Assembly: GCA_965263035.1 (NCBI GenBank)
Contig: OZ253580.1
Coordinates: 4,544,001-4,608,000, forward strand
Source: Acidobacteriota bacterium
GTDB taxonomy: Bacteria; Acidobacteriota; UBA6911; RPQK01; JAJDTT01
Reading direction: 5' to 3'
Length of the DNA: 64,000 nt
The notes beneath the pieces are model-generated. The model was given only the letters and a program-made list of their open reading frames with translations. It did no database searches and had not been told where the DNA came from. Position 1 is the stretch's first letter. Every line of letters starts with the position of its first letter. Shown piece after piece: positions 1-64,000 of the stretch. Both the position numbers and the translations under genes were made by a program.

Positions 1-714
1 GGATCCGGGATCCCTGACTTCCGGGGACCCCAGGGCGTCTGGAAGAAATGGGCGCCGGTCTACTACCAGGAGTTCCTCGTTTCTCATGAGGCCCGGATCC
101 GGCACTGGCAGTACAAGCTGGAGGGCTGGGAGGGGTTCCGCGACGCCAAGCCCAATTCGGCACATCGTGCGTTGTCCCGTCTGGACCGGCAGGGGCGTCT
201 CGATGCCCTGGTCACCCAGAACATCGACGGCTTGCATCAGTTGGCCGGGCATCCTCCGGGAAGAGTCATCGAGTTGCATGGAACGAATCGGATGGTGGAG
301 TGCATCGGCTGTGGCAGCCGTCGAGACCCGGACCCGGTCTATTCGAAGTTCGCGCGCACGGGAGATCCACCGCAGTGCCCGTGCGGAGGCTTCCTGAAAC
401 CGGCGACTGTCTCCTTCGGCCAGGCCATGCCCCGGGACAAGTTGGAACAGGCTTTTGAGGCGGCCGGCCGGGCTCAGGTGGTCTGCTCCATCGGATCCAC
501 ACTGGAGGTGGAACCGGCGGCCTCGGTGCCTCGGGCGGCCCAGCAGGACGGCGCCTTCTACGCCATCATCAATCGGGGTCCGACGGCACACGACACCATC
601 GCCGATCTGAAGATCGAGGGGGACGTCAACCGGATCCTGCCGGAGCTGGCCGACCGGCTGGAGCGGCGGCCTGGAGCGGCGGCCTGGAGCGGCGGCTTTC
701 TTGCCGCCGATTAG
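1..714 (+). CDS. cobB: Sir2-family NAD-dependent protein deacylase (5' end outside window)
   Basis: Frame 1 is open from base 1: SGIPDFRGPQGVW, TQNIDGLHQ, ELHG, CxxC...CxC zinc site, LKPATVSFGQ, GSTLEVEPAA, IINRGPT. Confidence 0.93.
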   Translation, partial: GSGIPDFRGPQGVWKKWAPVYYQEFLVSHEARIRHWQYKLEGWEGFRDAKPNSAHRALSRLDRQGRLDALVTQNIDGLHQLAGHPPGRVIELHGTNRMVECIGCGSRRDPDPVYSKFARTGDPPQCPCGGFLKPATVSFGQAMPRDKLEQAFEAAGRAQVVCSIGSTLEVEPAASVPRAAQQDGAFYAIINRGPTAHDTIADLKIEGDVNRILPELADRLERRPGAAAWSGGFLAAD

Positions 715-724
715 GGGGGCGGGT

Positions 725-745
725 AGGGGGGACGGAAGTCCCCCT
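725..745. repeat. REP-like GC-rich hairpin
   Basis: GGGGGAC-GGAA-GTCCCCC just after the cobB stop; similar to hairpins at 4208 and 22510. Confidence 0.5.
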
Positions 746-857
746 CTTGTCCCTTCGTCCCCACCTGATCCCCGTCTCCAGCCGGCTCTCTTTATCCCCA
801 CTTTCCCGGCGAATTAGACTGTCGCGGCCCGGCCGGGCCCAGCAGCAGAATTTTCCC

Positions 858-1309
858 ATGACCGCCCGCAACCAGATTCACGTCTGTTGGACCATCGACT
901 GCGAGGTCACCCAAAAGGCCATCGAAGACACCGCCTTGAGGTCTTCCGCGAGCTGCACCGGCAATTGGAAGGGGTGGAGGAGATCATCCGTCCCGCCGGG
1001 ATCGAGCCGGGTCACGGGTGCCACCTCTATGTGTGCCGCTTGGACACAGGACGGGTGCCGTTCGGCCGGGACGCTTTTCTGAGGACTCTCAAGCAGAAGT
1101 ACCGGGTCAGCCGCGGCATCCATTACCCGCCGGTCTGGAACTGGGACGTTCTCGCGCGGCGGGGCTACGGCGAGGCGGCGGCCGGCTGTCCCGTGGCTGC
1201 ACTGGCCGGAAAACAGGCGTTCAGCCTCCCTCTCTTTCCCCAGACCACGATCGAGGACTGCTCCTACCTGGCCTGGGCCCTGAAGCAGAGTCTTCTGGAA
1301 GCCGTATGA
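858..1309 (+). pseudogene. Chimeric relic: short N-terminus (MTARNQIHVCWTIDCE) joined out of frame to the C-terminal part of a DegT/DnrJ/EryC1/StrS aminotransferase
   Basis: ORF 887..1309 has HLYVCRL, GIHYPPV, CPVA, FSLPLFP typical of a DegT C-terminus. It lacks the PLP-binding N-terminal domain; junction near 935-945. Confidence 0.65.
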
Positions 1310-1329
1310 CGACGCGCAAGGTTCGCTGG

Positions 1330-1488
1330 GAGTCTGCGCGGTAGGAATGATCGTAGCGAGAAAGTGGGGAATCGAGGCCAGATTTTCTCGATTTGGAGGT
1401 GCATAGTTGTTCTATTCGCCGAGAAATCGGGGAAATATGGACCGATTCTACCGCTTTCGCAGTAGATCAATTTCTGCCGCGCAGGCTC
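1330..1488. mobile_element. 159-bp MITE copy 1 (IS5-like ends)
   Basis: Imperfect TIRs GAGTCTGCGCGGTAG / CTGCCGCGCAGGCTC flanked by CTGG/CTAG; near-identical inverted copy at 23922-24080. Confidence 0.85.
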
Positions 1489-1687
1489 CTAGGCCCTGGT
1501 GGGGGCGGGGAAGCCGGGGATTGGAGGGTCACTCCATCCAGATCGGGCGGGGGAGTGCTCAGCGACGTGGGATGACATCGTCTGGATCTGCTGGCCTGTC
1601 GAATCATGGAAGCCGTCTTCCGATCCGCCCGGCAGGCTCCGGGTCTTTCCAACAGACGCTGTGGGCGTAGTAGACTGATCCCGAGGA

Positions 1688-4126
1688 ATGCGGACAGCAA
1701 GGATGCGGACTGGAAGCTGGCGCCGCCGTTTTGCCGTGTTGATAACGGCCGCCACGATCCAGCTCCCGTCCATGGGCCGGTCCGGTTCGTCCGAAGACGC
1801 CGTCCAGGTCCAATCCATCCTCCATGACCGGTGCCACTCCTGCCACAACCCCCGGCTGCTGCAGGGCGGGCTCTCACTCCAGACCCTGACGGACGTCTTG
1901 AAGGGCGGCGTAAGCGGACCGGCCCTGGCCCCCGGATCCAGCCGGGAGAGCCTCCTCTTCCAACGGGTCAGCGGAATCAAGGAGCCCCGGATGCCCTTCC
2001 GGAAAGAGCCCTTGAACCCGCAGGAACTGGCTCTGCTGCGGCGCTGGATCGACCAGGGAGCGAATTGGCCCTCCGATCAACCGCCTCCGGCGGCGACGCC
2101 TCGGCTCGCGCCCCGTTGGCCCCGGGTGCCGGAGCAACCGGTCCATTTCACGAATCCCATCGATCGCTTTGTCGCCGCGCACCTCTCGGCTCAGGGGAAA
2201 ATCTTTCCCCAGCCGGTCCCGGACCGGGTCTTCCTGAGGCGAGTCCATCTGGATCTGTGGGGGCTCCTGCCCTCTCCCCGGGAAGTCGAGAGCTTCCTCT
2301 GGGAGGAGAGCGACGGGAAACGGGAACGGCAAGTCAGAACGCTGCTGGAGGATTCGGACCGCTACGCTCAGCACTGGATGAGCTACTGGAACGACCTCCT
2401 GCGCAACGACGAAGGAGTCCGCTACCACGGGGAACGGGAGCCGATCTCGGAATGGTTGCGGAAAGCTCTCCAGGAGAATCTGTCCTACGACCGTCTGGTG
2501 CAGGCGCTCCTGAACCCGGCGGCCGAGGACGATCCCCGGGGTTTTCTGGTCGGGGTCAACTGGCGGGGCGAGATCAGCGCCAGCCAGAGCCGGCCCATGC
2601 AGGCGGCGCAGAACAGCGCCCACCTCTTCCTGGGGGTCAATCTGAAGTGCGCCTCCTGCCACGACAGCTTCGTGGACCGCTGGAAGTTGTCCGACAGCTA
2701 CGGCCTCGCCAGTCTCTTCGCCGAGGAGGAGTTGGAACTGGTGCGCTGCGACGTCCCGCTGGGACGAACGGCGGCCCCCCGGCTCATCTTCCCCGAGTTG
2801 GGTCAGATTTCCGCCGGTGACCTGGAGCAACGGCGGCGGCAGGCGGCGGCACTCTTCACTTCGCCACGCAACGGCCGCTTCGCCCGAACCCTGGTGAATC
2901 GCATCTGGGGCCGGCTGCTGGGCCGCGGTCTGGTCCAGGCCATGGATGATCCGGAAAGCACGGCCTGGTCCCCCGATCTCCTGGACTGGCTGGCTTGGGA
3001 CTTCGTGGAGAACGGCCACGATCTCCGGAGGCTGCTGACACAGATCCTGACCTCCCGAACCTACCGGATGCCTTCGGTCCAGGACTCGCCGACGGAGGAG
3101 TCGTCCGCGCCGTTTGGGGGACCGGTCCCGAGGCGTCTGTCCGCGGAGCAGTTCCTGGACGGCGTCTCCTCGGTGACCGGCGAGTGGAAGATCCTGCGCT
3201 CCGGCTCGGGCGACCCGGGCCGGCCCAGCCGTGCCTGGAGATTCAAGTCGAGCCCCTTGACCCGGTCACTGGGCAGGCCCATTCGGGATCAGGTGGTGCT
3301 GGAACGCAACCACGAATCCAGCACCCTGCAGGCTTTGGAGCTCTCGTTCGGGGACGAGTTGAACCGGATGATCCGCCGGGGAGCCGCCAGATTGGCCGGG
3401 CAGCTCCGGCCGACGCCCCGGAATCACTTCGACAGCGGCGACATGAGCTGGGGAAAGGGGGAGGTCGATGTCGACGTCGAGGGATTCCGCGAGCTGCGGC
3501 TTCTGGCCGTCGATATGGATTCCTACGATCCGTCGCGGGTCCGAGTGGGCTGGGCCGCGGCAGAACTGGTTGGACCGGGGGGTGTGACGCCGCTCCGACA
3601 ACTGCCGGGCGAGGGGACATTCGAGGAGGGGCCGGTCCAATTCGTGGAGCGGAAGATCCGGCGGGTCGCCGCTGCCGACGGGACGACCGAATCGGTCGCC
3701 GACAAGACTCCTTATCCCTATTCCGAGGCGCTGATCACCGGACTGCCCGGTGAGCTGGTATTTCCGCTGGAGGAGAAGGGATTCACTCGATTTCGGGCCG
3801 TGGTGGGTGTGGACGAGGGGAGTCTGGAGAGCGACATCCACCCCACCGTCCGTTTCTTCGTCTTCGACCGGGAGCCCGACCGGGATCGGCTGCTGCGGGA
3901 GGAGGGAGATCCGCCCGTGGCCAGAGCTCCGCATCGGTTCTCGGCGGAAGGCCTGGTCACCTATCTTTACCGCTACTGTCTGGCGCGGGATCCCACCGCT
4001 TCGGAGCGGGAGCTGGCTCTCTCCCTTCTGGGCACTCCGGGACCCGCGGAAGAGCTGGATACGGAGGGGGTGGAAGACCTGCTCTGGTCCGTTTTTCTCT
4101 CGCCCGAGTTCCAGACCGTTCGCTGA
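1688..4126 (+). CDS. Planctomycete-type cytochrome c (PSCyt1)-DUF1549-DUF1553 protein with an inserted NPCBM-like domain
   Basis: RCHSCH and KCASCH heme motifs; NPIDRF, FLRRVHLDLWGLLP, YAQHWMSYWNDLLR, NRIWGRLLGRGL, LLDWLAWDF, RRLSAEQF, SPEF. Confidence 0.9.
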   Translation: MRTARMRTGSWRRRFAVLITAATIQLPSMGRSGSSEDAVQVQSILHDRCHSCHNPRLLQGGLSLQTLTDVLKGGVSGPALAPGSSRESLLFQRVSGIKEPRMPFRKEPLNPQELALLRRWIDQGANWPSDQPPPAATPRLAPRWPRVPEQPVHFTNPIDRFVAAHLSAQGKIFPQPVPDRVFLRRVHLDLWGLLPSPREVESFLWEESDGKRERQVRTLLEDSDRYAQHWMSYWNDLLRNDEGVRYHGEREPISEWLRKALQENLSYDRLVQALLNPAAEDDPRGFLVGVNWRGEISASQSRPMQAAQNSAHLFLGVNLKCASCHDSFVDRWKLSDSYGLASLFAEEELELVRCDVPLGRTAAPRLIFPELGQISAGDLEQRRRQAAALFTSPRNGRFARTLVNRIWGRLLGRGLVQAMDDPESTAWSPDLLDWLAWDFVENGHDLRRLLTQILTSRTYRMPSVQDSPTEESSAPFGGPVPRRLSAEQFLDGVSSVTGEWKILRSGSGDPGRPSRAWRFKSSPLTRSLGRPIRDQVVLERNHESSTLQALELSFGDELNRMIRRGAARLAGQLRPTPRNHFDSGDMSWGKGEVDVDVEGFRELRLLAVDMDSYDPSRVRVGWAAAELVGPGGVTPLRQLPGEGTFEEGPVQFVERKIRRVAAADGTTESVADKTPYPYSEALITGLPGELVFPLEEKGFTRFRAVVGVDEGSLESDIHPTVRFFVFDREPDRDRLLREEGDPPVARAPHRFSAEGLVTYLYRYCLARDPTASERELALSLLGTPGPAEELDTEGVEDLLWSVFLSPEFQTVR

Positions 4127-4207
4127 ATTTCGCCCCCCACCCGCGGCTCGCTACGCGTAAGAGACCCGCCTTTCTTCACTCTTTCCTCGTTCCTCTTCTA
4201 AGAAACA

Positions 4208-4278
4208 AGGAGGGGCGACTTCCAGTCGCCCATTCCTCCATGCTCCACCGGAGTTCGGCGGTTGGAAACCGCCGCTCC
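4208..4278. repeat. REP/BIME-like paired hairpins
   Basis: GGGCGAC-TTCCA-GTCGCCC followed by GGCGGTT-GGA-AACCGCC-GCTCC; same arrangement at 22510-22598. Confidence 0.7.
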
Positions 4279-4368
4279 TACCCTTTTTCTACCGGGCGTC
4301 CGCCGGACCGGGCCGGTGGGGGAGCTTTTCTCTTTCCTGTGTTTCTTGAAACCTGAAAGAGGGCGCCC

Positions 4369-5307
4369 CTACCGTCTGCTCCGTTTCCCCTCCAGGTAAT
4401 CGGCCAATCCCTCGCTCCAGTGGGGCATGGGGTCCAGACCGGCCCGGACCAGGGCCTCGTTGGCCAGGACCGAGTACGCGGGCCGGGTGGCCCTGGCTCC
4501 GAATTCCTGGGAAGTGACGGGCGTCAGGTCCGGCGTGAGGCCGGTCAGCTCGAAGAGCCGGCGGGCGAATTCGTGCCAGGTGCACTCTCCCCGATTGGTG
4601 ACGTGCACTGTTCCCCGGGCCCCCGCGGCCAGCAACTGGACCATCTTTCGAGCCAGATGCGCCGTAAACGTGGGCCCGAGGCGCTGGTCGTCCACCACCC
4701 GGATGGGACGGCCCTTTCCGGCCAATCCCAGCATGATGGCCACGAAGTTCCGTTCTCCGGCCAGACCATAAAGCCCCGAGGTCCTGACGATCAGGTGCCG
4801 CCGGCACTCTCCTCGAAGCAGGTTTTCGCCGGCCAGCTTGGAGGCTCCATAGACGTTCAAGGGGGAAGGGGGGGCATCCTCCGTGTAGGGTGAGGTCCGG
4901 TTTCCATCACCGCCGAACACATAGTCGGTGCTCACGTGCACCAGAAGCGCGTCCAGGTCGTTGCAGATCCGGCCCAGGTTCAGGACCGCGACGGCGTTGG
5001 TGTCGAAGGCCTTGGATTCGTGGTCCTCACAGTCGTCGACTCGATGATAGGCCGCCGTGTTGATGACGGCGTCCGGCCGGAACCGGGTCAGGATCTCCCG
5101 GGTGCCGGCGAGGTCGCAGATCTCGAGTTCCCGATGGGAAAGAGGGACGGCGTGAAACCTTTGTGGCGCAGAGGCAGGGATTGGCCTGGACTGTTCTTTG
5201 CCGGGCCGCGAATCCTGCTCTCGAACGATCCGATCCGGCTCACCCAACTCCCGCACCAAGTCGGATCCAAGCTGCCCACTGGACCCGATCACGACCACTG
5301 TGCGCAT
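4369..5307 (-). CDS. rfbD: dTDP-4-dehydrorhamnose reductase
   Basis: GSSGQLG Rossmann motif, INTAAYHRVD, STDYVFGG, YGASKLAGE, VVDDQRLGPT, RPAYSVL. Confidence 0.93.
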   Translation of the reverse strand: MRTVVVIGSSGQLGSDLVRELGEPDRIVREQDSRPGKEQSRPIPASAPQRFHAVPLSHRELEICDLAGTREILTRFRPDAVINTAAYHRVDDCEDHESKAFDTNAVAVLNLGRICNDLDALLVHVSTDYVFGGDGNRTSPYTEDAPPSPLNVYGASKLAGENLLRGECRRHLIVRTSGLYGLAGERNFVAIMLGLAGKGRPIRVVDDQRLGPTFTAHLARKMVQLLAAGARGTVHVTNRGECTWHEFARRLFELTGLTPDLTPVTSQEFGARATRPAYSVLANEALVRAGLDPMPHWSEGLADYLEGKRSRR

Positions 5308-5463
5308 GCGGCGCCTCCTCCGTCCGGCTCCGTAGATCCGGATCGGCTATTGAGACTTGAAGAGTAGCAGCTACAGTTGGGCAGTGCGGGCCAGCCGGCA
5401 TTGCTCCCCGGAGAAACAATCTTTCCGGTGAGGTATCCGGGATAGTTGATGTAAAGTAAAACA

Positions 5464-6453
5464 ATGTCCAACGATCGTCACGAACACGACGGCCATTGCC
5501 ACCATCATGGCCTCGACGGGGATTCGCATGACCTTCGCGGGGCCAGCCGGCGCAATCTGACCACTGCGCTCGTGCTGATCGCCGGCTATATGTTCGCCGA
5601 GGTCATCGGCGGCATCCTCTCCGGGAGTTTGGCGCTCATCGCGGACGCCGGGCACATGCTGACCGACGCGGCGTCGATCGGCCTCGCCTTACTCGCCCTT
5701 CACTTTTCGACTCGGCCCGCGTCCGCACGGCATACCTTTGGTTATCGCCGCCTCGAGATCCTGGCAGCTCTGCTGAACGCAGTCACGCTCTGGCTGATTG
5801 CCACTTGGGTCGTTTTCGAAGCCTACCACCGCTTCACGGCCATGCCCGACGTCAAGGGAGAGTTGATGCTGGCCGTCGGCTCGATTGGCCTCGTTGTCAA
5901 CCTCGTCGCGGCCTGGATCCTGCACCGGTCGGCGACGCACAGCGTGAACGTCGAAGGTGCCTACCAGCACGTCATGGCCGATCTTCTTGGGTCCATCGGT
6001 GTGGTGGTGTCGGGCATTCTCGTTTGGGCTTTCAATTGGAATATCGCGGACCCCATCCTGAGCGTGATCATCGGCATCCTCATCCTGGTGAGCTCATGGC
6101 GTCTTCTGGGGAAGGTGATCAACGTCCTGCTTGAAGGGGTTCCGCAACACATCGACATCGGTCGCCTATGCCGGCAAATGGAAGATGTGCCGGGCGTCGG
6201 CTCGATTCACGATATTCACGTTTGGAGCCTCGCCTCCGACTACGACGTTCTCACGGCTCACATTCTTGTAGATCCCGAAATTGAGGATACGGGCTTCATT
6301 CGGGACCGTCTCCGCGAGATCGCCTCCCGTGACTACGGCATTCGGCACGTCACGATTCAGTTGGAAGACACGGCGGAACGCTGTATCGATGAAAATCACC
6401 ATGTCGGCGACCTTGTTGCTCCCCGCGCCGCCGAGGGGTTCGAGACCGGCTGA
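5464..6453 (+). CDS. czcD: CDF-family Zn/Co/Cd efflux transporter (CzcD/ZitB type)
   Basis: His-rich N-terminus, SLALIADAGHMLTD, TFGYRRLEILAAL, HVMADLLGS, HDIHVWSL, HVTIQLE. Confidence 0.93.
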   Translation: MSNDRHEHDGHCHHHGLDGDSHDLRGASRRNLTTALVLIAGYMFAEVIGGILSGSLALIADAGHMLTDAASIGLALLALHFSTRPASARHTFGYRRLEILAALLNAVTLWLIATWVVFEAYHRFTAMPDVKGELMLAVGSIGLVVNLVAAWILHRSATHSVNVEGAYQHVMADLLGSIGVVVSGILVWAFNWNIADPILSVIIGILILVSSWRLLGKVINVLLEGVPQHIDIGRLCRQMEDVPGVGSIHDIHVWSLASDYDVLTAHILVDPEIEDTGFIRDRLREIASRDYGIRHVTIQLEDTAERCIDENHHVGDLVAPRAAEGFETG

Positions 6454-6615
6454 AGTTGGTGAATGGTCGCTATCACATGGGCCCGGTGACGGCGTCTGGA
6501 CACCATCCGAATTACGAAATTCAAAGGCACTGCTGATTCGGCAGGAAGGTTCTGATCCGAGGCCGCCGAATCCCGATTCCGGACGTTGAACCGGGGTCGC
6601 GTGGAGACAATCCTC

Positions 6616-7212
6616 ATGTTTCAGCTTGCCGGTTCGCTCGCCGCCCCGGTCGTGGGCGCGATCCTGTACAGGTGGCTACACGGCCGCAGCAGCGCCGTAC
6701 GTCTCTTCGACGGATTCATGTACGTCGCCGTACCGGCAATCGTCCTCGGGCAGGTCCTGCCGCATTCCTGGGAAGACCATGGCGTCCTCGCAATTCTGGT
6801 CCTCCTTCTGGGGATGGGCACACCTAATCTCATTGAACGGATTATTCGACCGCTCGCGCCCCACACCGATAATCTTGCCCTGCTGGCCGGCTTGTCGGGC
6901 CTGTTGATACACGCTTTTCTGGAGGGTGCGGCGTTGGTGTCCAAGGACACGCGGGTCACCTACGCTGTGATCCTTCACCGAATCCCGGTCGGCTTGATGA
7001 TCTGGTGGATCTTGCGACCCCGCCACGGCTTCCGGGTCGCGGCGATCGGCATTGGGACAATCCTGGTCGCGACAGTCGCCGGGTACGCCATCGGTGCCCG
7101 GTTCTTTGCCGACGGCGACGGCGTCGAGCTCTACCAGGCCTTTGTCGGCGGATCACTGCTCCATGCCGTATTTCACCAGGGTCGCCACGACCATCGGCAC
7201 GAGCACAACTAA
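6616..7212 (+). CDS. ZIP-like divalent metal permease (short form)
   Basis: About 7 hydrophobic segments; HAFLEGAAL and ILHRIPVG resemble the ZIP TM4/TM5 metal motifs; His-rich tail; GGAG RBS before ATG 6616. Confidence 0.6.
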   Translation: MFQLAGSLAAPVVGAILYRWLHGRSSAVRLFDGFMYVAVPAIVLGQVLPHSWEDHGVLAILVLLLGMGTPNLIERIIRPLAPHTDNLALLAGLSGLLIHAFLEGAALVSKDTRVTYAVILHRIPVGLMIWWILRPRHGFRVAAIGIGTILVATVAGYAIGARFFADGDGVELYQAFVGGSLLHAVFHQGRHDHRHEHN

Positions 7213-7320
7213 GGGACACACCGGCCGGTATACTCAGATCCCCACCTTCCATGGTAGACCGGGTGGGGAAACACCAAGCTCGCGTCAATTCCGATTATCG
7301 CAGGCACAGGAGTCAGATCA

Positions 7321-7656
7321 ATGGAGGTTGGTACCGAACGGAAAGACGGGATATTGATCGCCAAGGCGGAGGGTCACATCGACGGTACCAATGCCCGCGA
7401 GTTCGAGGAGGCGCTCCAGGGGGAGATCTCCGCCGAAGATCGTCTCTTGATTCTGGATATGGAGGCGCTCGTCTACATCAGCAGCGCGGGCCTCCGCGTT
7501 CTGTTGTTATTGGCCAAGACGCTCCAGAGACAAAGCGGAAAATTGGTGGTCTGCTCGCTCTCGGCTTCGATACGGGAGGTCTTTGAGATCAGTGGCTTCA
7601 GCAAGATCATTCCGACCTACAACTCCCGATTCGAAGCCCTGACCAGGCACGGTTAG
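7321..7656 (+). CDS. STAS-domain anti-sigma factor antagonist
   Basis: LDMEALVYISSAGLRVLL with phosphoacceptor Ser; EVFEISGF. Confidence 0.92.
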   Translation: MEVGTERKDGILIAKAEGHIDGTNAREFEEALQGEISAEDRLLILDMEALVYISSAGLRVLLLLAKTLQRQSGKLVVCSLSASIREVFEISGFSKIIPTYNSRFEALTRHG

Positions 7657-7895
7657 TGTCGGCGTGCCCCGAGAAACAGCCTGGAACCGCTTCCGACCGT
7701 TCTGCCTTTCACGAGCGTCCGGGACTGGTGGGGGAAGCGTGTCGGGTTTCTGGTCCCGGACTCCTGCCGATCGAGCCAGACCCGCTCGGATCCGACCGGA
7801 ACTCCGCGAGGCAACCCTCAAGCTTGCGAGCCGACGGGAGGAATGCGTAACATGGGCGCCGAATCCGATCTGTCCGGCGAGGCGGAGGAAACACC

Positions 7896-9410
7896 GTGCG
7901 GATATCCAGGCCAGCCCGTTCCAACGGTTTGGGTCGAAGACGGTTTCTCCAGCTTTCCGCCGCTGCCCTGGCGGCTTGGAGAAGCCCGGAGCCACGGCTT
8001 CTGGCGGCACCATCCCTGCCGGCTCGGGCCGACGCCATGATTCTGCTCTGGATGGCCGGAGGCATGGCTCAGACCGAAACCTTCGACCCCAAGCGCTACA
8101 CCCCGTTCGAACCTGGCGTCGAGTCGAAACGGGTGTTGAGCACGTTTCCCGCCATCGACACGGTGGTGGACGGCATCCAGCTCTCCAGCGGCCTCGACCG
8201 CCTGGCCCAGGTGATGGATCGGGCCACCCTGGTTCGCAGTCACCGTCTGGGAGACCTGGGGTTCATCCTCCACTCCCGCCACCAGTATCACTGGCACACC
8301 GGCTATGCGCCGCCCCTCTCGGTGGCGGCTCCCCACCTGGGGTCGGTGGTGGCTCGCACGCTGGGTCCCCGGCGTCCGGACGTGCCCGCCTTCGTGGACA
8401 TCGGGCAGGACATGGAGATCGGTGCGGAGAGCGACTCGCTCAAGGCCTTCCACACGGCCGGGTTCCTAGGCGCCGAGTACGGCCCCATGCTGATCCCGGA
8501 TCCGGCTGCCGCCGCCGGGGCCATGCGGCCGCCCCAGGGTGTGAACCGGGCCCGCGCCGCGCGCCGCTACCGCGCCTACCGCCGTCTGGTGGCCGAGAGC
8601 CCGGTGCTTCAGCAAGGGACGACGTACCAGCAGGAGTCGCTGCTCCGTTATCTGGACAGGGCGCACCGTCTGGTGGATTCTTCCGCGGCCGCGGCCTTCG
8701 ACTTGTCCCAGGAGCCCGAGGAGCGCTCCCGGAAATACGGTAACGGCCGCTTCGGTCAGGGTTGTCTCTTGGCGCGCCGGCTCGTCGAGGCGGGTGTCCG
8801 CTTCGTGGAGGTCACCACCGGTTACATCCCTTTTCGCTACTTCGACACTCACGAGAACGGCCACGAGCGCATGGTCCACCTCAAGCGAACCATCGACGCG
8901 CCCATCGCCCAATTGGTCCTGGACCTGGAGGAACGGGGGCTCCTGGAGCGGACGGTCGTGGTGGTGGCCAGCGAGTTCGGCCGGGACGCCCTCATCGAAG
9001 GCAAGCCGGACCTGGGCGTGAGGCAGCAGATCAAGGTCCCGGACCGGATGACCGAGCCGCGCCATTACGGCATGCACCGGCACTTCACCGAAGCCTCGTC
9101 GGTCCTGATTTTCGGGGGCGGATTCAAACCCGGTTTCCTCTACGGCCGGACCGACGACGAGCGCCCCTGCCGGGTGGTGGAGAACCCGGTTTCTATCGAA
9201 GACCTCCACGCCTCCCTCTATGCCGCCTTGGGCATTCCGCCGGATCAAGCCTACGAGGTCGAACAGCGGCCCTTCTTCGTGACCAAGGACGGCCGGGGAA
9301 AACCGATCCGGGAGCTGTATCAGTCCGTGGCGAAAGTCCCGCGAAGCACCGGGACCGGGGCTGCGCCCGCCGGACAAGGCGCTCTGCGGGGGCATACCGG
9401 GAGTATGTGA
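7896..9410 (+). CDS. DUF1501-domain protein with Tat signal
   Basis: RRRFLQ twin-arginine motif; LWMAGGMAQTETFDPK, CLLARRLVEAGVRFVEV, DTH, LLERTVVVVASEFGR. Confidence 0.9.
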   Translation: MRISRPARSNGLGRRRFLQLSAAALAAWRSPEPRLLAAPSLPARADAMILLWMAGGMAQTETFDPKRYTPFEPGVESKRVLSTFPAIDTVVDGIQLSSGLDRLAQVMDRATLVRSHRLGDLGFILHSRHQYHWHTGYAPPLSVAAPHLGSVVARTLGPRRPDVPAFVDIGQDMEIGAESDSLKAFHTAGFLGAEYGPMLIPDPAAAAGAMRPPQGVNRARAARRYRAYRRLVAESPVLQQGTTYQQESLLRYLDRAHRLVDSSAAAAFDLSQEPEERSRKYGNGRFGQGCLLARRLVEAGVRFVEVTTGYIPFRYFDTHENGHERMVHLKRTIDAPIAQLVLDLEERGLLERTVVVVASEFGRDALIEGKPDLGVRQQIKVPDRMTEPRHYGMHRHFTEASSVLIFGGGFKPGFLYGRTDDERPCRVVENPVSIEDLHASLYAALGIPPDQAYEVEQRPFFVTKDGRGKPIRELYQSVAKVPRSTGTGAAPAGQGALRGHTGSM

Positions 9411-9529
9411 CCGAGGAGCAACGCAGTCCGCGCACGATGCAGACGCGGTCGAATGCCGCGATGACTTCTACCACGGGCTGATATGCTTGAACCGACCGAT
9501 TTCCCAACCACACTCCGGAGTCGAAACCC

Positions 9530-10576
9530 TTGAAATCGCTATCCTCCTTTCCCCGAAGAACCTATGTCACGGAGCCGACGCCCCTTCAGGCGGCCCCTCG
9601 CCTGTCGAGATTGCTGGGTGGCCCGCAGATCTACATCAAACGAGACGACCTGCTGCCGGGCGCAGGCGGCGGGAACAAGACCCGAAAGTTGGAGTTTTCC
9701 ATCGGTGAGGCCCTGGACCAGGGCGCGGATACCCTCATCACCAGCGGGGCCATTCAATCCAACCACTGCCGCCTGACCCTCTCCTGGGCTCGGGTGGAAG
9801 GTCTCGAGTGCCATCTGGTGCTGCAGGAGCCGGCGCCCGGCGCCTTCGATCCGCAAGCCGGCGGCAACAATTTCCTCTACCGGTTGTTGGGGGTGGACAG
9901 TCTGCGGATCGTCTCAGGACGGGGACAGGCGGCGCCCGCCATGGAGCAGGTCGCCCGCGAGTGCCGGGAGCGGGGACGAAATCCCTATTTGATTCCCGTA
10001 GGAGGGTCCAACGCCGTCGGCGCCACCGGTTACGCCGCCTGCGCTCTGGAGTTGATGTCGCAGTTCCGGCAGCAGGATCTTCAGGTGGACCACTTGCTGG
10101 TTCCCAGCGGGAGCGCCGGGACCCAGGCGGGCCTCCTGGCCGGCCTCTGGGGCGCCGGTTCCTCGCTTCCCGTGACCGGCGTCAATGTGAGCCGGGGCCG
10201 GGAACCGCAGGAGCGAAGCGTCTACGAACTGGCGCTGCAGACGGCGTCCCGGTTGGGCATCGAATCCCCACCGCCCAGGGAGTCGGTGGTCTGCAACGGC
10301 GGCTACGTGGGCCCAGGGTACGCTCTCCCGACACCGGCGATGATGGAAGCGGTCGGGCTCGTGGCCCGGTCCGAAGGGATCCTCCTGGATCCGGTCTGCA
10401 CGGGCAAGGCCATGGCCGGGACCATCGATCTGATCCGCAAGGGGGTGTTCCGAAAAGGACAGAAGGTGGTCTTCATCCACACCGGAGGCTCGCCGGCTCT
10501 TTATGTCCACATGGACGCGTTCCGGCGGCGGTTCCCTCCGCCCCCCGCGATTGACTCTGCGGGAAACAAGCGATAG
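9530..10576 (+). CDS. dcyD: D-cysteine desulfhydrase family PLP enzyme
   Basis: IKRDD, GGNKTRKLEF (PLP Lys), QSNHCR, IPVGGSN, SGSAGTQAGL, FIHTGG; DPVCTGK instead of DPVYTGK. Confidence 0.88.
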   Translation: MKSLSSFPRRTYVTEPTPLQAAPRLSRLLGGPQIYIKRDDLLPGAGGGNKTRKLEFSIGEALDQGADTLITSGAIQSNHCRLTLSWARVEGLECHLVLQEPAPGAFDPQAGGNNFLYRLLGVDSLRIVSGRGQAAPAMEQVARECRERGRNPYLIPVGGSNAVGATGYAACALELMSQFRQQDLQVDHLLVPSGSAGTQAGLLAGLWGAGSSLPVTGVNVSRGREPQERSVYELALQTASRLGIESPPPRESVVCNGGYVGPGYALPTPAMMEAVGLVARSEGILLDPVCTGKAMAGTIDLIRKGVFRKGQKVVFIHTGGSPALYVHMDAFRRRFPPPPAIDSAGNKR

Positions 10577-10608
10577 GCGAGCGCAGAAACCCGCACGGCA
10601 AATTCGGG

Positions 10609-12057
10609 TTAAACCAGGATCTCTTCCACGACCCGGGCGGGAAACTGGTCGGTCAGGCGCTCGTCCAGTCCGTGACGCCTGTAGACCAGGTCGCGGTAGT
10701 TCATGCCCAGCAGGTGCAGCAGGGTGGCGTGGAAGTCGTGGACGCTGACCCGCTGGTCCACGGCCTTGTGTCCGATGTCATCGGTCCCCCCGTAGGTGAG
10801 CCCCCCTTTGACGCCGCCGCCGGCCATCCAGATGCTGAAGCCGTCGGGACCGTGGTCGCGCCCGTCGGCGCCCCGGTCGGCGACTTGGGACAGGGGCATT
10901 CTCCCGAACTCTCCTCCCCAGATCACCAGGGTCTCCTCCAGCAGGCCGCGCCGCTTGAGATCCTTGATCAGGGCGGCCGCGGGGCGGTCCGTCTTGCCGC
11001 AACTGTAGGCCAGACTCTTCTCCAGGTTGGTGTGGGCGTCCCAGATCTGGCCCTCGATGAAGATCTGGACGAACCGGACTCCTCGCTCCACCAGCCGCCG
11101 GGCCATCAGGCACCGCTTCCCGTAGGAACGGGTCAGCTCGTCGTTGAGGCCGTACATCTCCCGAGTCGCCTCGTCCTCCTGGGACAGATCCAGGGCGTCC
11201 GAGGTGGCCAACTGCATTCGGGCGGCCAGCTCGTAGCTGGCGATGCGGGCATCGAGTTCCGGCTCCCGGGGCCGGGCGTTGCGGTGCGCCAGGTCGAGGC
11301 GCCGCAGCAGCGCCCGCTCCGCTTCAATCAGGTCGCCGGGCAGCTTCCGCCGCGATTCCAGGTTGAGAACCGGCGGCCCTTCGGAGCGAAATCGGGTTCC
11401 CTGGTAGACGGGTGGAAGCCAAGCCGACTGCCAGTTCTGTTCCCGGTTGATGGGCAGCCCCTTGGGGTCGTCCAACACCACGTAGCCGGGCAGGTTCCGG
11501 GTCTCGCTCCCCAGTCCGTAGACGACCCATGAGCCGAGCGAGGGCCGATTGGGCAGGGTGCGGCCCGAGTGCATGAGATAGATGGCCGGCTCGTGGTTGA
11601 AGTGTTCCCCGTACATGGAACGGATCAGGGTGATGTCGTCCACCACCTCGCCCAAGTGGGGCAGGAGCTCCGTGAGCTCCATGCCACAGCGCCCGTGCCG
11701 CTTGAACTCGTAAGGCGACGGGAGCAGCCCTCCCACCTGGTCGGCGAACTCGATCTTGTTGAGGATGTCCCTTGGGGGCGCGCTTCCGGCAAGTCTGGCC
11801 AACTCCGGCTTGGGGTCGAACAGATCGACCTGGCTGGGCCCGCCGTTCATGAACAGGTGGATCACCGATTTGGCCTGGGGCCGGTAGTGGGGAGCGCGGG
11901 GTTTCAGGTCATGGGTTCCGTTGCCGGCCAGAGCCGGATTGGCCGGGAAGAGATCGTCGCCCAACAGGGTGGCCAGGGCCGTTGCGTAGAGCCCGTCACC
12001 GATCCTGGAAAAGAATTCCCGCCGGGGGAGGTGTTGTTTATCGGGTGATTTGTGCAT
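10609..12057 (-). CDS. DUF1501-domain protein
   Basis: Likely start ATG 12057 (MHKSPDKQHLPRREFF, Tat-like); AKSVIHLFMNGGPSQVDLFDPKP, WDAH, GEFGRMP, GRDHGP. Confidence 0.9.
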   Translation of the reverse strand: MHKSPDKQHLPRREFFSRIGDGLYATALATLLGDDLFPANPALAGNGTHDLKPRAPHYRPQAKSVIHLFMNGGPSQVDLFDPKPELARLAGSAPPRDILNKIEFADQVGGLLPSPYEFKRHGRCGMELTELLPHLGEVVDDITLIRSMYGEHFNHEPAIYLMHSGRTLPNRPSLGSWVVYGLGSETRNLPGYVVLDDPKGLPINREQNWQSAWLPPVYQGTRFRSEGPPVLNLESRRKLPGDLIEAERALLRRLDLAHRNARPREPELDARIASYELAARMQLATSDALDLSQEDEATREMYGLNDELTRSYGKRCLMARRLVERGVRFVQIFIEGQIWDAHTNLEKSLAYSCGKTDRPAAALIKDLKRRGLLEETLVIWGGEFGRMPLSQVADRGADGRDHGPDGFSIWMAGGGVKGGLTYGGTDDIGHKAVDQRVSVHDFHATLLHLLGMNYRDLVYRRHGLDERLTDQFPARVVEEILV

Positions 12058-12067
12058 GGTCACCGGC

Positions 12068-14971
12068 CTAATCGATGTAGGAGAACTCCGCCGACGTGAG
12101 CAGTGCGTGAGACACGGATGCCAGCGCCGACCAGTGGGCCGTGGTTCGGCGCGGCGTTTCGTCGTTTTCGTTCTCCAGGTGGTGGGTCCATTGCTCCGCC
12201 AGTTCGGAGAGGGAATCCAGGGACATTCGGATCTCCTCGGGAGTGGGTTCCCGGGAGAGGACCCGCAGGTAGAGCTCCCGGATCTGGTCCTCCGCCCGAT
12301 CGGGATGCGCATCCACCAGGCGGCCCGCCAGATGGCGGGAAAGCTTCCGGGTCAGGTACCCGTTCATCAACTGCAGGGCCTGGGGCGCCACGTTGGAGGA
12401 GATTCTCTCGGTGCAGTTGGGCGCCATCTGCGGGGCGTCGAAGAGATCCAGAAAGGTCATCCGCGTGAGGCGCCGTTTCTCGGTGTAGATGGCCCTTCTC
12501 CACCCCTTCTTCGATCCCTTGGCAACGACTTCGCCGTCGGACATCTTTTCCACCGGTTCGGCCGGACCGAACCGGTCCGGGTCCAGCCGGCCGGCGGCGT
12601 GCAGCATGGAGTCGTACAGGACCTCCGCTTCCATTCGCCGCAGCGACATGCGGGACCAGAGGTGCCCTTCCGGATCGGCGCCGCCTTCGGGACCTTGGCG
12701 CGAGTTCTGACGGTAGGCCGTGGAGGTCATCATGAGCCGGTGCAGCGATTTGAGGCTCCAGTCCTGGTCCACGAACCAGGTCGCGAGCCAGTCCAACAAC
12801 TCCGGGTGCGAGGGCCGGGCGCCGGTTCGGCCGAAGTCGGCCGGCGTGGCGACGATTCCCCGGCCGAAGTGATGCATCCAGACCCGGTTGACCAGGACCC
12901 GGGAGGTCAGGGGATGGTCCGGATGGACCAGCCAGCGGGCCAGAGCCAGGCGGGTGCCGGTGGTGTCGGTTCGCTCCGAAGGGAGTTCCGGCTTGTATTC
13001 GGGCAGGTTCGCGCGGAGGACCGAAGGCACTCCGGGATAGACCCGCTCCCCGATGGTCTCGGCGTTGCCGCGCCGCAGGACGTAGGCCGGGGAGCCCTCG
13101 CCGCCCATGTCGAACAGAGCCCGGATGGCGGGTTTGGCCCGCAGCTTCTTCTTGAGGTCGGCCAGAGCCTTGTTGTACTCGTCCAACGGGGCCTTGAACT
13201 GGTCATCTTCGAGGGGCAGCGCCTGGTCGCTCACCTTCAGGGTCTTGCGGAATCGGCGTTGCAGGTATTTCTGAACCGAATTGCGTTCTTCCTCCGGGGT
13301 CTTCAGCAGGGTGCGGAGGTCCTGCCGGAGGGCTTCGGGCAGGGCTGCCAGGCGGGCTTCCAGGATCTGGTTTCGAAGCGGCTCCGTCTTGGCCTTCCAG
13401 GCTCGCTCCAGGTCATCGATCCGCTTCCGGATGGGAGCGTTGTGGCGCTCCGTCTCCTCGATCTCCTGCGGGTCACCGACCTTCAGATAGCGTTGGGTCG
13501 GGTCCAGCCAGTCATAGGGGTCGTATGCGCTCTGGAAAATGGCGCTGAGGCGGTAATAGTCCTGCTGCGAGATGGGGTCGTACTTGTGGTCGTGGCAGCG
13601 CGCGCATCCCATGGTCAGACCCAGGACCGACGAGCCCAGCACCTGGATCTCGTCGTGGATCACGTCCATCTTCTCGGCCAGGGAGGCGTTCGTCGGCGAG
13701 TCGGTGGGATCCGAAGCGAGCCTGAGAAAGCCGGTGGCGGCCAGCGACTCCAGCACGGCCGGCGTGACCTCCTTCTTGTAGTCCACCAACTCGTCTCCGG
13801 CCAACTGCTCCAGCAGGAACCGGTCATAGGGCTTGTCCTGGTTCAGGGAGCGGATCACGTAGTCCCGGTAGCGCCAGGCCTGGGGACGGAAATGGTCGGC
13901 GTGCTTGATCCCCTCGGTATCGGCATAGCCCGCCACGTCCAACCAGTGCTGGGCCCAGCGCTCCCCGTAGTGGGGCGAGCTCAACAGGTCCTCGATCATG
14001 CGCTCGTAGGCGTCCGGGGACCCGTCCTTCAGATAGGCTCGGGCCTGGGCCGCGGTGGGGGGCATTCCGATGAGGTTCAGGTAGGCTCGGCGCATGAGGG
14101 TGAGGCGATCCGCTTCGGGAGAGAAGCTCAGGCCGTGGGCTTCCAGTTTCTCCAGCAGGAAGGCGTCGATGGGATTCCGGACCAAGTTGCCGTGAGTGAC
14201 TGTTGGAACCGGAGGTCGTTCAGGAGTCTGAAAGGACCAGAATCGGCGGTCGCCCTCGGTCAGGGCGAGATCGGCTTCCCGGCTCGGGTCAAGAGGCGGG
14301 TCGGCGAGGGCGCCGGCTGCGATCCAACGGCGCAAGGTCTCCACCTCCTCGGTGCTGGGAGGCCGCACCCGGTATTTGAAGAGGAGGTGTTCCGGGGGCA
14401 TCTCCTCGCGCACGATGCGCTGAAACAGAAGACTGGCTTCGGGGTTTCCGGGAACCAGCGCCGGACCCGACTTGCCGCCGCGGAGTCGCCCGGCCTGCGT
14501 CCTGAGATCCAGACCCCCTTCCTGGGCCCGCTTGCCGTGGCAGACTACGCATCTCATGAGAAAGATGGGCAGCACGTCCTTCTCGCTGATTCCCCCGGAA
14601 GCCAATGCCGCGTGCGCCTGCCCCAGCCGGTCGATCCAGCCGCGAATGGCCCCGATCTCCTCCCGGCTCAGCGCGTCGTCTCCGGGAGGCATGGTTCCGG
14701 AGACCACCTTGTCCAGCAGCAGGCTCCGATCCACCGACCCTGCGATGACGGCCGGACCCGACTTGCCGCCCTTCAGGATCGATGCGGCTGTTCGGAGGTC
14801 CAGTTCGGCCTGAGGCGCGGAATCGCCGTGACAGGTCAGGCAGCGGCTCTCGAAGATGGGAAGGATCGAAGACTCGAAGACGTCGGATCGAGACTCGCCG
14901 GCTCCGGAAACGGGAGCGAACAACAAGGGAGCGAGCCAGATGAGACGGCGGCAGACCCTGAGGAATGCCAT
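12068..14971 (-). CDS. Protein with two PSCyt1 cytochrome c domains + DUF1549 + DUF1553
   Basis: CLTCH, CVVCH and CARCHDHKYDP motifs; HYGERWAQHWLD; PSHPELLDWLA; signal peptide after ATG 14971 (ORF could extend to 15019). Confidence 0.9.
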   Translation of the reverse strand: MAFLRVCRRLIWLAPLLFAPVSGAGESRSDVFESSILPIFESRCLTCHGDSAPQAELDLRTAASILKGGKSGPAVIAGSVDRSLLLDKVVSGTMPPGDDALSREEIGAIRGWIDRLGQAHAALASGGISEKDVLPIFLMRCVVCHGKRAQEGGLDLRTQAGRLRGGKSGPALVPGNPEASLLFQRIVREEMPPEHLLFKYRVRPPSTEEVETLRRWIAAGALADPPLDPSREADLALTEGDRRFWSFQTPERPPVPTVTHGNLVRNPIDAFLLEKLEAHGLSFSPEADRLTLMRRAYLNLIGMPPTAAQARAYLKDGSPDAYERMIEDLLSSPHYGERWAQHWLDVAGYADTEGIKHADHFRPQAWRYRDYVIRSLNQDKPYDRFLLEQLAGDELVDYKKEVTPAVLESLAATGFLRLASDPTDSPTNASLAEKMDVIHDEIQVLGSSVLGLTMGCARCHDHKYDPISQQDYYRLSAIFQSAYDPYDWLDPTQRYLKVGDPQEIEETERHNAPIRKRIDDLERAWKAKTEPLRNQILEARLAALPEALRQDLRTLLKTPEEERNSVQKYLQRRFRKTLKVSDQALPLEDDQFKAPLDEYNKALADLKKKLRAKPAIRALFDMGGEGSPAYVLRRGNAETIGERVYPGVPSVLRANLPEYKPELPSERTDTTGTRLALARWLVHPDHPLTSRVLVNRVWMHHFGRGIVATPADFGRTGARPSHPELLDWLATWFVDQDWSLKSLHRLMMTSTAYRQNSRQGPEGGADPEGHLWSRMSLRRMEAEVLYDSMLHAAGRLDPDRFGPAEPVEKMSDGEVVAKGSKKGWRRAIYTEKRRLTRMTFLDLFDAPQMAPNCTERISSNVAPQALQLMNGYLTRKLSRHLAGRLVDAHPDRAEDQIRELYLRVLSREPTPEEIRMSLDSLSELAEQWTHHLENENDETPRRTTAHWSALASVSHALLTSAEFSYID

Positions 14972-15112
14972 GGCGTTCCCTGAATTAGGCATCATCGAGA
15001 AGCTCCGGATTGCGGCCATGATACCGGAGGTGTCTGGTGAACGCGAGAATCGGCCGGGACACTTACTGCCGCTCCGAGTCCCGGTGGAGCGGATTCGTCC
15101 GGTTTGGCTTCG

Positions 15113-16093
15113 TCAGAAGATTCTCTCGTCGGCGCTGTGGGCGTGCAGATGGTCGACGTGGTGGTGTTCGGTACATCCGTCCGCCGTGTACTCCAACTGA
15201 ATCGTGATGTGGTGAATGCCGAAATCATCGGCTGCGATCTCCCGCAGGCGGCGCCGTCAGGAATTCCAGGTCTTGGAACTCGGGATCGACCAGGACGTGG
15301 GCCGTGAGCACCTCGTAGCCGGGGACGAGGCTCCAGACGTGGATGTCATGGATCAGACCGACGCCTTGCACCTCTTCCATCTCGCTGCAGAGCCGGTACA
15401 GGTCGATGTGTTTGGGTACCCCCTCGAGCAGCACGTGCACGACTTTGCCGATCAGACGCCAGGTGCTGAGCAAAATAAGGGCGCCGATGATCACGCTCAC
15501 GACGGTGTCCGCATGGTCCCAGTGGAAGGCCCACACCAGCAGGCCCGACACGACGACGCCGACGGTTCCCAGCAGATCGACCATGACATGCCGGAAGGCG
15601 CCTTCAATGTTGACGCTGTGCTTGGACGAGCGGTGGAGGACCCAGGCCACCGAGAGGTTGACCAGCAGGCCGACTGCGCCGAAGGCGAGCATGACTTCGC
15701 CGTCCACGTGGTGATGCGCATCATGCGTTCGTTCGTAGGCCTCCGTGATCAGCCACCCGGCGACCAGCCAGAGGGAGAGGGCATTGAGCAGGGCAGCCAG
15801 GATCTCCAGGCGGCGGTACCCGAAAGTCCGTTGGGCGGAGGCGGGCCGAGTCGAGAAGTGGAGGGCGGCCAGGGCGAAGCCGATGGAAGCGGCGTCCGTC
15901 ACCTTGTGTGCGGCTTCCGCCAGGAGCGCCAAACTTCCGGAGGAAATGCTGCCGGCGAGCTGGATGACCATATAGCCGACGGTCAAAACGAGCGCGACGG
16001 TCAGGCTGCGCCGGCTGGCGCCGTGCAGATCGTGGTCATGTTCCCGGGTCCGTGATGATGGTGGTCGTGATTGTGATGAGGTGCGTCCTTCAT
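15113..16093 (-). pseudogene. czcD: Second CDF/CzcD paralog with two frameshifts
   Basis: ATG 16093 gives MKDAPHHNHDHHHH; shift near 16045 into EHDHDLHGASRRSL; shift near 15256 into RRRLREIAADDFGIHHITIQLE...stop 15113; colinear with 5464..6453. Confidence 0.8.
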
Positions 16094-16216
16094 CTGGTTC
16101 AAGTCGACGAAATTGTGCTGTAAATTACCGATTAAACTCAATATTGTTGTCGTAATCAGGTCAATGTCAACTGTCGATCAGTGGCGGTTGTTGTCATTCG
16201 TGAGGAATCGGGCATC
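16094..16216. promoter_or_regulatory. AT-rich divergent promoter region between czcD-2 and the TonB receptor
   Basis: Local AT-rich tract with CAATATTG palindrome between divergent metal genes; no clear regulator box. Confidence 0.4.
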
Positions 16217-18682
16217 ATGGCGCAAGTTCTCGTGGAACCTGACCGAGGCAGTGGCTTAGGCCTCAAGTTTCTACCGTTCTGGATCGTCTTGCTTTCACCG
16301 GCGCTCCAACCAATGGCCACGGCGGAATCCCATGGTGCGCTGAAGGGCACCGTAACGCTCAAGGAGACGGGCGAACCCCTGCATCACGTCAGCGTGGCGA
16401 TCGAAGATCTCGGGCGCAGCACGGTGACCGAACACGACGGCGCCTACGAGTTCGAGGGGGTGCCCCCCGGGACCTATCATCTGGTGGGCCATCTGGACAG
16501 CCTGTTCACCGAGGTCCACACGTCCGTGACCATCGACGCGGGGACGACGACGGAGGCGGACATCGTATTGGAGTTGTTGCCTCGCAGATACGAGGTGACG
16601 GTGACGGGACATGAGGAACACGAGACCGTTTTCGAGGCTTTTCAGAGCATCGAATCGTTGGGACCGTATGACTTGGCCGAGTCGGCCAACGTCTCCGTGG
16701 GCGAGTTGTTGGACCACAAGGTGGGCACTGGAATCGCCAAGCGGGGTTTCGGACCGGGTGCATCCCGGCCCATCATCCGCGGTTTCGACGGCGACCGGAT
16801 CTTGATTCTGGAGGACGGGGTCCGAACCGGGTCCTTGGCCTCGCAGTCGGGAGATCATGGGGAATTGATCAACCCGGCGCAACTGGAGCGGATGGAGATC
16901 GTCAAGGGTCCGGCCACGCTGCTCTACAGTGGGAGCGCCATGGGGGGGACGGTCAATGCCATCAGCCGCCATCACCAGGTTCATCACCACCCCCACGAGG
17001 GCGTCCGCGGTTTCGTCTCCGGCTCGGCTGGGACCACCAATGCATTGGGCGGGGTCAACGCCGGGGTAGAGTACGGCGTCGGCGAGTGGTTGTTCTGGGG
17101 CCAGGGCGGCGGCGTCCGAACCGGAGACTACACGGCGCCCGGGCAGGGCACGATCTTCAACTCCCGCTCGAGGATGACCAACGGAGGCGGCGGATTCGGG
17201 TTCTACGGCGAGAAGATGTTCTTCAGCCTGGAGACCAAATTTGACGAGGGGCAATATGGCGTCCCCTTCGTCCAGGACTACCACGCTCATCTTGGCGAGG
17301 AGGACGGGCACCACGACGAGGAAGAGGGCGATCACGATGAGGAGGAAGGGGATCACCACGACGAGGATGAGCACCACGAGGAAGACGAGCAGGGGCACGA
17401 GGAGATCGAACGCGTCCAAGTCGACACCCAACGCCGAACCTACCGTTTCAACTGGGGGTTGAAGGAACTGGGCGGCCCCGTCGACCATTTCGTTCTGAGA
17501 TTGGGCTACACCGACTGGTTTCAAGAGGAGGTGGAGTTCCTGGAGCACGATGAACGACTCGTGGGCACCGAGTTCGACAACAGGCAGTTCACCTACCGGG
17601 GGGTCTTCGAACAACGGGAGTCGGGACCGTTGAGCGGTCGCTTCGGATTCTGGGGACTCGCGAGAGACTATTCGGCCTCGGGAGAGGAAGCGCTGGCGCC
17701 TCCGGTCGACCAGAGCGCATTCGCGGTTTTCGCCTTGCAGGCCCTGGATTTCGAGCGCTTCAAGATCCAGCTTGGAGGGCGCCTGGAGACTCAACGCTAC
17801 AACCCTGCCTTCGGCCTCCGCGGTCCCGCCGGCGGCGAGGATGACCATCACGCCGAAGCAGACGATCACGAGATGGAGCACGAGGACGACCACGACGACG
17901 AGATCGCCGAAGCGATCGAGAGGACCTTCACCGGAGCCTCCGCTTCAATCGGAGTTCACGCCGAGACCTGGCACAGTGGGGCCTTCGTCGCCAACTATGC
18001 CCATTCGTATCGGGTTCCCTCCCTGGAGGAGCTCTACAATTTCGGGCCGCATGCCGGGAATCTCGCCTTCGAGGTCGGCAACCCTTCGCTGATGGCCGAG
18101 ACGGGCGACGGGATCGAGTTTTCGTTGCGCCACGAGGATGAGCAGGTGCACGGCAGCGTGAGTTTCTTCTATTACGTCTTCCAGGACTTCATTTTCCCCT
18201 ACGCTCCGGGGCGGGAAGAGAGTGGGCTGACGGTGATCGAGTTCACCCAGCGCGATGCCCGCTACGTGGGGGCGGAGGCGAGCCTCGACATCCGCCTGAA
18301 CCCGAGCCTCTGGCTCGACCTGGGCCTGGACCTGGTCGACGCCCAGGACACGAACACCGGTACGCCGCTCCCACGAATCCCGCCGCTACGGGGCAAGATC
18401 GGGTTGGACCTGAATCTCGGCGGATTGCGTGTCCATCCGGAGTTGATTCTGGCCAGTGAGCAGAACCAGACTTTTACCGGCGAGACCCGGACCCCCGGCT
18501 ATGGCGTCGTGAATCTGAAGGCCTCATACACCTACGCTCAGCAGCACGTGGCGCATCAGTTCGCGGTGAACGTCTTCAACCTGGGCGATCGCCTCTACCG
18601 CAACCACTCCTCCTTCATCAAGGACCTGGCGCCGGAGATCGGCCGCGGCGTGCGGGTGACCTACATCTTGCGGTTCTTCTAG
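16217..18682 (+). CDS. TonB-dependent receptor, ZnuD-like, with N-terminal carboxypeptidase-regulatory-like domain
   Basis: FGPGASRPIIRGFDGDRI, EIVKGPATLLYSGSAMGG plug; His/Glu/Asp-rich loops; GPHAG; C-terminal Phe. Confidence 0.88.
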   Translation: MAQVLVEPDRGSGLGLKFLPFWIVLLSPALQPMATAESHGALKGTVTLKETGEPLHHVSVAIEDLGRSTVTEHDGAYEFEGVPPGTYHLVGHLDSLFTEVHTSVTIDAGTTTEADIVLELLPRRYEVTVTGHEEHETVFEAFQSIESLGPYDLAESANVSVGELLDHKVGTGIAKRGFGPGASRPIIRGFDGDRILILEDGVRTGSLASQSGDHGELINPAQLERMEIVKGPATLLYSGSAMGGTVNAISRHHQVHHHPHEGVRGFVSGSAGTTNALGGVNAGVEYGVGEWLFWGQGGGVRTGDYTAPGQGTIFNSRSRMTNGGGGFGFYGEKMFFSLETKFDEGQYGVPFVQDYHAHLGEEDGHHDEEEGDHDEEEGDHHDEDEHHEEDEQGHEEIERVQVDTQRRTYRFNWGLKELGGPVDHFVLRLGYTDWFQEEVEFLEHDERLVGTEFDNRQFTYRGVFEQRESGPLSGRFGFWGLARDYSASGEEALAPPVDQSAFAVFALQALDFERFKIQLGGRLETQRYNPAFGLRGPAGGEDDHHAEADDHEMEHEDDHDDEIAEAIERTFTGASASIGVHAETWHSGAFVANYAHSYRVPSLEELYNFGPHAGNLAFEVGNPSLMAETGDGIEFSLRHEDEQVHGSVSFFYYVFQDFIFPYAPGREESGLTVIEFTQRDARYVGAEASLDIRLNPSLWLDLGLDLVDAQDTNTGTPLPRIPPLRGKIGLDLNLGGLRVHPELILASEQNQTFTGETRTPGYGVVNLKASYTYAQQHVAHQFAVNVFNLGDRLYRNHSSFIKDLAPEIGRGVRVTYILRFF

Positions 18683-18710
18683 GAGTCTGCGCGGTAGATA
18701 AATTTCTGTC
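18683..18710. mobile_element. Collapsed 28-bp MITE footprint with CTAG duplication
   Basis: CTAG|GAGTCTGCGCGGTAGATAAATTTCTGTC|CTAG matches the two ends of the 159-bp MITE. Confidence 0.75.
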
Positions 18711-18761
18711 CTAGCCCGTCCCTGCCACTCCGGCACCGCGACCTCTGGCCGTACGTCGTCC

Positions 18762-19415
18762 GTGTCATTCTGTAGAGCCGTGTTTTCGGGTCATCCTTAC
18801 ACGACGCTCGAGGCGCCGGACATCCGCGCTCTTGCGGCGGAGGACCCGCGAGGTTTTCTGAGACAATTCCCCCACGGGGCCATCATCGACGAAGTACAAC
18901 GCGTCCCGGAGCTTCTTTCCTACCTGCAGGGCATCATCGACTCCGATCCGGAGTCCGGTCGTTGGATTCTGACCGGCTCGCAGAACCTCTCCCTGCTGAA
19001 GTCGGTCAGTCAGTCGCTGGCGGGACGGACGGCAGTCCACCACCTGCTTCCGTTGAGCCGCAATGAGATCGTGCGTTTCGATCGGCACCCACAGAGTCTC
19101 GAGGAAACTCTCTTCGCCGGAGCCTATCCGCGGATATTCGATCGAGGCCTGCACCCGGCGGACTGGCTCCGTTCGTATGTTGCGACCTATATCGAACGGG
19201 ACGTGCGGACCATCAGCAACGTGGGAGATCTCCCCACCTTCCAACGCTTCGTCCAATTGTGCGCCGGCCGCACGGCCCAGTTGGTCAACTACTCGTCGTT
19301 GGCCGACGACTGCGGCATCTCCCAACCGAGCGCCAAGGCTTGGCTCGGCATTCTTGAGACCAGTTTCCTCACCTTCCGCCTGACGCCATTTCACGCCAAT
19401 TTGCGCAAGCGGCTA
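18762..19415 (+). pseudogene. AAA_14/DUF4143 ATP-binding protein fragment
   Basis: IIDEVQRVPELLSYLQ, LTGSQ, QSLAGR, GAYP, TYIERDV, PFHANLRKRL; Walker A and DUF4143 C-terminus absent. Confidence 0.8.
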
Positions 19416-19509
19416 GACGCGACGAACAATAGACTGTCCCTTTCTATCACACTAGGATCGTGTACACTGAAGCCGTGTATACTTCCCCATGAAAGTAGAG
19501 ATCTGATAG

Positions 19510-19734
19510 ATGAAAAACATTACGTTGAGTGCCGACGAGAACCTGATTGAAGCGGCGCGCCGGCGTGCTGCTGCGGAGCACACGACGTTGAACGAGCGGT
19601 TTCGGGTCTGGCTCGAACACTACGTTCGACGCGAGCAGCAGGCTGCCGAGGCCATGAGAGTGATCCGCGAACTGCAAGGCCGCATATTCACCGGAGGACG
19701 CACGTTCACTCGGGATCAAATGAATGAGCGTTGA
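19510..19734 (+). CDS. Antitoxin (DUF6364/RHH-like)
   Basis: MKNITLSADENLIEAARRRA...TLNERFR; overlaps the PIN gene. Confidence 0.8.
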   Translation: MKNITLSADENLIEAARRRAAAEHTTLNERFRVWLEHYVRREQQAAEAMRVIRELQGRIFTGGRTFTRDQMNER

Positions 19735-20143
19735 AAGCTTCCTCGACACCAACGTCTTCGTTTACTTGTTCGATGAGACCGACGACAGCAAGCGGGAACG
19801 AGCAGAGCGTTTGGTTCAACGGGCCTTGGAGCGCCAAACCGGTTGCATCAGTTTCCAGGTCGTCCAGGAAACCCTCAATGTCATGACCGGTAAGCTCAAG
19901 GTGCCACCGGAGACGGCTCGACAGCTATTGAACGGAATCTTGATGCCTCTTTGTCGGGTCTTCCCGACCCAGGCGCTTTACCAGAGTGCCCTCGACCTGC
20001 AAGCTCGCTATCGGCTCGGCTTCTACGATAGCCTGATCGTTGCGGCCGCGATCGAAGCGGGCTGCAGAACCCTCTACAGCGAAGATCTTCAGCATGGACA
20101 GCAGATTTCAGGCGTCATCATCATGAATCCTTTCGGGAAGTGA
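19724..20143 (+). CDS. vapC: PIN-domain VapC toxin
   Basis: FLDTNVFVY, QVVQE, FYDSLIVAAAIEAGCRTLYSEDLQHG, NPF. Confidence 0.92.
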   Translation: MSVESFLDTNVFVYLFDETDDSKRERAERLVQRALERQTGCISFQVVQETLNVMTGKLKVPPETARQLLNGILMPLCRVFPTQALYQSALDLQARYRLGFYDSLIVAAAIEAGCRTLYSEDLQHGQQISGVIIMNPFGK

Positions 20144-20482
20144 GTCGATCCAGGGAGAGAAAGCGAACCAGAGCAGGGACGAAGAGATGTAGTATGCCGA
20201 CGACCCTGACCCTGAGTTCGACCGATCCGTTCTTCGAACAGCCGATTCCTCAACTTGCCGTACCAGTGCCCGAGCCGGTATTGGGAACCGGACACCGTCG
20301 TTTGACAGGAGTCGTGGCCGTGGTAGGGTTCTAGCATTCGATCGAATGTCCGCCGAACCTGCGGCCAGATATCGATTCGAAAACGCTGGCTGCTGGTCCG
20401 TCGATCCGCGCCGGCGCAATCTCGGCAAGTTCAGATGACCTGCTTCAGGGAATAACGTTACGCGTCTTCTGCAGGGGGGCAA

Positions 20483-22507
20483 ATGACCGACCAGACACAC
20501 AGCCACACTCCCGGCACGGATCCCGCCGCCAACCTCCGCGTCCCGGCCGGGAAAATGGCGCCCTGGGGAGTGGACACGCTTCCCGTTCCTCCCCCCGACC
20601 GCTTCGACCTGCGCCGGTTCCTGGGACCGGGCCTGCTCATGGTGGGATTGGCCATCGGAGGAGGGGAATGGCTGACCGGTCCCGCCCTGACGGCGCAATA
20701 CGGCGGGGTGCTGATGTGGATCGCCACCATGAGCATCCTGTTCCAGTGCTGCTACAACCTGGAGGTGATGCGCTACGCCCTCTATTGCGGCGAGCCCATG
20801 TTCACCGGCTTTTTCCGATTGGCGCCGGGCCCGCGCTTCTGGACCGGCGTCTTCCTGGTGGTCGACTTCGGCGCCATCTGGCCCTACCTGTCCGCCAACG
20901 CGGCGGTTCCCCTGTTGGCGGCTTTTTTGGGGCATCTCCCGGGGACGCTTCCCACGACCTATCTTTCCCAGGAGGAAATCGTGGCCGAGACGGGCCTTTC
21001 GGCTCGGCTGGTAGAGGAGATGTCGCAACACCCCGGTCGTTTCGGACGAGTCCAGGACATCGAGCGCGACACGGGACTGCCGGTCGAGGTGATCCGGGAG
21101 ATGTCACGGAACCCGGAGAATTACGGCGACACCCGCCGCTGGCGGCCCCTGCCTCATCCGCTCACCGAGTGGCAGGACGGGGCATCGGTCACGGAGGTGG
21201 CGGCCAGAACCGGTCTGGACTCCGAGATCTTGGAAAAGGTTCAAGGGAGGCCGGAGTTGTTCGCTCCCGTGGAGCAGGTCATCCGCGAAACCGGACTTCC
21301 GGCCGAGATCGTCCATGAAATGGCTCGGAACCCGAGCGCCTATGGCGTCACGGACCGGTGGAAAGCCACGCCCGGCCCGGTGCTGGAAAAGTGGGTCGAT
21401 CCGGAGAGGAGGACTGTGAGCTGGCTCGGCTACGCCATCTTCCTCTCTGCCTTCGTCCCGCTGATCTTCGGCGGCAAGGTCTACAACATGGTGGAGAAGA
21501 TCATGGCCGCCAAGACGGTCCTGGTCCTGGGCTTTCTCATCTTCCTGGGGGTCTTCTACGTCGAATGGCGGGTCTGGGTCGAGATCTTTTCGGGGTTCGT
21601 CAAATTCGGCGCGCTTCCCGAAGTGGGCGGGAACCCGTTGACGTGGTCGGAACTGTTCCGGGGGACCTTCGGAATCGGAGGCGCAAGGCCGGCTCTGGAC
21701 GTGGGGCTGTTGGCCATTTTCGCCGCTATTGCCGGAAGCGGAGGCCTCGGCAACGCCAGTTTCGCCAACTACGTTCGGGACAAAGGCTGGGGAATGGGGG
21801 CCCGGGTGGGCGCCATCGCCAGTGCCGTGGGCGGGAAGGGCATCAGTCTGCTCCACGAGGGCCGGGTGTTCCAGATCACGCCGGAATCGAAAAAAATGTG
21901 GACGGGATGGCGCAAGGTCACGATTCGGGACCAACTGGGGATCTGGGTCGTGGGCTGTATCCTGGGCATGGGCATACCGGCCCTGCTCTCGCTTCAGTTC
22001 GCCGCCGGACAGCAGGTCCGGGGCGATTCCCTGGCCGCCTTGACGGCGCAGGGAGTCGTCGAGAAGACGGGGGAACCCATCTTCTGGATTCTTACACTGC
22101 TCTGCGGCTTCCTGGTCCTTGGCCCTACCCAAATTGCGGCGGCGGATGCCTTCTGCCGGCGTTGGACCGATCTGATCTGGACCGCCAGCCCCCGCGCCCG
22201 GAAACTGAAGGAAGAGAAGGTCAAGTATGTCTACTACGGACTCCTGGCCGCCTACGCCCTCTGGGGAGTGATGGCGCTGACCCTGATTCCCGACCGCATG
22301 ATGATCGTGAAGATCGCGGGCATCCCGTTGAACTTCGGTCTGGGATTCTCCGCGCTTTGCGTCCTGGCCGTCAACACCAAACTGTTGCCCCGGGAGCTGA
22401 GGCCGGCCTGGTACATCAGGCTGATCATGGTGGCCTGCGCCCTGTTCTTTCTGAGCATTGCCTGTGTGTCCACGGCCGCCGTGATGCGCGACCTGCAGTT
22501 TCTGTAA
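20483..22507 (+). CDS. Nramp-like/APC-type membrane transporter with an internal repeat insertion
   Basis: LGPGLLMVGLAIGGGEWLTGP N-terminus, RYALYCGE, RDKGWGMG, many TM helices; ~150-aa soluble repeat insert. Confidence 0.75.
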   Translation: MTDQTHSHTPGTDPAANLRVPAGKMAPWGVDTLPVPPPDRFDLRRFLGPGLLMVGLAIGGGEWLTGPALTAQYGGVLMWIATMSILFQCCYNLEVMRYALYCGEPMFTGFFRLAPGPRFWTGVFLVVDFGAIWPYLSANAAVPLLAAFLGHLPGTLPTTYLSQEEIVAETGLSARLVEEMSQHPGRFGRVQDIERDTGLPVEVIREMSRNPENYGDTRRWRPLPHPLTEWQDGASVTEVAARTGLDSEILEKVQGRPELFAPVEQVIRETGLPAEIVHEMARNPSAYGVTDRWKATPGPVLEKWVDPERRTVSWLGYAIFLSAFVPLIFGGKVYNMVEKIMAAKTVLVLGFLIFLGVFYVEWRVWVEIFSGFVKFGALPEVGGNPLTWSELFRGTFGIGGARPALDVGLLAIFAAIAGSGGLGNASFANYVRDKGWGMGARVGAIASAVGGKGISLLHEGRVFQITPESKKMWTGWRKVTIRDQLGIWVVGCILGMGIPALLSLQFAAGQQVRGDSLAALTAQGVVEKTGEPIFWILTLLCGFLVLGPTQIAAADAFCRRWTDLIWTASPRARKLKEEKVKYVYYGLLAAYALWGVMALTLIPDRMMIVKIAGIPLNFGLGFSALCVLAVNTKLLPRELRPAWYIRLIMVACALFFLSIACVSTAAVMRDLQFL

Positions 22508-22509
22508 TA

Positions 22510-22598
22510 GGAGGGGGGACTTGCAGTCCCCCTCTTCCTCCCCCGAACCGGGGGTTACAAACTCCCGCTCCAGTCCGGCGGTTGGAAACCGCCGCTCC
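22510..22598. repeat. REP/BIME-like hairpin cluster
   Basis: GGGGGAC-TTGCA-GTCCCCC and GGCGGTTGGAAACCGCCGCTCC, the latter identical to 4257-4278. Confidence 0.7.
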
Positions 22599-22621
22599 GA
22601 TCCTTTCCAGGAGGATTGAAC

Positions 22622-23860
22622 ATGCGTACCGGCTCAATCGCAGCGATCGCCTTCTTTCTCTTCCTGCCAATCCCGGCCCACGCTCGCGATAAAAAGAACG
22701 TCATGATCGTGAGCTGGGGCGACGTCATCACGTCCGAGGTCACGGGGGCGGCTCGCCTGGACACTCCCGACAAGGTGCGCGAGTCCGTCCGGACCTGGAA
22801 GTCGCAGGGTATCGATCAGGTCCTCTTCCGCGGCGACAACTTCCGCGTCCTCCTCTTTCACGACACGGTGCCCGCCAACGAAGAACACCGGACGGGGATG
22901 GCGAAGACCCGGGCGGCCTGGGAGTCGGACCTCATGGCGACCGCCGTCGACGCCATGAAGGAAGCCGGCATTCGCGCCTACGTCTGGCTGACCGTTCTGG
23001 ACGAGGGGTGCCCCCCCGACGTCCTTTCCGCCGACTCGGTTCCGTTCCCCTGGCAGTCTCGCTTCACCCGCCAGAATCCCCAGTATCTGGCCTGCGACCG
23101 AAACCTCACCGCGAATGGCCGGAAGTACCAATGGGGGGTCATGGAGTACGCCTACCCGGAGGTCCGGCAATACATGCTCAAGGTCATCCGGGCCTTCTCC
23201 GACCGCTTCGATCTGGACGGCGTCTTCCTGAGCCTTCGCTCCCATTCGCCCCCGCCCGTCCACGCCGATCAATTCGGCTTCAACAAGCCGGTGGTCCAGG
23301 AGTACAAGCGCCGCTACGGACGGGACATCCGGCGCGAGCCCTTCGATCTGGAGAAGTGGCGGAATCTGCGAGGTGAGTTCTTCACCACCTTCCTCAAGGA
23401 GGTCAAAAATCACCTCAAGAGCCGGGGACAGAAGCTGGCGGTAGGTGTGCAACAGGGGGAGTACATAGGTCCCCCCTTCGGCAACATGAGAATCCAGTGG
23501 CGGCGCTGGGTCTCGGACGGGATCGTCGATCAACTCGTGGTCGGCCACATCACCGACGAACGAGCCCGCTACCCGCGGCGCACCCAGCGCACCATGGGCT
23601 ACCTCCAGAGCCAGGAGGACGATCTCGGCCTGCCTCCCATCGAAGAGGCTCTGCGTAAGGACTACGGCCCCCTCTGCACCCGGCACGGAGTCGATCTCCT
23701 GGTAGTGCCGGGAAGTTTCTACATGACCTTTCCCCATCCCTCCTACGGCCGAGGCCGGCAGAGCCCGGAGCTGCGTGCGAAACTCCTGGAGAGACTGGAA
23801 ACGATCCCCGACCTGACGGGCATCGTCCGGGGCTACGGGTCGTTCGTCCGGCCCGAATGA
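22622..23860 (+). CDS. Secreted glycoside hydrolase-like (GHL10-type) TIM-barrel protein
   Basis: Signal peptide (AHA|R); EYAYPEVRQY, FDLDGVFL, FGFNKPVVQEYKRRYG; GGAGG RBS. Confidence 0.65.
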   Translation: MRTGSIAAIAFFLFLPIPAHARDKKNVMIVSWGDVITSEVTGAARLDTPDKVRESVRTWKSQGIDQVLFRGDNFRVLLFHDTVPANEEHRTGMAKTRAAWESDLMATAVDAMKEAGIRAYVWLTVLDEGCPPDVLSADSVPFPWQSRFTRQNPQYLACDRNLTANGRKYQWGVMEYAYPEVRQYMLKVIRAFSDRFDLDGVFLSLRSHSPPPVHADQFGFNKPVVQEYKRRYGRDIRREPFDLEKWRNLRGEFFTTFLKEVKNHLKSRGQKLAVGVQQGEYIGPPFGNMRIQWRRWVSDGIVDQLVVGHITDERARYPRRTQRTMGYLQSQEDDLGLPPIEEALRKDYGPLCTRHGVDLLVVPGSFYMTFPHPSYGRGRQSPELRAKLLERLETIPDLTGIVRGYGSFVRPE

Positions 23861-23921
23861 AGATGACGGCGGCCTGAAGGGAACCGTTTCACTGAAGGAG
23901 ACGGGAGAACCCCTTCACCAG

Positions 23922-24080
23922 GAGCCTGCTCCGCAGAAATTGATCTACTGCGAAAGCGGTAGAATCGGTCCATATTTCCCCGATTTCTCGGCGAATAGAA
24001 CAACTATGCACCTCCAAATCGAGAAAATCTGGCCTCGATTCCCCGCTTTCTCGCTACGATCATTTCTACCGCGCAGACTC
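23922..24080. mobile_element. 159-bp MITE copy 2 (inverted relative to copy 1)
   Basis: Perfect 4-bp TSD CCAG on both sides; reverse complement of 1330-1488. Confidence 0.88.
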
Positions 24081-24226
24081 CCAGGCAATGGTGTTGATCA
24101 TCGAGGTTGGCCGGAGCATCCTCAGCGGTGGCTTTCAGCCGCCGAACTTCAGAGTAACAATAGAACGATGCGGGAACGGGCGGCTAAAAAATGGGGATTA
24201 TATACAAAAGTCCCGAAACGCAAGCA

Positions 24227-24442
24227 TTAACGACGGTTCCTGGGCTTTCTGATCCACCGGGGTTTGACGGGACGGAGGACTGCCTGCGCCAGCTTGGCCA
24301 TTCGATCCAATGGGGTCTCTCCCGGCACCTTCAAATTGAACTCCTCCTCCTTCTCCGCCTTCGTCGGCTGGTAAGAAGAATGGACCAGTTCTACTGTTCT
24401 GGATTTCGGATTCTTGCGAACTGTAGATTTCCTATTGCTCAT
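24227..24442 (-). CDS. Small basic hypothetical protein (IS1595 passenger)
   Basis: 71-aa ORF with ATG start inside the TIRs; YQPTKAEKEE motif. Confidence 0.55.
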   Translation of the reverse strand: MSNRKSTVRKNPKSRTVELVHSSYQPTKAEKEEEFNLKVPGETPLDRMAKLAQAVLRPVKPRWIRKPRNRR

Positions 24443-24683
24443 TTTCCAGCCCTATCGCCCAGCGGGGAAGGTCTTCAATCGGATGCATTTGCTCAGGTCT
24501 CTTCGTGAGCTTGAATGTAACGGATTGTCCTGCCGCCATCCTCACAAGACGCCCGGCTTGTTCTTCTGAGACCTCGCCCTTGGTCCAGACGTTGAACAGG
24601 ATTTCACTCGGCCTGATGCCAAGACAGAGAAGGTAGCCATATCGTCTGTCGAGACGAATGTGATGGAACTGGAATCCGCCACC
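24432..24683 (-). pseudogene. 5'-truncated passenger gene, restriction-endonuclease-like C-terminal half
   Basis: Start-less 83-codon frame GGGFQFHHIRLDRRYGYLLCLGIRPSEILFNVWTKGEV...FKLTKRP. Confidence 0.45.
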
Positions 24684-24693
24684 TCAGTCCGGT

Positions 24694-25638
24694 TTAACTG
24701 ACCAAATCCTGGTAACGGAGCCGCTGCCCAATGGCCCGATCAGCGACCAGAGACATCTGAGCCAGCGTTCCCAGTTCCCGCATATTGTGGCGTCCTGCGA
24801 ACTCGCCGACGTATCGGTGAAGATGACGCTCTGACAGCCGGTGGAAGGTGCCCATATACGCCCGCTTCATCATCGACCAGAAGGACTCAACGCCGTTGGT
24901 GTGAACCGAACCCCGAACGTATTCCAACTGGGAATGACGGACGGACTCATGATTGTCCAGTGATGCATAGGAGGAGGAATCGTCCGTGTAGACCGCCGCG
25001 TCCGGGTCGATCCGATCCTGGACGAATTCCTGGAGTGTCTCCTGGGTCGTGTCCTGGACAACCTGAGCCGACACGCGGTTGGTCTTCCGGTCTTTCACGC
25101 CAACGACAGCGGTTTTCCCAACCGGGCCGCGCCCCTCCAACTGAGACCGCTTCTTTTTCGGCATGTTCTTCCGCTTGCCACCAAACCAAGTCTCATCCAC
25201 CTCGACCGGACCCCAGAATCTCTGCTCCGGGTCCGAGTTCCAGGCCTGGCGAATCCGGTGTGCCAGGTGCCAGGCCGACTTCTGCGTGATGCCCAGCTCG
25301 CGGTGGAGCTTCATGCTGGAAACACTCTTCAGATTCGTGGCAAACAGGTAGAAGGCGTAGAGCCAGTTCTGATAGCCGATCTTGCTGGACCGCATGAAGG
25401 TCCCGGTCTTGATGCTGAAATGCTTTCCGCATTCCTTCTCACGGCAACGAAACGGCATGGTCTTATGCTTGCATCCAGTCTGGACGTTGGTGACCCCGCA
25501 GTAGGGACAGCAGACCTCTTCCGGCCAACGTCGCTTGATGAACCATGCTTCAGCGGTCTTGTCATCCGGGAACAGTTGGAAGAATTGACGGGTCGAAAGA
25601 CCCTCTCTGAAGTGTTTTCCTGGTGCCTTGTAAGCCAT
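24694..25638 (-). CDS. IS1595-family (ISXO2-like) transposase
   Basis: RWP..CPYCG zinc ribbon, VEVDETWFGG, YTDD, VHTNGVESFWS, YVGEFAGRHN. Confidence 0.95.
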   Translation of the reverse strand: MAYKAPGKHFREGLSTRQFFQLFPDDKTAEAWFIKRRWPEEVCCPYCGVTNVQTGCKHKTMPFRCREKECGKHFSIKTGTFMRSSKIGYQNWLYAFYLFATNLKSVSSMKLHRELGITQKSAWHLAHRIRQAWNSDPEQRFWGPVEVDETWFGGKRKNMPKKKRSQLEGRGPVGKTAVVGVKDRKTNRVSAQVVQDTTQETLQEFVQDRIDPDAAVYTDDSSSYASLDNHESVRHSQLEYVRGSVHTNGVESFWSMMKRAYMGTFHRLSERHLHRYVGEFAGRHNMRELGTLAQMSLVADRAIGQRLRYQDLVS

Positions 25639-25827
25639 TGAACTATCCTCAGTTACAAGACAATTCTACAGGAAAGTCCCTATACTTGTCAACCCCTTGT
25701 CGGGACTTTTGTATATAATCCCCTAAAAAATCGCCCCTTCTGGGGATTGGGCGACTGTAAAGTCTCCACTCCCAGGTGGGCGACAAGGTTGTCGCTTTTC
25801 CAATCACCTTTGCATGTTTCTGGGAAA

Positions 25828-25904
<77 letters not shown>

Positions 25905-26030
25905 GCCGACGGGCCGCTCGGACCCGGACCTGTAATATCCCGTATTTCAACGGTCCCGTCTACTTTGGCAATGCCGCCCGCCGTCGGACACGAAATGTGC
26001 TAAGACAGTTCGTTGTGGTAATTTAGCCTC

Positions 26031-26798
26031 ATGGACGAACGAGAACGCCGCTTGGCCCTCTTCCTCGACCTGGAGAATCTGGCTCTGGGCTTCGAGAAGG
26101 GACACAATCGAACCCGGTTCAACATCGACAAGGTGCTGGAGCGTCTGGTGGAAAAGGGGAAGATCCTGGTCAAGGAAGCGTATGCCGACTGGTCGCGTTT
26201 TTCCGACTACAAGCAGGAGCTTCATGAGTCCGCCTTCGAGCTGATCGACATTCCCAAGCGGAGCATGACGGGCAAGAATTCGGCCGACATCCGGCTCTGC
26301 GTGGATGCCATGGACCTCTGTTTCTCCAAGGATCACATCGACACCTTCGTCATCCTCTCCGGGGACAGTGACTTCTCCCCCCTGGCTTCGAAGCTGAAGG
26401 AGAACGGCAAGCACGTGATCGGCCTGGGAGCCCAGGGAAGCACTTCCCAGATGCTGGTGGACAACTGCGACGAGTTCATGTTCTACGAGGAGCTGGACCA
26501 GGTCGCCACCAAGCCGCCTCGCTTGAACACCCGTATCGCCAAAGAGAAACGCCCCGCCTTTCAGCTCCTGATCGAGTCGATCCTGGCGCTGATGCGCGAA
26601 AACAAGGAAGTGATCTACTCCTCCATGGTCAAGCAGACCATGAAGCGGAAACAGCCCGCCTTCAACGAATCCAGGTTCGGCTACCGGACCTTTTCGGCCC
26701 TCTTGGAGGAAGCCGCCAACTTCAACCTGGTGGTTCTGGGGGAGGACGCCCGGAGCGGCACCTACGTGATCCGGGGTTTCGGAACAGAATCCAATTGA
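26031..26798 (+). CDS. NYN (LabA/DUF88) domain protein with C-terminal OST-HTH
   Basis: LFLDLENL, AYADW, KNSADIRL, SGDSDFSPL, CDEF; FNESRFGYRTFSALLE. Confidence 0.92.
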   Translation: MDERERRLALFLDLENLALGFEKGHNRTRFNIDKVLERLVEKGKILVKEAYADWSRFSDYKQELHESAFELIDIPKRSMTGKNSADIRLCVDAMDLCFSKDHIDTFVILSGDSDFSPLASKLKENGKHVIGLGAQGSTSQMLVDNCDEFMFYEELDQVATKPPRLNTRIAKEKRPAFQLLIESILALMRENKEVIYSSMVKQTMKRKQPAFNESRFGYRTFSALLEEAANFNLVVLGEDARSGTYVIRGFGTESN

Positions 26799-26859
26799 GA
26801 GCCTCCTGGCACCCGAAGGGCAGGATCGCGCTCGCGTCCCTTGCCGCGAAAAAACCGGG

Positions 26860-27321
26860 ATGAGAATCGTCCGGGTCACCGCCGTCACCGGAGAGATCGT
26901 CGAGTCCCTCGGCCGGCTGATCCCTCAACTCTCCACCTCGGCAGCGATTCCCACTGCCGATCAACTGGAACGCCTCGTTGCCGACGGCGCCGCCCAATTG
27001 CTCATTGCTCGGGACCCGGACCAGGAAGACCGGATCGTGGGCACCCTGACCCTGATCCTGTTCCGGATCCCCACCGGGGTCCGGGCCTGGATCGAGGACG
27101 TGGTGGTGGACGAGTCGGCTCGAAGACGCGGAGTCGGCGAGCTCCTCTGCCGAGCCGCCATCGAACGGGCCCGGTCCGCCGCCGCCCGAAACGTGAATCT
27201 CACCTCCCGGTCCGCACGCAAGGCCGCCAACCGCCTCTACCGGCGCCTCGGTTTCTCATTGCGGCAGACCAACCTGTACCGGTACTCGCTGGAGGAGGAT
27301 AATGCGCCGCCGCCCGGATAG
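26860..27321 (+). CDS. GNAT acetyltransferase
   Basis: IEDVVVDESARRRGVG acetyl-CoA motif; AANRLYRRLGF. Confidence 0.92.
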   Translation: MRIVRVTAVTGEIVESLGRLIPQLSTSAAIPTADQLERLVADGAAQLLIARDPDQEDRIVGTLTLILFRIPTGVRAWIEDVVVDESARRRGVGELLCRAAIERARSAAARNVNLTSRSARKAANRLYRRLGFSLRQTNLYRYSLEEDNAPPPG

Positions 27322-27433
27322 GCCACGGAGGTAAATTCGGGTAAAGGCGCCACAGAGATACTCTCGATTCTCTTGCTTTGCAGCTAGCGTCCGAACAGAC
27401 GCTCACTGGTCTTGCCACAGTGTGGAGGAATTC

Positions 27434-30229
27434 ATGAGCTACGCTTACTGGCGAAAATGCGACCTTCAAGTGCATAGTCCGCGAGATCCGAACTGGACAG
27501 GTTTGAGGCCGGTTGGAATTCCCGAATCATGTATTCGGCAAGTCGATGCCAACAGGTTGCGATGGGCCAACGAATTCATTGATCAATGCGCGGCTAGACA
27601 ATTGAAAGCGGTGGCATTTACGGATCATCATGAAATGATCATGGTGCCATATGTTCAGAAGGCGATTGAAGAGCGCATGAATTGTGACCCCGACTTCGAT
27701 CTTTGGTTCTTTCCTGGCATGGAAATTACTGCAAGGGGAGGCAAGCAATGCATCATTATCTTTGACGCCGATCTCTCAGAGGATTGGCGTAAACAAGCCC
27801 AAGGAAAGCTAGGAATATTATTTGCCGATATTCAAGAGAAGCAAGCCATCGCATCCCCGGTCACACAGCTAGACGTTAGCTATCCAGAGATTGCTTGCTT
27901 ACTTGACGAACTGGAAGACCTGCGCGGTCGGTACATCGTCCTGCCCAACGTCTCACAGGGCGGCAGCCATACGGTCTTGACTCATGGTGGACATAAGGAT
28001 TTCCTTAATATGCCGTATGTAGGCGGCTATCTTGATAAAGGGCAGACTATAGACACGCTCCACCAAAGAAACAAATCACGTCTGTCGGGCGAAATATCGA
28101 AGTGGTCCCGCAGATCGATCTATCCACTTCCAACTTCGGACAGCCGGTCTGCGGCTTTCAGCAAGCTTGGAACGAACGACACTTGGATAAAAATCGCGGA
28201 GCCAACCGCCGAAGCAATCAGGCAGGCATTTCTTGCCAGTCAGTCCCGAATCCGGATCGAAGAACCGAAACTCCCGTCATTTGTGATCACCAAGGCAAGA
28301 GTCGAACACTCAACGATACTTGAGACAACAATCCTGCCTTTCAGTCCCGAGTTCAACGCAGTCATCGGCGGTCGCGGGAGTGGCAAGAGCACATTTCTAG
28401 AATATGTAGCATACGCACTGGGTCGGAGTTGTCACGACATACCTCGTGATCACTACTCGGGAACCAAGCGTATGCAGGCTCTTATCGAGTTATTCCGTTC
28501 GAATGACGGCTGCATATCGCTAGATGTTCAAATGGACAACTCGCCATTCTGGATCGTCCGTGGCCAGAACACTAAATTTCAGCCCCAAATTACCTACAAT
28601 GACGGAACGGTAGAAACGGTGACAGTCGAGGAGCTACGTCGCCTATTTCCGGCGGTTGTCTACAGTCAAGGCGAACTCGCAGGATTCGGCGGAGGAGATG
28701 CTAGTAAGACCCAACTTTCCGATCTGCTTCAGTTCGTCGATCCCGATTATAAGCAGAGCGACGATCAGTTTGACGCAAGAATCAGGAGGGCCAAGGCTGC
28801 CGTAAGGTCGGCGATTCAGGCGGTTATCGACGACTGGGAATGCCAGTCATCACTTCGGAAATTGCAAACTAAGGTCGCATCTCTGAAACAGCGTGCTGAG
28901 GCGTTGGACAAGACGCTTCCGAACCGCTCCGAAGAGGATGAGACAATTCTTACCCACTTCAATAATGTGAACGAGTTCAACACAAAAGTGTCCCAAGCAT
29001 CGAAACATTCTGACCAGATATTGCAGGATCTTAAATCGGATTTCTCGGAGTTGCGGTCCAAACGGAATGTGTCGGCACCCGTAGACGCTGTCGCAGCGAA
29101 GGTTCAACAGAGCTATCGTGATCTATACAATGTCTTCGTTTCCGGCATGACGACATTGTTAGACGATCTAACGGCGAAACGCGCTACTCTTTTGACCCAT
29201 GAATCTGAGTGGAAGCTGAGTTATGATGACGCGTTGAGCCGGCGAAACAGCGTGATGGAAAAGTTCGGCAACCAACAGGCCGTCACAAGGCAAATTATCA
29301 AGCTACGTGAGGAAATCAACCGATACGAGAACCAAATTGCAGACCTCAAACAAAATATGAAGGCCAGCGGAGATCCATCGGATCAATTGGATGCTGAGCT
29401 CACTAGGCTCCGGAGGATCACCGATGAGCGTAATCAGCGCACTCAGGAGTGGGCGGAGTCAATCGAGAGCCTGTCTAATGGGAAAATCAAGGCATCAGTC
29501 AGGGGCGCGGCTGATATTGAGGAGATTCGGGAGGCAATCGATGCCATTGCAGCTAAGACAGGCTCGTACGAGGCAACACGCAGCCGGGAGCTAGTGCAAG
29601 GACTCAGGGATCAAAGTGCATCCGAACTTGTCGAGCGGCTCCGAAGTGATTGTTTTGGTTTGTTGAAATGGCGCCAAATGCAGGCGTCTTACGGAGTAGA
29701 ACGACCCCAGTGCAACAGCCTCATGAAAATGCTGGGTGATACAAAGAGCATCCGAGATTCGGTCACTCGACTCATGAACGCAACGAGGTTGGAGGCGATC
29801 GCCACAGCTGTTGCAAAGCCAGCAATAGCCCTCCACTATTGCGACGGGGTTCGGGAGATTTCGTTCGACAAGGCATCCGATGGACAACGCGCGGCGGCAC
29901 TGCTGTTCATGTTGCTTGAGCAGCCAAACGGTCCCCTCATCATTGACCAGCCAGAAGGGGATCTTGATAATAGGATTATTACTGAGCTTACTGAGAAGCT
30001 GCACCATGCGAAGGAGAAACGCCAACTGGTCTTTTCCAGCCACAACGCAAACCTCGTCGTTAATGGATCGGCCGAGCTAGTCGGTCAGCTCGATGTAAAC
30101 GACGCCGGCGAGCGTCAGTTCGCATGTACCGGAGCCATCGATAGGCCAGAAGTCTGTGAGGTGATCACATCGACGATGGAAGGTGGCGAGAAGGCTTTCA
30201 GAGATCGACAGGAGAAATATGGCTACTAG
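27434..30229 (+). CDS. PHP-domain + coiled-coil ABC/SMC-like ATPase (Ppl/TrlF-like, probable antiphage protein)
   Basis: DLQVHSP, TDHH, GMEIT, TSD PHP motifs; GGRGSGKST, SDGQR, IIDQPEGDLD, SHNANLVV; lower GC than neighbours. Confidence 0.85.
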   Translation: MSYAYWRKCDLQVHSPRDPNWTGLRPVGIPESCIRQVDANRLRWANEFIDQCAARQLKAVAFTDHHEMIMVPYVQKAIEERMNCDPDFDLWFFPGMEITARGGKQCIIIFDADLSEDWRKQAQGKLGILFADIQEKQAIASPVTQLDVSYPEIACLLDELEDLRGRYIVLPNVSQGGSHTVLTHGGHKDFLNMPYVGGYLDKGQTIDTLHQRNKSRLSGEISKWSRRSIYPLPTSDSRSAAFSKLGTNDTWIKIAEPTAEAIRQAFLASQSRIRIEEPKLPSFVITKARVEHSTILETTILPFSPEFNAVIGGRGSGKSTFLEYVAYALGRSCHDIPRDHYSGTKRMQALIELFRSNDGCISLDVQMDNSPFWIVRGQNTKFQPQITYNDGTVETVTVEELRRLFPAVVYSQGELAGFGGGDASKTQLSDLLQFVDPDYKQSDDQFDARIRRAKAAVRSAIQAVIDDWECQSSLRKLQTKVASLKQRAEALDKTLPNRSEEDETILTHFNNVNEFNTKVSQASKHSDQILQDLKSDFSELRSKRNVSAPVDAVAAKVQQSYRDLYNVFVSGMTTLLDDLTAKRATLLTHESEWKLSYDDALSRRNSVMEKFGNQQAVTRQIIKLREEINRYENQIADLKQNMKASGDPSDQLDAELTRLRRITDERNQRTQEWAESIESLSNGKIKASVRGAADIEEIREAIDAIAAKTGSYEATRSRELVQGLRDQSASELVERLRSDCFGLLKWRQMQASYGVERPQCNSLMKMLGDTKSIRDSVTRLMNATRLEAIATAVAKPAIALHYCDGVREISFDKASDGQRAAALLFMLLEQPNGPLIIDQPEGDLDNRIITELTEKLHHAKEKRQLVFSSHNANLVVNGSAELVGQLDVNDAGERQFACTGAIDRPEVCEVITSTMEGGEKAFRDRQEKYGY

Positions 30230-30691
30230 TCCGGTTCCTTGCGATGATTCGGATAATGGGTGATTAAACTGGAAAACTGAGGAAGCATATCCTTAGATGC
30301 TGTTGGAGAACTGCACCAAGTTCATCGTCTGCGGGGAAGTGGAATTAGTCGCCACTTGGACGGCGTGTTGAGCGGCAGGATCGCAAGGAGAAACACTCCA
30401 ACTCTCGGCTCCTAATAGAGTCGATCCTATGGCTGACATGTGAGACTCGAAACAGGCACGCGGGATCGTGGGGACCTCGACACTGGTGTTCTCTTGGATA
30501 CCCACGGGCATACGATCCGACCCCATCCAGATGAGCCGTCCCGGTAGGTGTGCACGCCGGCGAGTGTGGATCGTTTCCCGCGTATCCCCCTTTGCAGCCA
30601 ACAGAGCCCCGCCAGTATAATCCCGGCGTCCGTGGCCCCCCGGAGGACCCGGGGCCGTTCATCCACTCATGCCTCAGACAGGTTGGAACCT

Positions 30692-31777
30692 ATGACCGAC
30701 ACATTGAAAATCGCGGTCGTCCCAGGCGACGGAACCGGCCCCGAAGTCACCAACGAAGCTCTCAAGGTGCTGGAGGCCGTGGCCCCGCTGGAAAACGTCC
30801 GGTACGAGCGGACCGACTTCGACTACGGCGGCGACCGCTACCTCGCCACCGGCGAGGTGATCACGGAAGCCCAGATCGACGAGCTGGGCCAGTTCGACGC
30901 CATCTACCTGGGCGCCATCGGACACCCCGGGGTAACCCCGGGCCTGCTGGAAAAGGGCCTCCTCCTCACCATCCGCTTCCAGCTCGACCAGTACATCAAC
31001 TTCCGTCCCGTCCGCCTCTACCCCGGCGTGGATTGCCCCCTAAAAGACAAGGGACCCGAGCACATCCGGTTCGACGTGGTCCGGGAGAACACCGAGGATC
31101 TCTATTGCGGCGCCGGCGGGTTCCTGCGCAAGAACACCCCCCAGGAGGTGGCCACGCAGGAGATGATCGCCACCCGCTTCGGGGTCGACCGCTGTCTGCG
31201 CTGGGCCTTCAAGCACTGCATCGGCCGGCAGGACCGCCTGCGCCTCACCCTGGTCCAAAAGACCAACGTCCTCACCTACGCCGCCGACCTCTGGGAGCGC
31301 GCCTTCCACGCCATGGGAAAAGCCGAATTCCCCCAGGTCAATCGCGACTACAACCACATCGACGCCGCCTGCATGTGGTTCGTCAAGAACCCCGAGTACT
31401 ACGACACCATCGTGGTCCCCAACATGTTCGGGGACATCATCACCGACCTGGGCGCCATGATTCAGGGGGGCCTGGGCGTGGCCTCCGGAGGCAACATCAA
31501 CCCGGAGCCGGGCGGCTGCAGCATGTTCGAGTGCATGGGAGGTTCGGCGCCCAAGTACACGGGCCAGAACGTCATCAATCCCATCGCCGCCATCGGAGCC
31601 ATGGGCATGTTGTTGAGGGTGCTGGGAGACCAGAAGGACCTTCCCAACCTGGTTCGCGCCGGAACGCGGGTGGACGACGCCATCGGCCGGACCACCCCCA
31701 AGATGAAGAGCATGTCCGCCGGCCGCATGGGCTACACCACGAGCGAGGTGGGGGACCTGGTGGCCGAAGCGCTTTAG
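30692..31777 (+). CDS. leuB: 3-isopropylmalate dehydrogenase (short type)
   Basis: IAVVPGDGTGPEV, NFRPV, VRENTEDLY, KTNVL, NMFGDIITDLGA, SMFE..GGSAP. Confidence 0.88.
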   Translation: MTDTLKIAVVPGDGTGPEVTNEALKVLEAVAPLENVRYERTDFDYGGDRYLATGEVITEAQIDELGQFDAIYLGAIGHPGVTPGLLEKGLLLTIRFQLDQYINFRPVRLYPGVDCPLKDKGPEHIRFDVVRENTEDLYCGAGGFLRKNTPQEVATQEMIATRFGVDRCLRWAFKHCIGRQDRLRLTLVQKTNVLTYAADLWERAFHAMGKAEFPQVNRDYNHIDAACMWFVKNPEYYDTIVVPNMFGDIITDLGAMIQGGLGVASGGNINPEPGGCSMFECMGGSAPKYTGQNVINPIAAIGAMGMLLRVLGDQKDLPNLVRAGTRVDDAIGRTTPKMKSMSAGRMGYTTSEVGDLVAEAL

Positions 31778-31862
31778 GGAACCGTCACAAATTTCGGTTC
31801 GAGCAAAACGCCCACTGTTGGGGGGCTGGCAGTCCCGACATGGATTCTGGAGGAACATCGTC

Positions 31863-33368
31863 ATGAGACTCATCCATTACCCCGCGATCCTGGCGCTGGC
31901 CGCCCTCTTGTCGCTGCCCGCGGCCCTGGCCGGCGACGTCGTCGACATCGGCTCGCGACGCGAGCTGTTCGTGGATCATCTGCTCGTCGACCGGCTCGTG
32001 GGAGCCAGCCTTCGCCTGGGCACGCCGTTGCCCGGCGGGGTGGCCGTCCGCTTCAACGATCCCGTGGAAGACGACACGGCCTTTTACACCACCATCTTCA
32101 AGGACGGCGACATCTACCGCATGTACTACCGGGGTGCGCTCTTCGAGAGGAAGACCACCTGCTACGCCGAGAGCCGTGACGGGATCAATTGGACGAAGCC
32201 GGACCTGGGACTGGTCTCCATCGACGGCTCCGCTCGAAACCACGTGATCCTGCCCGAGGCGCGCCAGTTCGTCGCCTTCATCGACGGGCGGCCCGGCGTG
32301 CCCGCCTCGGAGCGTTACAAGGGGACTTCGCGGGGACCCGTCGAGCCCAACGCCCTGGTGGGCTTCCTCTCCGGCGACGGCATCCGCTGGCGGATGCTCC
32401 GGGACGAGCCCATCGTGCCCAAGGTCCTGATCAACCACTTCGATTCGCAGAACGTCATGTTCTGGTCGGAGGCCGAAGAGCGATACGTGCTCTACGCCCG
32501 GCACATGGAAGGAGGCCGCCGCGCCACGGCGCGGTCCACCTCCAAGGACTTCATCAACTGGACTCCCCAGGTCCTCATGAGCTACAGCGACACGGGCACG
32601 ACGACTCCCTCGCACCACCTCTACACGAACCAGACCCAGCCCTATTTCCGGGCGCCCCACATCTACATCTCGCTGCCGGCCCGGATCATCTTCGCCGATC
32701 CGCGGCACATCAAGCGCGAGGAGGACAAGGAGCTGGCAAGGGGGCGCCAACGCATCATCACGCCCGAGCTCCGGGACTTCGTCAAGGAGAACATGCCCCT
32801 GATGGGAACGGCGGGGACGGGAGACCACTCCGACGGCGTCCTGCTCACCAGCCGGGCCGGGTCCACGGTCTACGACTTCACCTTCCGGGAGAGCTTCGTC
32901 CGGCCCGGAATCGGCGTCAACAACTGGACGACCCGGACCAACTATCCGGCCTGCGGCATCGTCCCCACCGGTGACGGCGAGATGTCCTTCTACGTGCAGC
33001 GGAACTATGGGCAGAAAGACACGGCGTACCTGGAACGGATGACGCTGCGCCTGGACGGCTTCGCCAGCCTGCACGCGCCCTATCAAGGGGGCGAGATGGT
33101 CACCAAGCCGTTGCGCTTCAAGGGAAACCGGCTGGAGATCAACTACGCCACCAGCGCGGCCGGGAGCCTCCGGATCGAGATCCAGGACCCCAAGGGCCAG
33201 CCGATTCCAGGGTTCACGTTGGACGAGTGTCCCGAGATCATCGGCGACGAGATCGAGCGGAACGTCGCCTGGAAGGGAGATCCCGACCTGAGATCGCTGT
33301 CGGGCAAGCCGGTGCGGATTCGTGTGGTCCTGAAGGACGCCGACCTCTACTCCATCCGTTTCCACTGA
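31863..33368 (+). CDS. Secreted five-bladed beta-propeller hydrolase-like protein (copy 1)
   Basis: Signal peptide; YRMYYRG, YAESRDGINWTKPDLG, FDSQN, STSKDFINW, LRLDGFASL, ADLYSIRF. Confidence 0.7.
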   Translation: MRLIHYPAILALAALLSLPAALAGDVVDIGSRRELFVDHLLVDRLVGASLRLGTPLPGGVAVRFNDPVEDDTAFYTTIFKDGDIYRMYYRGALFERKTTCYAESRDGINWTKPDLGLVSIDGSARNHVILPEARQFVAFIDGRPGVPASERYKGTSRGPVEPNALVGFLSGDGIRWRMLRDEPIVPKVLINHFDSQNVMFWSEAEERYVLYARHMEGGRRATARSTSKDFINWTPQVLMSYSDTGTTTPSHHLYTNQTQPYFRAPHIYISLPARIIFADPRHIKREEDKELARGRQRIITPELRDFVKENMPLMGTAGTGDHSDGVLLTSRAGSTVYDFTFRESFVRPGIGVNNWTTRTNYPACGIVPTGDGEMSFYVQRNYGQKDTAYLERMTLRLDGFASLHAPYQGGEMVTKPLRFKGNRLEINYATSAAGSLRIEIQDPKGQPIPGFTLDECPEIIGDEIERNVAWKGDPDLRSLSGKPVRIRVVLKDADLYSIRFH

Positions 33369-33387
33369 CGCGGCCACGGTGCAGGAA

Positions 33388-35057
33388 ATGAAAAAACACG
33401 GGTTCCTCCTGGCATTCCTGTTGGGCGTCCTCTCCTGCGGCAGCCCTTCCCCGACCCCGAACGTCGCCTCGAAAGGGGAGCCGAAGCGGGAGCGGCGGGT
33501 CCTTTACTACGACTCCGCCGCCGTCCAGTCGCACAGCTACCTGGACCGGGGGAAGGTGGAGCCGTACATGAGCCTCATCTACGACATCCAAACCCACGAC
33601 GATTTCCTGGACGCCAGCGTGCGCATGGTCAAGGGAACCCAGGTGGACACCTACCTGTGGCACATCGGAAACGGGGCCGAGCCGCCGTGGAATATTCCAA
33701 CGGATCTGCTCTGGTCCTGTTTCGATTCCTACGAGCAGGTGAATGACATCGTCATCCGGGCCTGCCGTGAACAGGGTTTGGAGGTCTGGGCGTCGATGCG
33801 CATGAGCGATCTTCACGCGGCCTTCCGGTCCCGGACCCTGGAGGAATTGGACGATGTCTTCAAGACACAACACCCCGAGTACCTGATGGCGCCGATGACG
33901 GACCGCCAGCTCCCGTCCGAGCTGACGGAGCAGCGTCTCTGGGTGTCGTTCGACTACACCCATCCGGAGGTTCGGCAGCATCGTCTCGACTACATCGCGA
34001 AGACCGCCGCCAACCACGACTTCGACGGCTACGAGCTGGACTTCAACCGCATGGGGATCCACTTCCCCATGGGGCAGGGACGGCAAAAAGCCCATCTGAT
34101 TACGGACCTGATGCGGCAGATTCGGGAGCGGCTGAACGCCATCGGAGACGAGCGGGGACGGCCCTACACCCTGGCGGTCCACGTGATGGATTCCCTGGAG
34201 ACCAACCTGGAGATCGGTCTGGACATGGAGGCCTGGGCCCGGGAGGGGCTGGTGGACGCGCTGCTGGTGGGCCTGGGATACATGCCCGACCAGTTGGCCA
34301 TCGGCCAATGGGTGCGGCTGGCCGGGGAGACGGGAGTGCAGGTGTATCCGTCCATCAATCCCAACACCATGCGGGCGGGGGCCTGGGAGACTCTGCGGGG
34401 CAAGCCTCTGTTCCGCGAGGGAATGCGGGCGTATGCCGACTACTACCTGGACCAGGGCGCCGACGGCATCTACCTGTTCAACTTCCGGCACGAGCCGACA
34501 CAACGGCTGACCGAGGAGGAGTTCGAGGGGGTGCTGAGCGAGTTGGGAGCGCCCGAGACCATGGCCGGCAAGGACAAGGTCTACGCCATCAACCCCACGG
34601 CGCATAGCGGCGGGCCGTTCTATCACGGTTCCGAGCCGGCGCTTCTGCCCATCGTGTTGGACCGGGTCGAGCGGAAGTTGCGGATTCATTTGGGTCCCGC
34701 TGCCGAAGACTCGCAGGCAGCCTGCGACTGAGCGTCTTCACGGCCAAGGCCGGAAAGGGGACCACTCTCTGGGTTCGACTCAACCACACCCTGTTAACCG
34801 ACGCCGAGAGGGAAGGGGACTGGTTCCACTTCCAGGTGCCTGCGGGTGTGGCGCGTAACGGAATGAACGAGGTGGGCCTGATCTCGAACGTCCCCGCCGC
34901 CGGCCCCTTCGCGGGTCTGATCGGTCCCCCCAACGCGGATCCGGCCGAGTTCCTGAAGCAAGCCTTCGGCCGCGTCAAGAACGTCATCCAGCGCGACCAG
35001 GACCCGGTTGTGGTCCATCAGGTTTTCCTGGAGATAAGCTACGCTGAGGCGTCCTGA
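33388..35057 (+). pseudogene. TIM-barrel glycoside-hydrolase-like lipoprotein copy 1, with a 1-bp frameshift near 34718
   Basis: CAGGCAGCC here vs CAGGCCAGCC in copy 2; the downstream frame resumes to ...EISYAEAS at 35057. Confidence 0.8.
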
Positions 35058-35171
35058 CATGCCTCGGCATCTGTGACCGCGTCCACGAACAGCGGGCGGG
35101 GGTTTTGCTGGTCGAAGTGTCACTGCATTGCGAGCAACTCTTGTACCAGAGACCCTTGTGACCGCCTGTCG

Positions 35172-35516
35172 TTACCGTTCACCTGAATGCAGCGCAGGTC
35201 GAGTGCCGTAACGGCTCTCGCCACGGGCTGCCAGGGTCGCAGCCGGTTTGATATCGGCAATCAGTTGGCTCCTGTCTCCCGCCAGCTTGCGGAAGTCGCA
35301 CTCGACTTGGATGCCATGCCAGAACTTGTCCGACTGACCGAAGAAGGCCCCAAAACGAATCGACATGGGCGGAGTGATCGACCGCCGCCCAAGGACGATT
35401 TCGTTTATGGCCCTCGGGGAGACACCGATGGCGCGGGCCATGACATTCTGTGAAATCCCCATCGGCTTGAGGTATTCCTCGAGCAGAATTTCTCCGGGTG
35501 TAATGGAGTCTTTCAT
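35172..35516 (-). CDS. higA: HigA/VapI addiction-module antitoxin (copy 1, orphan)
   Basis: [38 protein letters not shown]. Confidence 0.9.
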
Positions 35517-35785
35517 ATCCATTCGGGGCTGTGATGCTACTTGAAGCCGGTGGCGAGGTTCGTTTCCAGACACGACCGGTCGAAGGGCTGGAGCGCAAAG
35601 TTCCACGAACTCAGTTCGGAACCTATCTGAAGTTTCGTCGCCAAGTGCTCGATGCGTTTCGCAGCTACCAGTTCCCCGTCATCCAGCTCCATCTCTCCGT
35701 CCGCGTGACATGATCCAAGACCATCCCGTCGGTATCCTTCTGCCATCCTGGGATTCCAAGGAGTTTGATGTATCCTGAGTTTCCA

Positions 35786-36470
35786 ATGAACAGCAACGAT
35801 CTGAACTGGATCGCCAACTACATCTGGGGTATCGCCGACGACGTGCTGCGCGACCTCTACGTTCGCGGAAAGTACCGTGACGTTATTCTTCCATAACCGT
35901 CCTGCGACGGTTGGATGCGGTGCTGGAAGACAGTAAACAAGCCGTGCTGGAGATGAAAGCCACTCTCGACGCAGTAGGTGTGGTCGAGCAAGATCCGGCC
36001 CTGCAGGAGGCGGCGGGACGGGCTTTCTACAACACCTCGAAGTTCACCTTGCGCGGCTTGAGGTCCCGCGCTAACCGCCAGCAGCTCACGGCTGACTTTG
36101 AGGCCTACCTCGACACCGGAAAAAGATCCACAAGCGAGGGACAAGAGCTGACCCGCTGCTCGGCCTGTTCGCGACCACCGTCAACGGGCGATCTGCCGTG
36201 GTGGAGTACGAACCGGACACCGATTTGCGCGACACCGAGCAGATCCCTCTACCGGACGCGAGAGGCATTGACGGGTTCCTGAGTCGCGAGGTCCTTCCCT
36301 ATGCCGGCGACGCATGGTATCCGCCCAAGAAAAATGAAGATCGGCTACGAGATCAGTTTCAACCGGTATTTTTTCAAGCCGCAGCCGATGCGGTCGCTGG
36401 AGGAGATTCGAGCGGATATCCTGGCGCTGGAGAAAGAATCGGACGGGCTGCTTGACGAGATTCTTGGCTG
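35786..36470 (+). pseudogene. hsdM: Type I RM hsdM relic (nonsense codon, large central deletion, frameshifts)
   Basis: 5' part colinear with hsdM at 62868 (ATG codon changed to give TAA near 35894); joins near 36115 to the C-terminus YEPDTDLRDTEQIP...GYEISFNRYF..RSLEEI. Confidence 0.85.
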
Positions 36471-36553
36471 TCGACCGATCAATCAGGCCGCTCCGGGCTC
36501 AGGAGCGGACACCACTCGCAACAGGGAGTCGCGGAACTGACGGGAGGAAAACG

Positions 36554-36766
36554 ATGAGGCCAATGGAGATCATATTCGAGGTGACCGAGGCGGTCGAAGG
36601 TGGATACGATGCCAGGGCGCTCGGCTATGACATATTCACGCAGGGGGACGATTGGGACGACCTGAAGGCCATGGCTCGAGATGCGGTGCGCTGTTACTTC
36701 GAGGAAGCCAGTGTGCCCAGGGTGATTCGGCTCCACCTCGTCAGGGAAGAGGCCATCGCGGTGTGA
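36554..36766 (+). CDS. hicB: HicB-like antitoxin (short)
   Basis: EIIFEVTEAVEGGYDARALGYDIFTQGDDWDDLKAMARDAV; GTGA overlap with hicA. Confidence 0.75.
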   Translation: MRPMEIIFEVTEAVEGGYDARALGYDIFTQGDDWDDLKAMARDAVRCYFEEASVPRVIRLHLVREEAIAV

Positions 36767-37011
36767 AGCTGCCCAGGAATCTGTCGGGCGAACGGCTTGT
36801 CGGACTGTTGAGCCGTTATTATGGCTACCGCGTGAGTCGCCAAAGCGGCAGTCACATGAACGTGACGCTGACGGTAGGAGGCAAACGCCACAGCGTTGTC
36901 ATTCCCCGCCACCGACAGGTAAGCGTCGGGACTTTGAACGCGATTATCTCTGCCGTTGCCATATTCCACAGAGTCTCGAAACATGAAGTCCGCGAGCAAC
37001 TGTTCGGTTAG
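36763..37011 (+). CDS. hicA: HicA mRNA interferase toxin
   Basis: KLPRNLSG, RQSGSH, VIPRH, GTLNAI. Confidence 0.85.
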   Translation: MKLPRNLSGERLVGLLSRYYGYRVSRQSGSHMNVTLTVGGKRHSVVIPRHRQVSVGTLNAIISAVAIFHRVSKHEVREQLFG

Positions 37012-37063
37012 TCACATGATCTCTGACTACCGTTTTGGCAACGCATGCGGTATCAGCCCTACC

Positions 37064-37350
37064 TTGGAAAACTTCGAGTTCCGCCACCGCTGGAGGAGAT
37101 TCGCGCCAACATGCTGCCAATGGAGAGGGAGACCAATGCGTTGTTCGGCGAGATCCTGGGCGAGGTGGGGTCATGATCGCCAATCTTGCGCCGTATCCGG
37201 CCTACAAGGACTCCGGCGTGGAGTGGTTGGGGAAGTGCCGGAGCATTGGGAAGTGCGGTGGCTGGGCCAGTTCGGGACGCTCTCGAAGGGCAATGGCGGC
37301 AACAAAGGCGATGAGGTTCCCTCCGGAATTCCCTGCGTTCGCTATGGCGG
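37064..37350 (+). pseudogene. hsdS: Scrambled hsdM fragments plus frameshifted hsdS N-terminus
   Basis: LENFEFR and LEEIRAN..ERET hsdM pieces, then MIANLAPYPAYKDSGVEWLG/EVPEHWEV. Confidence 0.75.
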
Positions 37351-37362
37351 CCGCTGTCGAGC

Positions 37363-37614
37363 ATGGACAGGACAGAACGGGTGCGTGCCACTTACCTTCA
37401 TGCTTGCCTGCGATATGTGAACCGAGAATACCTGACCAACACTTCAGTGCGGCAGCGGTTCGGAATCGAAACTCGAAACAGCGCTAAGGCTTCACGACTG
37501 ATTGCAGAGGCTGTCAAGGCAGGTGCTATTGTGCCCGACGACCCGGCAGCGGCTCCCATGCTGATGCGCTATGTGCCGGAGTGGGCGAAGGTCGGGGGGC
37601 GCACCGCTACTTGA
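37363..37614 (+). pseudogene. C-terminal fragment of an AlbA_2/HATPase_c_4-type ATP-binding regulator
   Basis: ERVRATYLHACLRYV..TNTSVRQRFGI..ASRLI..RYVPEWA. Confidence 0.65.
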
Positions 37615-37764
37615 TCAGATGCCACCGAGCAAACGTTCCATGATTTGTCAGGGCCAATAAGGTGTTTGTATTCAACTAGTTGCACACAACGTGTTTACTT
37701 GACGGGTACTTGACAGGATGCTGAGTGGGGACTGACCCCATCGACCGCGGCATCGAGCGCCTCC

Positions 37765-39162
37765 TTGGATCACCTGCTGGTCGACCGGCTCGTCGGAGCC
37801 AGCCTGCGCCTCGGCACGCCGCTGCCGGGCGGGGTGGCGATTCGTTACGACAAACCCGTGGAAGACGCCACGGCCTTCTACACCACCGTCTTCAAGGACG
37901 GCGACCTCTACCGCATGTACTACCGGGGTGCGCTCTTCGAGAGGAAGACCACCTGCTACGCCGAGAGCCGCGACGGGATCCATTGGACCAAGCCCGACCT
38001 GGGACTGGTCTCAGTCGACGGCTCCTCTCAAAACCACGTGATCCTGCCCGAGGCGCGCCAGTTCGTCGCCTTCATCGACGGGCGGCCCGGCGTGCCCGCC
38101 TCGGAGCGCTACAAGGGGACTTCGCGGGGACCCGTCGAGCCCAACGCCCTGGTGGGCTTTCTCTCCGGCGACGGCATCCACTGGCGGATGCTCCGGGACG
38201 AGCCTATCGTGCCCAAGGTCCTGATCAACCACTTCGATTCGCAGAACGTCATGTTCTGGTCGGAGGTGGAAGAGCAGTACGTGCTCTACGCCCGGCACAT
38301 GGAGGGGGGACGACGCGCCACGGCGCGGTCCACCTCCAAGGATTTCATCAACTGGACCCCCCAGGTCCTCATGAGCTACAGCGACACCGGCACGACGACT
38401 CCCTCGCACCACCTCTACGCGAACCAGACCCAGCCCTATTTCCGGGCGCCCCACATCTACATCTCGCTGCCGGCCCGGATCATCTTCGCCGACCCGCGGC
38501 ACATCAAGCGCGAGGAGGACAAGGAGCTGGCACGGGGGCGCCAACGCATCATCACGCCCGAGCTCCGGGACTTCGTCAAGGAGAACATGCCGCTGATGGG
38601 CACCGCGGGGACGGGGGACCACTCCGACGGCGTCCTGCTCACCACCCGGGCCGGCTCCACGGTCTACGACTTCACCTTCCGGGAGAGCTTCGTCCGGCCC
38701 GGAATCGGCGTCAACAACTGGACGACCCGGACCAACTATCCGGCCTGCGGCATCGTCCCCACCGGCGACGGCGAGATGTCCTTCTACATGCAGCGGAACT
38801 ATGGGCAGAAAGGCACGGCGTACCTGGAACGGATGACGCTCCGCCTGGACGGCTTCGCCAGCCTGCACGCGCCCTATCAAGGGGGCGAGATGGTCACCAA
38901 GCCGTTGCGCTTCAAGGGAAACCGTCTGGAGATCAACTACGCCACCAGCGCGGCCGGGAGCCTCCGGATCGAGATCCAGGACCCCAAGGGCCAGCCGATT
39001 CCAGGGTTCACGTTGGACGAGTGTCCCGAGATCATCGGCGACGAGATCGAGCGGAACGTCGCCTGGAAGGGAGATCCCGACCTGAGATCGCTCTCCGGCA
39101 AGCCGGTACGGATGCGTGTGGTCCTGAAGGACGCCGACCTCTACTCCATCCGTTTCCACTGA
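37765..39162 (+). pseudogene. Beta-propeller copy 2, 5'-truncated (no signal peptide)
   Basis: Near-identical to copy 1 from DHLLVDRL onward; upstream sequence differs. Confidence 0.8.
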
Positions 39163-39181
39163 CGCGGCCACGGTGCAGGAA

Positions 39182-40852
39182 ATGAAAAAACACGGATTCC
39201 TCCTGGCGCTCATGTTGGGCATCCTCTCCTGCGGCAGCCCTTTCCCGACCCCGAACGTCGCCTCGAAAGGGGAGCCGAAGCGGGAGCGGCGGGTCCTTTA
39301 CTACGACTCCGCCGCCGTCCAGTCGCACAGCTACCTGGACCGCGGGAAGGTGGAACCGTACATGAGCCTCATCTACGACATCCAAACCCACGACGACTTC
39401 CTGGACGCCAGCGTGCGCATGGTCAAGGGAACCCAGGTGGACACCTACCTGTGGCACATCGGAAATGGGGCTGAGCCGCCGTGGAATATTCCAACGGATC
39501 TGCTTTGGTCCTGTTTTGATTCCTACGAGCAGGTGAATGACATCGTCATCCGGGCCTGCCGTGAACAGGGGTTGGAGGTCTGGGCGTCCGTGCGCATGAG
39601 CGATCTTCACGCGGCCTTCCGGTCCCGGACCCTGGAGGAATTGGACGACGTCTTCAAGACGCAACACCCCGAATACCTGATGGCGCCGATGACGGACCGC
39701 CAGCTCCCTTCCGAGCTGACCGAACAGCGCCTCTGGGTGTCGCTCGACTACACCCATCCGGAGGTTCGGCAGCATCGTCTCGACTACATCGCGAAGACCG
39801 CCGCCAACCACGACTTCGACGGCTACGAGCTGGACTTCAACCGCATGGGGATCCACTTCCCCATGGGACAGGGACGCCGGAACGCCCACCTGATGACGGA
39901 CCTGATGCGGCAGATCCGGGAGCGGCTGAACGCCATCGGAGACCAGCGGGGGCGGCCCTACACCCTGGCGGTCCACGTGATGGATTCCCTGGAGACCAAC
40001 CTGGAGATCGGTCTGGACATGGAGGCCTGGGCCCGGGAGGGGCTGGTGGACGTGCTGCTGGTGGGCCTGGGATACATGCCCGACCAGTTGGCCATTGGCC
40101 AATGGGTGCGGTTGGCTGGGGAGACGGGAGTGCAGGTGTATCCGTCCATCAATCCCAACACCATGCGGGCGGGCGCTTGGGAGACTCTGCGGGGTAAGCC
40201 TCTGTTCCGCGAGGGAATGCGGGCGTACGCCGACTACTACCTGGACCAGGGCGCCGACGGCATCTACCTGTTCAACTTCCGGCATGAGCCGACGCAAAGG
40301 CTGACCGAGGAGGAGTTCGAGGGGGTGCTGAGCGAGTTGGGAGAGCCCGAGACCATGGCCGGCGAGGACAAGGTCTACGCCATCAACCCTACGGCGCACA
40401 GTGGCGGGCCGTTCTATCACGGCTCCGAGCCGGCGCTTCTGCCGATCGTGCTGGACCGGGTCGAACGGAAGCTGCGACTCCATCTGGGTCCCGCCGCCGA
40501 AGACCAGCAGGCCAGCCTGCGTTTGAGCGTCTACACGGCTAAGGCCGGAAAGGCGACCATTCTCTGGGCGCGTCTCAATCACACTCTGTTGTCCGAGCCG
40601 GAACGGGACGGGGATTGGTTCCACTTCCAGGTTCCTGCGGGTGTGGCTCGGAGTGGAATGAACAAGGTGGGCCTAGTTTCGAACGTTCCCGCCGCCGGCC
40701 CCTTCGCGGGCCTAATCGGTCCCCCCAACGCCGACCCGGCGGAGTTCCTGAAGCAGGCCTTCGGCCGCGTCAAGAACGTCGTCCAGCCCGACCAGGAGCC
40801 GGTGGTGGTCCACCAGATCTTTTTGGAAATCAGCTACGCTGAGGCGTCCTGA
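39182..40852 (+). CDS. TIM-barrel glycoside-hydrolase-like lipoprotein copy 2 (intact)
   Basis: Lipobox ILSC; RMSDLH, DYTHPEVR, DFDGYELDFNR, GADGIYLFNF. Confidence 0.75.
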   Translation: MKKHGFLLALMLGILSCGSPFPTPNVASKGEPKRERRVLYYDSAAVQSHSYLDRGKVEPYMSLIYDIQTHDDFLDASVRMVKGTQVDTYLWHIGNGAEPPWNIPTDLLWSCFDSYEQVNDIVIRACREQGLEVWASVRMSDLHAAFRSRTLEELDDVFKTQHPEYLMAPMTDRQLPSELTEQRLWVSLDYTHPEVRQHRLDYIAKTAANHDFDGYELDFNRMGIHFPMGQGRRNAHLMTDLMRQIRERLNAIGDQRGRPYTLAVHVMDSLETNLEIGLDMEAWAREGLVDVLLVGLGYMPDQLAIGQWVRLAGETGVQVYPSINPNTMRAGAWETLRGKPLFREGMRAYADYYLDQGADGIYLFNFRHEPTQRLTEEEFEGVLSELGEPETMAGEDKVYAINPTAHSGGPFYHGSEPALLPIVLDRVERKLRLHLGPAAEDQQASLRLSVYTAKAGKATILWARLNHTLLSEPERDGDWFHFQVPAGVARSGMNKVGLVSNVPAAGPFAGLIGPPNADPAEFLKQAFGRVKNVVQPDQEPVVVHQIFLEISYAEAS

Positions 40853-40966
40853 CGCGCCTGGGCCTCCAGTGCTAGGTCCACGATCAACGGACTGGAGCCG
40901 CGCTGGTCGAAGCATCATTGCGTTGGGAGCAACTCTTGTAGCTGCGACCCTTGTGGCCGCCTGTCG

Positions 40967-41311
40967 TTACCGTTCACCAGCATGCAGCGCAGGTCGAATG
41001 CCGTGGCGGCTTTCGCCTTGGGCTACCAGGGCCGCAGCCGGTTGAATGCCGGCAATCAGTCTGTTCCTGTCCCCCGCTAGCTTGCGGAAGTCGCACTCGA
41101 CTTGGATGCCATGCCAGAACTTGTCCGACTGACCGAAGAAGGCGCCAAAACGAATCGACATGGGCGGAGTGATCGACCGCCGGCCAAGGCCGATTTCGTT
41201 TATCGTCCTCGGTGAGACACCGACGGCGCCGACCATGGCATTCTGTGAAATCCCCATCGGCTTGAGGTATTCTTCAAGCAAAATCTCTCCGAGCGTGATG
41301 GGCTCTTTCAT
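40967..41311 (-). CDS. higA: HigA antitoxin copy 2
   Basis: Paralog of 35172..35516. Confidence 0.9.
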
Positions 41312-41320
41312 ATCTATATC

Positions 41321-41334
41321 CTATAATATTATAG
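41321..41334. promoter_or_regulatory. Palindrome CTATAATATTATAG upstream of higA-2 (candidate operator)
   Basis: 14-bp perfect palindrome; counterpart at 57512. Confidence 0.5.
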
Positions 41335-41343
41335 CGTCATAAT

Positions 41344-41622
41344 TCAATGGTAGTCAAACTATCGCCACCTGTACTGGTCCGGCATCGGTCCACCTGAAGA
41401 CGATGCGCCACCGGTTGTTGACGCGAATGGAATGAAAATCTGAAAGTGGACGCTTGAGAGCTTCGAGCCTGTTGCCGGGCCATATGGCATGATCCCGGAG
41501 CACACGGGCTTGAGTCATCTGGATCAATTTTCGTAGCGCAACTCGCGATATATTGGCGAACTGGCGGTTGTTTTCGATTCCAAATGGTCTTTCTTGGCTT
41601 CGTCCGAAAATGATTGAATCAT
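41344..41622 (-). pseudogene. higB: HigB (RelE-type killer) toxin with two frameshifts
   Basis: MIQSFSD start at 41622; shifted ALRKL..PGNRLEALK..HSIRVNNRWRIVFRW; terminal IVDYH broken by an extra T. Confidence 0.8.
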
Positions 41623-41930
41623 GGAACTCTTGTGGAAAAGAGGCATGCTTGCCTGTGTTTGGCAATAGTCGGTTACACGACCTTTGCAGATCACCTGTTT
41701 GACCTGCTCCGCGTCGTGCTCCGGAATCGGTCACCGGACGAGAGCGGTCGGTAAAGATAACGGGCTAGACGTTCCCAGTGGAGGCGAAGGCGGATTCGTG
41801 ACTTATCATTCTATGATTAACCAGCTATCTTGTCTCGATGACTAGAACTTGACTCTAAAACACCAGTCGCTATCAGGTAGCCGTACCCACCCGTAAACCG
41901 CTCTCTTGACTGCAGAGTGGTCAATGTTTC

Positions 41931-42956
41931 CTACGGAATGCTCAAAAATGCTAGTAGTTTCTCAACTTGTTTCCTCCGATCCCGTGTCAAGCGACTGAGT
42001 GCAAGGCATTCAATCGTTGGCCTCATCGTTCCGCCCTCGTATTCTAGACCCTCAACTTCCGCACTTGCTTCGAGAAATACTTTCCATGCATTGTTTGCTT
42101 CTATAAATTTCATCCGTTGCTTGTCGGAAACCACCTCGAATACCTCATCCAGAGCAGAATCCAAACGCATCTTCTCCTTTGTGAAGTCTTCCGCTGACAC
42201 CATATTCATTTCCATTTGTGTGAGTGGAGCATCTGGGAAGAGTGTTTGGGAAATCAATGCTTCCGACGCCTTCAGGAGTAAAACGCAGTGGTCGAAGCAG
42301 TTGTCGATTTCATCCTTTACTATTTCAAATTTTGATGCAACTTCATGGCAGAAAATATGTCGGAGTTGAAATGTCCTGTCTACATATCGACAACTCTCCT
42401 CTATATCCGAGATAATTGCGACTCTCGGCTTCTTTCTGACTTCAACATCCCATCGATCATAGACTCGCGACACGCTTTCCTTAAAGTTTATACCCAAGAG
42501 TTGGCTCATTGGCGATAATATGTGATCTAATTTACTGACTGGAAGATAGTGAGCGATTATATCTCCAATCGTAATTGTCCGACCGTGTAGGCTTTTCACT
42601 ATGTCGAAGTCCAATCTTTTCTTGGGCATCAACTGCTTCGAATTGGTCAAGTACGGCTCACCTAAATCAATTATCTCTTTGATTGCCATCTGAAAATACG
42701 ATTGAATGCATGCCACTAGTGCAATTGGGAAGTACCGAAGCAGTTCCTTATTTTTGGGGTCCAATCTTCTGTAAGAGTATTCCAAATGCTTTATCCGAAT
42801 CAGCAGTTCCGCACTCGAATTATCACAGTAGCGACGTGTGTTGGCCTCTAATATTTCTTTTATTACTCTTTGACGGTCCATCATTTGTCGTGAATCCAGA
42901 TTATTCGTGCCACATGTTGATAAAAGCTTCTGGTCCGAATTTGTCGTGTAGGTCAC
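41931..42956 (-). CDS. HEPN-like domain fused to C-terminal LprI/DUF1311-like domain
   Basis: RHIFCH (Rx4H); TQMEMN..RLD..NAW..GGTMRP..C..LTRDR; AT-rich. Confidence 0.65.
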   Translation of the reverse strand: MTYTTNSDQKLLSTCGTNNLDSRQMMDRQRVIKEILEANTRRYCDNSSAELLIRIKHLEYSYRRLDPKNKELLRYFPIALVACIQSYFQMAIKEIIDLGEPYLTNSKQLMPKKRLDFDIVKSLHGRTITIGDIIAHYLPVSKLDHILSPMSQLLGINFKESVSRVYDRWDVEVRKKPRVAIISDIEESCRYVDRTFQLRHIFCHEVASKFEIVKDEIDNCFDHCVLLLKASEALISQTLFPDAPLTQMEMNMVSAEDFTKEKMRLDSALDEVFEVVSDKQRMKFIEANNAWKVFLEASAEVEGLEYEGGTMRPTIECLALSRLTRDRRKQVEKLLAFLSIP

Positions 42957-43208
42957 CGCTTGTTACTGAATCGGCTCATAAATAGAACAATTCGGCAAGT
43001 AATACATGGTCCAGAGGCGATGGGGTGCGTCACTCGCCGACAGGTTGACTGGCCGGCGAAACCGGGCGGCCGCTTCGTTCGCTTCCACGCGGGCACGATT
43101 CCTCCTCGGTTCCCCGTCCCGACACGCAAAACACGGCGATTATTCACCTGACGCAAAAATAATCCTGTGTTACTCTCTTTTCATGGTTGATTCACGGGGC
43201 GGCGCGAT

Positions 43209-43322
43209 CTAGTCGAGTTCACGCTTCGCACGTTTGCCGAAGAGCTTTTCCATGATCCCGGCATCGGTCCGTTCCGTGATGTTCTTGGGCAACCGACGTT
43301 TACGCTTGGGAGTTTGAGCCAT
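43209..43322 (-). CDS. 37-aa basic micro-ORF divergent from the transposase
   Basis: MAQTPKRKRRLPKNITERTDAGIMEKLFGKRAKRELD, inside the IS. Confidence 0.4.
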   Translation of the reverse strand: MAQTPKRKRRLPKNITERTDAGIMEKLFGKRAKRELD

Positions 43323-44268
43323 GAGAAAGTCCCCGAAGAAAAAGAAGGTTAAACCGGAGATGAACCTGATCCGGCTGATCAATCGGTTCTCCTGCGAAGA
43401 GAAGTGCCGGGAATTCCTGGAGCGGCTGCGGTGGCCGGAAGAGGTCTGCTGCACTAGATGCGGTGACACCGACGTCTACGAGATCCCCAAGCGGAACAAG
43501 TGGGCTTGTCTCGGCTGCGGCTACCACTTCAGCGTGACGGCCGGAACCATCATGCACGACTCCCACCTTCCCCTCCGGAAGTGGTTCATCGCCGTCTACC
43601 TGATGCTGGAGTGCAAGAAGGGAATCTCGGCCAATCAGTTGAAGCGAGTCCTGGGAGTCCACTACAAAACGGCTTGGTATCTGTGCCACCGAACCCGCGA
43701 GGCACTGGCGCATACCGAGATCGAAGGGCCTACCCTGTTCGGCATCGTCGAAATGGACGAAACGCTGATTGGGGGGCGCAGAAAGGGTGTCGGTCAGGGG
43801 AACCGGGAAGGCAAGGTTTGGGTCGCCGGAGCCGTCCAGCGTGGCGGGAAAATCCGCCTGGAGCAAATCCCCAACGTGAAACGAAAGACCCTGCACGGGT
43901 TCATTGACCGGCACGTCAAAGACGAGGCCGAAGCCATCTACACCGACGAACTGGCGTCCTATATGGGAATCTCCGACGGTAACACCCGCCATCAGACGGT
44001 CCAGCACAGTGCCGAACAGTGGGTTGTCGGAGACGTTCACACCAACTCCGTCGAGGGCGTCTGGAGTCTCTTCAAGCGATCCATCATCGGAGCCTTTCAC
44101 AAGGTCAGCAAAAAGCACTTGGATCGCTACCTGGAAGAGTTGGAGTGGCGTTTCAACAACCGAGACTACCCCTACATCTTCCGTGATGCCATGCGGAAGA
44201 TCGTCCGGGCCGAAACCCTGACCTACAAAGCGCTGATCGCCGAGAAGGAAGAGGTGGCCGCAGCGTGA
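43321..44268 (+). CDS. IS1595-family transposase
   Basis: RWP..CTRCG..CLGC, VEMDETLIGG, YTDE, VHTNSVEGVWS, YLEELEWRFN. Confidence 0.95.
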   Translation: MRKSPKKKKVKPEMNLIRLINRFSCEEKCREFLERLRWPEEVCCTRCGDTDVYEIPKRNKWACLGCGYHFSVTAGTIMHDSHLPLRKWFIAVYLMLECKKGISANQLKRVLGVHYKTAWYLCHRTREALAHTEIEGPTLFGIVEMDETLIGGRRKGVGQGNREGKVWVAGAVQRGGKIRLEQIPNVKRKTLHGFIDRHVKDEAEAIYTDELASYMGISDGNTRHQTVQHSAEQWVVGDVHTNSVEGVWSLFKRSIIGAFHKVSKKHLDRYLEELEWRFNNRDYPYIFRDAMRKIVRAETLTYKALIAEKEEVAAA

Positions 44269-44384
44269 GTTTATTGAAGCCACGAGATTGCCTCCCCCCT
44301 CTTCACTCGTTCTTTCAGGAGCGAAGCCACAGGTTCTCAACGTTGTCCTTTTCGGTCCATAGGGTTCGGTTCTTCCAGTTGGGA

Positions 44385-45074
44385 TTACTCACCGATCATC
44401 ACCTCCTCAACCTCAAACTCGTCCTTGCCTTTCAGCCGAAATCTGTAGTGGCGCTTCCACGATCCCTCAACCTTGCGTGCCCTGATCTCTACGCGTAGTT
44501 TCAGCCAGCCTGTAGGACCGGACCGGTAAAGTCTTCTCCCCCAAGACTCGTCTTTGTGGACAATGTTAGAGTGGTTCTCCCACACTCTTAATCCACCCGA
44601 ATAATCCCGTTCCAACTCGGCAATCTCAATTATAGCGACATCACCTTCTCGAATATATTGCTCACCCTTCCATCGCAGATTAAATGGACTCTGCCTAGTG
44701 ACGCCTGGGCCACTGATCCACCCATAGCCGTAGTGGGAAGCAGTGAGGGAAGCGCGGAGTTCCAAAGTGAAATCCTCGCCGCCACGGGGCGTGATCTTAG
44801 GCGGCATCGGCGGCGGGCGCTTCTTTACTGTTGCGACCGCAGTCATACCCCCGCCGCGTTCGGAAGACCACCTTTCCCCGATACTCATCAAGAAACAGAA
44901 TATTCCCAATATCAACGCTGCCCAAAACAAAGGGGGAATGTCTGCAAAATGTGCATACAAGGAGGCCGGGGTCACTGCAAAACCCGCCTTCCACCACGAT
45001 TGCTTTTGAAGCCATTCCCGGAGTGACACCATCCATTCGAGGTTACGAAGCAGGGAAAATAGACGCCTGAACAT
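44385..45074 (-). CDS. Hypothetical membrane-anchored passenger protein
   Basis: 229 aa with N-terminal TM segments and a soluble beta-rich C-terminus; within the TIRs. Confidence 0.55.
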   Translation of the reverse strand: MFRRLFSLLRNLEWMVSLREWLQKQSWWKAGFAVTPASLYAHFADIPPLFWAALILGIFCFLMSIGERWSSERGGGMTAVATVKKRPPPMPPKITPRGGEDFTLELRASLTASHYGYGWISGPGVTRQSPFNLRWKGEQYIREGDVAIIEIAELERDYSGGLRVWENHSNIVHKDESWGRRLYRSGPTGWLKLRVEIRARKVEGSWKRHYRFRLKGKDEFEVEEVMIGE

Positions 45075-45412
45075 GACACGGGCACACTACACGCCGCCCG
45101 CATTTGCGTCAAGTGAACAATCGCCCAAAACACGGGCTCCAGAAGCTACCATAATCGATGTTAACCCGTCGCCCCGACACAGCAATAAAAACTATTTCCG
45201 GCCCTGAGACAGAAATCGATACGCTACTCGCAAGGCCGGACCGAGAAAGAGACAGTCTACAACCCCCGTGTGCAAGGTTTACCGGAAGCATGACCGGGAC
45301 AGCTACATCGAACCGACGCTCAATGGGCAGACGTGATACGTGAAAGATGGGGTCCTGAAGAGTCTGGTCTGGAGGCGATAGGTGCCCTTGCTTCGTCGGC
45401 AGTGCAGATTGG

Positions 45413-45715
45413 TTACCGAGCCGAATCTTTCCGAGAACCAATCGGTATCTGGACGATTAGATCTTTACCGAATTTAATGCGGGCAACTTGGCAAGCCTGT
45501 CGGATGCGTTTCAACTTTTCGGAATTGCTGCAGTGCGTCGCAAGCCACCAACCGTTTGGCAGCTCCGCGGCGTAGTTTTGTGGCGCATGGTAGCCGGGGT
45601 AGAGGGCATCCCTGCTCTTGGCCACGTACTCTCTTAATCGTCCACGGTGGGTTTCAGCGTAGCGCCTACAAAAGTCGGAATCCATGGTGGCCAGTTTCCC
45701 GAATGCGGCGACCAT
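45413..45715 (-). pseudogene. C-terminal fragment (SeqA-C-like domain seen on restriction-enzyme-associated proteins)
   Basis: GRLREYVAKSRDALYPG..ELPNGWWLATHCS..ACQVARIKFGKDL; truncated at the module 3 junction. Confidence 0.35.
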
Positions 45716-45727
45716 GAGAGGCGCAAC

Positions 45728-45751
45728 CTATACTCCATCCGCTTCCACTAA
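45728..45751 (+). pseudogene. Last 7 codons of beta-propeller copy 3
   Basis: CTA TAC TCC ATC CGC TTC CAC TAA = LYSIRFH*, at the same spacing from the lipoprotein start as in copies 1 and 2. Confidence 0.8.
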
Positions 45752-45770
45752 CACGGTGAAAGTGCCCGAT

Positions 45771-47438
45771 ATGAAAAGACACGGTTTCCTCCTGGCGCCC
45801 CTGTTGGTTGTCGTCTCCTGCGGCAGTCCTTCCCAGACCCCGAACCTCGCCTCAAAAGGCGAGCCGAAGAAGGAGCGGCGGATCCTCTACTACGACTCCG
45901 CCGCCGTCCAGTCGCACAGCTACCTGGACCGCGGGAAGGTGGAGCCGTACATGAGCCTCATCTACGACATCCAAACCCACGACGACTTCCTGGACGCCAG
46001 CGTGCGCATGGTCAAGGGAACCCAGGTGGACACCTACCTGTGGCACATCGGAAACGGGGCCGAGCCGCCGTGGAATATTCCAACGGATCTGCTCTGGTCC
46101 TGTTTCGATTCCTACGAGCAGGTGAATGACATCGTCATCCGGGCCTGCCGTGAACAGGGTTTGGAGGTCTGGGCGTCGATGCGCATGAGCGATCTTCACG
46201 CGGCCTTCCGGTCCCGGACCCTGGAGGAATTGGACGATGTCTTCAAGACACAACACCCCGAGTACCTGATGGCGCCGATGACGGACCGCCAGCTCCCGTC
46301 CGAGCTGACCGAGCAGCGTCTCTGGGTGTCGTTCGACTACACCCACCCGGAGGTTCGGCAGCACCGTCTCGACTACATCGCGAAGACCGCCGCCAACCAC
46401 GACTTCGACGGCTACGAGCTGGACTTCAACCGCATGGGGATCCACTTCCCCATGGGACAGGGACGCCGGAACGCCCACCTGATGACGGACCTGATGCGGC
46501 AGATCCGGGAGCGGCTGAACGCCATCGGAGACCAGCGGGGGCGGCCCTACACCCTGGCGGTCCACGTGATGGATTCCCTGGAGACCAACCTGGAGATCGG
46601 TCTGGACATGGAGGCCTGGGCCCGGGAGGGGCTGGTGGACGTGCTGCTGGTGGGCCTGGGATACATGCCCGACCAGTTGGCCATTGGCCAATGGGTGCGG
46701 TTGGCTGGGGAGACGGGAGTGCAGGTGTATCCGTCCATCAATCCCAACACCATGCGGGCGGGCGCTTGGGAGACTCTGCGGGGTAAGCCTCTGTTCCGCG
46801 AGGGAATGCGGGCGTATGCCGACTACTACCTGGACCAGGGCGCCGACGGCATCTACCTCTTCAACTTCAGGCATGAGCCGACACAGCGGCTGACCGAGGA
46901 GGAGTTCGAGGGAGTGCTGAGCGAGTTGGGAGCGCCCGAGACCATGGCCGGCAAGGACAAGGTCTACGCTATCAACCCCACGGCACATAGTGGCGGGCCC
47001 TTCTATCACGGTTCCGAGCCGGCGTTGTTGCCCATCATTCTGGACCGGGTTGAGCGGAAGCTGCGGTTGCATCTGGGTCCGGCTGCCGAAGACCCGAAGG
47101 CCAGCCTGCGTCTGAGCATATTCACGGCCAAGGCCGGGAAGGGGACTATTCTCTGGGCTCGTCTCAATCACACTCTGTTGTCCGAGGCCGAGAGGGAAGG
47201 GGACTGGTTTCACTTTCAGGTTCCCGCGGGTGTGGCGCGCAACGGCATGAATGAGGTGGGCCTGATTTCAAACGTTCCCGCCGCCGGCCCCTTCGCGGGT
47301 CTGATCGGTCCCCCCAATGCCGATCCTGCCGAGTTCCTGAAGCAGGCCTTCGGCCGAGTCAAGAACGTCATCCAGACTGACCAGGATCCGGTAGTGGTCC
47401 ACCAGATCTTTTTGGAGATCAGCTATCCTGGGAAGTAG
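45771..47438 (+). CDS. TIM-barrel glycoside-hydrolase-like lipoprotein copy 3 (intact)
   Basis: Lipobox VVSC; near-identical to copies 1 and 2. Confidence 0.75.
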   Translation: MKRHGFLLAPLLVVVSCGSPSQTPNLASKGEPKKERRILYYDSAAVQSHSYLDRGKVEPYMSLIYDIQTHDDFLDASVRMVKGTQVDTYLWHIGNGAEPPWNIPTDLLWSCFDSYEQVNDIVIRACREQGLEVWASMRMSDLHAAFRSRTLEELDDVFKTQHPEYLMAPMTDRQLPSELTEQRLWVSFDYTHPEVRQHRLDYIAKTAANHDFDGYELDFNRMGIHFPMGQGRRNAHLMTDLMRQIRERLNAIGDQRGRPYTLAVHVMDSLETNLEIGLDMEAWAREGLVDVLLVGLGYMPDQLAIGQWVRLAGETGVQVYPSINPNTMRAGAWETLRGKPLFREGMRAYADYYLDQGADGIYLFNFRHEPTQRLTEEEFEGVLSELGAPETMAGKDKVYAINPTAHSGGPFYHGSEPALLPIILDRVERKLRLHLGPAAEDPKASLRLSIFTAKAGKGTILWARLNHTLLSEAEREGDWFHFQVPAGVARNGMNEVGLISNVPAAGPFAGLIGPPNADPAEFLKQAFGRVKNVIQTDQDPVVVHQIFLEISYPGK

Positions 47439-47513
47439 GAACTCGTCGTCAGTAGGAGCAACAACGGACAACCGGAACACGAGCATCCCAAATGGAAAGG
47501 AGGTGAACCGACG

Positions 47514-47732
47514 ATGAACTGGGAGGCCTGTTCGGCAGTGGAACGCAATCCCCGCAAGATCAGCGGAGCCTGGGCCTTCACCGGGACAAGAGTGCCGGTA
47601 TACGCCCTGTTCGAAAATCTGGAGAGCGGCGCCACCGTGAAGCAGTTCCTGGAATGGTACCCGGAGGTAAAGCAGTGGCAAGTGGCGGCTATTCTCAAGC
47701 ATGAAGTGGAATTCTTCAAAACGCCAGCCTGA
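47514..47732 (+). CDS. DUF433 antitoxin
   Basis: PRKISGAWAFTGTRVPV..LFENLESG..FLEWYP. Confidence 0.88.
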   Translation: MNWEACSAVERNPRKISGAWAFTGTRVPVYALFENLESGATVKQFLEWYPEVKQWQVAAILKHEVEFFKTPA

Positions 47733-47734
47733 CC

Positions 47735-47900
47735 ATGAAGATCCTGTTCGACGATGGGACGCCGGCGCCCCTTAGAAACCATCTCCGGGAACATTCAGTG
47801 GACAGATCGGCCGAGAAGGGGTGGGAATTGCTGGAAAACGGAGAGTTGATCCGCAAGGCCGAGGAGGAAGGGTACAAGGTCATCGTAACCACGGACCAGA
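47735..47900 (+). pseudogene. PIN-like (DUF5615/VapC45-type) toxin truncated after TTDQ
   Basis: MKILFDDGTPAPL..GW..NGELI..AE..VIVTTDQ, then unrelated AT-rich sequence. Confidence 0.75.
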
Positions 47901-47987
47901 GGGGAATTATAGCGTTGACTAGACCTTTCCCCATCTCCCGTCTCCATCCATCCCAAAGTCATATTAACGTGGTACAGTTCTTCCACC

Positions 47988-48869
47988 ATGGGAGAAGACC
48001 ACCTTCTCAAAGTCATCGCTGGTCATCCTGATCATCCTCTGGTCATCGGTGACATCCACATCCCCTGTTACGTCTTGGAGAATGAAAGTCGAGTACTCAC
48101 CCAAAGAGGACTATTCTTCGCAGTCAACAGCCGCATCGGACCCAGTGGGCGTGAAATCCTCAATTTCATAGATCGAAATTGGATAATACCCTTTATTTCC
48201 AATACTTTATCTTTGGGCGTGAAATCTCCAATCCCATTCCTTTGGAAGACAAAGAGGATGCTCGGATATCCCTCTGAACTCCTTCCAGATCTATGTGCCT
48301 CCATCATCAACGCTCATGTAGCCGGAGCCACAACGACCCGACAAGCTTCCATCGTAAGGAGAGCCTACACCTTGCAGGCTTCCTTCGCCAAGGTCGGAAT
48401 AGTTGCCCTGATCGATGAGGCCACCGGATACCAGACCATCCGAGACCGAGAAGCTCTTCACAAGCTCTTGGATCGTTTTCTGAGAGAAGAGCACGCCAAG
48501 TGGGCCAAACGATTTCCAGATGAGTTCTACATACAAATGTTCCGTCTCAAGAATTGGCCGTGGAGAGGCATGAAAATCAACCGACCTCAAGTCGTAGGCA
48601 TCTACACGAATCAGATCGTCTGGGATCGTCTTGCTCCTGGACTCAGAAAAGAACTCGAACGACGGAACCCACCGAACGAGAATGGAGAAAGGCCCTTCAG
48701 ACATCATCAATTTCTAACTGAGGACATCGGCCATCCTGCTCTCCAAGAACACCTTCACGGAGTGATCGCTATCATGCGAGCTGCTCAATCCTGGGCTCAC
48801 TTCCAAGATCTCCTGACGACTGCCTACCCAAAAAGACACGAAAACAAAATCCTCCCATACGACCAATAA
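47988..48869 (+). CDS. P63C-domain protein
   Basis: IPCYVLE, VGIVALIDEATGYQ, WAKRFPDEFY, RPQVVG, RHHQFLT. Confidence 0.85.
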   Translation: MGEDHLLKVIAGHPDHPLVIGDIHIPCYVLENESRVLTQRGLFFAVNSRIGPSGREILNFIDRNWIIPFISNTLSLGVKSPIPFLWKTKRMLGYPSELLPDLCASIINAHVAGATTTRQASIVRRAYTLQASFAKVGIVALIDEATGYQTIRDREALHKLLDRFLREEHAKWAKRFPDEFYIQMFRLKNWPWRGMKINRPQVVGIYTNQIVWDRLAPGLRKELERRNPPNENGERPFRHHQFLTEDIGHPALQEHLHGVIAIMRAAQSWAHFQDLLTTAYPKRHENKILPYDQ

Positions 48870-48879
48870 ACATCCCAAG

Positions 48880-49218
48880 TTACAGATTCTTAAAGTAATC
48901 GTAGACTTCCGTAACTGTCGCCGAATTGTCAAAGTCCTTTAGAACACGACCGCGTAGATTCTCCTCACGAACTTCGATTTTCACTGTCTTATGATTATAA
49001 GAGATCGCATATCGATTTCCGCCAATATGCACCCACATGCAATTCTTAAAGTCTCCATCCTGTGCCCGAACTCTAAGCTCTCCTTCCATTCGCCAAAGAA
49101 TCGCTCCAGTCATCACCAAGATAACCTCCCGGACATTCTTCGCATGATCCCGTGAGCGATACATCACACCTGAAATGTACCTACGAAACTCCCTAATCGT
49201 CGTAATCGTCGCCATCAC
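48880..49218 (-). CDS. VCH_CASS14-like integron-cassette-family protein
   Basis: YISGVM.RS.DHA.NV.E..GAILWR..KN.MWV.IGG.RYAISYNH..IEVRE pattern. Confidence 0.7.
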   Translation of the reverse strand: MMATITTIREFRRYISGVMYRSRDHAKNVREVILVMTGAILWRMEGELRVRAQDGDFKNCMWVHIGGNRYAISYNHKTVKIEVREENLRGRVLKDFDNSATVTEVYDYFKNL

Positions 49219-49470
49219 CTTCTCCTTATCTTGTAAGGGAGATTGTCTGCCTGACTAGATTCCTCCCAATGTAAACGATGTGAAAACTCGGGGATTGTCT
49301 ATTTAACTTGACGTCCCCGCATCACAAGACGCTCTATCTTCCTTCCCACTTGCCAAGGCGAAGTACTGGAGGAGGAGGCCACACAGGACATCTACAGTCT
49401 AATCGTCCGGGTATTATAGGAAGGCCACCTTCCCGAAGATTAACGACACGGCCAAGAAAGAGGGAGCATC

Positions 49471-49941
49471 TCACTTGGAAGCAAGCACCAGGATAAGAAT
49501 GGAAAGAAAATACGCCAAGATACCAATGGGCATCGTCCAGAGCGGACGGACGCCAAAGGATTCCATTTGAGGAGGTGCAAGGGTGACTAAAACTATCACC
49601 AGTCCTGGCGGTCTCACAATCGCTTTCTTCCACTTCTCCCAAATCAGAAGTTTTGCTATGAGTCGCAGCAGGACTGTGTAGTCTTGTCTTTTTAGATTCG
49701 ACACCCAGGCATCGACAAAGGTCGCTGCAAACACAAAGAAAAATGCCACGCGGAACATTCGACCGTAAAACCTTGCCTCATGAACCGCATACATATCCTC
49801 CGATTGGCCACCGGGGACGGCCAGCATCAAATCAATGATTTCCATCCATTGATAGAACTCCCAACCAAAACCGAAATTGAACAAGGCTGTGGCCACCGTC
49901 AGACCGACGAACTTTAACAATCTGACCAAGGACTTCAACAT
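49471..49941 (-). CDS. Hypothetical membrane protein (~4 TM)
   Basis: 156-aa hydrophobic ORF with GAGGA RBS. Confidence 0.55.
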   Translation of the reverse strand: MLKSLVRLLKFVGLTVATALFNFGFGWEFYQWMEIIDLMLAVPGGQSEDMYAVHEARFYGRMFRVAFFFVFAATFVDAWVSNLKRQDYTVLLRLIAKLLIWEKWKKAIVRPPGLVIVLVTLAPPQMESFGVRPLWTMPIGILAYFLSILILVLASK

Positions 49942-51255
49942 CTATTCTGTCCTCTCCTCGTGGATCATCTGTCCACGAAATCGGGACACCTTCAAGATGC
50001 TTTGTTCATCAAATCCCGATCCCGAACGCTTCCTCCAGCAGACTGTAATCGGCGACCAGGTCTAACATCTTCAGAGCACGCTTAGAGAATTGCATCGGGA
50101 CGAGTTTGTCGGTGATAAGCGCTGAGCGCAGTTTCATCCTTTCGACTGGGATATTCGTCAATTGTGCGAGCCGTTTTCGACTGGAGTGAAGGTACGACAT
50201 GCGGTCAAGGTGCCTCTGAATTGGTGTGCGGACACCGGCATTGGCGACGTTAGTATATTCGGCCAGACGCTCGCCAATCTCACCGATTGTACGATCGAAC
50301 CTTAGACGCTTGCACTCAATCACATAGACCACATCGGTATGAAGCTGCCAAGCGAGGACGTCAATATCGCCGAGTTCGCTGCCGCCGCCTAGACTAGTTA
50401 AATCCAACTCGCTATGCACCTTCCAGTGAAGTTCATTGAGCCGTAGAGCAACTCTGCGGTTGAAGTCATGACCATTCCGGTCAGCCACATGCCCGATCCA
50501 GGATTTCATCTCTTCGCTATCGAAGAGACTAGTGGGCAAGTCTCCAGACTCAGCCATGCCGAGGTAACCGAGCGTTCTATCGAGCAACGTTGGCATAATT
50601 AACACATCCGGATCCTTGTTGGTCGAGATCTGCACAAGAGGGCGGCGCATAAGCGACAGACGGCGATTGTAGCGCCAAGGATACCAGTCGCGCTTGTTGG
50701 CTTGCTCAGGTCTATCCTCATCCCACTTTGGCCTAGGTGACAAGGAAAACATTCCAAATGTACGTTCTGGATGCACCACTCCGAGGTGTCTCAATCGACA
50801 CAGCACATTACTTCTCGAGAGCCAGAAAAGCGCTGTGCGTTGCTCCAAAGCTTTCTCAGTGACACTAACAACAAATTTGCTGTATTGAGTTATGCTCAGA
50901 CCGAACTCCTTAGTGAAAGCTGCGTCGAAATCTTTGTCTATCACTTCCCCCTCACCATCACTCACAAGAGCCGAGCCATCGTTGTCCGCAGCCTTCTGGA
51001 AAGTTCGCTCGCCGTACGCCTCCAAAAAAGGGGCTAGCGTCCCGCCGATTGACAGATCAAAGCCAAACGAGCCGTTGGCATGCACGATGGGCTTATGAGC
51101 CACTAGATCATAGTACATTGCATCGCTCTGGCTGGCGCATTCCAAAAGTGTCACCACCTCCGCGATCAGAAAATCCAGGTCCGCACCAGTGCAGGCCATA
51201 CCGCCATGGCACGGCGAGGTGCAGAGTGCCATTTCTGTAATCACGCGACTAGCTA

Positions 51256-52405
51256 GTGTAGTGTCCCGTTAGTTCGTGTATAATAATAGGCGGTTCCTCA
51301 TTCAGAAAGGAGACTGCCTATGCCCCGCGGACGCAAACTTCCCCCCTTGGTACTCAGCGACGAGCAGCGACATCAACTCCAGGGAGTCGCCCGTTCCACC
51401 AGTCTGCCTCACGGCTTGGTCCTGCGAGCCCGCATGATCCTGGCCAGTGCCGAGGGCCTCACCAACCGGGCAGTGGCCGAACGGGTCGGGGCTTCGCCCC
51501 AAGCCGTCGGCAAGTGGCGTCGACGCTTCCTCGAACTCGGCGTTCAGGGCTTGCATGACGAGCTTCGTCCCGGTCGTCCCCGCAGCTACGACGACGAGAA
51601 GGTCGCCCAGGTGATCAGCCGCGCTCTGCAGCAGAAGCCGGCCAACGCCGAGAACTGGAGCGTGCGCTTGATGGGCGCCGCCGAGGGCGTCTCCAAGACC
51701 ACCGTGCAGCGCTGGTTCTCGCTTTTTGGCATCAAGCCTCATCTGGCCCAGACCTTCAAGCTCTCCAACGACCCCTTCTTCATCGAGAAGGTCCGAGATA
51801 TCGTGGGACTTTACCTCCATCCCCCCGACCACGCCATGGTGCTGTGCGTCGACGAGAAGTCTCAAATCCAGGCCCTGGACCGGACCCAACGGGCCCTGCC
51901 CCTGGGTCTCGGGTACGTTCAAGGATATACGCACGATTACATCCGCCACGGCACCACCACCCTTTTCGCGGCCCTGGATGCCGCCACGGGTCGCGTGATC
52001 GCTCAATGCAAGAAGCGCCACCGCCACCAGGACTTCCTGGCCTTTCTGAGGTTGATCGACCGGGAAGTGCCGCCCGATCTGGACCTCCACTTGGTCGTCG
52101 ACAACTATGCCACGCACAAGCATCCACGGGTCCGGGCCTGGATTGCCAAGCGGCCACGCTACCACTTACACTTCACCCCCACCTACGCCTCCTGGCTCAA
52201 CCAAGTGGAGCGCTGGTTCGGTTTGATCACACAGCGAGCGATCAAGCGCACCTCGTTCCGCAACGTGAGACACTTGGTGAAGACGATTGAGGAATTCACC
52301 CATCGATACAACCAAGAGGCGAAACCCTTCGTGTGGGCCGCCACAGCCCAATCCATCCTGGACAAGCTAGCACGATTATCTACTCGTATTTCCAGGACAC
52401 CACAC
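51256..52405 (+). mobile_element. IS630-family element
   Basis: TA duplication within CTAG; TIRs GTGT(A/G)GTGTCC. Confidence 0.93.
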
Positions 52406-52408
52406 TAG
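51320..52408 (+). CDS. IS630 transposase
   Basis: DELRPGRP, CVDEKSQIQAL, HDYIRHGT, VVDNYATHK, FTPTYASWLNQVERWF; stop codon formed by the target site. Confidence 0.95.
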   Translation: MPRGRKLPPLVLSDEQRHQLQGVARSTSLPHGLVLRARMILASAEGLTNRAVAERVGASPQAVGKWRRRFLELGVQGLHDELRPGRPRSYDDEKVAQVISRALQQKPANAENWSVRLMGAAEGVSKTTVQRWFSLFGIKPHLAQTFKLSNDPFFIEKVRDIVGLYLHPPDHAMVLCVDEKSQIQALDRTQRALPLGLGYVQGYTHDYIRHGTTTLFAALDAATGRVIAQCKKRHRHQDFLAFLRLIDREVPPDLDLHLVVDNYATHKHPRVRAWIAKRPRYHLHFTPTYASWLNQVERWFGLITQRAIKRTSFRNVRHLVKTIEEFTHRYNQEAKPFVWAATAQSILDKLARLSTRISRTPH

Positions 52409-54151
52409 GCCAGCAAGATCTCGTTGGCCATATCGCTCGTTCACAACTTGTACTACTTCCGCGGTATTGCTGTGCATTGCAAGTAGAGCAGCTGCCGCGC
52501 GGTGCCAATCCCTCCGATCCTTCTGGATTGCCTCGAAGTTCAAGAGAGACCGCTCGATCACGGTCGCACGGTCGAGGGTAAGCAACCGAGCCTTGATGCG
52601 TTCCCAAACCGCGTCCACCGCTTGTATCAAAATCTTATTAGCCCGAGACTCAGGGATTGGCCCTGGAGGTGAAGTCCAGCCCGCCTTACGTGCGAGGCCG
52701 AGACGACTCCATGCCAAATCCTCTGGTTGCAAGAACCTTGGTTGCGGCAACGGGACTGAGTCGTAGATTATATCTTTGGGATTTGTAGCAGGAATGAGGT
52801 GCAAGCAGCGTGCGTCGTCAGAACGGACTACATTCTGCACGAATTCGCTCAGCGCCGCCGCGTGTGGGACCGGGACATCGCAGAGCATGTACGCACCTCG
52901 CACCAGTGCGGCAATCATTAGGCGGTCGCCCACATTCTGCCTGTTAACAAAACTACGCAGATATCCGGGCGAGCACATGATCAACACTTTTCCGTTATAT
53001 ATCTCAACCGATGGTGCCGATGAAGGCTCTTTGATCAACGCGAAGTCGTCCGTAAATCTTTCTATATCTGGGAACCGAAGGCGGTAGGTGACAGGCGCTG
53101 GAGGTAGCGTTGTTAGTTGTTTCTCGAGTAACGGTGCCAAAGGAACCAGCCAGTTAAGGACCAATCTTACTATTTCGGCTACAAGGCGTCGAAGCCGTTT
53201 CGGTCCTCGAACCTCGTTACAATGAACCCACCATGGACGTGTGCTGGTCTCGACACACGCCAACAGTTCGCCCCCGACTGCGTGGTGGGGACTAACGAAA
53301 ACAAGCTGGTTTTGAGTTTCGCGAAAGAAGGTACTCGGAGTTTCACGCTCGACCTCGATCCATGATTTCTCATCTGGGGCGATGATGCCATGCCGGTCGA
53401 GAGCTACGCGCAGCCGATGACGCAAGAGCGCAATGGAGTCGGTGTGCAAATAGATTAGCCCAAGTTCCATGCTCTCTGGAATGAGTTCAAAATCCCGGCA
53501 AGAGGCGGATGCGTAAAGGTTTAAAAAGCCACCCAGGTTCAAGATGGAGACATCACGTTTTTGAAGCGCGGTCTCTTGATTGAGTAGCTTCCAGGCTCGA
53601 AGAGCTGTGAACTTGGATTCGCTCCCCAGAAAAATGAAGTCAGAGATGGGCAAGGCCAAACGCTGCCAACTAGGTGGAGGTTCGCCAAACTCGGCGAAGA
53701 ATCCACGTCCAATACCGCCGTGGACGAGCAAAGTCAATCCGCGGCGGTAATCGCGTTTGGACGCAAGAACCGCCGTGCGTGCGTTAATGCACTCGCCGAT
53801 CGCCCTCACGAGTGACTGAACGCTCTGAAGCCCTTCCCGAGCGGTCTCAGCGAGATCGTCTGGGACAAAGATTAGATGGACGTAACCGCCATCGTCGAAC
53901 TCCCCCACAAGATTCACTATACCTTCCGACCCGATTGGCTCCGGCGCGGTGGTCGATTGGATATTCCACGCTTGGCATCCCAGCGCGTAGACATTGTAGA
54001 GTTGTTCCTCAGTAGTTGCTGCATGAAGTACCTCAAGGTTCCCGGCCACGGTGGCTTGCTCAATGATAAATCTTCGGATGGCCGCGCCGATAGCAGTCGG
54101 GAGCGCGACGATCGTCTGGTCGTTGAAACGCACGAGAGGGCGGCGCTCTAA

Positions 54152-55916
54152 CCTGCATTTCTCATCAGTAGAACAATAAACGGAAGTTGAACCGTCGTCT
54201 GGGTGATTCTTTATCCATACGAGTTCAAGAGGCAGTTTTCGTGCTCGAACGTGCCGACCAACGGCCAGATGCAGCGCTTCTCCAGAGCCTTTTGACGCCC
54301 ATCCTGCGCTTCTGAGCGACGACTCTCGACCCGGTGCCCACTCCGGGGCGCAGTCCATCCTGGGGACTCCCAAGTCGCCATCGTCCAAAGAGTTCTTTCC
54401 ATCCGTTGCTAACAGCGAAGCGGGAGGGCTTGCACTTGCGTCAGAGCCGTCCTCAACAGCGCCGCATACGGATAGCTCTCGGAAAAGGACAACCAGACCT
54501 TGCGGCTGGTGATCCGGACCTGTGCCCCGATCTTCAGCAATCTCACCCGCAGGGTCCAGCTCTGCGCCCGCGCCAGCTTCGTCCCCGCCAGCCCCACCCG
54601 TCGCAACGTCTCCATCATCACGTAGGCGAATGCCGAGAAATACAACCGCAGTTGATTCCCCGCCAGCTTCCGGGTCGACGTGCGGTCCGCAAACAGACCC
54701 ATCTGCTGTTCCTTTATCCGATTCTCCATGTCTCCCCGCGCGCAGTAGACCTCCTCGTACAATCTTCGCCCATCGCATTCCTGGACCGGGACCGAAGTCA
54801 CGATGAATCGCGGGTTCTTTCCCCGGGGCAGGTGCTCCACCTTCGCCACCACCCGGCGCTCGCACGACCAACTCTTGTGCGTCTGATAGCGCAGTTCCTG
54901 GAACTGCCTCACGGCCTTCCCGATCGCCCGCTGCAACTGCCGGACGGTCTCCATCCGGGTCGCGATCCTCCGCTTCAGCCGATCGTTCTGCGCCAACCCC
55001 AGGACGTAATCGATCCCTTCCTTCTCGCACCAGACCATCAACTCGTCGTTGGAGAAGGCACTGTCCCCTCGAACCGTGATCCGCACCTGGGGCCACGCTT
55101 CACGCAGCCGCCTCACGATTGGTTCCAACTCCGCCACCACCCCGTGGGCCGCGCCTCGATCCGCCGTGCGCAGCCGCGCACGCAACAGGTGTTCCCCACA
55201 GAAGACGTACAGCGGCAGGTAGCAGTAGCGTTTGTAATAGCCGTGGAAGAACCGTCCCTCCTGCTTCCCATGCAGCGGATCGTCCGTGGCGTCTACATCC
55301 AGGATCACCTCCTCCGGGGGCTCCGGATGCGCTTCCACAAACACCTCCAGCAGCAGCTCGTCCATCCCCGCCGGGTCGGCCACGATCTTCTTGTACGCGC
55401 CCTCCGGTCCCTCCAACGGAGTCCGCTCCAGTCGGTTCAGGGTGCTCTTGCCTGCCAGCGGCTTGCCTCGATCCGACTCCACGCGCCGGAACTCCCCCGT
55501 CAGATCATCTCGATCACACAACAGCGCCAAGAGCCGGTCCCGGCACAACTCGTCGTGGTCGTTGAGGTCCTCGTAGCCCAGGCACAGCCCCAGCACCCGC
55601 TGTTTGATCAACGCCTCCACCGGGTGTTCGACTCGATCCGAGTCTCGATAGTCGGTGAAGCATTCGCTCAGACGACCCAGAATCCGGGTCCGCTGCTCCA
55701 CTTCGCGCAGGAGCACGCCACCGGCGTCGGAGGTGATCTCGCCGCCGTCGAACCGGCCCACGACATCCCGTCCGTCCAGGCCCTGAAATCTGAGCTTTAT
55801 TCTGGTACACTCTGCGGTCATAAGGTCGCGTCCCTTCTGCTTTGTAAGTTATTGATTACACAACACTTATAGCAGAAAACGCGGCCTTTATCAATCTTTC
55901 TGATGAGATATCCGGG
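54152..55916 (-). mobile_element. IS1380-family element
   Basis: TIRs CCTGCATTTCTCATCAG / CCCGGATATCTCATCAG; TSD CTAA; IHF-like site near 55846-55858. Confidence 0.93.
54409..55821 (-). CDS. IS1380 transposase
   Basis: TSDAG, GYEDLND, LDVDATDD.HGKQE, RGDS, YCARGDMENRIKE. Confidence 0.95.
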   Translation of the reverse strand: MTAECTRIKLRFQGLDGRDVVGRFDGGEITSDAGGVLLREVEQRTRILGRLSECFTDYRDSDRVEHPVEALIKQRVLGLCLGYEDLNDHDELCRDRLLALLCDRDDLTGEFRRVESDRGKPLAGKSTLNRLERTPLEGPEGAYKKIVADPAGMDELLLEVFVEAHPEPPEEVILDVDATDDPLHGKQEGRFFHGYYKRYCYLPLYVFCGEHLLRARLRTADRGAAHGVVAELEPIVRRLREAWPQVRITVRGDSAFSNDELMVWCEKEGIDYVLGLAQNDRLKRRIATRMETVRQLQRAIGKAVRQFQELRYQTHKSWSCERRVVAKVEHLPRGKNPRFIVTSVPVQECDGRRLYEEVYCARGDMENRIKEQQMGLFADRTSTRKLAGNQLRLYFSAFAYVMMETLRRVGLAGTKLARAQSWTLRVRLLKIGAQVRITSRKVWLSFSESYPYAALLRTALTQVQALPLRC

Positions 55917-57024
55917 CTAAGGCAGTATGTCCCAGCGTTTCTTCGACAAGTAGGGCTGCGTGCCTCGGCTGAAAGACAAACGGGTTGAGATCTTCAGGGG
56001 ATACGCCCAACGCAAAGATATCAGCTTCGCTAAAGCTCACGTGAGCTGCACACGACCTGAGGGTTGAAGCAGTGATCTTTATGGGTTGCTTCGGTAGACT
56101 TTCCGTGAGCGTGTTCCGGGTTGCGCAGACACGTTCAGCTACGGCTTCGCTGACGCGAAGCATGGCCATGACACGCCTCTGTACCACGGTTACCCAGGGA
56201 CGGTCCCTGATCCTAGACAGGGCAGCGAGGCACGTCTGAACATAGTGATCATTGTTGTGCCAATCGCCCATGAAAAGGCGAGCGTTGCCAAACGAAGTGA
56301 CGACATTTGAGACGAAAACATCTTCAATGGGGTCTTCAATCTCCGTAATCCGATCTTGGAGGATGATGACATTCAGCCATTCCTGCACCTGTCGTTGGGT
56401 CGGTGCCAGCGAGCCGTGACATGTCAACGCCGCAAGGTGAATGAGTGCCTCGATCCGTTTAGTAGCGGTATGGTTCTCAGGTTGTGTCAGCAATCCTGCG
56501 AGAGGTTGCGCTAGTGAAAGGAAGTTGAATTTTTCAAGGCGCCGAATCAACCTCTTGAGACGTAAGGCAATATCTTTGATTCGATAAACGTCATTGGCTA
56601 CAGACATTGCCATGAATTCGTTCATTGCATTACTAATCTGATCGTGTGGCGGCATATTTTCACTCATAACACATGCTCAGCGGATAACAGCGTGGCAACT
56701 GAGTTCACGATGATAATACTCAGAGGCTCTGTCTCGGTCTGAAATTGGGCCGTCGTCATGGGTTGGAATTAGACTGGTTGTCGCGCATGGAGCGGCTCGG
56801 GGAAGCCAAGTCGGGATTCCGCAACGTGACCGAGGCAAGCCAACACGACCAGTCCGGGCGGCCGAACAGTGATAAAGATGATGGGGGACTTCGCCAAAGA
56901 TCGGCAATCTCTTGGAACTTATTGAACCTCTCTCCGGTGCTTTCTCGGTGCCCTTTTGAGCCTTTCTCCCGGGCTTCCCGCAGAGACTATTGAGACGGGA
57001 GCGACCCTCCCAGAGAGTATGGCG

Positions 57025-57055
57025 GAGAGAGAAGGTGACAGTCACCTTCTCTCTC
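57025..57055. repeat. 31-bp palindrome (REP-like or terminator)
   Basis: GAGAGAGAAGGTGAC-A-GTCACCTTCTCTCTC. Confidence 0.7.
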
Positions 57056-57158
57056 GCGGTCACGTTCTCTCGCGACCGGCGGGCGGGAGCCGCACAGATC
57101 GAAACATCATTGAGTTGGGGGCAATTCCTGTAGCAGCGACCCTTGTGGCTGCCTGTCG

Positions 57159-57503
57159 CTACCGTTGACCAGAATGCGGCACGGGTCGAGCACCGTGGCG
57201 GCCTTCGTTCCGGGCTGCGACCGCCGTAGCGGGTTGAATGCCGGCAATCAGTCGGATCCTGTCCCCGGCCAGCTTGCGAAAGTCACACTCGACTTGGATG
57301 CCATGCCAGAACTTGTCCGACTGACCGAAGAAGGCGCCAAAACGAATCGACATGGGCGGAGTGATCGACCGCCGGCCAAGGACGATTTCATTAATCGCCC
57401 TCGGGGAGACACCAATGGCGCGGGCCATTGCATTCTGTGAAATCCCCATTGGCTTGAGGTATTCCTCAAGCAAAATCTCTCCGGGCGTGATGGGCTCTTT
57501 CAT
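57159..57503 (-). CDS. higA: HigA antitoxin copy 3
   Basis: Paralog of copies 1 and 2, including homologous 3' flank. Confidence 0.9.
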
Positions 57504-57511
57504 TCTCCTTT

Positions 57512-57529
57512 TCCTATAACGTTATAGGA
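57512..57529. promoter_or_regulatory. 18-bp palindrome TCCTATAACGTTATAGGA (candidate HigA operator)
   Basis: Perfect palindrome just upstream of the higA RBS. Confidence 0.55.
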
Positions 57530-57536
57530 TAGTTCT

Positions 57537-57600
57537 TCAATGTGAATCTACGATAACCTCCGATCGCCACCTGTTCTGGCCCTGTCTCGGTCCACCTGAA
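57537..57600 (-). pseudogene. higB: higB 3' remnant cut by an IS1380-like end
   Basis: FRWTETGPEQVAI; abuts CCCGGATTATTCAC at 57601. Confidence 0.65.
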
Positions 57601-57780
57601 CCCGGATTATTCACGGATGGGATTCAAACAGCTCTTGTTCGGCCCGAACACGGGCATCGGACCGCCTCAATCCGATCCTCGTCTGAACCTGCTTCCCCTG
57701 TTCTCGTGACGCTACGAAAAGTGGGGGAAGTCCTGATCCTTCTATCACTGCTTCCTCCAGATGGCTCGTGGTGAACTCCT

Positions 57781-60700
57781 TCATGAGACCGCCTCCCCGG
57801 ATAGCACTTTCCAGAGGCGCTTGTATCCGCCCCCTGAGAGAGCAGCGCTGTCCGGGCGGGCGCGGTGCCAGTCGCGTTCACTGAGGTTCTTCAGGAACTC
57901 GCGCGCCTGGACAACGGAGTACCGGCCATCGTTCTCGCCGACTGTCTCGCGGTATAGCTTGCCAAGATTCTCTGCGACGCTACGGGGTGCAGCATTCATA
58001 CGCATCAGAACCGCGTCTTCCGTCCTGACGCCGTGGTAGATCATCGCCGGAAGCGCGTTGATCCTATGGGCCTCGGCTTCGGACAGCCTATCGAAGTCGA
58101 GACCGGAAACGCGGCTCAACGCGGCAATGCCCCAAGTTCCGCTATTGACAATGGTCCGGTAGATCGCACGGCAGGCATCCGTAATTGCCCGGGTTCCACC
58201 CTCGTCGTCTGATTCGCGGCTGAAATACTTCCGGGCGATGGCGTCGATTGCCTTGCCGTTGACCCAGTCGCGCGTGATTTCGGAAATCCGCATTCGGCCG
58301 CGACCTTCTCCGCGAATCTCATCAAGTTGCCTTTTCAGTTGCGGCACTTTCAACATCACTCCGTACAAATCGGCGATCCTGCCGCCTTCGCCGAAAAGGC
58401 TCTCCGGAGCCCAATCCGAGGGCGTGAGCCGAGTCTCGAGATTGCGCAGTTCCATCATCGCTCTTGTAACGCCTTCCGGGGAGAATCCCGTCGAGTCCGC
58501 AAGCTCGGCGACGCCACCGGGCATGTCGGCGAGCCTGTGGGCGTAGGCGCGCGTCGCGTCCAGCAACGCGTCGGCCTTATGCCGTTGCGAAGGGTCGTTT
58601 CGCAGCGACGTATATCCGAAGGTCTGCCGAAGAAGTTGTTCAGAGTCCGACAGCACGGCGTCCAAGTTCTTCTTTTCTGCCCACAGATGGGCGACATAGC
58701 AGCGGAAGTCTTCCCATTGATCCTGCCACAGCACCTCGGAGAGTCTTGCCAGTTCCCCTTGCGCGGCAAGTTCGTTCAATTGCGACACCAGACGGGAGAC
58801 AAGCGCGCCCGTGCTGCGGCTCACGAACTCGATGACGGATTGCGGGTCAGAACCTTCCGCAAGGCCGATTACACCCACGCTGTCATGGCCAATCCGGCCC
58901 GCGCGACCGGCAAGATTCCAGAATTCGCGCGACGACATTTCCACTCCATAGGGATACTTGTGCGTTTGCAGAAAAACGGAGGCAACCGGGAAATTGATGC
59001 CCTGCGCAATGGTGATGGTCGCACATAGGATCCTAAGGGTTCCTGTCTCGGCGAGCCATTCCATCAGGGCTCGTGCATCGTCGGACAAGCCGGCATGATG
59101 GACGCCCACCCCCTTCTCCAGGGTCGCGACAAGCTGGAAGGTCGAGCCGACCTCGGTGCGCAGGAAGTCCTGAACAAGCCGGATAGCCGGCGGCACCGGT
59201 TCGAGATCCGGCAGGCTTTGCGCGGCCTTTGCCGCCATTTTCCACACAGTGGGAATGTTGTTTGCGATAGCGATACTCGTGCCACGGGTAGACATGACCG
59301 TTGCCATTGCCGCCGTCTGGAGACCCAAGCCGTTTTGTCGACCCTTGGTGATGACGCGGCTTTTGGGTACATTGATGGGCCTCACCCCACCAACGCGGTG
59401 CGTGCCACTAAGCGCCATGGCCTTCGGCGTCGCGGTCAAGGTCTCGAAACGGAGATGCCAGCCGGCGCGCTGGCTGTTGTCCGGAGAAGCGCCATAGAGT
59501 CCGATAATCCGTTCGTTGGGCTTCCAAGGCACGGTGCCGAGGCTGATGGCCCGGCCCGCACTGACATCCTGAGCCAGCCACCGCGCAACCGATTCGGCCC
59601 CCTCGACATAGGGCGTGAGAAGCAGGAAGTTGGCCCGCGGACAATCCATCTTCACGGTGGCGAGCAACAGCTCGATGCGCAGTCCCCGGTCTTTGGATTC
59701 AATATTATGGGCTTCGTCCATGACCACGAGGGCCAGCGGGCGTTGCTCCACCTTCTTGTTGCGGATCAAGAGAGACAGTTTCTCGGGTGTGGCCACGAGA
59801 ATGTGGAAGGGCTGATGCGTTTCCGTCAGCAACTCTTCCTCAAAGGTATCCACCTCGACCGCCGCTGTTAGTTGTTCGACCCTAAGGCCGATGGGATCGA
59901 AATCCGTTTTCAGCCCCCGGGTGATCTGCGCGCACAGGGCCCGCGTCGGCGCCACATAGGCAACCCAGCCCTTTTCGGCATCGAACTGGTTCAGCGCCTG
60001 CAGGATGCGGAACTGCGCAAGCAATGTTTTTCCGCCCGATGTCGGCAAGTCGATCACGATCGCGGTCTTGGCCTGATCGAGGAGTCCCTGTTCCAAGAGC
60101 GCCGCGCGCTGCGGCGGCAGAAGTTCGAACATCGCCCGATGTTCGCGATGGGTGAGGGAGCGGACAAAGTGCGTCGTCCGTGAATTGACGGCGCGTGTTG
60201 CCCACCACAGGGAGTTGGTGACCATGATCCGCGCGGTTGCATGCATCCAGCGGAGGATCAATTCATGCTGGGCATCGCCTGACGCCGTCGCCGCTCGGAT
60301 GGCGCCGTCATAGTGCTTGTCGAGCGAGCCAAACGGGTTGGCCGGCTGACCTTGCAGCATGTAACGGGCCAGGATCTCGGTACCTCTTGCCCAGTGATAA
60401 AGTGCCGCGAGCCGCAGGGCGATTGCCCTGTCCTCTGCGGGCGAGCCGTTCTGGAGACGACCCTTCTCAAAGCGCTTTTGATCCTCGCGCAGTCCGGCGA
60501 TGATCTCCCTGATCCGGTCAAGATCGTCCCAGCCGCGCTTGCGAAACAACCGGACCCAGCAGTGAAAAAGTCGATACAGCAGGCGGCGGTCCCACGGCGT
60601 CCCGGCGACGCTCGGAGGCTTGAGGGCCTGTTCATTCTCCTTGTACCAGCGGCGAAGGTCGGACCAGCGGTCTCCGCAATAGGCGACGGCGGAAAGCTGT

Positions 60701-61056
60701 AGCACAAAGAAAAGGCGATCGTGCCTCTCAGCTGGAACCGGCAGCAAACGGCGGATGTCGAACGCGCGGAACGATGCAGCGGTCGCCTGATCGCGCAGTT
60801 CCATGTTCTCCCCGGAAGGCCGACTCAGTTCCTCCAGCCCTTCGATCGCAGCCATCTCGAACGCGAGTGCAACCCGTTCCAGCAAAGTGTCGTGGTCCTC
60901 GCTCCACGAAAACGAAAAGGCGATCTGTCCGCCAACAGCCCGATGAGCGAGGCGTTCATTCACGAGCCTTTCAGCACGCGCCAGATCAGCTGCGCCGATC
61001 GCGTTCACGGCCCAGTGACTTCGGAGCGCCTCGAGGGCCTGCCTGGACAGACTCAT
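57781..61056 (-). CDS. Ski2-like DEAD/DEAH helicase, HamB-like (Hachiman)
   Basis: LPTSGGKT, TPEK, DEAH, GVHHAGL, TIAQGINFP, NLAGRAGR; long helical N-terminus; ATGA overlap with the nuclease gene. Confidence 0.8.
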   Translation of the reverse strand: MSLSRQALEALRSHWAVNAIGAADLARAERLVNERLAHRAVGGQIAFSFSWSEDHDTLLERVALAFEMAAIEGLEELSRPSGENMELRDQATAASFRAFDIRRLLPVPAERHDRLFFVLQLSAVAYCGDRWSDLRRWYKENEQALKPPSVAGTPWDRRLLYRLFHCWVRLFRKRGWDDLDRIREIIAGLREDQKRFEKGRLQNGSPAEDRAIALRLAALYHWARGTEILARYMLQGQPANPFGSLDKHYDGAIRAATASGDAQHELILRWMHATARIMVTNSLWWATRAVNSRTTHFVRSLTHREHRAMFELLPPQRAALLEQGLLDQAKTAIVIDLPTSGGKTLLAQFRILQALNQFDAEKGWVAYVAPTRALCAQITRGLKTDFDPIGLRVEQLTAAVEVDTFEEELLTETHQPFHILVATPEKLSLLIRNKKVEQRPLALVVMDEAHNIESKDRGLRIELLLATVKMDCPRANFLLLTPYVEGAESVARWLAQDVSAGRAISLGTVPWKPNERIIGLYGASPDNSQRAGWHLRFETLTATPKAMALSGTHRVGGVRPINVPKSRVITKGRQNGLGLQTAAMATVMSTRGTSIAIANNIPTVWKMAAKAAQSLPDLEPVPPAIRLVQDFLRTEVGSTFQLVATLEKGVGVHHAGLSDDARALMEWLAETGTLRILCATITIAQGINFPVASVFLQTHKYPYGVEMSSREFWNLAGRAGRIGHDSVGVIGLAEGSDPQSVIEFVSRSTGALVSRLVSQLNELAAQGELARLSEVLWQDQWEDFRCYVAHLWAEKKNLDAVLSDSEQLLRQTFGYTSLRNDPSQRHKADALLDATRAYAHRLADMPGGVAELADSTGFSPEGVTRAMMELRNLETRLTPSDWAPESLFGEGGRIADLYGVMLKVPQLKRQLDEIRGEGRGRMRISEITRDWVNGKAIDAIARKYFSRESDDEGGTRAITDACRAIYRTIVNSGTWGIAALSRVSGLDFDRLSEAEAHRINALPAMIYHGVRTEDAVLMRMNAAPRSVAENLGKLYRETVGENDGRYSVVQAREFLKNLSERDWHRARPDSAALSGGGYKRLWKVLSGEAVS

Positions 61057-61850
61057 GACACCGCTCCCGCCCTGGCCGCGATAGCGCCGTCGCCGATCCC
61101 TTCAAGGCGACCGACCGGTAGGTACAACGCAATTAGCTCGATCCTCGTGCCATCGGGGCAGCCCTTGCCGAGACTCTCGACCCGCACTCTCACATCGTCC
61201 TTGTGTGGCGAGACGTCCCGGACGAGAAATCCGAACAGCCGCACGTCGGACTTGTTGACCAGATAGCGTTTCCCCGCCCGTCGGAAACGTTGCAGCCAGG
61301 CGGCCCCCTTGGCGCGATAGCCGAGGTACTTGAAGAGGTCGTCCCGTATGGAGGTACTGTCGCGAAGATCTTCAAGCTGCTGCTTGAGACCCGTGCGACC
61401 ATACATCGCTCCCGGCGGGTACCTGTCTTCTGAGGCTGTCTTGACTTCGCCGAAAGCCAGACAATCGCTTTGGGCATCTGCGTGCAGACCAACTAGATCA
61501 GCTCCCGGAAGGCTGGAACCGCGCTTTCGCTCGTCGCGTCCGTCGGGCCACGGGAAGCGGCAGTCGCGGTGATCAGTCAGCCAGGTCTCGGCGATTGCCT
61601 CTCCCACCCGCCAGTCCTCGATTCGCTCCGGTTCGGCAAGAACGCGGCGCAGGCCATCCTGCTCGAATGCGGTGTCGACGATTCCGCGCAGTATCTCTTC
61701 GATGTCGGCCCTGCCTTCGTCGTCGAACAACACGGCGGCCACCGGGCCATTCAATGCCGCGTCGAGTTCCTCGCCGGACCACTCAAGACCAAGCCCGGTG
61801 GAGGGTGGATCACCCGCGGAGTAATCGGCTTCTCCCGATGCTACTGTCGC
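61053..61850 (-). CDS. HamA-like PD-(D/E)XK nuclease (start uncertain: TTG 61754, or a mutated GTG at 61850)
   Basis: VGEAIAE, LPGADLVG, FGEVKT. Confidence 0.7.
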   Translation of the reverse strand, partial: ATVASGEADYSAGDPPSTGLGLEWSGEELDAALNGPVAAVLFDDEGRADIEEILRGIVDTAFEQDGLRRVLAEPERIEDWRVGEAIAETWLTDHRDCRFPWPDGRDERKRGSSLPGADLVGLHADAQSDCLAFGEVKTASEDRYPPGAMYGRTGLKQQLEDLRDSTSIRDDLFKYLGYRAKGAAWLQRFRRAGKRYLVNKSDVRLFGFLVRDVSPHKDDVRVRVESLGKGCPDGTRIELIALYLPVGRLEGIGDGAIAARAGAVS

Positions 61851-62212
61851 GCCACGGCCTCCACCAGTTTCTCGGATTCACGGACGCGGATTTCGCCGGA
61901 GATGAGCTTTGGGAGAAGGGCATCGCGGCGGGCGGCGAGGCTAACGGCGTCCTTCATGTTAGCGGAGAGCCGACCGTACGGCGGGCGGCCAAGAGGCTCA
62001 AAGACCCGAAGAATCGCGTGCGACGACACAAGCACGGATATCAAGCGAAACGACATCTTGCTGATCTCCGGACATGTCGAGCCGCCGGCAGTGTCCCCAA
62101 TGTGACCGAGACTGTGATGACACCAGTTCAATACATACAGGCTCTGCAAGCGCTTCTCGCATCTCATTGCCATGGATCCTTGGTCCACGGCGGTCGGCAC
62201 CTCGGCGAGCGC
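61841..62212 (-). pseudogene. hsdS: Type I hsdS C-terminal relic
   Basis: GSTCPEISK..LAARRDALLPKLISGEIRV; 5' part replaced by AT-rich sequence near 62215. Confidence 0.8.
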
Positions 62213-62867
62213 TAGGTGTCCAGTTCTCACTCGGAAATTCGTAAGTTACTGAGAAATAAGGAGTAGGAGGTATTTTCAAGCCCCGGTGTTGTCATGGTCA
62301 GTTGTTACGCTATGGGTGACAAATCAAAGAGAACAAACGACTTACACAAAAACGAAGGCTTGAAACATGCGTCGAAAACAGGAAAATCAGATTCCGCTCC
62401 CAAGGTCTTGGACGACAACTCCTTAATCTTGAATCCGGTTCTACACGTTCTGTGTGACACAGGCAACTCACCTCAGGGGACTACCGGTCTCTCCGCCGAG
62501 CAGGTCCTACGGGTGAGAGCAAGAACGTGACTGTTCCCTTCACGCTTTTTCTTGTCCCCCCATTCCTCCTCGTCCTCTGGCTCCATCGGAGTTTGACGGC
62601 GGAGAGCCGACGCTCCCAGACTATTCTTTTTCTGTCCGGATTCCGCCGGCCCGCGACCGGTGGGGGAGCATATGAGAAGTCTTCGGGTTTTCCAGGGGCC
62701 GCAAAAGAGCCGGATCGCCCGCACGGGACGAAGAACCGATGCTCCTCTGAGAGAACGGGAGAGTCCACTACCAAATCGGTGTCGCAATGCCAGGACCAAG
62801 TTTCATCCCGCCGGAATACTCCCGGTCTCCTGGGATTCTGGACAGTTTGAGATATCCTGAGTATCCG

Positions 62868-64000
62868 ATGAACAGCACCGATCTGAACTGGATCGCCAAC
62901 TACATCTGGGGCATCGCCGACGACGTTCTGCGCGATCTCTACGTGCGCGGCAAGTACCGCGACGTCATTCTTCCCATGACCGTTCTGCGGCGGCTGGATG
63001 TGGTGATCGAGGACACGAAGCAGGCCGTGCTTGATATGAAAGCCAGTCTCGATGGGCTGGGTATCGTCGAGCAGGATCCGGCCCTGCGGCAGGCCTCGAA
63101 ACAGGAATTCTACAACACCTCGAAGTTCACCTTGCGCGACTTGAGGTCCCGCGGCAACCGGCAGCAGCTCACGGCCGACTTCAAGGCCTACCTCGACGGT
63201 TTTTCTCCCAACGTCCAGGATATTCTGGACAACTTCGAATTCCGCAACCAGATTCCACGGCTGTCCAGGGCCGATGCCTTGGGCTCGCTGATCGAGAAGC
63301 TCACTTCGCCGGAAATCAATCTGAGTCCCGACCCGGTCCTGAATGCTGACGGGTCCGTGCGGCACCCCGGCCTCGACAACCACGGGATTGGGTCGATCTT
63401 CGAAGAGCTGGTTCGGCGTTTCAACGAGGAGAACAACGAGGAGGCGGGGGAACACTGGACCCCGCGGGACGCCGTGACGCTGATGGCGAAGCTCCTCTTC
63501 CTGCCCATCGCCGACGAGATCAAGTCCGGAACCTACCTGCTCTACGACGGCGCCTGTGGGACCGGCGGCATGTTGACCGTGGCCGAGGAGACCCTGTCGC
63601 GGCTCGCCGCGGAGCGCGGCAAGCAGGTCTCCACACACCTCTACGGCCAGGAGATCAACGCCGAGACCTACGCCATCTGCAAGGCCGACCTGCTGCTGAA
63701 GGGCGAAGGCGCGGCGGCCGACAACATCGTGGGCGGGCCGGAGCACTCGACACTCTCCAACGACGCGTTCCCATCCAGCGAGTTCGACTTCATGCTCTCC
63801 AATCCGCCCTACGGCAAGAGCTGGAAGAGCGACCTGGCACGCATGGGCGGCAAGAAGGAGATGCGCGACCCGCGTTTCGTGATCGAGCATGCGGGCGATC
63901 CCGAGTACTCGCTGGTCACGCGGACCAGCGACGGCCAGATGCTGTTTCTCGCCAACAAGCTCTCCAAGATGAAACGGCACACGCCCCTGGGCAGCCGGAT
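62868..64000 (+). CDS. hsdM: Type I RM methyltransferase subunit (runs off the window)
   Basis: IWGIADDVLRD..GKYRDVILPMTVLRRLD, GEHWTPRD, YDGACGTGGML, GQEIN, NPPYG; missing from the ORF track because there is no stop. Confidence 0.95.
   Translation, partial: MNSTDLNWIANYIWGIADDVLRDLYVRGKYRDVILPMTVLRRLDVVIEDTKQAVLDMKASLDGLGIVEQDPALRQASKQEFYNTSKFTLRDLRSRGNRQQLTADFKAYLDGFSPNVQDILDNFEFRNQIPRLSRADALGSLIEKLTSPEINLSPDPVLNADGSVRHPGLDNHGIGSIFEELVRRFNEENNEEAGEHWTPRDAVTLMAKLLFLPIADEIKSGTYLLYDGACGTGGMLTVAEETLSRLAAERGKQVSTHLYGQEINAETYAICKADLLLKGEGAAADNIVGGPEHSTLSNDAFPSSEFDFMLSNPPYGKSWKSDLARMGGKKEMRDPRFVIEHAGDPEYSLVTRTSDGQMLFLANKLSKMKRHTPLGSR

Follow-up and report, generated by a model that had tools for sequence, protein, structure and literature searches.

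In an uncultured Acidobacteriota, a pair of glycosidase-like genes with an adjoining antitoxin gene is present three times in series, with unlike cargo between the copies. Within the window (the whole stretch of DNA analysed, 64,000 nucleotides), the copies, here called A, B and C, are made up as follows.

31972..35522, plus strand: unit copy A (prop, lip and higA)
31863-33368, plus strand: prop of copy A, with signal peptide
33379-34731, plus strand: lip of copy A, with lipobox
35172-35516, minus strand: higA of copy A
37766..41317, plus strand: unit copy B (5'-truncated prop, lip and higA)
37765-39162, plus strand: prop of copy B, 5'-truncated, beginning at codon 52
39173-40852, plus strand: lip of copy B, intact
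40967-41311, minus strand: higA of copy B
41354-41650, minus strand: higB next to copy B, intact, just past the end of that copy
45726..47425, plus strand: unit copy C, part 1 (last 21 bp of prop and an intact lip)
45762-47438, plus strand: lip of copy C, intact, with a variant C-terminus
57025-57055: perfect palindrome of 31 nt at the left edge of copy C part 2
57073..57600, minus strand: unit copy C, part 2 (higA and the last 15 codons of higB)
57159-57503, minus strand: higA of copy C

Self-blastn aligned A (31972-35522) with B (37766-41317) at 93.33% identity over 3553 columns, A (33343-35041) with C (45726-47425) at 93.35% over 1700, and B (39137-40836) with the same segment of C at 93.12% over 1700. 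Copy C lies in two parts (93% and 84%), the second of which matches A at 83.5% over 431 (35086-35516 to 57073-57503) and B at 84.3% over 521 (40888-41398 to 57080-57600). The triplicated unit is a real repeat, far beyond chance, and the positions given in a first-pass annotation for the three units and the third higA (57.2 kb) are right. Its term "near-identical" is too strong, as identity is 93% overall and falls to 80-90% at the 3' end. That annotation also placed a propeller gene and higA/higB in every unit: prop is full in A, lacks its first 51 codons in B and is reduced to the last 21 bp in C, while higA is present in 3/3 copies and intact higB only beside B. Copies B and C start at non-homologous breakpoints within the unit. 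Self-blastn located the sequence left of the B junction nowhere else in the window. The junctions from B into spacer 2 and from spacer 2 into C (at 45726) are unique to the window, and at these two a chimeric join of strain variants is possible.

The lip family profile matches the GH156 exosialidase 6rzd (E 2.5e-42, profile positions 123-504), and distant lip relatives carry PF02638 (GHL10); lip is a predicted GH156-sialidase-like lipoprotein. Matches of the prop family profile are moderate to weak (6n1a, 2e-10; GH130 7fip, 1.7e-5; GH32, 4e-4) and back the prediction of a secreted five-bladed-propeller glycosidase-like protein, so that the propeller and TIM-barrel lipoprotein folds guessed earlier have profile matches behind them. 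The prop of B is without signal peptide, and a 1-nt deletion at 34717 shortens the lip of A to 450 aa (vs 559), with the read-through frame ending at 35057. The dN/dS between copies is 0.09-0.16, a signal of selection, including the truncated prop of B and the post-frameshift part of the lip of A. The higA of copy A matches TIGR02607 (1.3e-24, 85.8 bits vs a cut-off of 47.7), and higB (PF05015, 1.3e-10) was found beside copy B only; C retains 15 codons of it and A none, leaving the higA of A and C as orphan genes. HigA beside a RelE-like HigB, the arrangement of a HigBA type II toxin-antitoxin, is thus seen at copy B only.

Flanks and cargo in the window

The genes flanking and separating the copies are listed below.

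27422..30229, plus strand: TrlF-family / Ppl-like AAA ATPase (NCBIfam NF045780, 443 bits vs cut-off 350; PADLOC Ppl, 2.9e-38)
30548..31777, plus strand: leuB, conserved left flank (Pfam Iso_dh, 2.2e-71; NF002898, 466 bits vs cut-off 393; syntenic in 8 relatives)
35523..37765, plus strand: spacer 1 (hsdM remnant, hicA domain, weak hsdS-like fragments)
35722-36282 and 36198-36540, plus strand: N- and C-terminal parts of the hsdM remnant (PADLOC MTase_I positions 42-107 and 576-660 of 661)
36793-36951, plus strand: hicA domain (Pfam HicA, 3.5e-8)
36956-37487, plus strand: weak hsdS-like fragments
37724-37740: short GGGG..CCCC hairpin directly before the B junction
41735..45725, no strand assigned: spacer 2 (LprI gene, IS1595, further ORFs; GC 43-58%)
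41931-42956, minus strand: LprI-domain protein (Pfam; weak HEPN_RiboL-PSP match)
43321-44268, plus strand: IS1595 transposase (Pfam; NF033547)
44385-45715, minus strand: unassigned ORFs
47426..57072, no strand assigned: 9.6-kb insertion between lip C and its higA (DUF433, PIN-like, P63C, VCH_CASS14-like, Upx-like pieces, IS630, IS1380)
47514-47732: DUF433 (Pfam)
47735-48031: PIN-like (Pfam)
47988-48869: P63C (Pfam)
48880-49218, minus strand: VCH_CASS14-like (Pfam)
55891-56667, about 52427-54160 and 50009-51244, minus strand: Upx-like gene in three pieces (PADLOC Upx positions 13-251, 246-835 and 846-1255 of 1271)
51320-52408, plus strand: IS630 transposase interrupting the Upx-like gene (NCBIfam)
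54409-55821, minus strand: IS1380 transposase interrupting the Upx-like gene (NCBIfam)
57781-61056, minus strand: PDC-M23B, Hachiman-HamB-like DEAD helicase (PADLOC, E 0, 1397 bits)
61053-61754, minus strand: PDC-M23A (PADLOC, 9.4e-90, 298 bits)
61841..62230, minus strand: hsdS C-terminal remnant (PADLOC Specificity_I, 2.8e-23, positions 331-456 of 458)
62787..64000, plus strand: hsdM, type I restriction-modification (R-M), running off the window (Pfam HsdM_N and N6_Mtase; PADLOC MTase_I, 1.5e-128)

Cargo GC is 43-54%, as against 63-66% in the units. The defence genes recognised by PADLOC are the TrlF/Ppl-like gene, the broken Upx-like gene, PDC-M23AB and parts of a type I R-M system, of which hsdM is intact to the window end, the sole hsdS after C is the opposite-strand remnant and hsdR is absent from the window. 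The TrlF/Ppl-like gene (GC 51%) sits between GNAT and leuB, in the same hotspot and outside the repeat array (31863..57600); it has no tblastn match in L001-L024, where the GNAT-leuB gap is about 200-600 bp. The two PDC-M23 genes are adjacent with a 4-nt overlap and form a candidate defence pair (57781..61754); PDC-M23, a PADLOC candidate system, is not known to act in defence.

Much of the cargo is relic, as seen in the hsdM remnant and in the Upx-like gene, which IS630 and IS1380 have broken up. This Upx-like gene had been taken for a giant nuclease; an intact single Upx ORF of about 1250 aa is absent, and the N- and C-terminal pieces, the two that were scanned, reach 95 and 219 bits vs an NCBIfam cut-off of 1900. 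In spacer 1, the proposed hsdM relic and hicA were recovered, the hsdS-like fragments are weak matches, and no hicB was detected. Spacer 2 does hold LprI and IS1595, while its suggested HEPN domain is a weak match (E 0.017, below cut-off), and PADLOC recognised no defence gene there. Pfam recovered the DUF433-PIN, P63C and VCH_CASS14-like genes reported after C. Moreover, the spacers do not differ completely, as had been stated: 35722-36114, in the hsdM remnant after A, is 83.5% identical to 62804-63197, in the hsdM after C. The island contains three DDE transposases (IS1595, IS630 and IS1380), and no tyrosine or serine recombinase was found by Pfam in 62 + 24 ORFs, in support of the proposed lack of an integrase.

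The locus in related genomes

Relatives were viewed over +/-10 kb around each match, and the right border of the island lies beyond the window; of 101 listed relative ORFs, 84 were scanned with Pfam and 59 with PADLOC. The gene order NYN-GNAT-leuB-prop-lip is kept in L001, L002, L003, L005, L006, L007 and L023, and leuB-prop-lip in L008. Eight related Acidobacteriota metagenome-assembled genomes (MAGs) carry 1-2 full lip copies each, to which some add fragments; additional copies of the unit, full or partial, occur in 5/8. Further, more diverged prop-lip clusters are present in the same genomes (L015-L022). The 5' breakpoints of extra copies fall into six classes (about 31972, 32020, 33210, 33343, 33838 and 34921 in A coordinates), all of which continue to the lip 3' end. 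Gene content downstream of lip differs among relatives, and PADLOC matches at E <= 1e-8 were obtained in 7/8 relative loci scanned, as a raw count.

L001: HEC-06/GmrSD, PDC-S31
L002: DUF433-PIN, PDC-S18, PDC-M27ABC, AbiJ
L004: PDC-S11
L005: BilD-like, PDC-M23
L006: Mrr, PDC-M23
L007: PIN-AF2212, HEC-06, PIN-TPR-GreABC
L023: PDC-M23

In L003, 4 ORFs gave no PADLOC match. The locus downstream of leuB is a chromosomal defence hotspot, marked by its conserved left flank and variable cargo; fixed copy number and cargo in relatives had been named beforehand as speaking against such a view, and both vary. PDC-M23 is conserved at 93-95% in L005, L006 and L023; it is no closer to relatives (93-96%) than core genes are (85-95%). 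Several junctions are shared: the independent MAG L003 has exactly the same sequence at the 5' junction of B (A-spacer 1-B), that between lip C and DUF433 is common to L002, and that between higA and PDC-M23 is common to L006 and L023.

Recombination traces and age of the array

Comparison of A, B and C yielded 166 variable sites in 86 runs, vs 115.2 +/- 5.8 expected, a value that 0/10000 permutations reached. The three-way mosaic has C as the odd copy at 33347-33504, A identical to C over 323 bp and B identical to C over 452 bp. The unit copies recombine with each other; identical tracts could in principle also be polishing artefacts in a repeat. In the lip tree, same-genome copies cluster together (A and B of the window at 100/99, the L005 pair and the L007 pair). 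In the higA tree, it is position that groups copies from different genomes, and same-genome copies do not come together; the higA of C groups with those adjoining PDC-M23 in L006 and L023. Judged from this tree, the higA paralogues predate the split of these genomes, and turnover through the repeats would therefore not be fast. Since higA copies group by position and L003 has the same B junction, the array is old and slowly remodelled rather than a fast accordion, as had been proposed.

The segment from the lip 3' end of A to the start of B is 98.6% identical to L003 (2702/2740), vs 92.5% for leuB-prop-lip (4092/4424) and 90.3% for the start of copy B (186/206; Fisher p 3e-35 for the identity contrast). 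This pattern fits a recent exchange of that segment through crossovers that fell within the repeats or at their edges. Such exchange is seen for one cargo segment only, with mostly relics inside. The mosaic tracts and this segment lend partial support to the earlier idea of the repeats as recombination scaffolds.

Origin of the array and comparison with known systems

We favour, as the probable explanation, an integrase-less hotspot whose left border module was copied inward, its repeats serving homologous recombination. The border module (prop, GH156-like lip and higBA) would have been copied into its own island downstream of leuB by at least two old segmental duplications or one-sided homologous insertions, yielding 5'-truncated, 3'-complete extra copies, and at least one duplication may have brought along adjacent type I R-M genes. 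Housekeeping homologous recombination would convert the copies across the kb-long repeats, so that even truncated copies stay selected-looking. The repeats may also act as crossover points, with DNA between two copies replaced from relatives or deleted, while IS1595, IS630, IS1380, toxin-antitoxin pairs and low-GC defence genes would arrive and decay between them. The analysis demonstrates that the unit is repeated, that its copies are mosaics, that an old junction is shared, that relatives vary and that one inter-copy segment is anomalously similar. From these, we infer the stacking, swapping or removal of cargo through repeat recombination.

Simple tandem duplication of a segment with later decay, the repeats being by-products and cargo being brought by IS or other mobile elements, is rather unlikely. 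Several observations speak for it. A larger segment was duplicated, since copy A is followed by a remnant homologous to the hsdM that follows C, and this hsdM remnant suggests that at least one spacer is a leftover of that segment and not inserted cargo. Every extra copy is 5'-truncated and 3'-complete, which fits tandem duplication with a left breakpoint within the unit; the paralogues are old; and IS1595, IS630 and IS1380 are on site, so that some cargo could have moved without a role for the repeats. However, the mosaic tracts show recombinationally active repeats, the ends of the 98.6% L003-like segment coincide with repeat edges and, the hsdM piece aside, the spacers have nothing in common. 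Adaptive amplification, in which extra GH156-like lip genes would be retained to raise dosage or diversify substrates, the defence genes being incidental, appears improbable: the prop of B is without signal peptide, the lip of A is frameshifted and decay is plain in the partial copies of L002, L003, L005 and L023. Its best arguments are the intact lip in B, C and the second copies of L004 and L007, the lip 3' end retained in every extra copy, the diverged prop-lip clusters mentioned above and the low dN/dS, this last being explicable by gene conversion alone.

An assembly artefact, with strain haplotypes bearing unlike cargo after one unit joined in series, would agree with a source genome that is probably metagenome-assembled (as all close relatives are MAGs), with a copy divergence of about 7%, typical between strains, and with low dN/dS even in truncated copies, as for orthologues of separate strains. 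Yet the junctions shared with L003, L002, L006 and L023 make it extremely improbable, whole-chromosome relatives also hold 2-3 full or partial copies, and mis-joins in a shared-k-mer graph would not give the non-homologous breakpoints at which B and C begin.

The palindrome raises the question of a site-specific cassette system, in which a ~30-nt palindrome would be the site of a recombinase encoded elsewhere (integron- or Xer-module-like) or a template-switch hairpin. Close loci totalling 179,795 bp contain 8 instances of the 9-mer core GGGACAGTC, vs 2.47 +/- 1.6 expected (0/200 Markov simulations reach 8); 4/8 core sites lie <=35 nt upstream of the start of unit homology (L004, L005, L006 and L007), the sequences left of the palindromes are unrelated to one another and the perfect palindrome of the window adjoins C part 2. 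We nevertheless regard such a system as very unlikely, given that no recombinase was found among the ORFs scanned in the window, that the palindrome is absent at the C junction (45726) and at the left side of every cargo, and that its distance to the breakpoint varies from 0 to 35 nt. In addition, profile matches outside the training set are weak (E 0.003-0.008), the window shows no enrichment of the pattern GGGGACWGWC (1 occurrence vs 1.25 expected) and some palindromes resemble ordinary terminators (L001, L003 and L004). A more speculative form of our explanation, which we hold with considerable doubt, is a cassette array without its own integrase, in which border-module copies would be portable homology arms and the ~30-nt palindrome would mark the right border of each cargo block. 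DNA entering with one copy might then, though we think it doubtful, be stacked by one-sided or Campbell-type crossover and removed by inter-copy crossover; the palindrome, just as tentatively, would be the site of a recombinase encoded elsewhere or a hairpin-prone breakpoint.

Integron cassette arrays and the dif-module arrays of Acinetobacter plasmids carry small defence or toxin-antitoxin modules in series, and the locus resembles them in its serial small modules, its VCH_CASS14-like protein and the short palindrome at several module borders. It differs from integrons in having no intI (the ORFs scanned show neither Phage_integrase nor any other recombinase domain), and from both in its mixed gene orientations and in repeated borders of kb-long coding sequence; the one palindrome that recurs (57025-57055) does not enclose every gene. 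Tandem segmental duplication with concerted evolution by gene conversion shares with the locus the direct kb-scale repeats, within-genome clustering and mosaic identical tracts, but here unrelated defence, toxin-antitoxin and IS cargo lies between the copies, and one segment was seemingly exchanged laterally.

Closer parallels are found among core-flanked hotspots. Those outlined in PMC5635113 (2017) likewise combine a conserved core flank (here leuB-prop-lip), high accessory and defence turnover, no integrase and signs of recombination in flank genes. In comparison with that outline, the flank module here is repeated inside the island (3 times in the window; at most 2 full copies plus fragments in relatives), and therefore a single module, copied on one island side, can supply both crossover anchors; moreover, the copies convert each other. 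Core defence hotspots with no single mobilising mechanism were described by Johnson et al. 2023 (PMC10250203). Like Pseudomonas aeruginosa cDHS1 and cDHS2 as presented there, the locus sits at a constant chromosomal site that core genes mark, contains many different defence systems, has transposases as its most frequent mobility genes and lacks a single element that mobilises it; it belongs to another phylum and has other flanking genes, and the string "duplicat" is absent from the main text of that article. We read the locus as a homologous-recombination-driven, integrase-less defence hotspot, whose novelty is the flank module copied into the island.

The locus bears on how integrase-less defence islands gain and lose systems, for which the usual account is double crossover in conserved flanks. 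The sequence traces here are inter-copy gene conversion and a recent exchange ending at two copies. If the pattern is general, internal flank duplicates would allow independent swap, stacking or deletion of island blocks, and would be a simple sequence signature of such hotspots in uncultured phyla; were the array of portable cassettes real, it would be a chromosomal, RecA-driven functional analogue of the integron for defence genes. The locus also offers testable Acidobacteriota candidates, namely PDC-M23, the TrlF/Ppl-like ATPase and the GH156-like lipoprotein.

The repeated unit and its cargo

Three direct copies of one unit, composed of the genes prop, lip and higA, were detected in the window by a repeat scan and self-blastn, which bears out the triplication described in the first-pass annotation, with corrections. 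Copies A and B are 93.3% identical over 3553 columns with a single 1-nt indel, and copy C lies in two parts, the first sharing 93% identity with A and B across 1700 bp and the second 84% with the higA region. The prop of copy B starts at codon 52, and copy C has lost all of prop but its final 21 bp. The same annotation had placed higA and higB in every copy; higA is indeed found in all three, whereas higB (PF05015) is kept only beside copy B.

Features of the array (positions in the window; strand where recorded)
27422-30229: TrlF-family/Ppl-like AAA ATPase between GNAT and leuB, GC approximately 51%
31863-33368: prop, with a signal peptide
31972-35522: copy A, with higA on the minus strand
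35523-37765: spacer 1; hsdM with its middle deleted, hicA domain, weak hsdS-like pieces
37766-41317: copy B
41735-45725: spacer 2 beyond its higB; LprI-domain protein, IS1595, ORFs at 44.4-45.7 kb
45726-47425: copy C, part 1
Between lip C and its higA: 9.6-kb insertion; DUF433, PIN-like gene, P63C, VCH_CASS14-like gene, Upx-like gene
50009-56667: Upx-like gene in three pieces, split by IS630 (transposase 51320-52408) and IS1380 (transposase 54409-55821)
57073-57600: copy C, part 2
After higA C: intact PDC-M23 pair, hsdS remnant, hsdM running past the window end

Fold statements on prop and lip are based on sequence profiles compared with PDB sequences. The prop family profile matched five-bladed-propeller glycosidases at moderate-to-weak E-values (6n1a, 2e-10; GH130, 1.7e-5; GH32); no Pfam or NCBIfam model matched prop, and as a single sequence it returned only spurious antibody matches among PDB sequences. 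The lip product carries a lipobox, its family profile matched the solved GH156 exosialidase 6rzd (2.5e-42), and GHL10 is carried by distant lip relatives; higA matched TIGR02607 (85.8 bits). In copy A, lip has a 1-base deletion at 34717 (one C of a CC), which ends the protein early at 450 aa. This position is intact in B, C and the related locus L003, and as dN/dS of about 0.1 persists downstream, the frameshift is suggested to be recent or a sequencing error. Genomes of the close loci also hold diverged clusters (L015-L018, L020-L022) in which a single lip (54-57% identity) is accompanied by as many as three prop paralogues (26-41%), so that the prop-lip pairing is a theme of glycan degradation older than the array. 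The closest lip relative (protein P0001) belongs to a 90%-identity cluster of 188 member sequences, yet one contig is listed.

The spacers had been described as wholly different, which does not hold, as 35722-36114 is 83.5% identical to 62804-63197 and links the sequence behind copy A with the hsdM behind copy C. The hsdM remnant and hicA expected in spacer 1 were recovered and the hsdS-like pieces are weak, but the predicted hicB had no Pfam match there, relaxed search included. In spacer 2, LprI and IS1595 were confirmed, the HEPN match of the LprI-domain protein was sub-threshold, neither its N-terminus nor the 44.4-45.7 kb ORFs matched NCBIfam or relaxed Pfam models, and PADLOC returned no match. 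Moreover, the supposed giant nuclease proved by PADLOC and NCBIfam to be an Upx-like defence gene broken by IS630 and IS1380; its pieces match the profile without a break (positions 13-251, 246-835 and 846-1255) and no position is lost, so that both insertions look recent. Fragments of IS1380 are also held by two close loci (L001 and L004). A review (PMC13223576) tabulates both Upx and Ppl among defence genes. No TrlF-like gene was found at the listed close loci, where the GNAT-leuB gap is a few hundred bp; the hotspot therefore takes insertions across leuB, on its other side, as well.

The units have a GC content of 63-66%, most of the cargo one of 43-54%. A Pfam scan of 86 ORFs yielded neither an integrase nor a resolvase domain, and an integron was discarded, as intI is absent and gene orientations are mixed. 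Rfam returned a tRNA-Arg (25831-25904) as its sole match, no tandem repeats were found in 27-64 kb, and no long inverted repeats were found bracketing the cargo.

Related loci and the age of the array

Species-representative genomes were scanned with a lip alignment, which yielded 62 loci. Nine of these share roughly 90% protein identity; they come from eight MAG records of Acidobacteriota. NYN-GNAT-leuB-prop-lip is found in the same order at seven loci, and L008 begins at leuB. Downstream of lip, Pfam and PADLOC gave different content at each close locus, comprising GmrSD/HEC-06, PDC-S31, PDC-S18, PDC-M27ABC, AbiJ, PDC-S11, BilD-like E1, Mrr, PIN-AF2212, PIN-TPR-GreABC and PDC-M23. Extra full or partial unit copies are present in five of the eight genomes. 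Both cargo and copy number vary, then, contrary to the fixed cargo and copy number that the first-pass annotation had named as refuting its model.

Extra unit copies at the close loci
L004: second full lip 45 kb away
L007: second full lip 1.3 kb away
L005: 1206-bp unit piece
L023: 205-bp and 600-bp unit pieces, plus higBA
L003: copy B remnants
L002 (same genome as L004), 12143-12264: 122-bp copy of the lip 3' end, directly after the DUF433-PIN that follows the full lip

The 122-bp copy is the smallest of a nested series of 3'-anchored partial copies. The 5' breakpoints of the extra copies fall into six classes, all retaining the lip 3' end.

Several junctions of the window recur elsewhere: the independent MAG L003 has an identical join of spacer 1 to the truncated prop B, L002 has that of lip C to DUF433, and L006 and L023 have that of higA C to PDC-M23. 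The junctions on both sides of spacer 2 were seen in the window only, as assembled. In a tree of the higA segment, A grouped with L003 and L007, C with L006 and L023, and B stood alone (supports 96-100); since the copies group with positional counterparts in other genomes, the triplication of the higA segment must be older than the split of these genomes.

Conversion, a probable exchange and possible origins of the copies

In the lip tree, copies of the same genome grouped together instead (window A with B, 100/99; the L005 pair, 99/98; the L007 pair, 87/95), and window C joined L004 (92/99). This contrast between same-genome and positional grouping is a hallmark of gene conversion. In addition, a mosaic analysis of A, B and C at 166 variable sites within the shared 1700 bp gave a blocky odd-one-out pattern: C stands apart at 33347-33504, A matches C over 323 bp from 33604, B matches C over 452 bp from 33982, and the last 600 bp are star-like. 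The 86 runs observed, against 115.2 +/- 5.8 expected, were reached in none of 10000 permutations. Synonymous divergence (dS) amounts to 0.13-0.16 within the converted stretch and rises to 0.25-0.43 in higA and to 0.53 at the lip 3' end. dN/dS is 0.09-0.16 throughout prop and lip, including the truncated prop B and lip A beyond its frameshift, which conversion from a selected copy would explain.

Between the window and L003, identity stands at 92.5% for leuB-prop-lip (4092/4424) and at 90.3% for the opening 206 bp of copy B, and other stretches range between 78 and 95%, whereas 35025-37765 (higA A and spacer 1) reaches 98.6% (2702/2740; Fisher p 3e-35). As this stretch consists mostly of pseudogene remnants, vertical descent would mean faster divergence than in core genes, not divergence six times slower, and we read it as a recent lateral replacement, bounded by the 3' end of lip A on one side and the beginning of copy B on the other. 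The first-pass annotation proposed that near-identical repeats act as scaffolds for stacking and swapping defence cassettes. This is partly supported by the mosaic tracts and, as the best single support, by this one exchange bounded by two copies, a single event that carries the scaffold interpretation; against it, PDC-M23 and DUF433-PIN showed no clear excess similarity to relatives.

As for how the copies arose, two origins fit their form. One is a tandem duplication that started within the unit and reached into the R-M genes beyond it, with which the hsdM remnant after A agrees; the other is the insertion of foreign DNA anchored by unit homology on one side only, with which the distinct lineage of the copy B 3' end and the low GC of spacer 2 agree. 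That every extra copy is 5'-truncated and 3'-complete would follow from either.

Integrase-less hotspots with turnover through recombination in conserved flanks (PMC5635113), and core defence hotspots without a single mobilising element (PMC10250203), have been described. Compared with the hotspots as presented there, the flank module is here reiterated inside the island, and it shows both conversion and an exchange that has a copy at either end. A limited keyword search of the literature found no account of hotspot flank genes duplicated internally, which is weak evidence of absence. We thus regard the locus as probably a hotspot of known kind, its new element being the internally repeated flank module.

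Palindromes at unit edges and other features of the window

At the left edge of copy C part 2 there is a roughly 30-nt palindrome (perfect at 57025-57055). The palindrome, with the core GGGACAGTC, is conserved: in different genomes it coincides with the left edge of several 5'-truncated unit copies or lies shortly before it.

Palindrome sites at the close loci
L001: 19610-19660
L004: 8592-8642
L005: 16427-16477
L006: 17389-17439, at the same higA edge as in the window
L007: 12741-12791
L023: 13480-13528

In L004, L005 and L007, related palindromes precede the unit breakpoints by 0-35 nt. Across 180 kb of close loci there are 8 instances of the 9-nt core, compared with 2.5 +/- 1.6 in simulations, none of which (0/200) reached 8; the pattern GGGGACWGWC showed no enrichment in the window (1 occurrence, 1.25 expected). 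Further matches to a covariance model built from the palindrome copies were weak (E 0.003-0.008), one of them at 62507-62557. As the DNA to the left of each palindrome shares nothing, they were rejected as the end of one common element; the palindrome might act as a terminator, belong to the REP-like elements or form a breakpoint-prone hairpin.

Further upstream, the window differs from the block order of its relatives, which is GHL10-like gene (22.6-23.9 kb in the window), TonB-dependent receptor (16.2-18.7 kb) and tRNA-Arg, and 16.2-25.7 kb thus appears to be a local rearrangement in the window's lineage. An IS1595 (24694-25638) adjoins the tRNA-Arg, and a 165-bp inverted repeat is present at 1326-1490 and 23920-24084 (97.6%). 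Two inverted cation-efflux (CDF) transporter genes, at 5527-6435 and 15125-16034, are 72% identical over 914 bp. Moreover, 18762-20143 holds a truncated PDC-S01-like AAA_14/DUF4143 gene (PADLOC, 9.9e-60), with a small ORF and then a VapC-like PIN-domain gene behind it, a stretch that constitutes a further small defence/TA patch 10 kb upstream.

Follow-up and report, generated by a model that had tools for sequence, protein, structure and literature searches.

A divergent Upx defence gene interrupted by two insertion sequences in an Acidobacteriota defence island

We analyzed a 64-kb stretch of DNA from an Acidobacteriota bacterium (hereafter, the window). We report a locus that is, very probably, a typical though divergent Upx family member, knocked out by two independent transpositions. 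The gene lies in 3 pieces on the minus strand, separated by 2 insertion sequences (IS), and the full-length protein cannot be made from this locus; Upx is therefore a pseudogene here. The analysis covered the window alone, and another, uninterrupted copy may lie elsewhere in the genome. The original prediction, made from the raw sequence, had presented the gene as a large single-gene sensor-nuclease defence candidate. It is large, it is a single gene, and its C-terminus carries a PD-(D/E)XK motif, but the candidate is not new: Upx is already covered by PADLOC and NCBIfam profiles, its structure has been solved (9wuf), 2 papers from 2026 (PMC13099982 and PMC13601566) deal with its mechanism, and the reference list of PMC13601566 dates the family description to 2020.

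The features of the locus, in window coordinates, are as follows.

55917..56667, minus strand: Upx piece 1, codons 1-250 and the first base of codon 251; opens the N-terminal (sensor) domain
54148..55916, minus strand (transposase): IS-B, IS1380 family; element proper 54152-55916, 1765 bp, at codon 251 in the N-terminal domain
52406..54147, minus strand: Upx piece 2, last two bases of codon 251 to codon 831; remainder of the N-terminal domain, all of the middle domain, and the beginning of the C-terminal domain
51254..52405, plus strand: IS-A, IS630 family; element proper 51256-52405, 1150 bp, between codons 831 and 832
50009..51253, minus strand: Upx piece 3, codons 832-1245 and TGA; C-terminal domain with the PD-(D/E)XK nuclease core
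50309..50371, minus strand: catalytic motif (GDID..IECK), residues 1126-1146; translation GDIDVLAWQLHTDVVYVIECK

One gene in three pieces

Removal of 54148-55916 and 51254-52405 in silico joins segments 56667-55917, 54147-52406, and 51253-50009 into a frame of 3738 nt with an ATG start and a TGA end; it comprises 1245 codons, and its sole stop is the terminal one. The remaining 5 frames of the spliced sequence hold 34-67 stops each, and a shift of either excision boundary by a non-multiple of 3 introduces 24-28 stops. Both junctions align without gaps to all 8 full-length homologues compared. Codon 251, which spans the IS-B site, encodes E in 8/8, and the second junction (L831/A832) falls within an AGLASR motif common to the two closest homologues. 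These results bear out the proposal that the segments form one gene with clean junctions, split by 2 IS elements.

The pieces follow the Upx profiles in sequence, with no residue lost or doubled at either junction. Against the PADLOC Upx profile (PDLC02221, 1271 positions), piece 1 matches positions 13-248 (E 7e-29), piece 2 positions 251-835 (E 6e-49), and piece 3 positions 843-1255 (E 3e-61). Against NCBIfam NF042954 (1240 positions), the corresponding matches are 5-232 (E 7e-27, 93 bits), 234-820 (E 8e-58, 195.5 bits), and 827-1224 (E 4e-67, 226.2 bits), and against the structure 9wuf_A they cover residues 28-245 (E 8e-16), 251-832 (E 1e-22), and 845-1232 (E 6e-38). An AlphaFold (AF2) model of piece 3 (pLDDT 77.4, pTM 0.73), compared to the PDB with Foldseek, has 9wuf as its sole significant match (E 1.7e-20, TM 0.65, 25% identity), followed by weak matches to restriction-like nucleases (R2 RLE domain, BstEII, Hjc, Can2/Card1), in keeping with the nuclease C-terminus that had been foreseen. 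The accompanying statement that the first ~1000 residues match no family holds in our local copy of Pfam-A, where none of the three pieces has a hit, but fails in PADLOC, NCBIfam, and the PDB.

The 3 NCBIfam scores sum to ~515 bits and do not reach the equivalog cutoff of 1900 bits; this cutoff marks off close relatives of the Salmonella protein, and a score this far under it indicates a distant clade rather than an orthologue of that protein. The shortfall argues against orthology but does not weaken the case for family membership, since PMC13601566 describes tested homologues with identity down to 16%. It is scarcely conceivable that the gene represents an undescribed single-gene sensor-nuclease family and hence a new defence candidate: the empty Pfam-A search and the name “hypothetical protein” on the intact close relatives with an NCBI name among the matches listed (P0074, P0076, and P0109) would fit such a reading, but the in-order, full-length match to Upx models and a solved structure, the retained catalytic triad, and 9wuf as top structural match stand against it, and we dropped it, with the PADLOC, NCBIfam, and 9wuf alignments and the AF2/Foldseek comparison all giving Upx. 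Routine annotation probably leaves the fragmented gene unnamed; given the low score and the naming of its intact relatives, the expectation that pipelines would record only hypothetical proteins is plausible.

A homologue search returned 352 sequences at E<=1e-5. Among the 120 matches listed, lengths are mostly 1220-1260 aa, and PF28173 is present in 120/120. The closest full-length homologue among the matches listed shares 73% identity, and the best match to the window gene among 65 homologous loci shares 61%. Intact relatives from the same clade (such as P0002, 1261 aa; P0003; L001) have 47-73% full-length identity and the same invariant residues, and align without gaps over both junctions; they differ from the window copy in being uninterrupted. 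Such relatives come mostly from uncultured Alphaproteobacteria, Gemmatimonadota, Binatia, and Acidobacteriota.

The insertion sequences and the age of the disruption

Both elements are complete, each with a target-site duplication. IS-B is flanked by direct CTAA repeats at 54148-54151 and 55917-55920 (a 4-bp target duplication), and 14 of the first 17 nt of its terminal inverted repeats match. Its transposase (ORF 54409-55821, minus strand, 470 aa) matches NF033539 over profile positions 3-418 of 419 (E 8e-116, 387 bits versus a cutoff of 180); a 512-aa plus-strand ORF in the element has no family hit in Pfam or NCBIfam. IS-A lies in the C-terminal domain upstream of the nuclease core, with TA at 51254-51255 and 52406-52407, such that the restored empty target reads C-TA-G; counting from the TA, 13 of the first 14 nt of its inverted repeats match. 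Its transposase (ORF 51320-52408, plus strand) matches NF033545 (E 1e-79, 268 bits versus a cutoff of 100) as well as Pfam DDE_3 and HTH families. IS630 elements typically target TA within CTAG, and IS1380 duplications are typically 4-5 bp. The TAG stop codon of the IS-A transposase is formed by the duplicated TA and the flanking G. The closest matches to the two elements in PLSDB have 67-69% identity, a distant IS-B match (67%) being annotated as an IS1380 transposase. There are no close copies of either element in PLSDB, and no second copy of either within the window.

Both insertions look recent, as first claimed: target duplications and inverted repeats are preserved, each transposase ORF is intact, and the 1245 codons have not decayed. 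The window Upx keeps the family residue at 97 of the 98 invariant columns and at 180 of the 185 that are near-invariant, and intact members do no better in a leave-one-out comparison; the retention of 97/98 invariant residues points to recent inactivation. Further, of all single substitutions in the Upx frame, 3.44% would introduce a stop, so the stop-free frame limits divergence since inactivation to roughly 86 substitutions (2.3%) at the 95% level, a bound that assumes substitutions alone and no selection, and under which “recent” is a relative term.

Catalytic residues, expected activity, and neighbours

The Salmonella enterica NCTC6026 protein (SeUpx; 9wuf) is the reference point for function. 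PMC13099982 presents a cryo-EM structure with N-terminal, middle, and C-terminal domains (NTD/MD/CTD), describes Upx as a Mg2+-dependent 3'-5' ssDNA exonuclease, and reports that E1176A/K1178A abolishes defence. PMC13601566 describes terminase-induced toxicity in three homologues with identity down to 16%. The 2 papers name different triggers: the ATPase domain of the large terminase (PMC13601566) versus the ejection protein gp16 (PMC13099982). In this literature, phage defence or terminase-triggered, nuclease-dependent toxicity is shown only for SeUpx, HpUpx, and PbUpx (from Salmonella, Hydrobacter, and Pyrinomonadaceae, respectively).

By alignment to 9wuf_A, window residues D1129, E1144, and K1146 correspond to SeUpx D1161, E1176, and K1178, which both papers call catalytic; the GDID..IECK motif picked out in the original prediction is the Upx catalytic motif. 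Across 49 family sequences, the triad is D in 48/49, E in 47/49, and K in 46/49. By homology, the large N-terminal and middle region of an intact window protein would detect a phage protein; detection would license the C-terminal Mg2+-dependent PD-(D/E)XK nuclease (D1129/E1144/K1146), and the nuclease would break down DNA and halt the infection, probably at the expense of the cell.

The window copy resembles SeUpx, the protein represented by NF042954 and PDLC02221, in its single ~1250-aa polypeptide, its in-order match over residues 28-1232, its C-terminal PD-(D/E)XK core with the same D...ExK, its lack of a partner gene, and its defence-island setting. It differs in its distant relationship (25% identity over the C-terminal piece in Foldseek, and the NCBIfam score given above), in its N-terminal residues, and in being split by two IS and hence inactive. 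A functional analogue is Avs2, an antiviral STAND NTPase; according to PMC13601566, it resembles Upx in detecting tailed-phage large terminases and in firing a toxic effector, but has no sequence or structural homology to Upx. The PADLOC search returned no Avs hit for any of the three pieces.

The N-terminal difference bears on a disagreement between the two 2026 papers. PMC13099982 proposes a “simplified PD-(D/E)XK” site in the N-terminal domain, composed of D122, D127, R129, E147, and D173. In one pairwise HMMER alignment, these map to V, N, R, A, and E in the window protein, so that 3 of the 5 differ (D122>V, D127>N, E147>A). Among the 49 sequences, D occurs at the D122 position in 2, the D127 position carries N in 43 and D in 2, and 6 have E at the E147 position; with such low conservation, the site is not a family-wide feature. 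On these alignments, the non-conserved Salmonella “second nuclease” site would favour a sensor-only N-terminal domain.

The gene sits in a defence island, beside a PDC-M23A/B pair and type I restriction-modification (RM) genes. The ORF at 57781-61056 matches PDC-M23B (1397 bits), with a weaker match to HamB (E 2e-48), and the ORF at 61053-61754, which lacks a hit in the local Pfam copy, matches PDC-M23A (E 9e-90). Hachiman itself combines a HamB-type helicase with a HamA (DUF1837) nuclease. Judged by these matches, the pair at 57781-61754, taken for Hachiman in the original prediction, is best called a Hachiman-like candidate system, PDC-M23. The flanking ORFs, 56677-57063 upstream and 49471-49941 downstream, have no tblastn hit in the 65 homologous loci; Upx appears to stand alone, with no conserved partner gene found. 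A defence setting is also seen among homologues: in 11 of 16 intact loci (drawn from 47 intact; 22 picked, 6 dropped on a size limit), one or more PADLOC hits (E<=1e-10) fall within 5 kb, accounting for 22 of 117 ORFs. The sole control, a rough one, comes from window positions 1-24 kb, where 1 of 13 ORFs hits PADLOC at E<=1e-5.

Routes to a doubly interrupted gene

The window contains three IS elements, two of which fall in the single 3.7-kb Upx gene. In the simplest account, the first insertion would kill Upx and leave a neutral landing site for the second in an IS-rich, horizontally acquired island. The original prediction had read the two hits as a sign that inactivation is tolerated or favoured; they do not establish this, since the second insertion is neutral once the first has killed the gene.

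The most serious alternative, though an unlikely one, is that the loss of Upx was selected: a lethal nuclease that senses terminase may become self-toxic, for instance after the arrival of a prophage with a terminase, such that IS knock-outs are favoured here and elsewhere. The concentration of IS in one gene fits this idea, as does the toxicity of terminase co-expressed with Upx, described in PMC13601566. Disruption also recurs across lineages: among 64 homologous loci that could be assessed, we count 17 disrupted copies. Five of the 17 contain IS, which represent six families (IS4, IS256, IS66, IS3, IS21, ISAzo13), with three transposase genes in one locus (L027). However, the 17/64 rate is a figure for Upx alone, many loci come from metagenome-assembled genomes (MAGs), and sequencing errors may account for some of the frameshifts. 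In the window itself, the adjacent large defence genes PDC-M23B (3.3 kb) and TrlF/Ppl-like (2.8 kb) are intact, though these are only two; any further insertion after the first would be neutral; and a comparison of 31 window ORFs to PHROGs returned no terminase or prophage gene. Somewhat less probable still is the general claim that Upx is recurrently destroyed by transposition since a suicide nuclease fired by terminase turns into a liability, for example upon prophage gain. If it were true, selection against the gene, and not neutral decay, would have left both the double hit and the IS-bearing homologues of five other lineages.

It is very improbable that the insertions act as a reversible OFF switch, where precise excision of both IS restores defence in a subpopulation. 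Removal of each IS with one duplication copy does restore the frame exactly, and neither transposase ORF is truncated, but exact restorability is expected of any young insertion with a target duplication, and the switch requires two independent precise excisions, with no hint of heterogeneity in the window. Slighter yet is the chance of an assembly artefact in which IS copies were misplaced into an intact gene: IS elements are a classic source of misassembly, but each of these sits exactly at the frame break, with its own inverted repeats and a duplication of family-typical length at its borders, and the window holds no second copy of either with which to recombine.

We return to a young double knock-out of a known defence gene. 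The example illustrates that reading the raw sequence can bring to light a defence gene of which fragment-based annotation would probably show no more than unnamed pieces, and that such “hidden” genes need to be checked against defence-system profile libraries before they are called new; here, the match to an already described system removes the claim of novelty. For the Upx family, the locus adds one inactive, distant copy. The weak conservation of the proposed N-terminal nuclease residues provides a modest, checkable input to how Upx works, and the disruption of 17/64 loci, 5 by IS, provides a small data point on the turnover of defence genes in IS-rich islands.

Identity of the interrupted gene

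Three separated minus-strand segments join into one gene of Upx, a family of anti-phage proteins. The segments, and the blocks that separate them, are listed below.

Features of the interrupted Upx gene
56667-55917 (-): piece 1 of Upx
54152-55916: insertion sequence IS-B, 1765 bp; terminal inverted repeats that agree at 14 of 17 nt; direct CTAA on both flanks
54409-55821 (-): IS-B transposase, 470 aa, IS1380 family (387 bits; family cutoff 180)
54147-52406 (-): piece 2 of Upx
51256-52405: insertion sequence IS-A, 1150 bp; inverted repeats that agree at 13 of 14 nt when counting starts at the TA; TA on both flanks
51320-52408 (+): IS-A transposase, IS630 family (268 bits; family cutoff 100)
51253-50009 (-): piece 3 of Upx

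As the original prediction claimed, the segments total 3738 nt and translate, once rejoined, as a single frame of 1245 codons with no internal stops; this frame runs from ATG to TGA. The remaining five frames of the rejoined DNA contain 34-67 stops, and displacing one or other excision boundary by a number of nt not divisible by 3 introduces 24-28; the stop-free frame is therefore not a chance ORF. The junctions are clean, as had also been proposed: both are gap-free against P0002, a homologous protein of 1261 aa with 73% identity to the rejoined protein, and against seven others (47-65% identity). Codon 251, split by IS-B, encodes E in 8 of 8 homologues. Predicted promoter and terminator sites across 49300-57700 are no more numerous than in shuffled sequence, so we claim no promoter for this gene.

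Profile searches of the three pieces found no family in Pfam-A, in a copy that did not include PF28173, and no match in PHROGs. In PADLOC, a library of defence-system profiles, all three pieces match one model, Upx, in order (13-248, 251-835, and 843-1255 of 1271; E 7e-29, 6e-49, and 3e-61). They likewise match the NCBIfam model "anti-phage protein Upx" (5-232, 234-820, and 827-1224 of 1240) and the cryo-EM structure of Salmonella enterica Upx (SeUpx), 9wuf_A (28-245, 251-832, and 845-1232; E 8e-16, 1e-22, and 6e-38). At each junction, the number of unmatched residues equals the number of unmatched positions in both profiles, with nothing missing or duplicated; the same is true against 9wuf_A. 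The statement that the first ~1000 aa match no family holds for Pfam-A, but not for PADLOC, NCBIfam, or 9wuf.

The predicted PD-(D/E)XK motif (GDID..IECK, 50309-50371) aligns residue for residue with D1161, E1176, and K1178 of SeUpx, named as catalytic in excerpts of PMC13099982 and PMC13601566. A restriction-like fold at the C-terminus is borne out: for the AlphaFold2 model of piece 3 (31 homologues; pLDDT 77.4, pTM 0.73), the only significant match in the PDB is 9wuf (E 1.7e-20, probability 1.00, TM 0.65), and its weaker matches (E 0.02-0.5) are mostly restriction-like nucleases. The family to which the gene belongs has been described, its structure solved, and its mechanism studied; the system is already known. 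The proposal of a sensor-nuclease defence candidate was right in kind as to function, but wrong as to an undescribed system: since the gene belongs to Upx and matches the Upx models and 9wuf, it falls within one already described. Upx was reportedly first described in a 2020 paper.

Age of the insertions and disruption of Upx elsewhere

Both blocks between the gene pieces are complete insertion sequences. Target duplications are typically TA within CTAG for IS630 elements and 4-5 bp for IS1380 elements. IS-A is flanked by TA, so its target once restored reads C-TA-G; its transposase ORF reaches the extreme end of the element, where the stop TAG (52406-52408) is composed of the duplicated TA and the flanking G of the target. 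A 512-aa plus-strand ORF within IS-B has no family match and was rejected as the transposase, which is the minus-strand ORF. Each element occurs once in the window, and PLSDB contains no close copies, only distant relatives at 66-69% identity. IS-B breaks the N-terminal domain at the equivalent of SeUpx residue ~250, and IS-A breaks the C-terminal domain at the equivalent of ~844, ahead of the nuclease core (1121-1272).

In agreement with the original prediction, both insertions are young, since the target duplications, the inverted repeats, and the two transposase ORFs are all undamaged. The conserved columns are nearly all kept: of 98 columns invariant across 30 relatives, the window protein retains 97 (the sole change is S to T), and of 185 near-invariant ones, 180. 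Intact members do not exceed this in a leave-one-out comparison. Given that 3.44% of single substitutions would create a stop, the stop-free frame bounds divergence since inactivation at ~86 substitutions, or 2.3%. As it stands, the window copy is inactive: a full-length protein cannot be made from it. A dead gene is a neutral target, so two insertions in one gene need no special explanation.

Disruption is common among the 65 Upx loci found in a scan of species-representative genomes: 47 are intact, 17 are disrupted, and 1 is cut by a contig end. Transposase genes lie inside Upx in 5 of the 17 disrupted loci and represent six different IS families.

Transposase genes inside Upx in other genomes (locus, positions, family)
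L016, 13349-14575: IS4
L027, 5093-10000: three transposase genes, IS256, IS4, and IS66
L033, 10953-12357: IS3, 158 bits, just under the cutoff of 160
L055, 3720-5628: IS21
L062, 10206-12139: ISAzo13

Loci L018 and L033 appear to be halves of one gene, ~100 kb apart on the same contig. Many loci come from MAGs and the count has no matched control, so it does not show selection for loss. Among the papers listed by a literature search on IS inactivation of defence genes, none was specific to Upx. No terminase or prophage genes were found among 31 window ORFs scanned against PHROGs.

Relatives, neighbours, and the surrounding island

With piece 3 as the query among longer proteins (8000 scored candidates), 352 homologues were found at E<=1e-5. 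Among the 120 matches listed, most are 1220-1260 aa long, 120 of 120 carry the PF28173 tag, and the three with an NCBI name are each called "hypothetical protein". Hosts of the 65 loci include Alphaproteobacteria, Gemmatimonadota, Acidobacteriota, Binatia, Verrucomicrobiota, Nitrospirota, and others, and the best locus has 61% identity to the window protein; this set is biased towards the window's clade because its search patterns came from alignment A1.

Neither of the two ORFs that directly flank the window gene has a homologue in the 65 loci; the gene therefore stands alone, as Upx does. The upstream ORF (56677-57063, 128 aa), which also lacks a family match, was rejected as a partner or regulator. 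Defence neighbourhoods are found around relatives: in 11 of 16 intact loci examined, out of 47, at least one PADLOC match (E<=1e-10) lies within 5 kb. In this sample, 22 of 117 ORFs matched at that threshold; the only control is a rough one, 1 of 13 ORFs in the window's housekeeping part at E<=1e-5. Neighbours include Gabija, AbiE, DISARM parts, restriction-modification (RM), SoFic, and PD-Lambda-4.

Of the Hachiman and RM neighbours originally proposed, the RM genes are present as remnants, and Hachiman probably only as a Hachiman-like pair. This intact pair, PDC-M23A/B (57781-61754, -), is best described as a Hachiman-like candidate, probably not canonical Hachiman: the B protein (1397 bits against PDC-M23B) is HamB-like, and the A protein has no Pfam match. 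The type I RM remnants lie at 61841-62230 (-), 62787-63998 (+), and 35911-36279. The first is a specificity-subunit fragment (C-terminal, 129 aa) whose strand is opposite to that of hsdM; the second is hsdM (E 1.5e-128), which runs off the window. A short N-terminal fragment of hsdM is repeated at 35722-36114 (83.5% identity). An intact TrlF-family gene (27422-30229, +; 935 aa; 443 bits against a cutoff of 350) combines PHP and an SMC-like ATPase, and is a weaker match to anti-phage Ppl (E 1e-47 in NCBIfam, 3e-38 in PADLOC); this TrlF/Ppl-like gene is a second defence-type gene in the island from the 2020 naming set of Upx.

Gene pieces have 51-55% G+C, the IS elements 61%, and the whole window 60%; the low G+C of the pieces fits a horizontally acquired island. 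Just downstream of Upx, 47988-49218 encodes a P63C-domain protein (phage-associated, phrog_2384, E 6e-86) and a homologue of the VCH_CASS14 "integron cassette protein"; both lie within the part of the window with the lowest G+C (48%). A 165-bp inverted repeat (1326-1490 and 23920-24084, 97.6% identity) encloses ~22 kb of genes of housekeeping type; it is closely followed by an IS1595-family transposase gene (24694-25638) and by the G+C drop that starts the island.

A 3.5-kb duplication (31972-35522 and 37766-41317, 93% identity) has a 1.7-kb core with a third copy at 45726-47425. Its 450-584-aa proteins have no family match beyond weak Glyco_hydro_18, and their genes adjoin HTH and HigB-like toxin-antitoxin modules. 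Three related copies (40888-41398, 57080-57600, and 35086-35516; 84% identity) of an HTH antitoxin module of HigA type are present; the copy adjoining Upx apparently has no recognisable HigB partner. Between this HigA-like gene (57159-57503) and the Upx start, within the doubtful 128-aa ORF, lies a perfect palindrome (57025-57055; 15+15 nt with a 1-nt centre) that may be a terminator or operator.

Mechanism and the N-terminal site

Excerpts of PMC13099982 describe SeUpx as a monomer of N-terminal, middle, and C-terminal domains. The C-terminal domain is a canonical PD-(D/E)XK, Mg2+-dependent 3'-5' ssDNA exonuclease whose activity the middle domain enhances, and E1176A/K1178A abolishes defence against phage PhiV-1; the paper puts forward phage gp16 as the activator and the N-terminal domain as a second, atypical nuclease. 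In excerpts of PMC13601566, gp16 did not activate Upx; the ATPase domain of diverse large terminases activates three Upx homologues that share as little as 16% identity, and AlphaFold 3 models thread a locally unfolded terminase ATPase through an N-terminal sensor.

In the window protein, the effector site is conserved and the sensor region has its full length, and on this basis we assign it the same scheme: by homology, the intact protein would couple a sensor for a phage protein, most likely terminase, to a PD-(D/E)XK nuclease. It differs from the tested Upx proteins in three respects: it is distant (515 bits in sum, where the NCBIfam cutoff is 1900), its gene is interrupted, and three of the five proposed N-terminal nuclease residues are absent.

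The five N-terminal residues that PMC13099982 names as catalytic in the second nuclease correspond to positions 123, 128, 130, 148, and 174 of the rejoined protein, within 55917-56667. In 49 Upx sequences from loci L001-L063, D occupies the D122 position in 2, N the D127 position in 43, and E the E147 position in 6. These residues are poorly conserved, whereas the C-terminal D/E/K is near-invariant (kept in 46-48 of 49). The poor N-terminal conservation bears on the disagreement between a gp16-activated dual nuclease and a terminase sensor; this N-terminal site question, together with the recurrent disruption of Upx, is where the remaining interest of the window gene lies.
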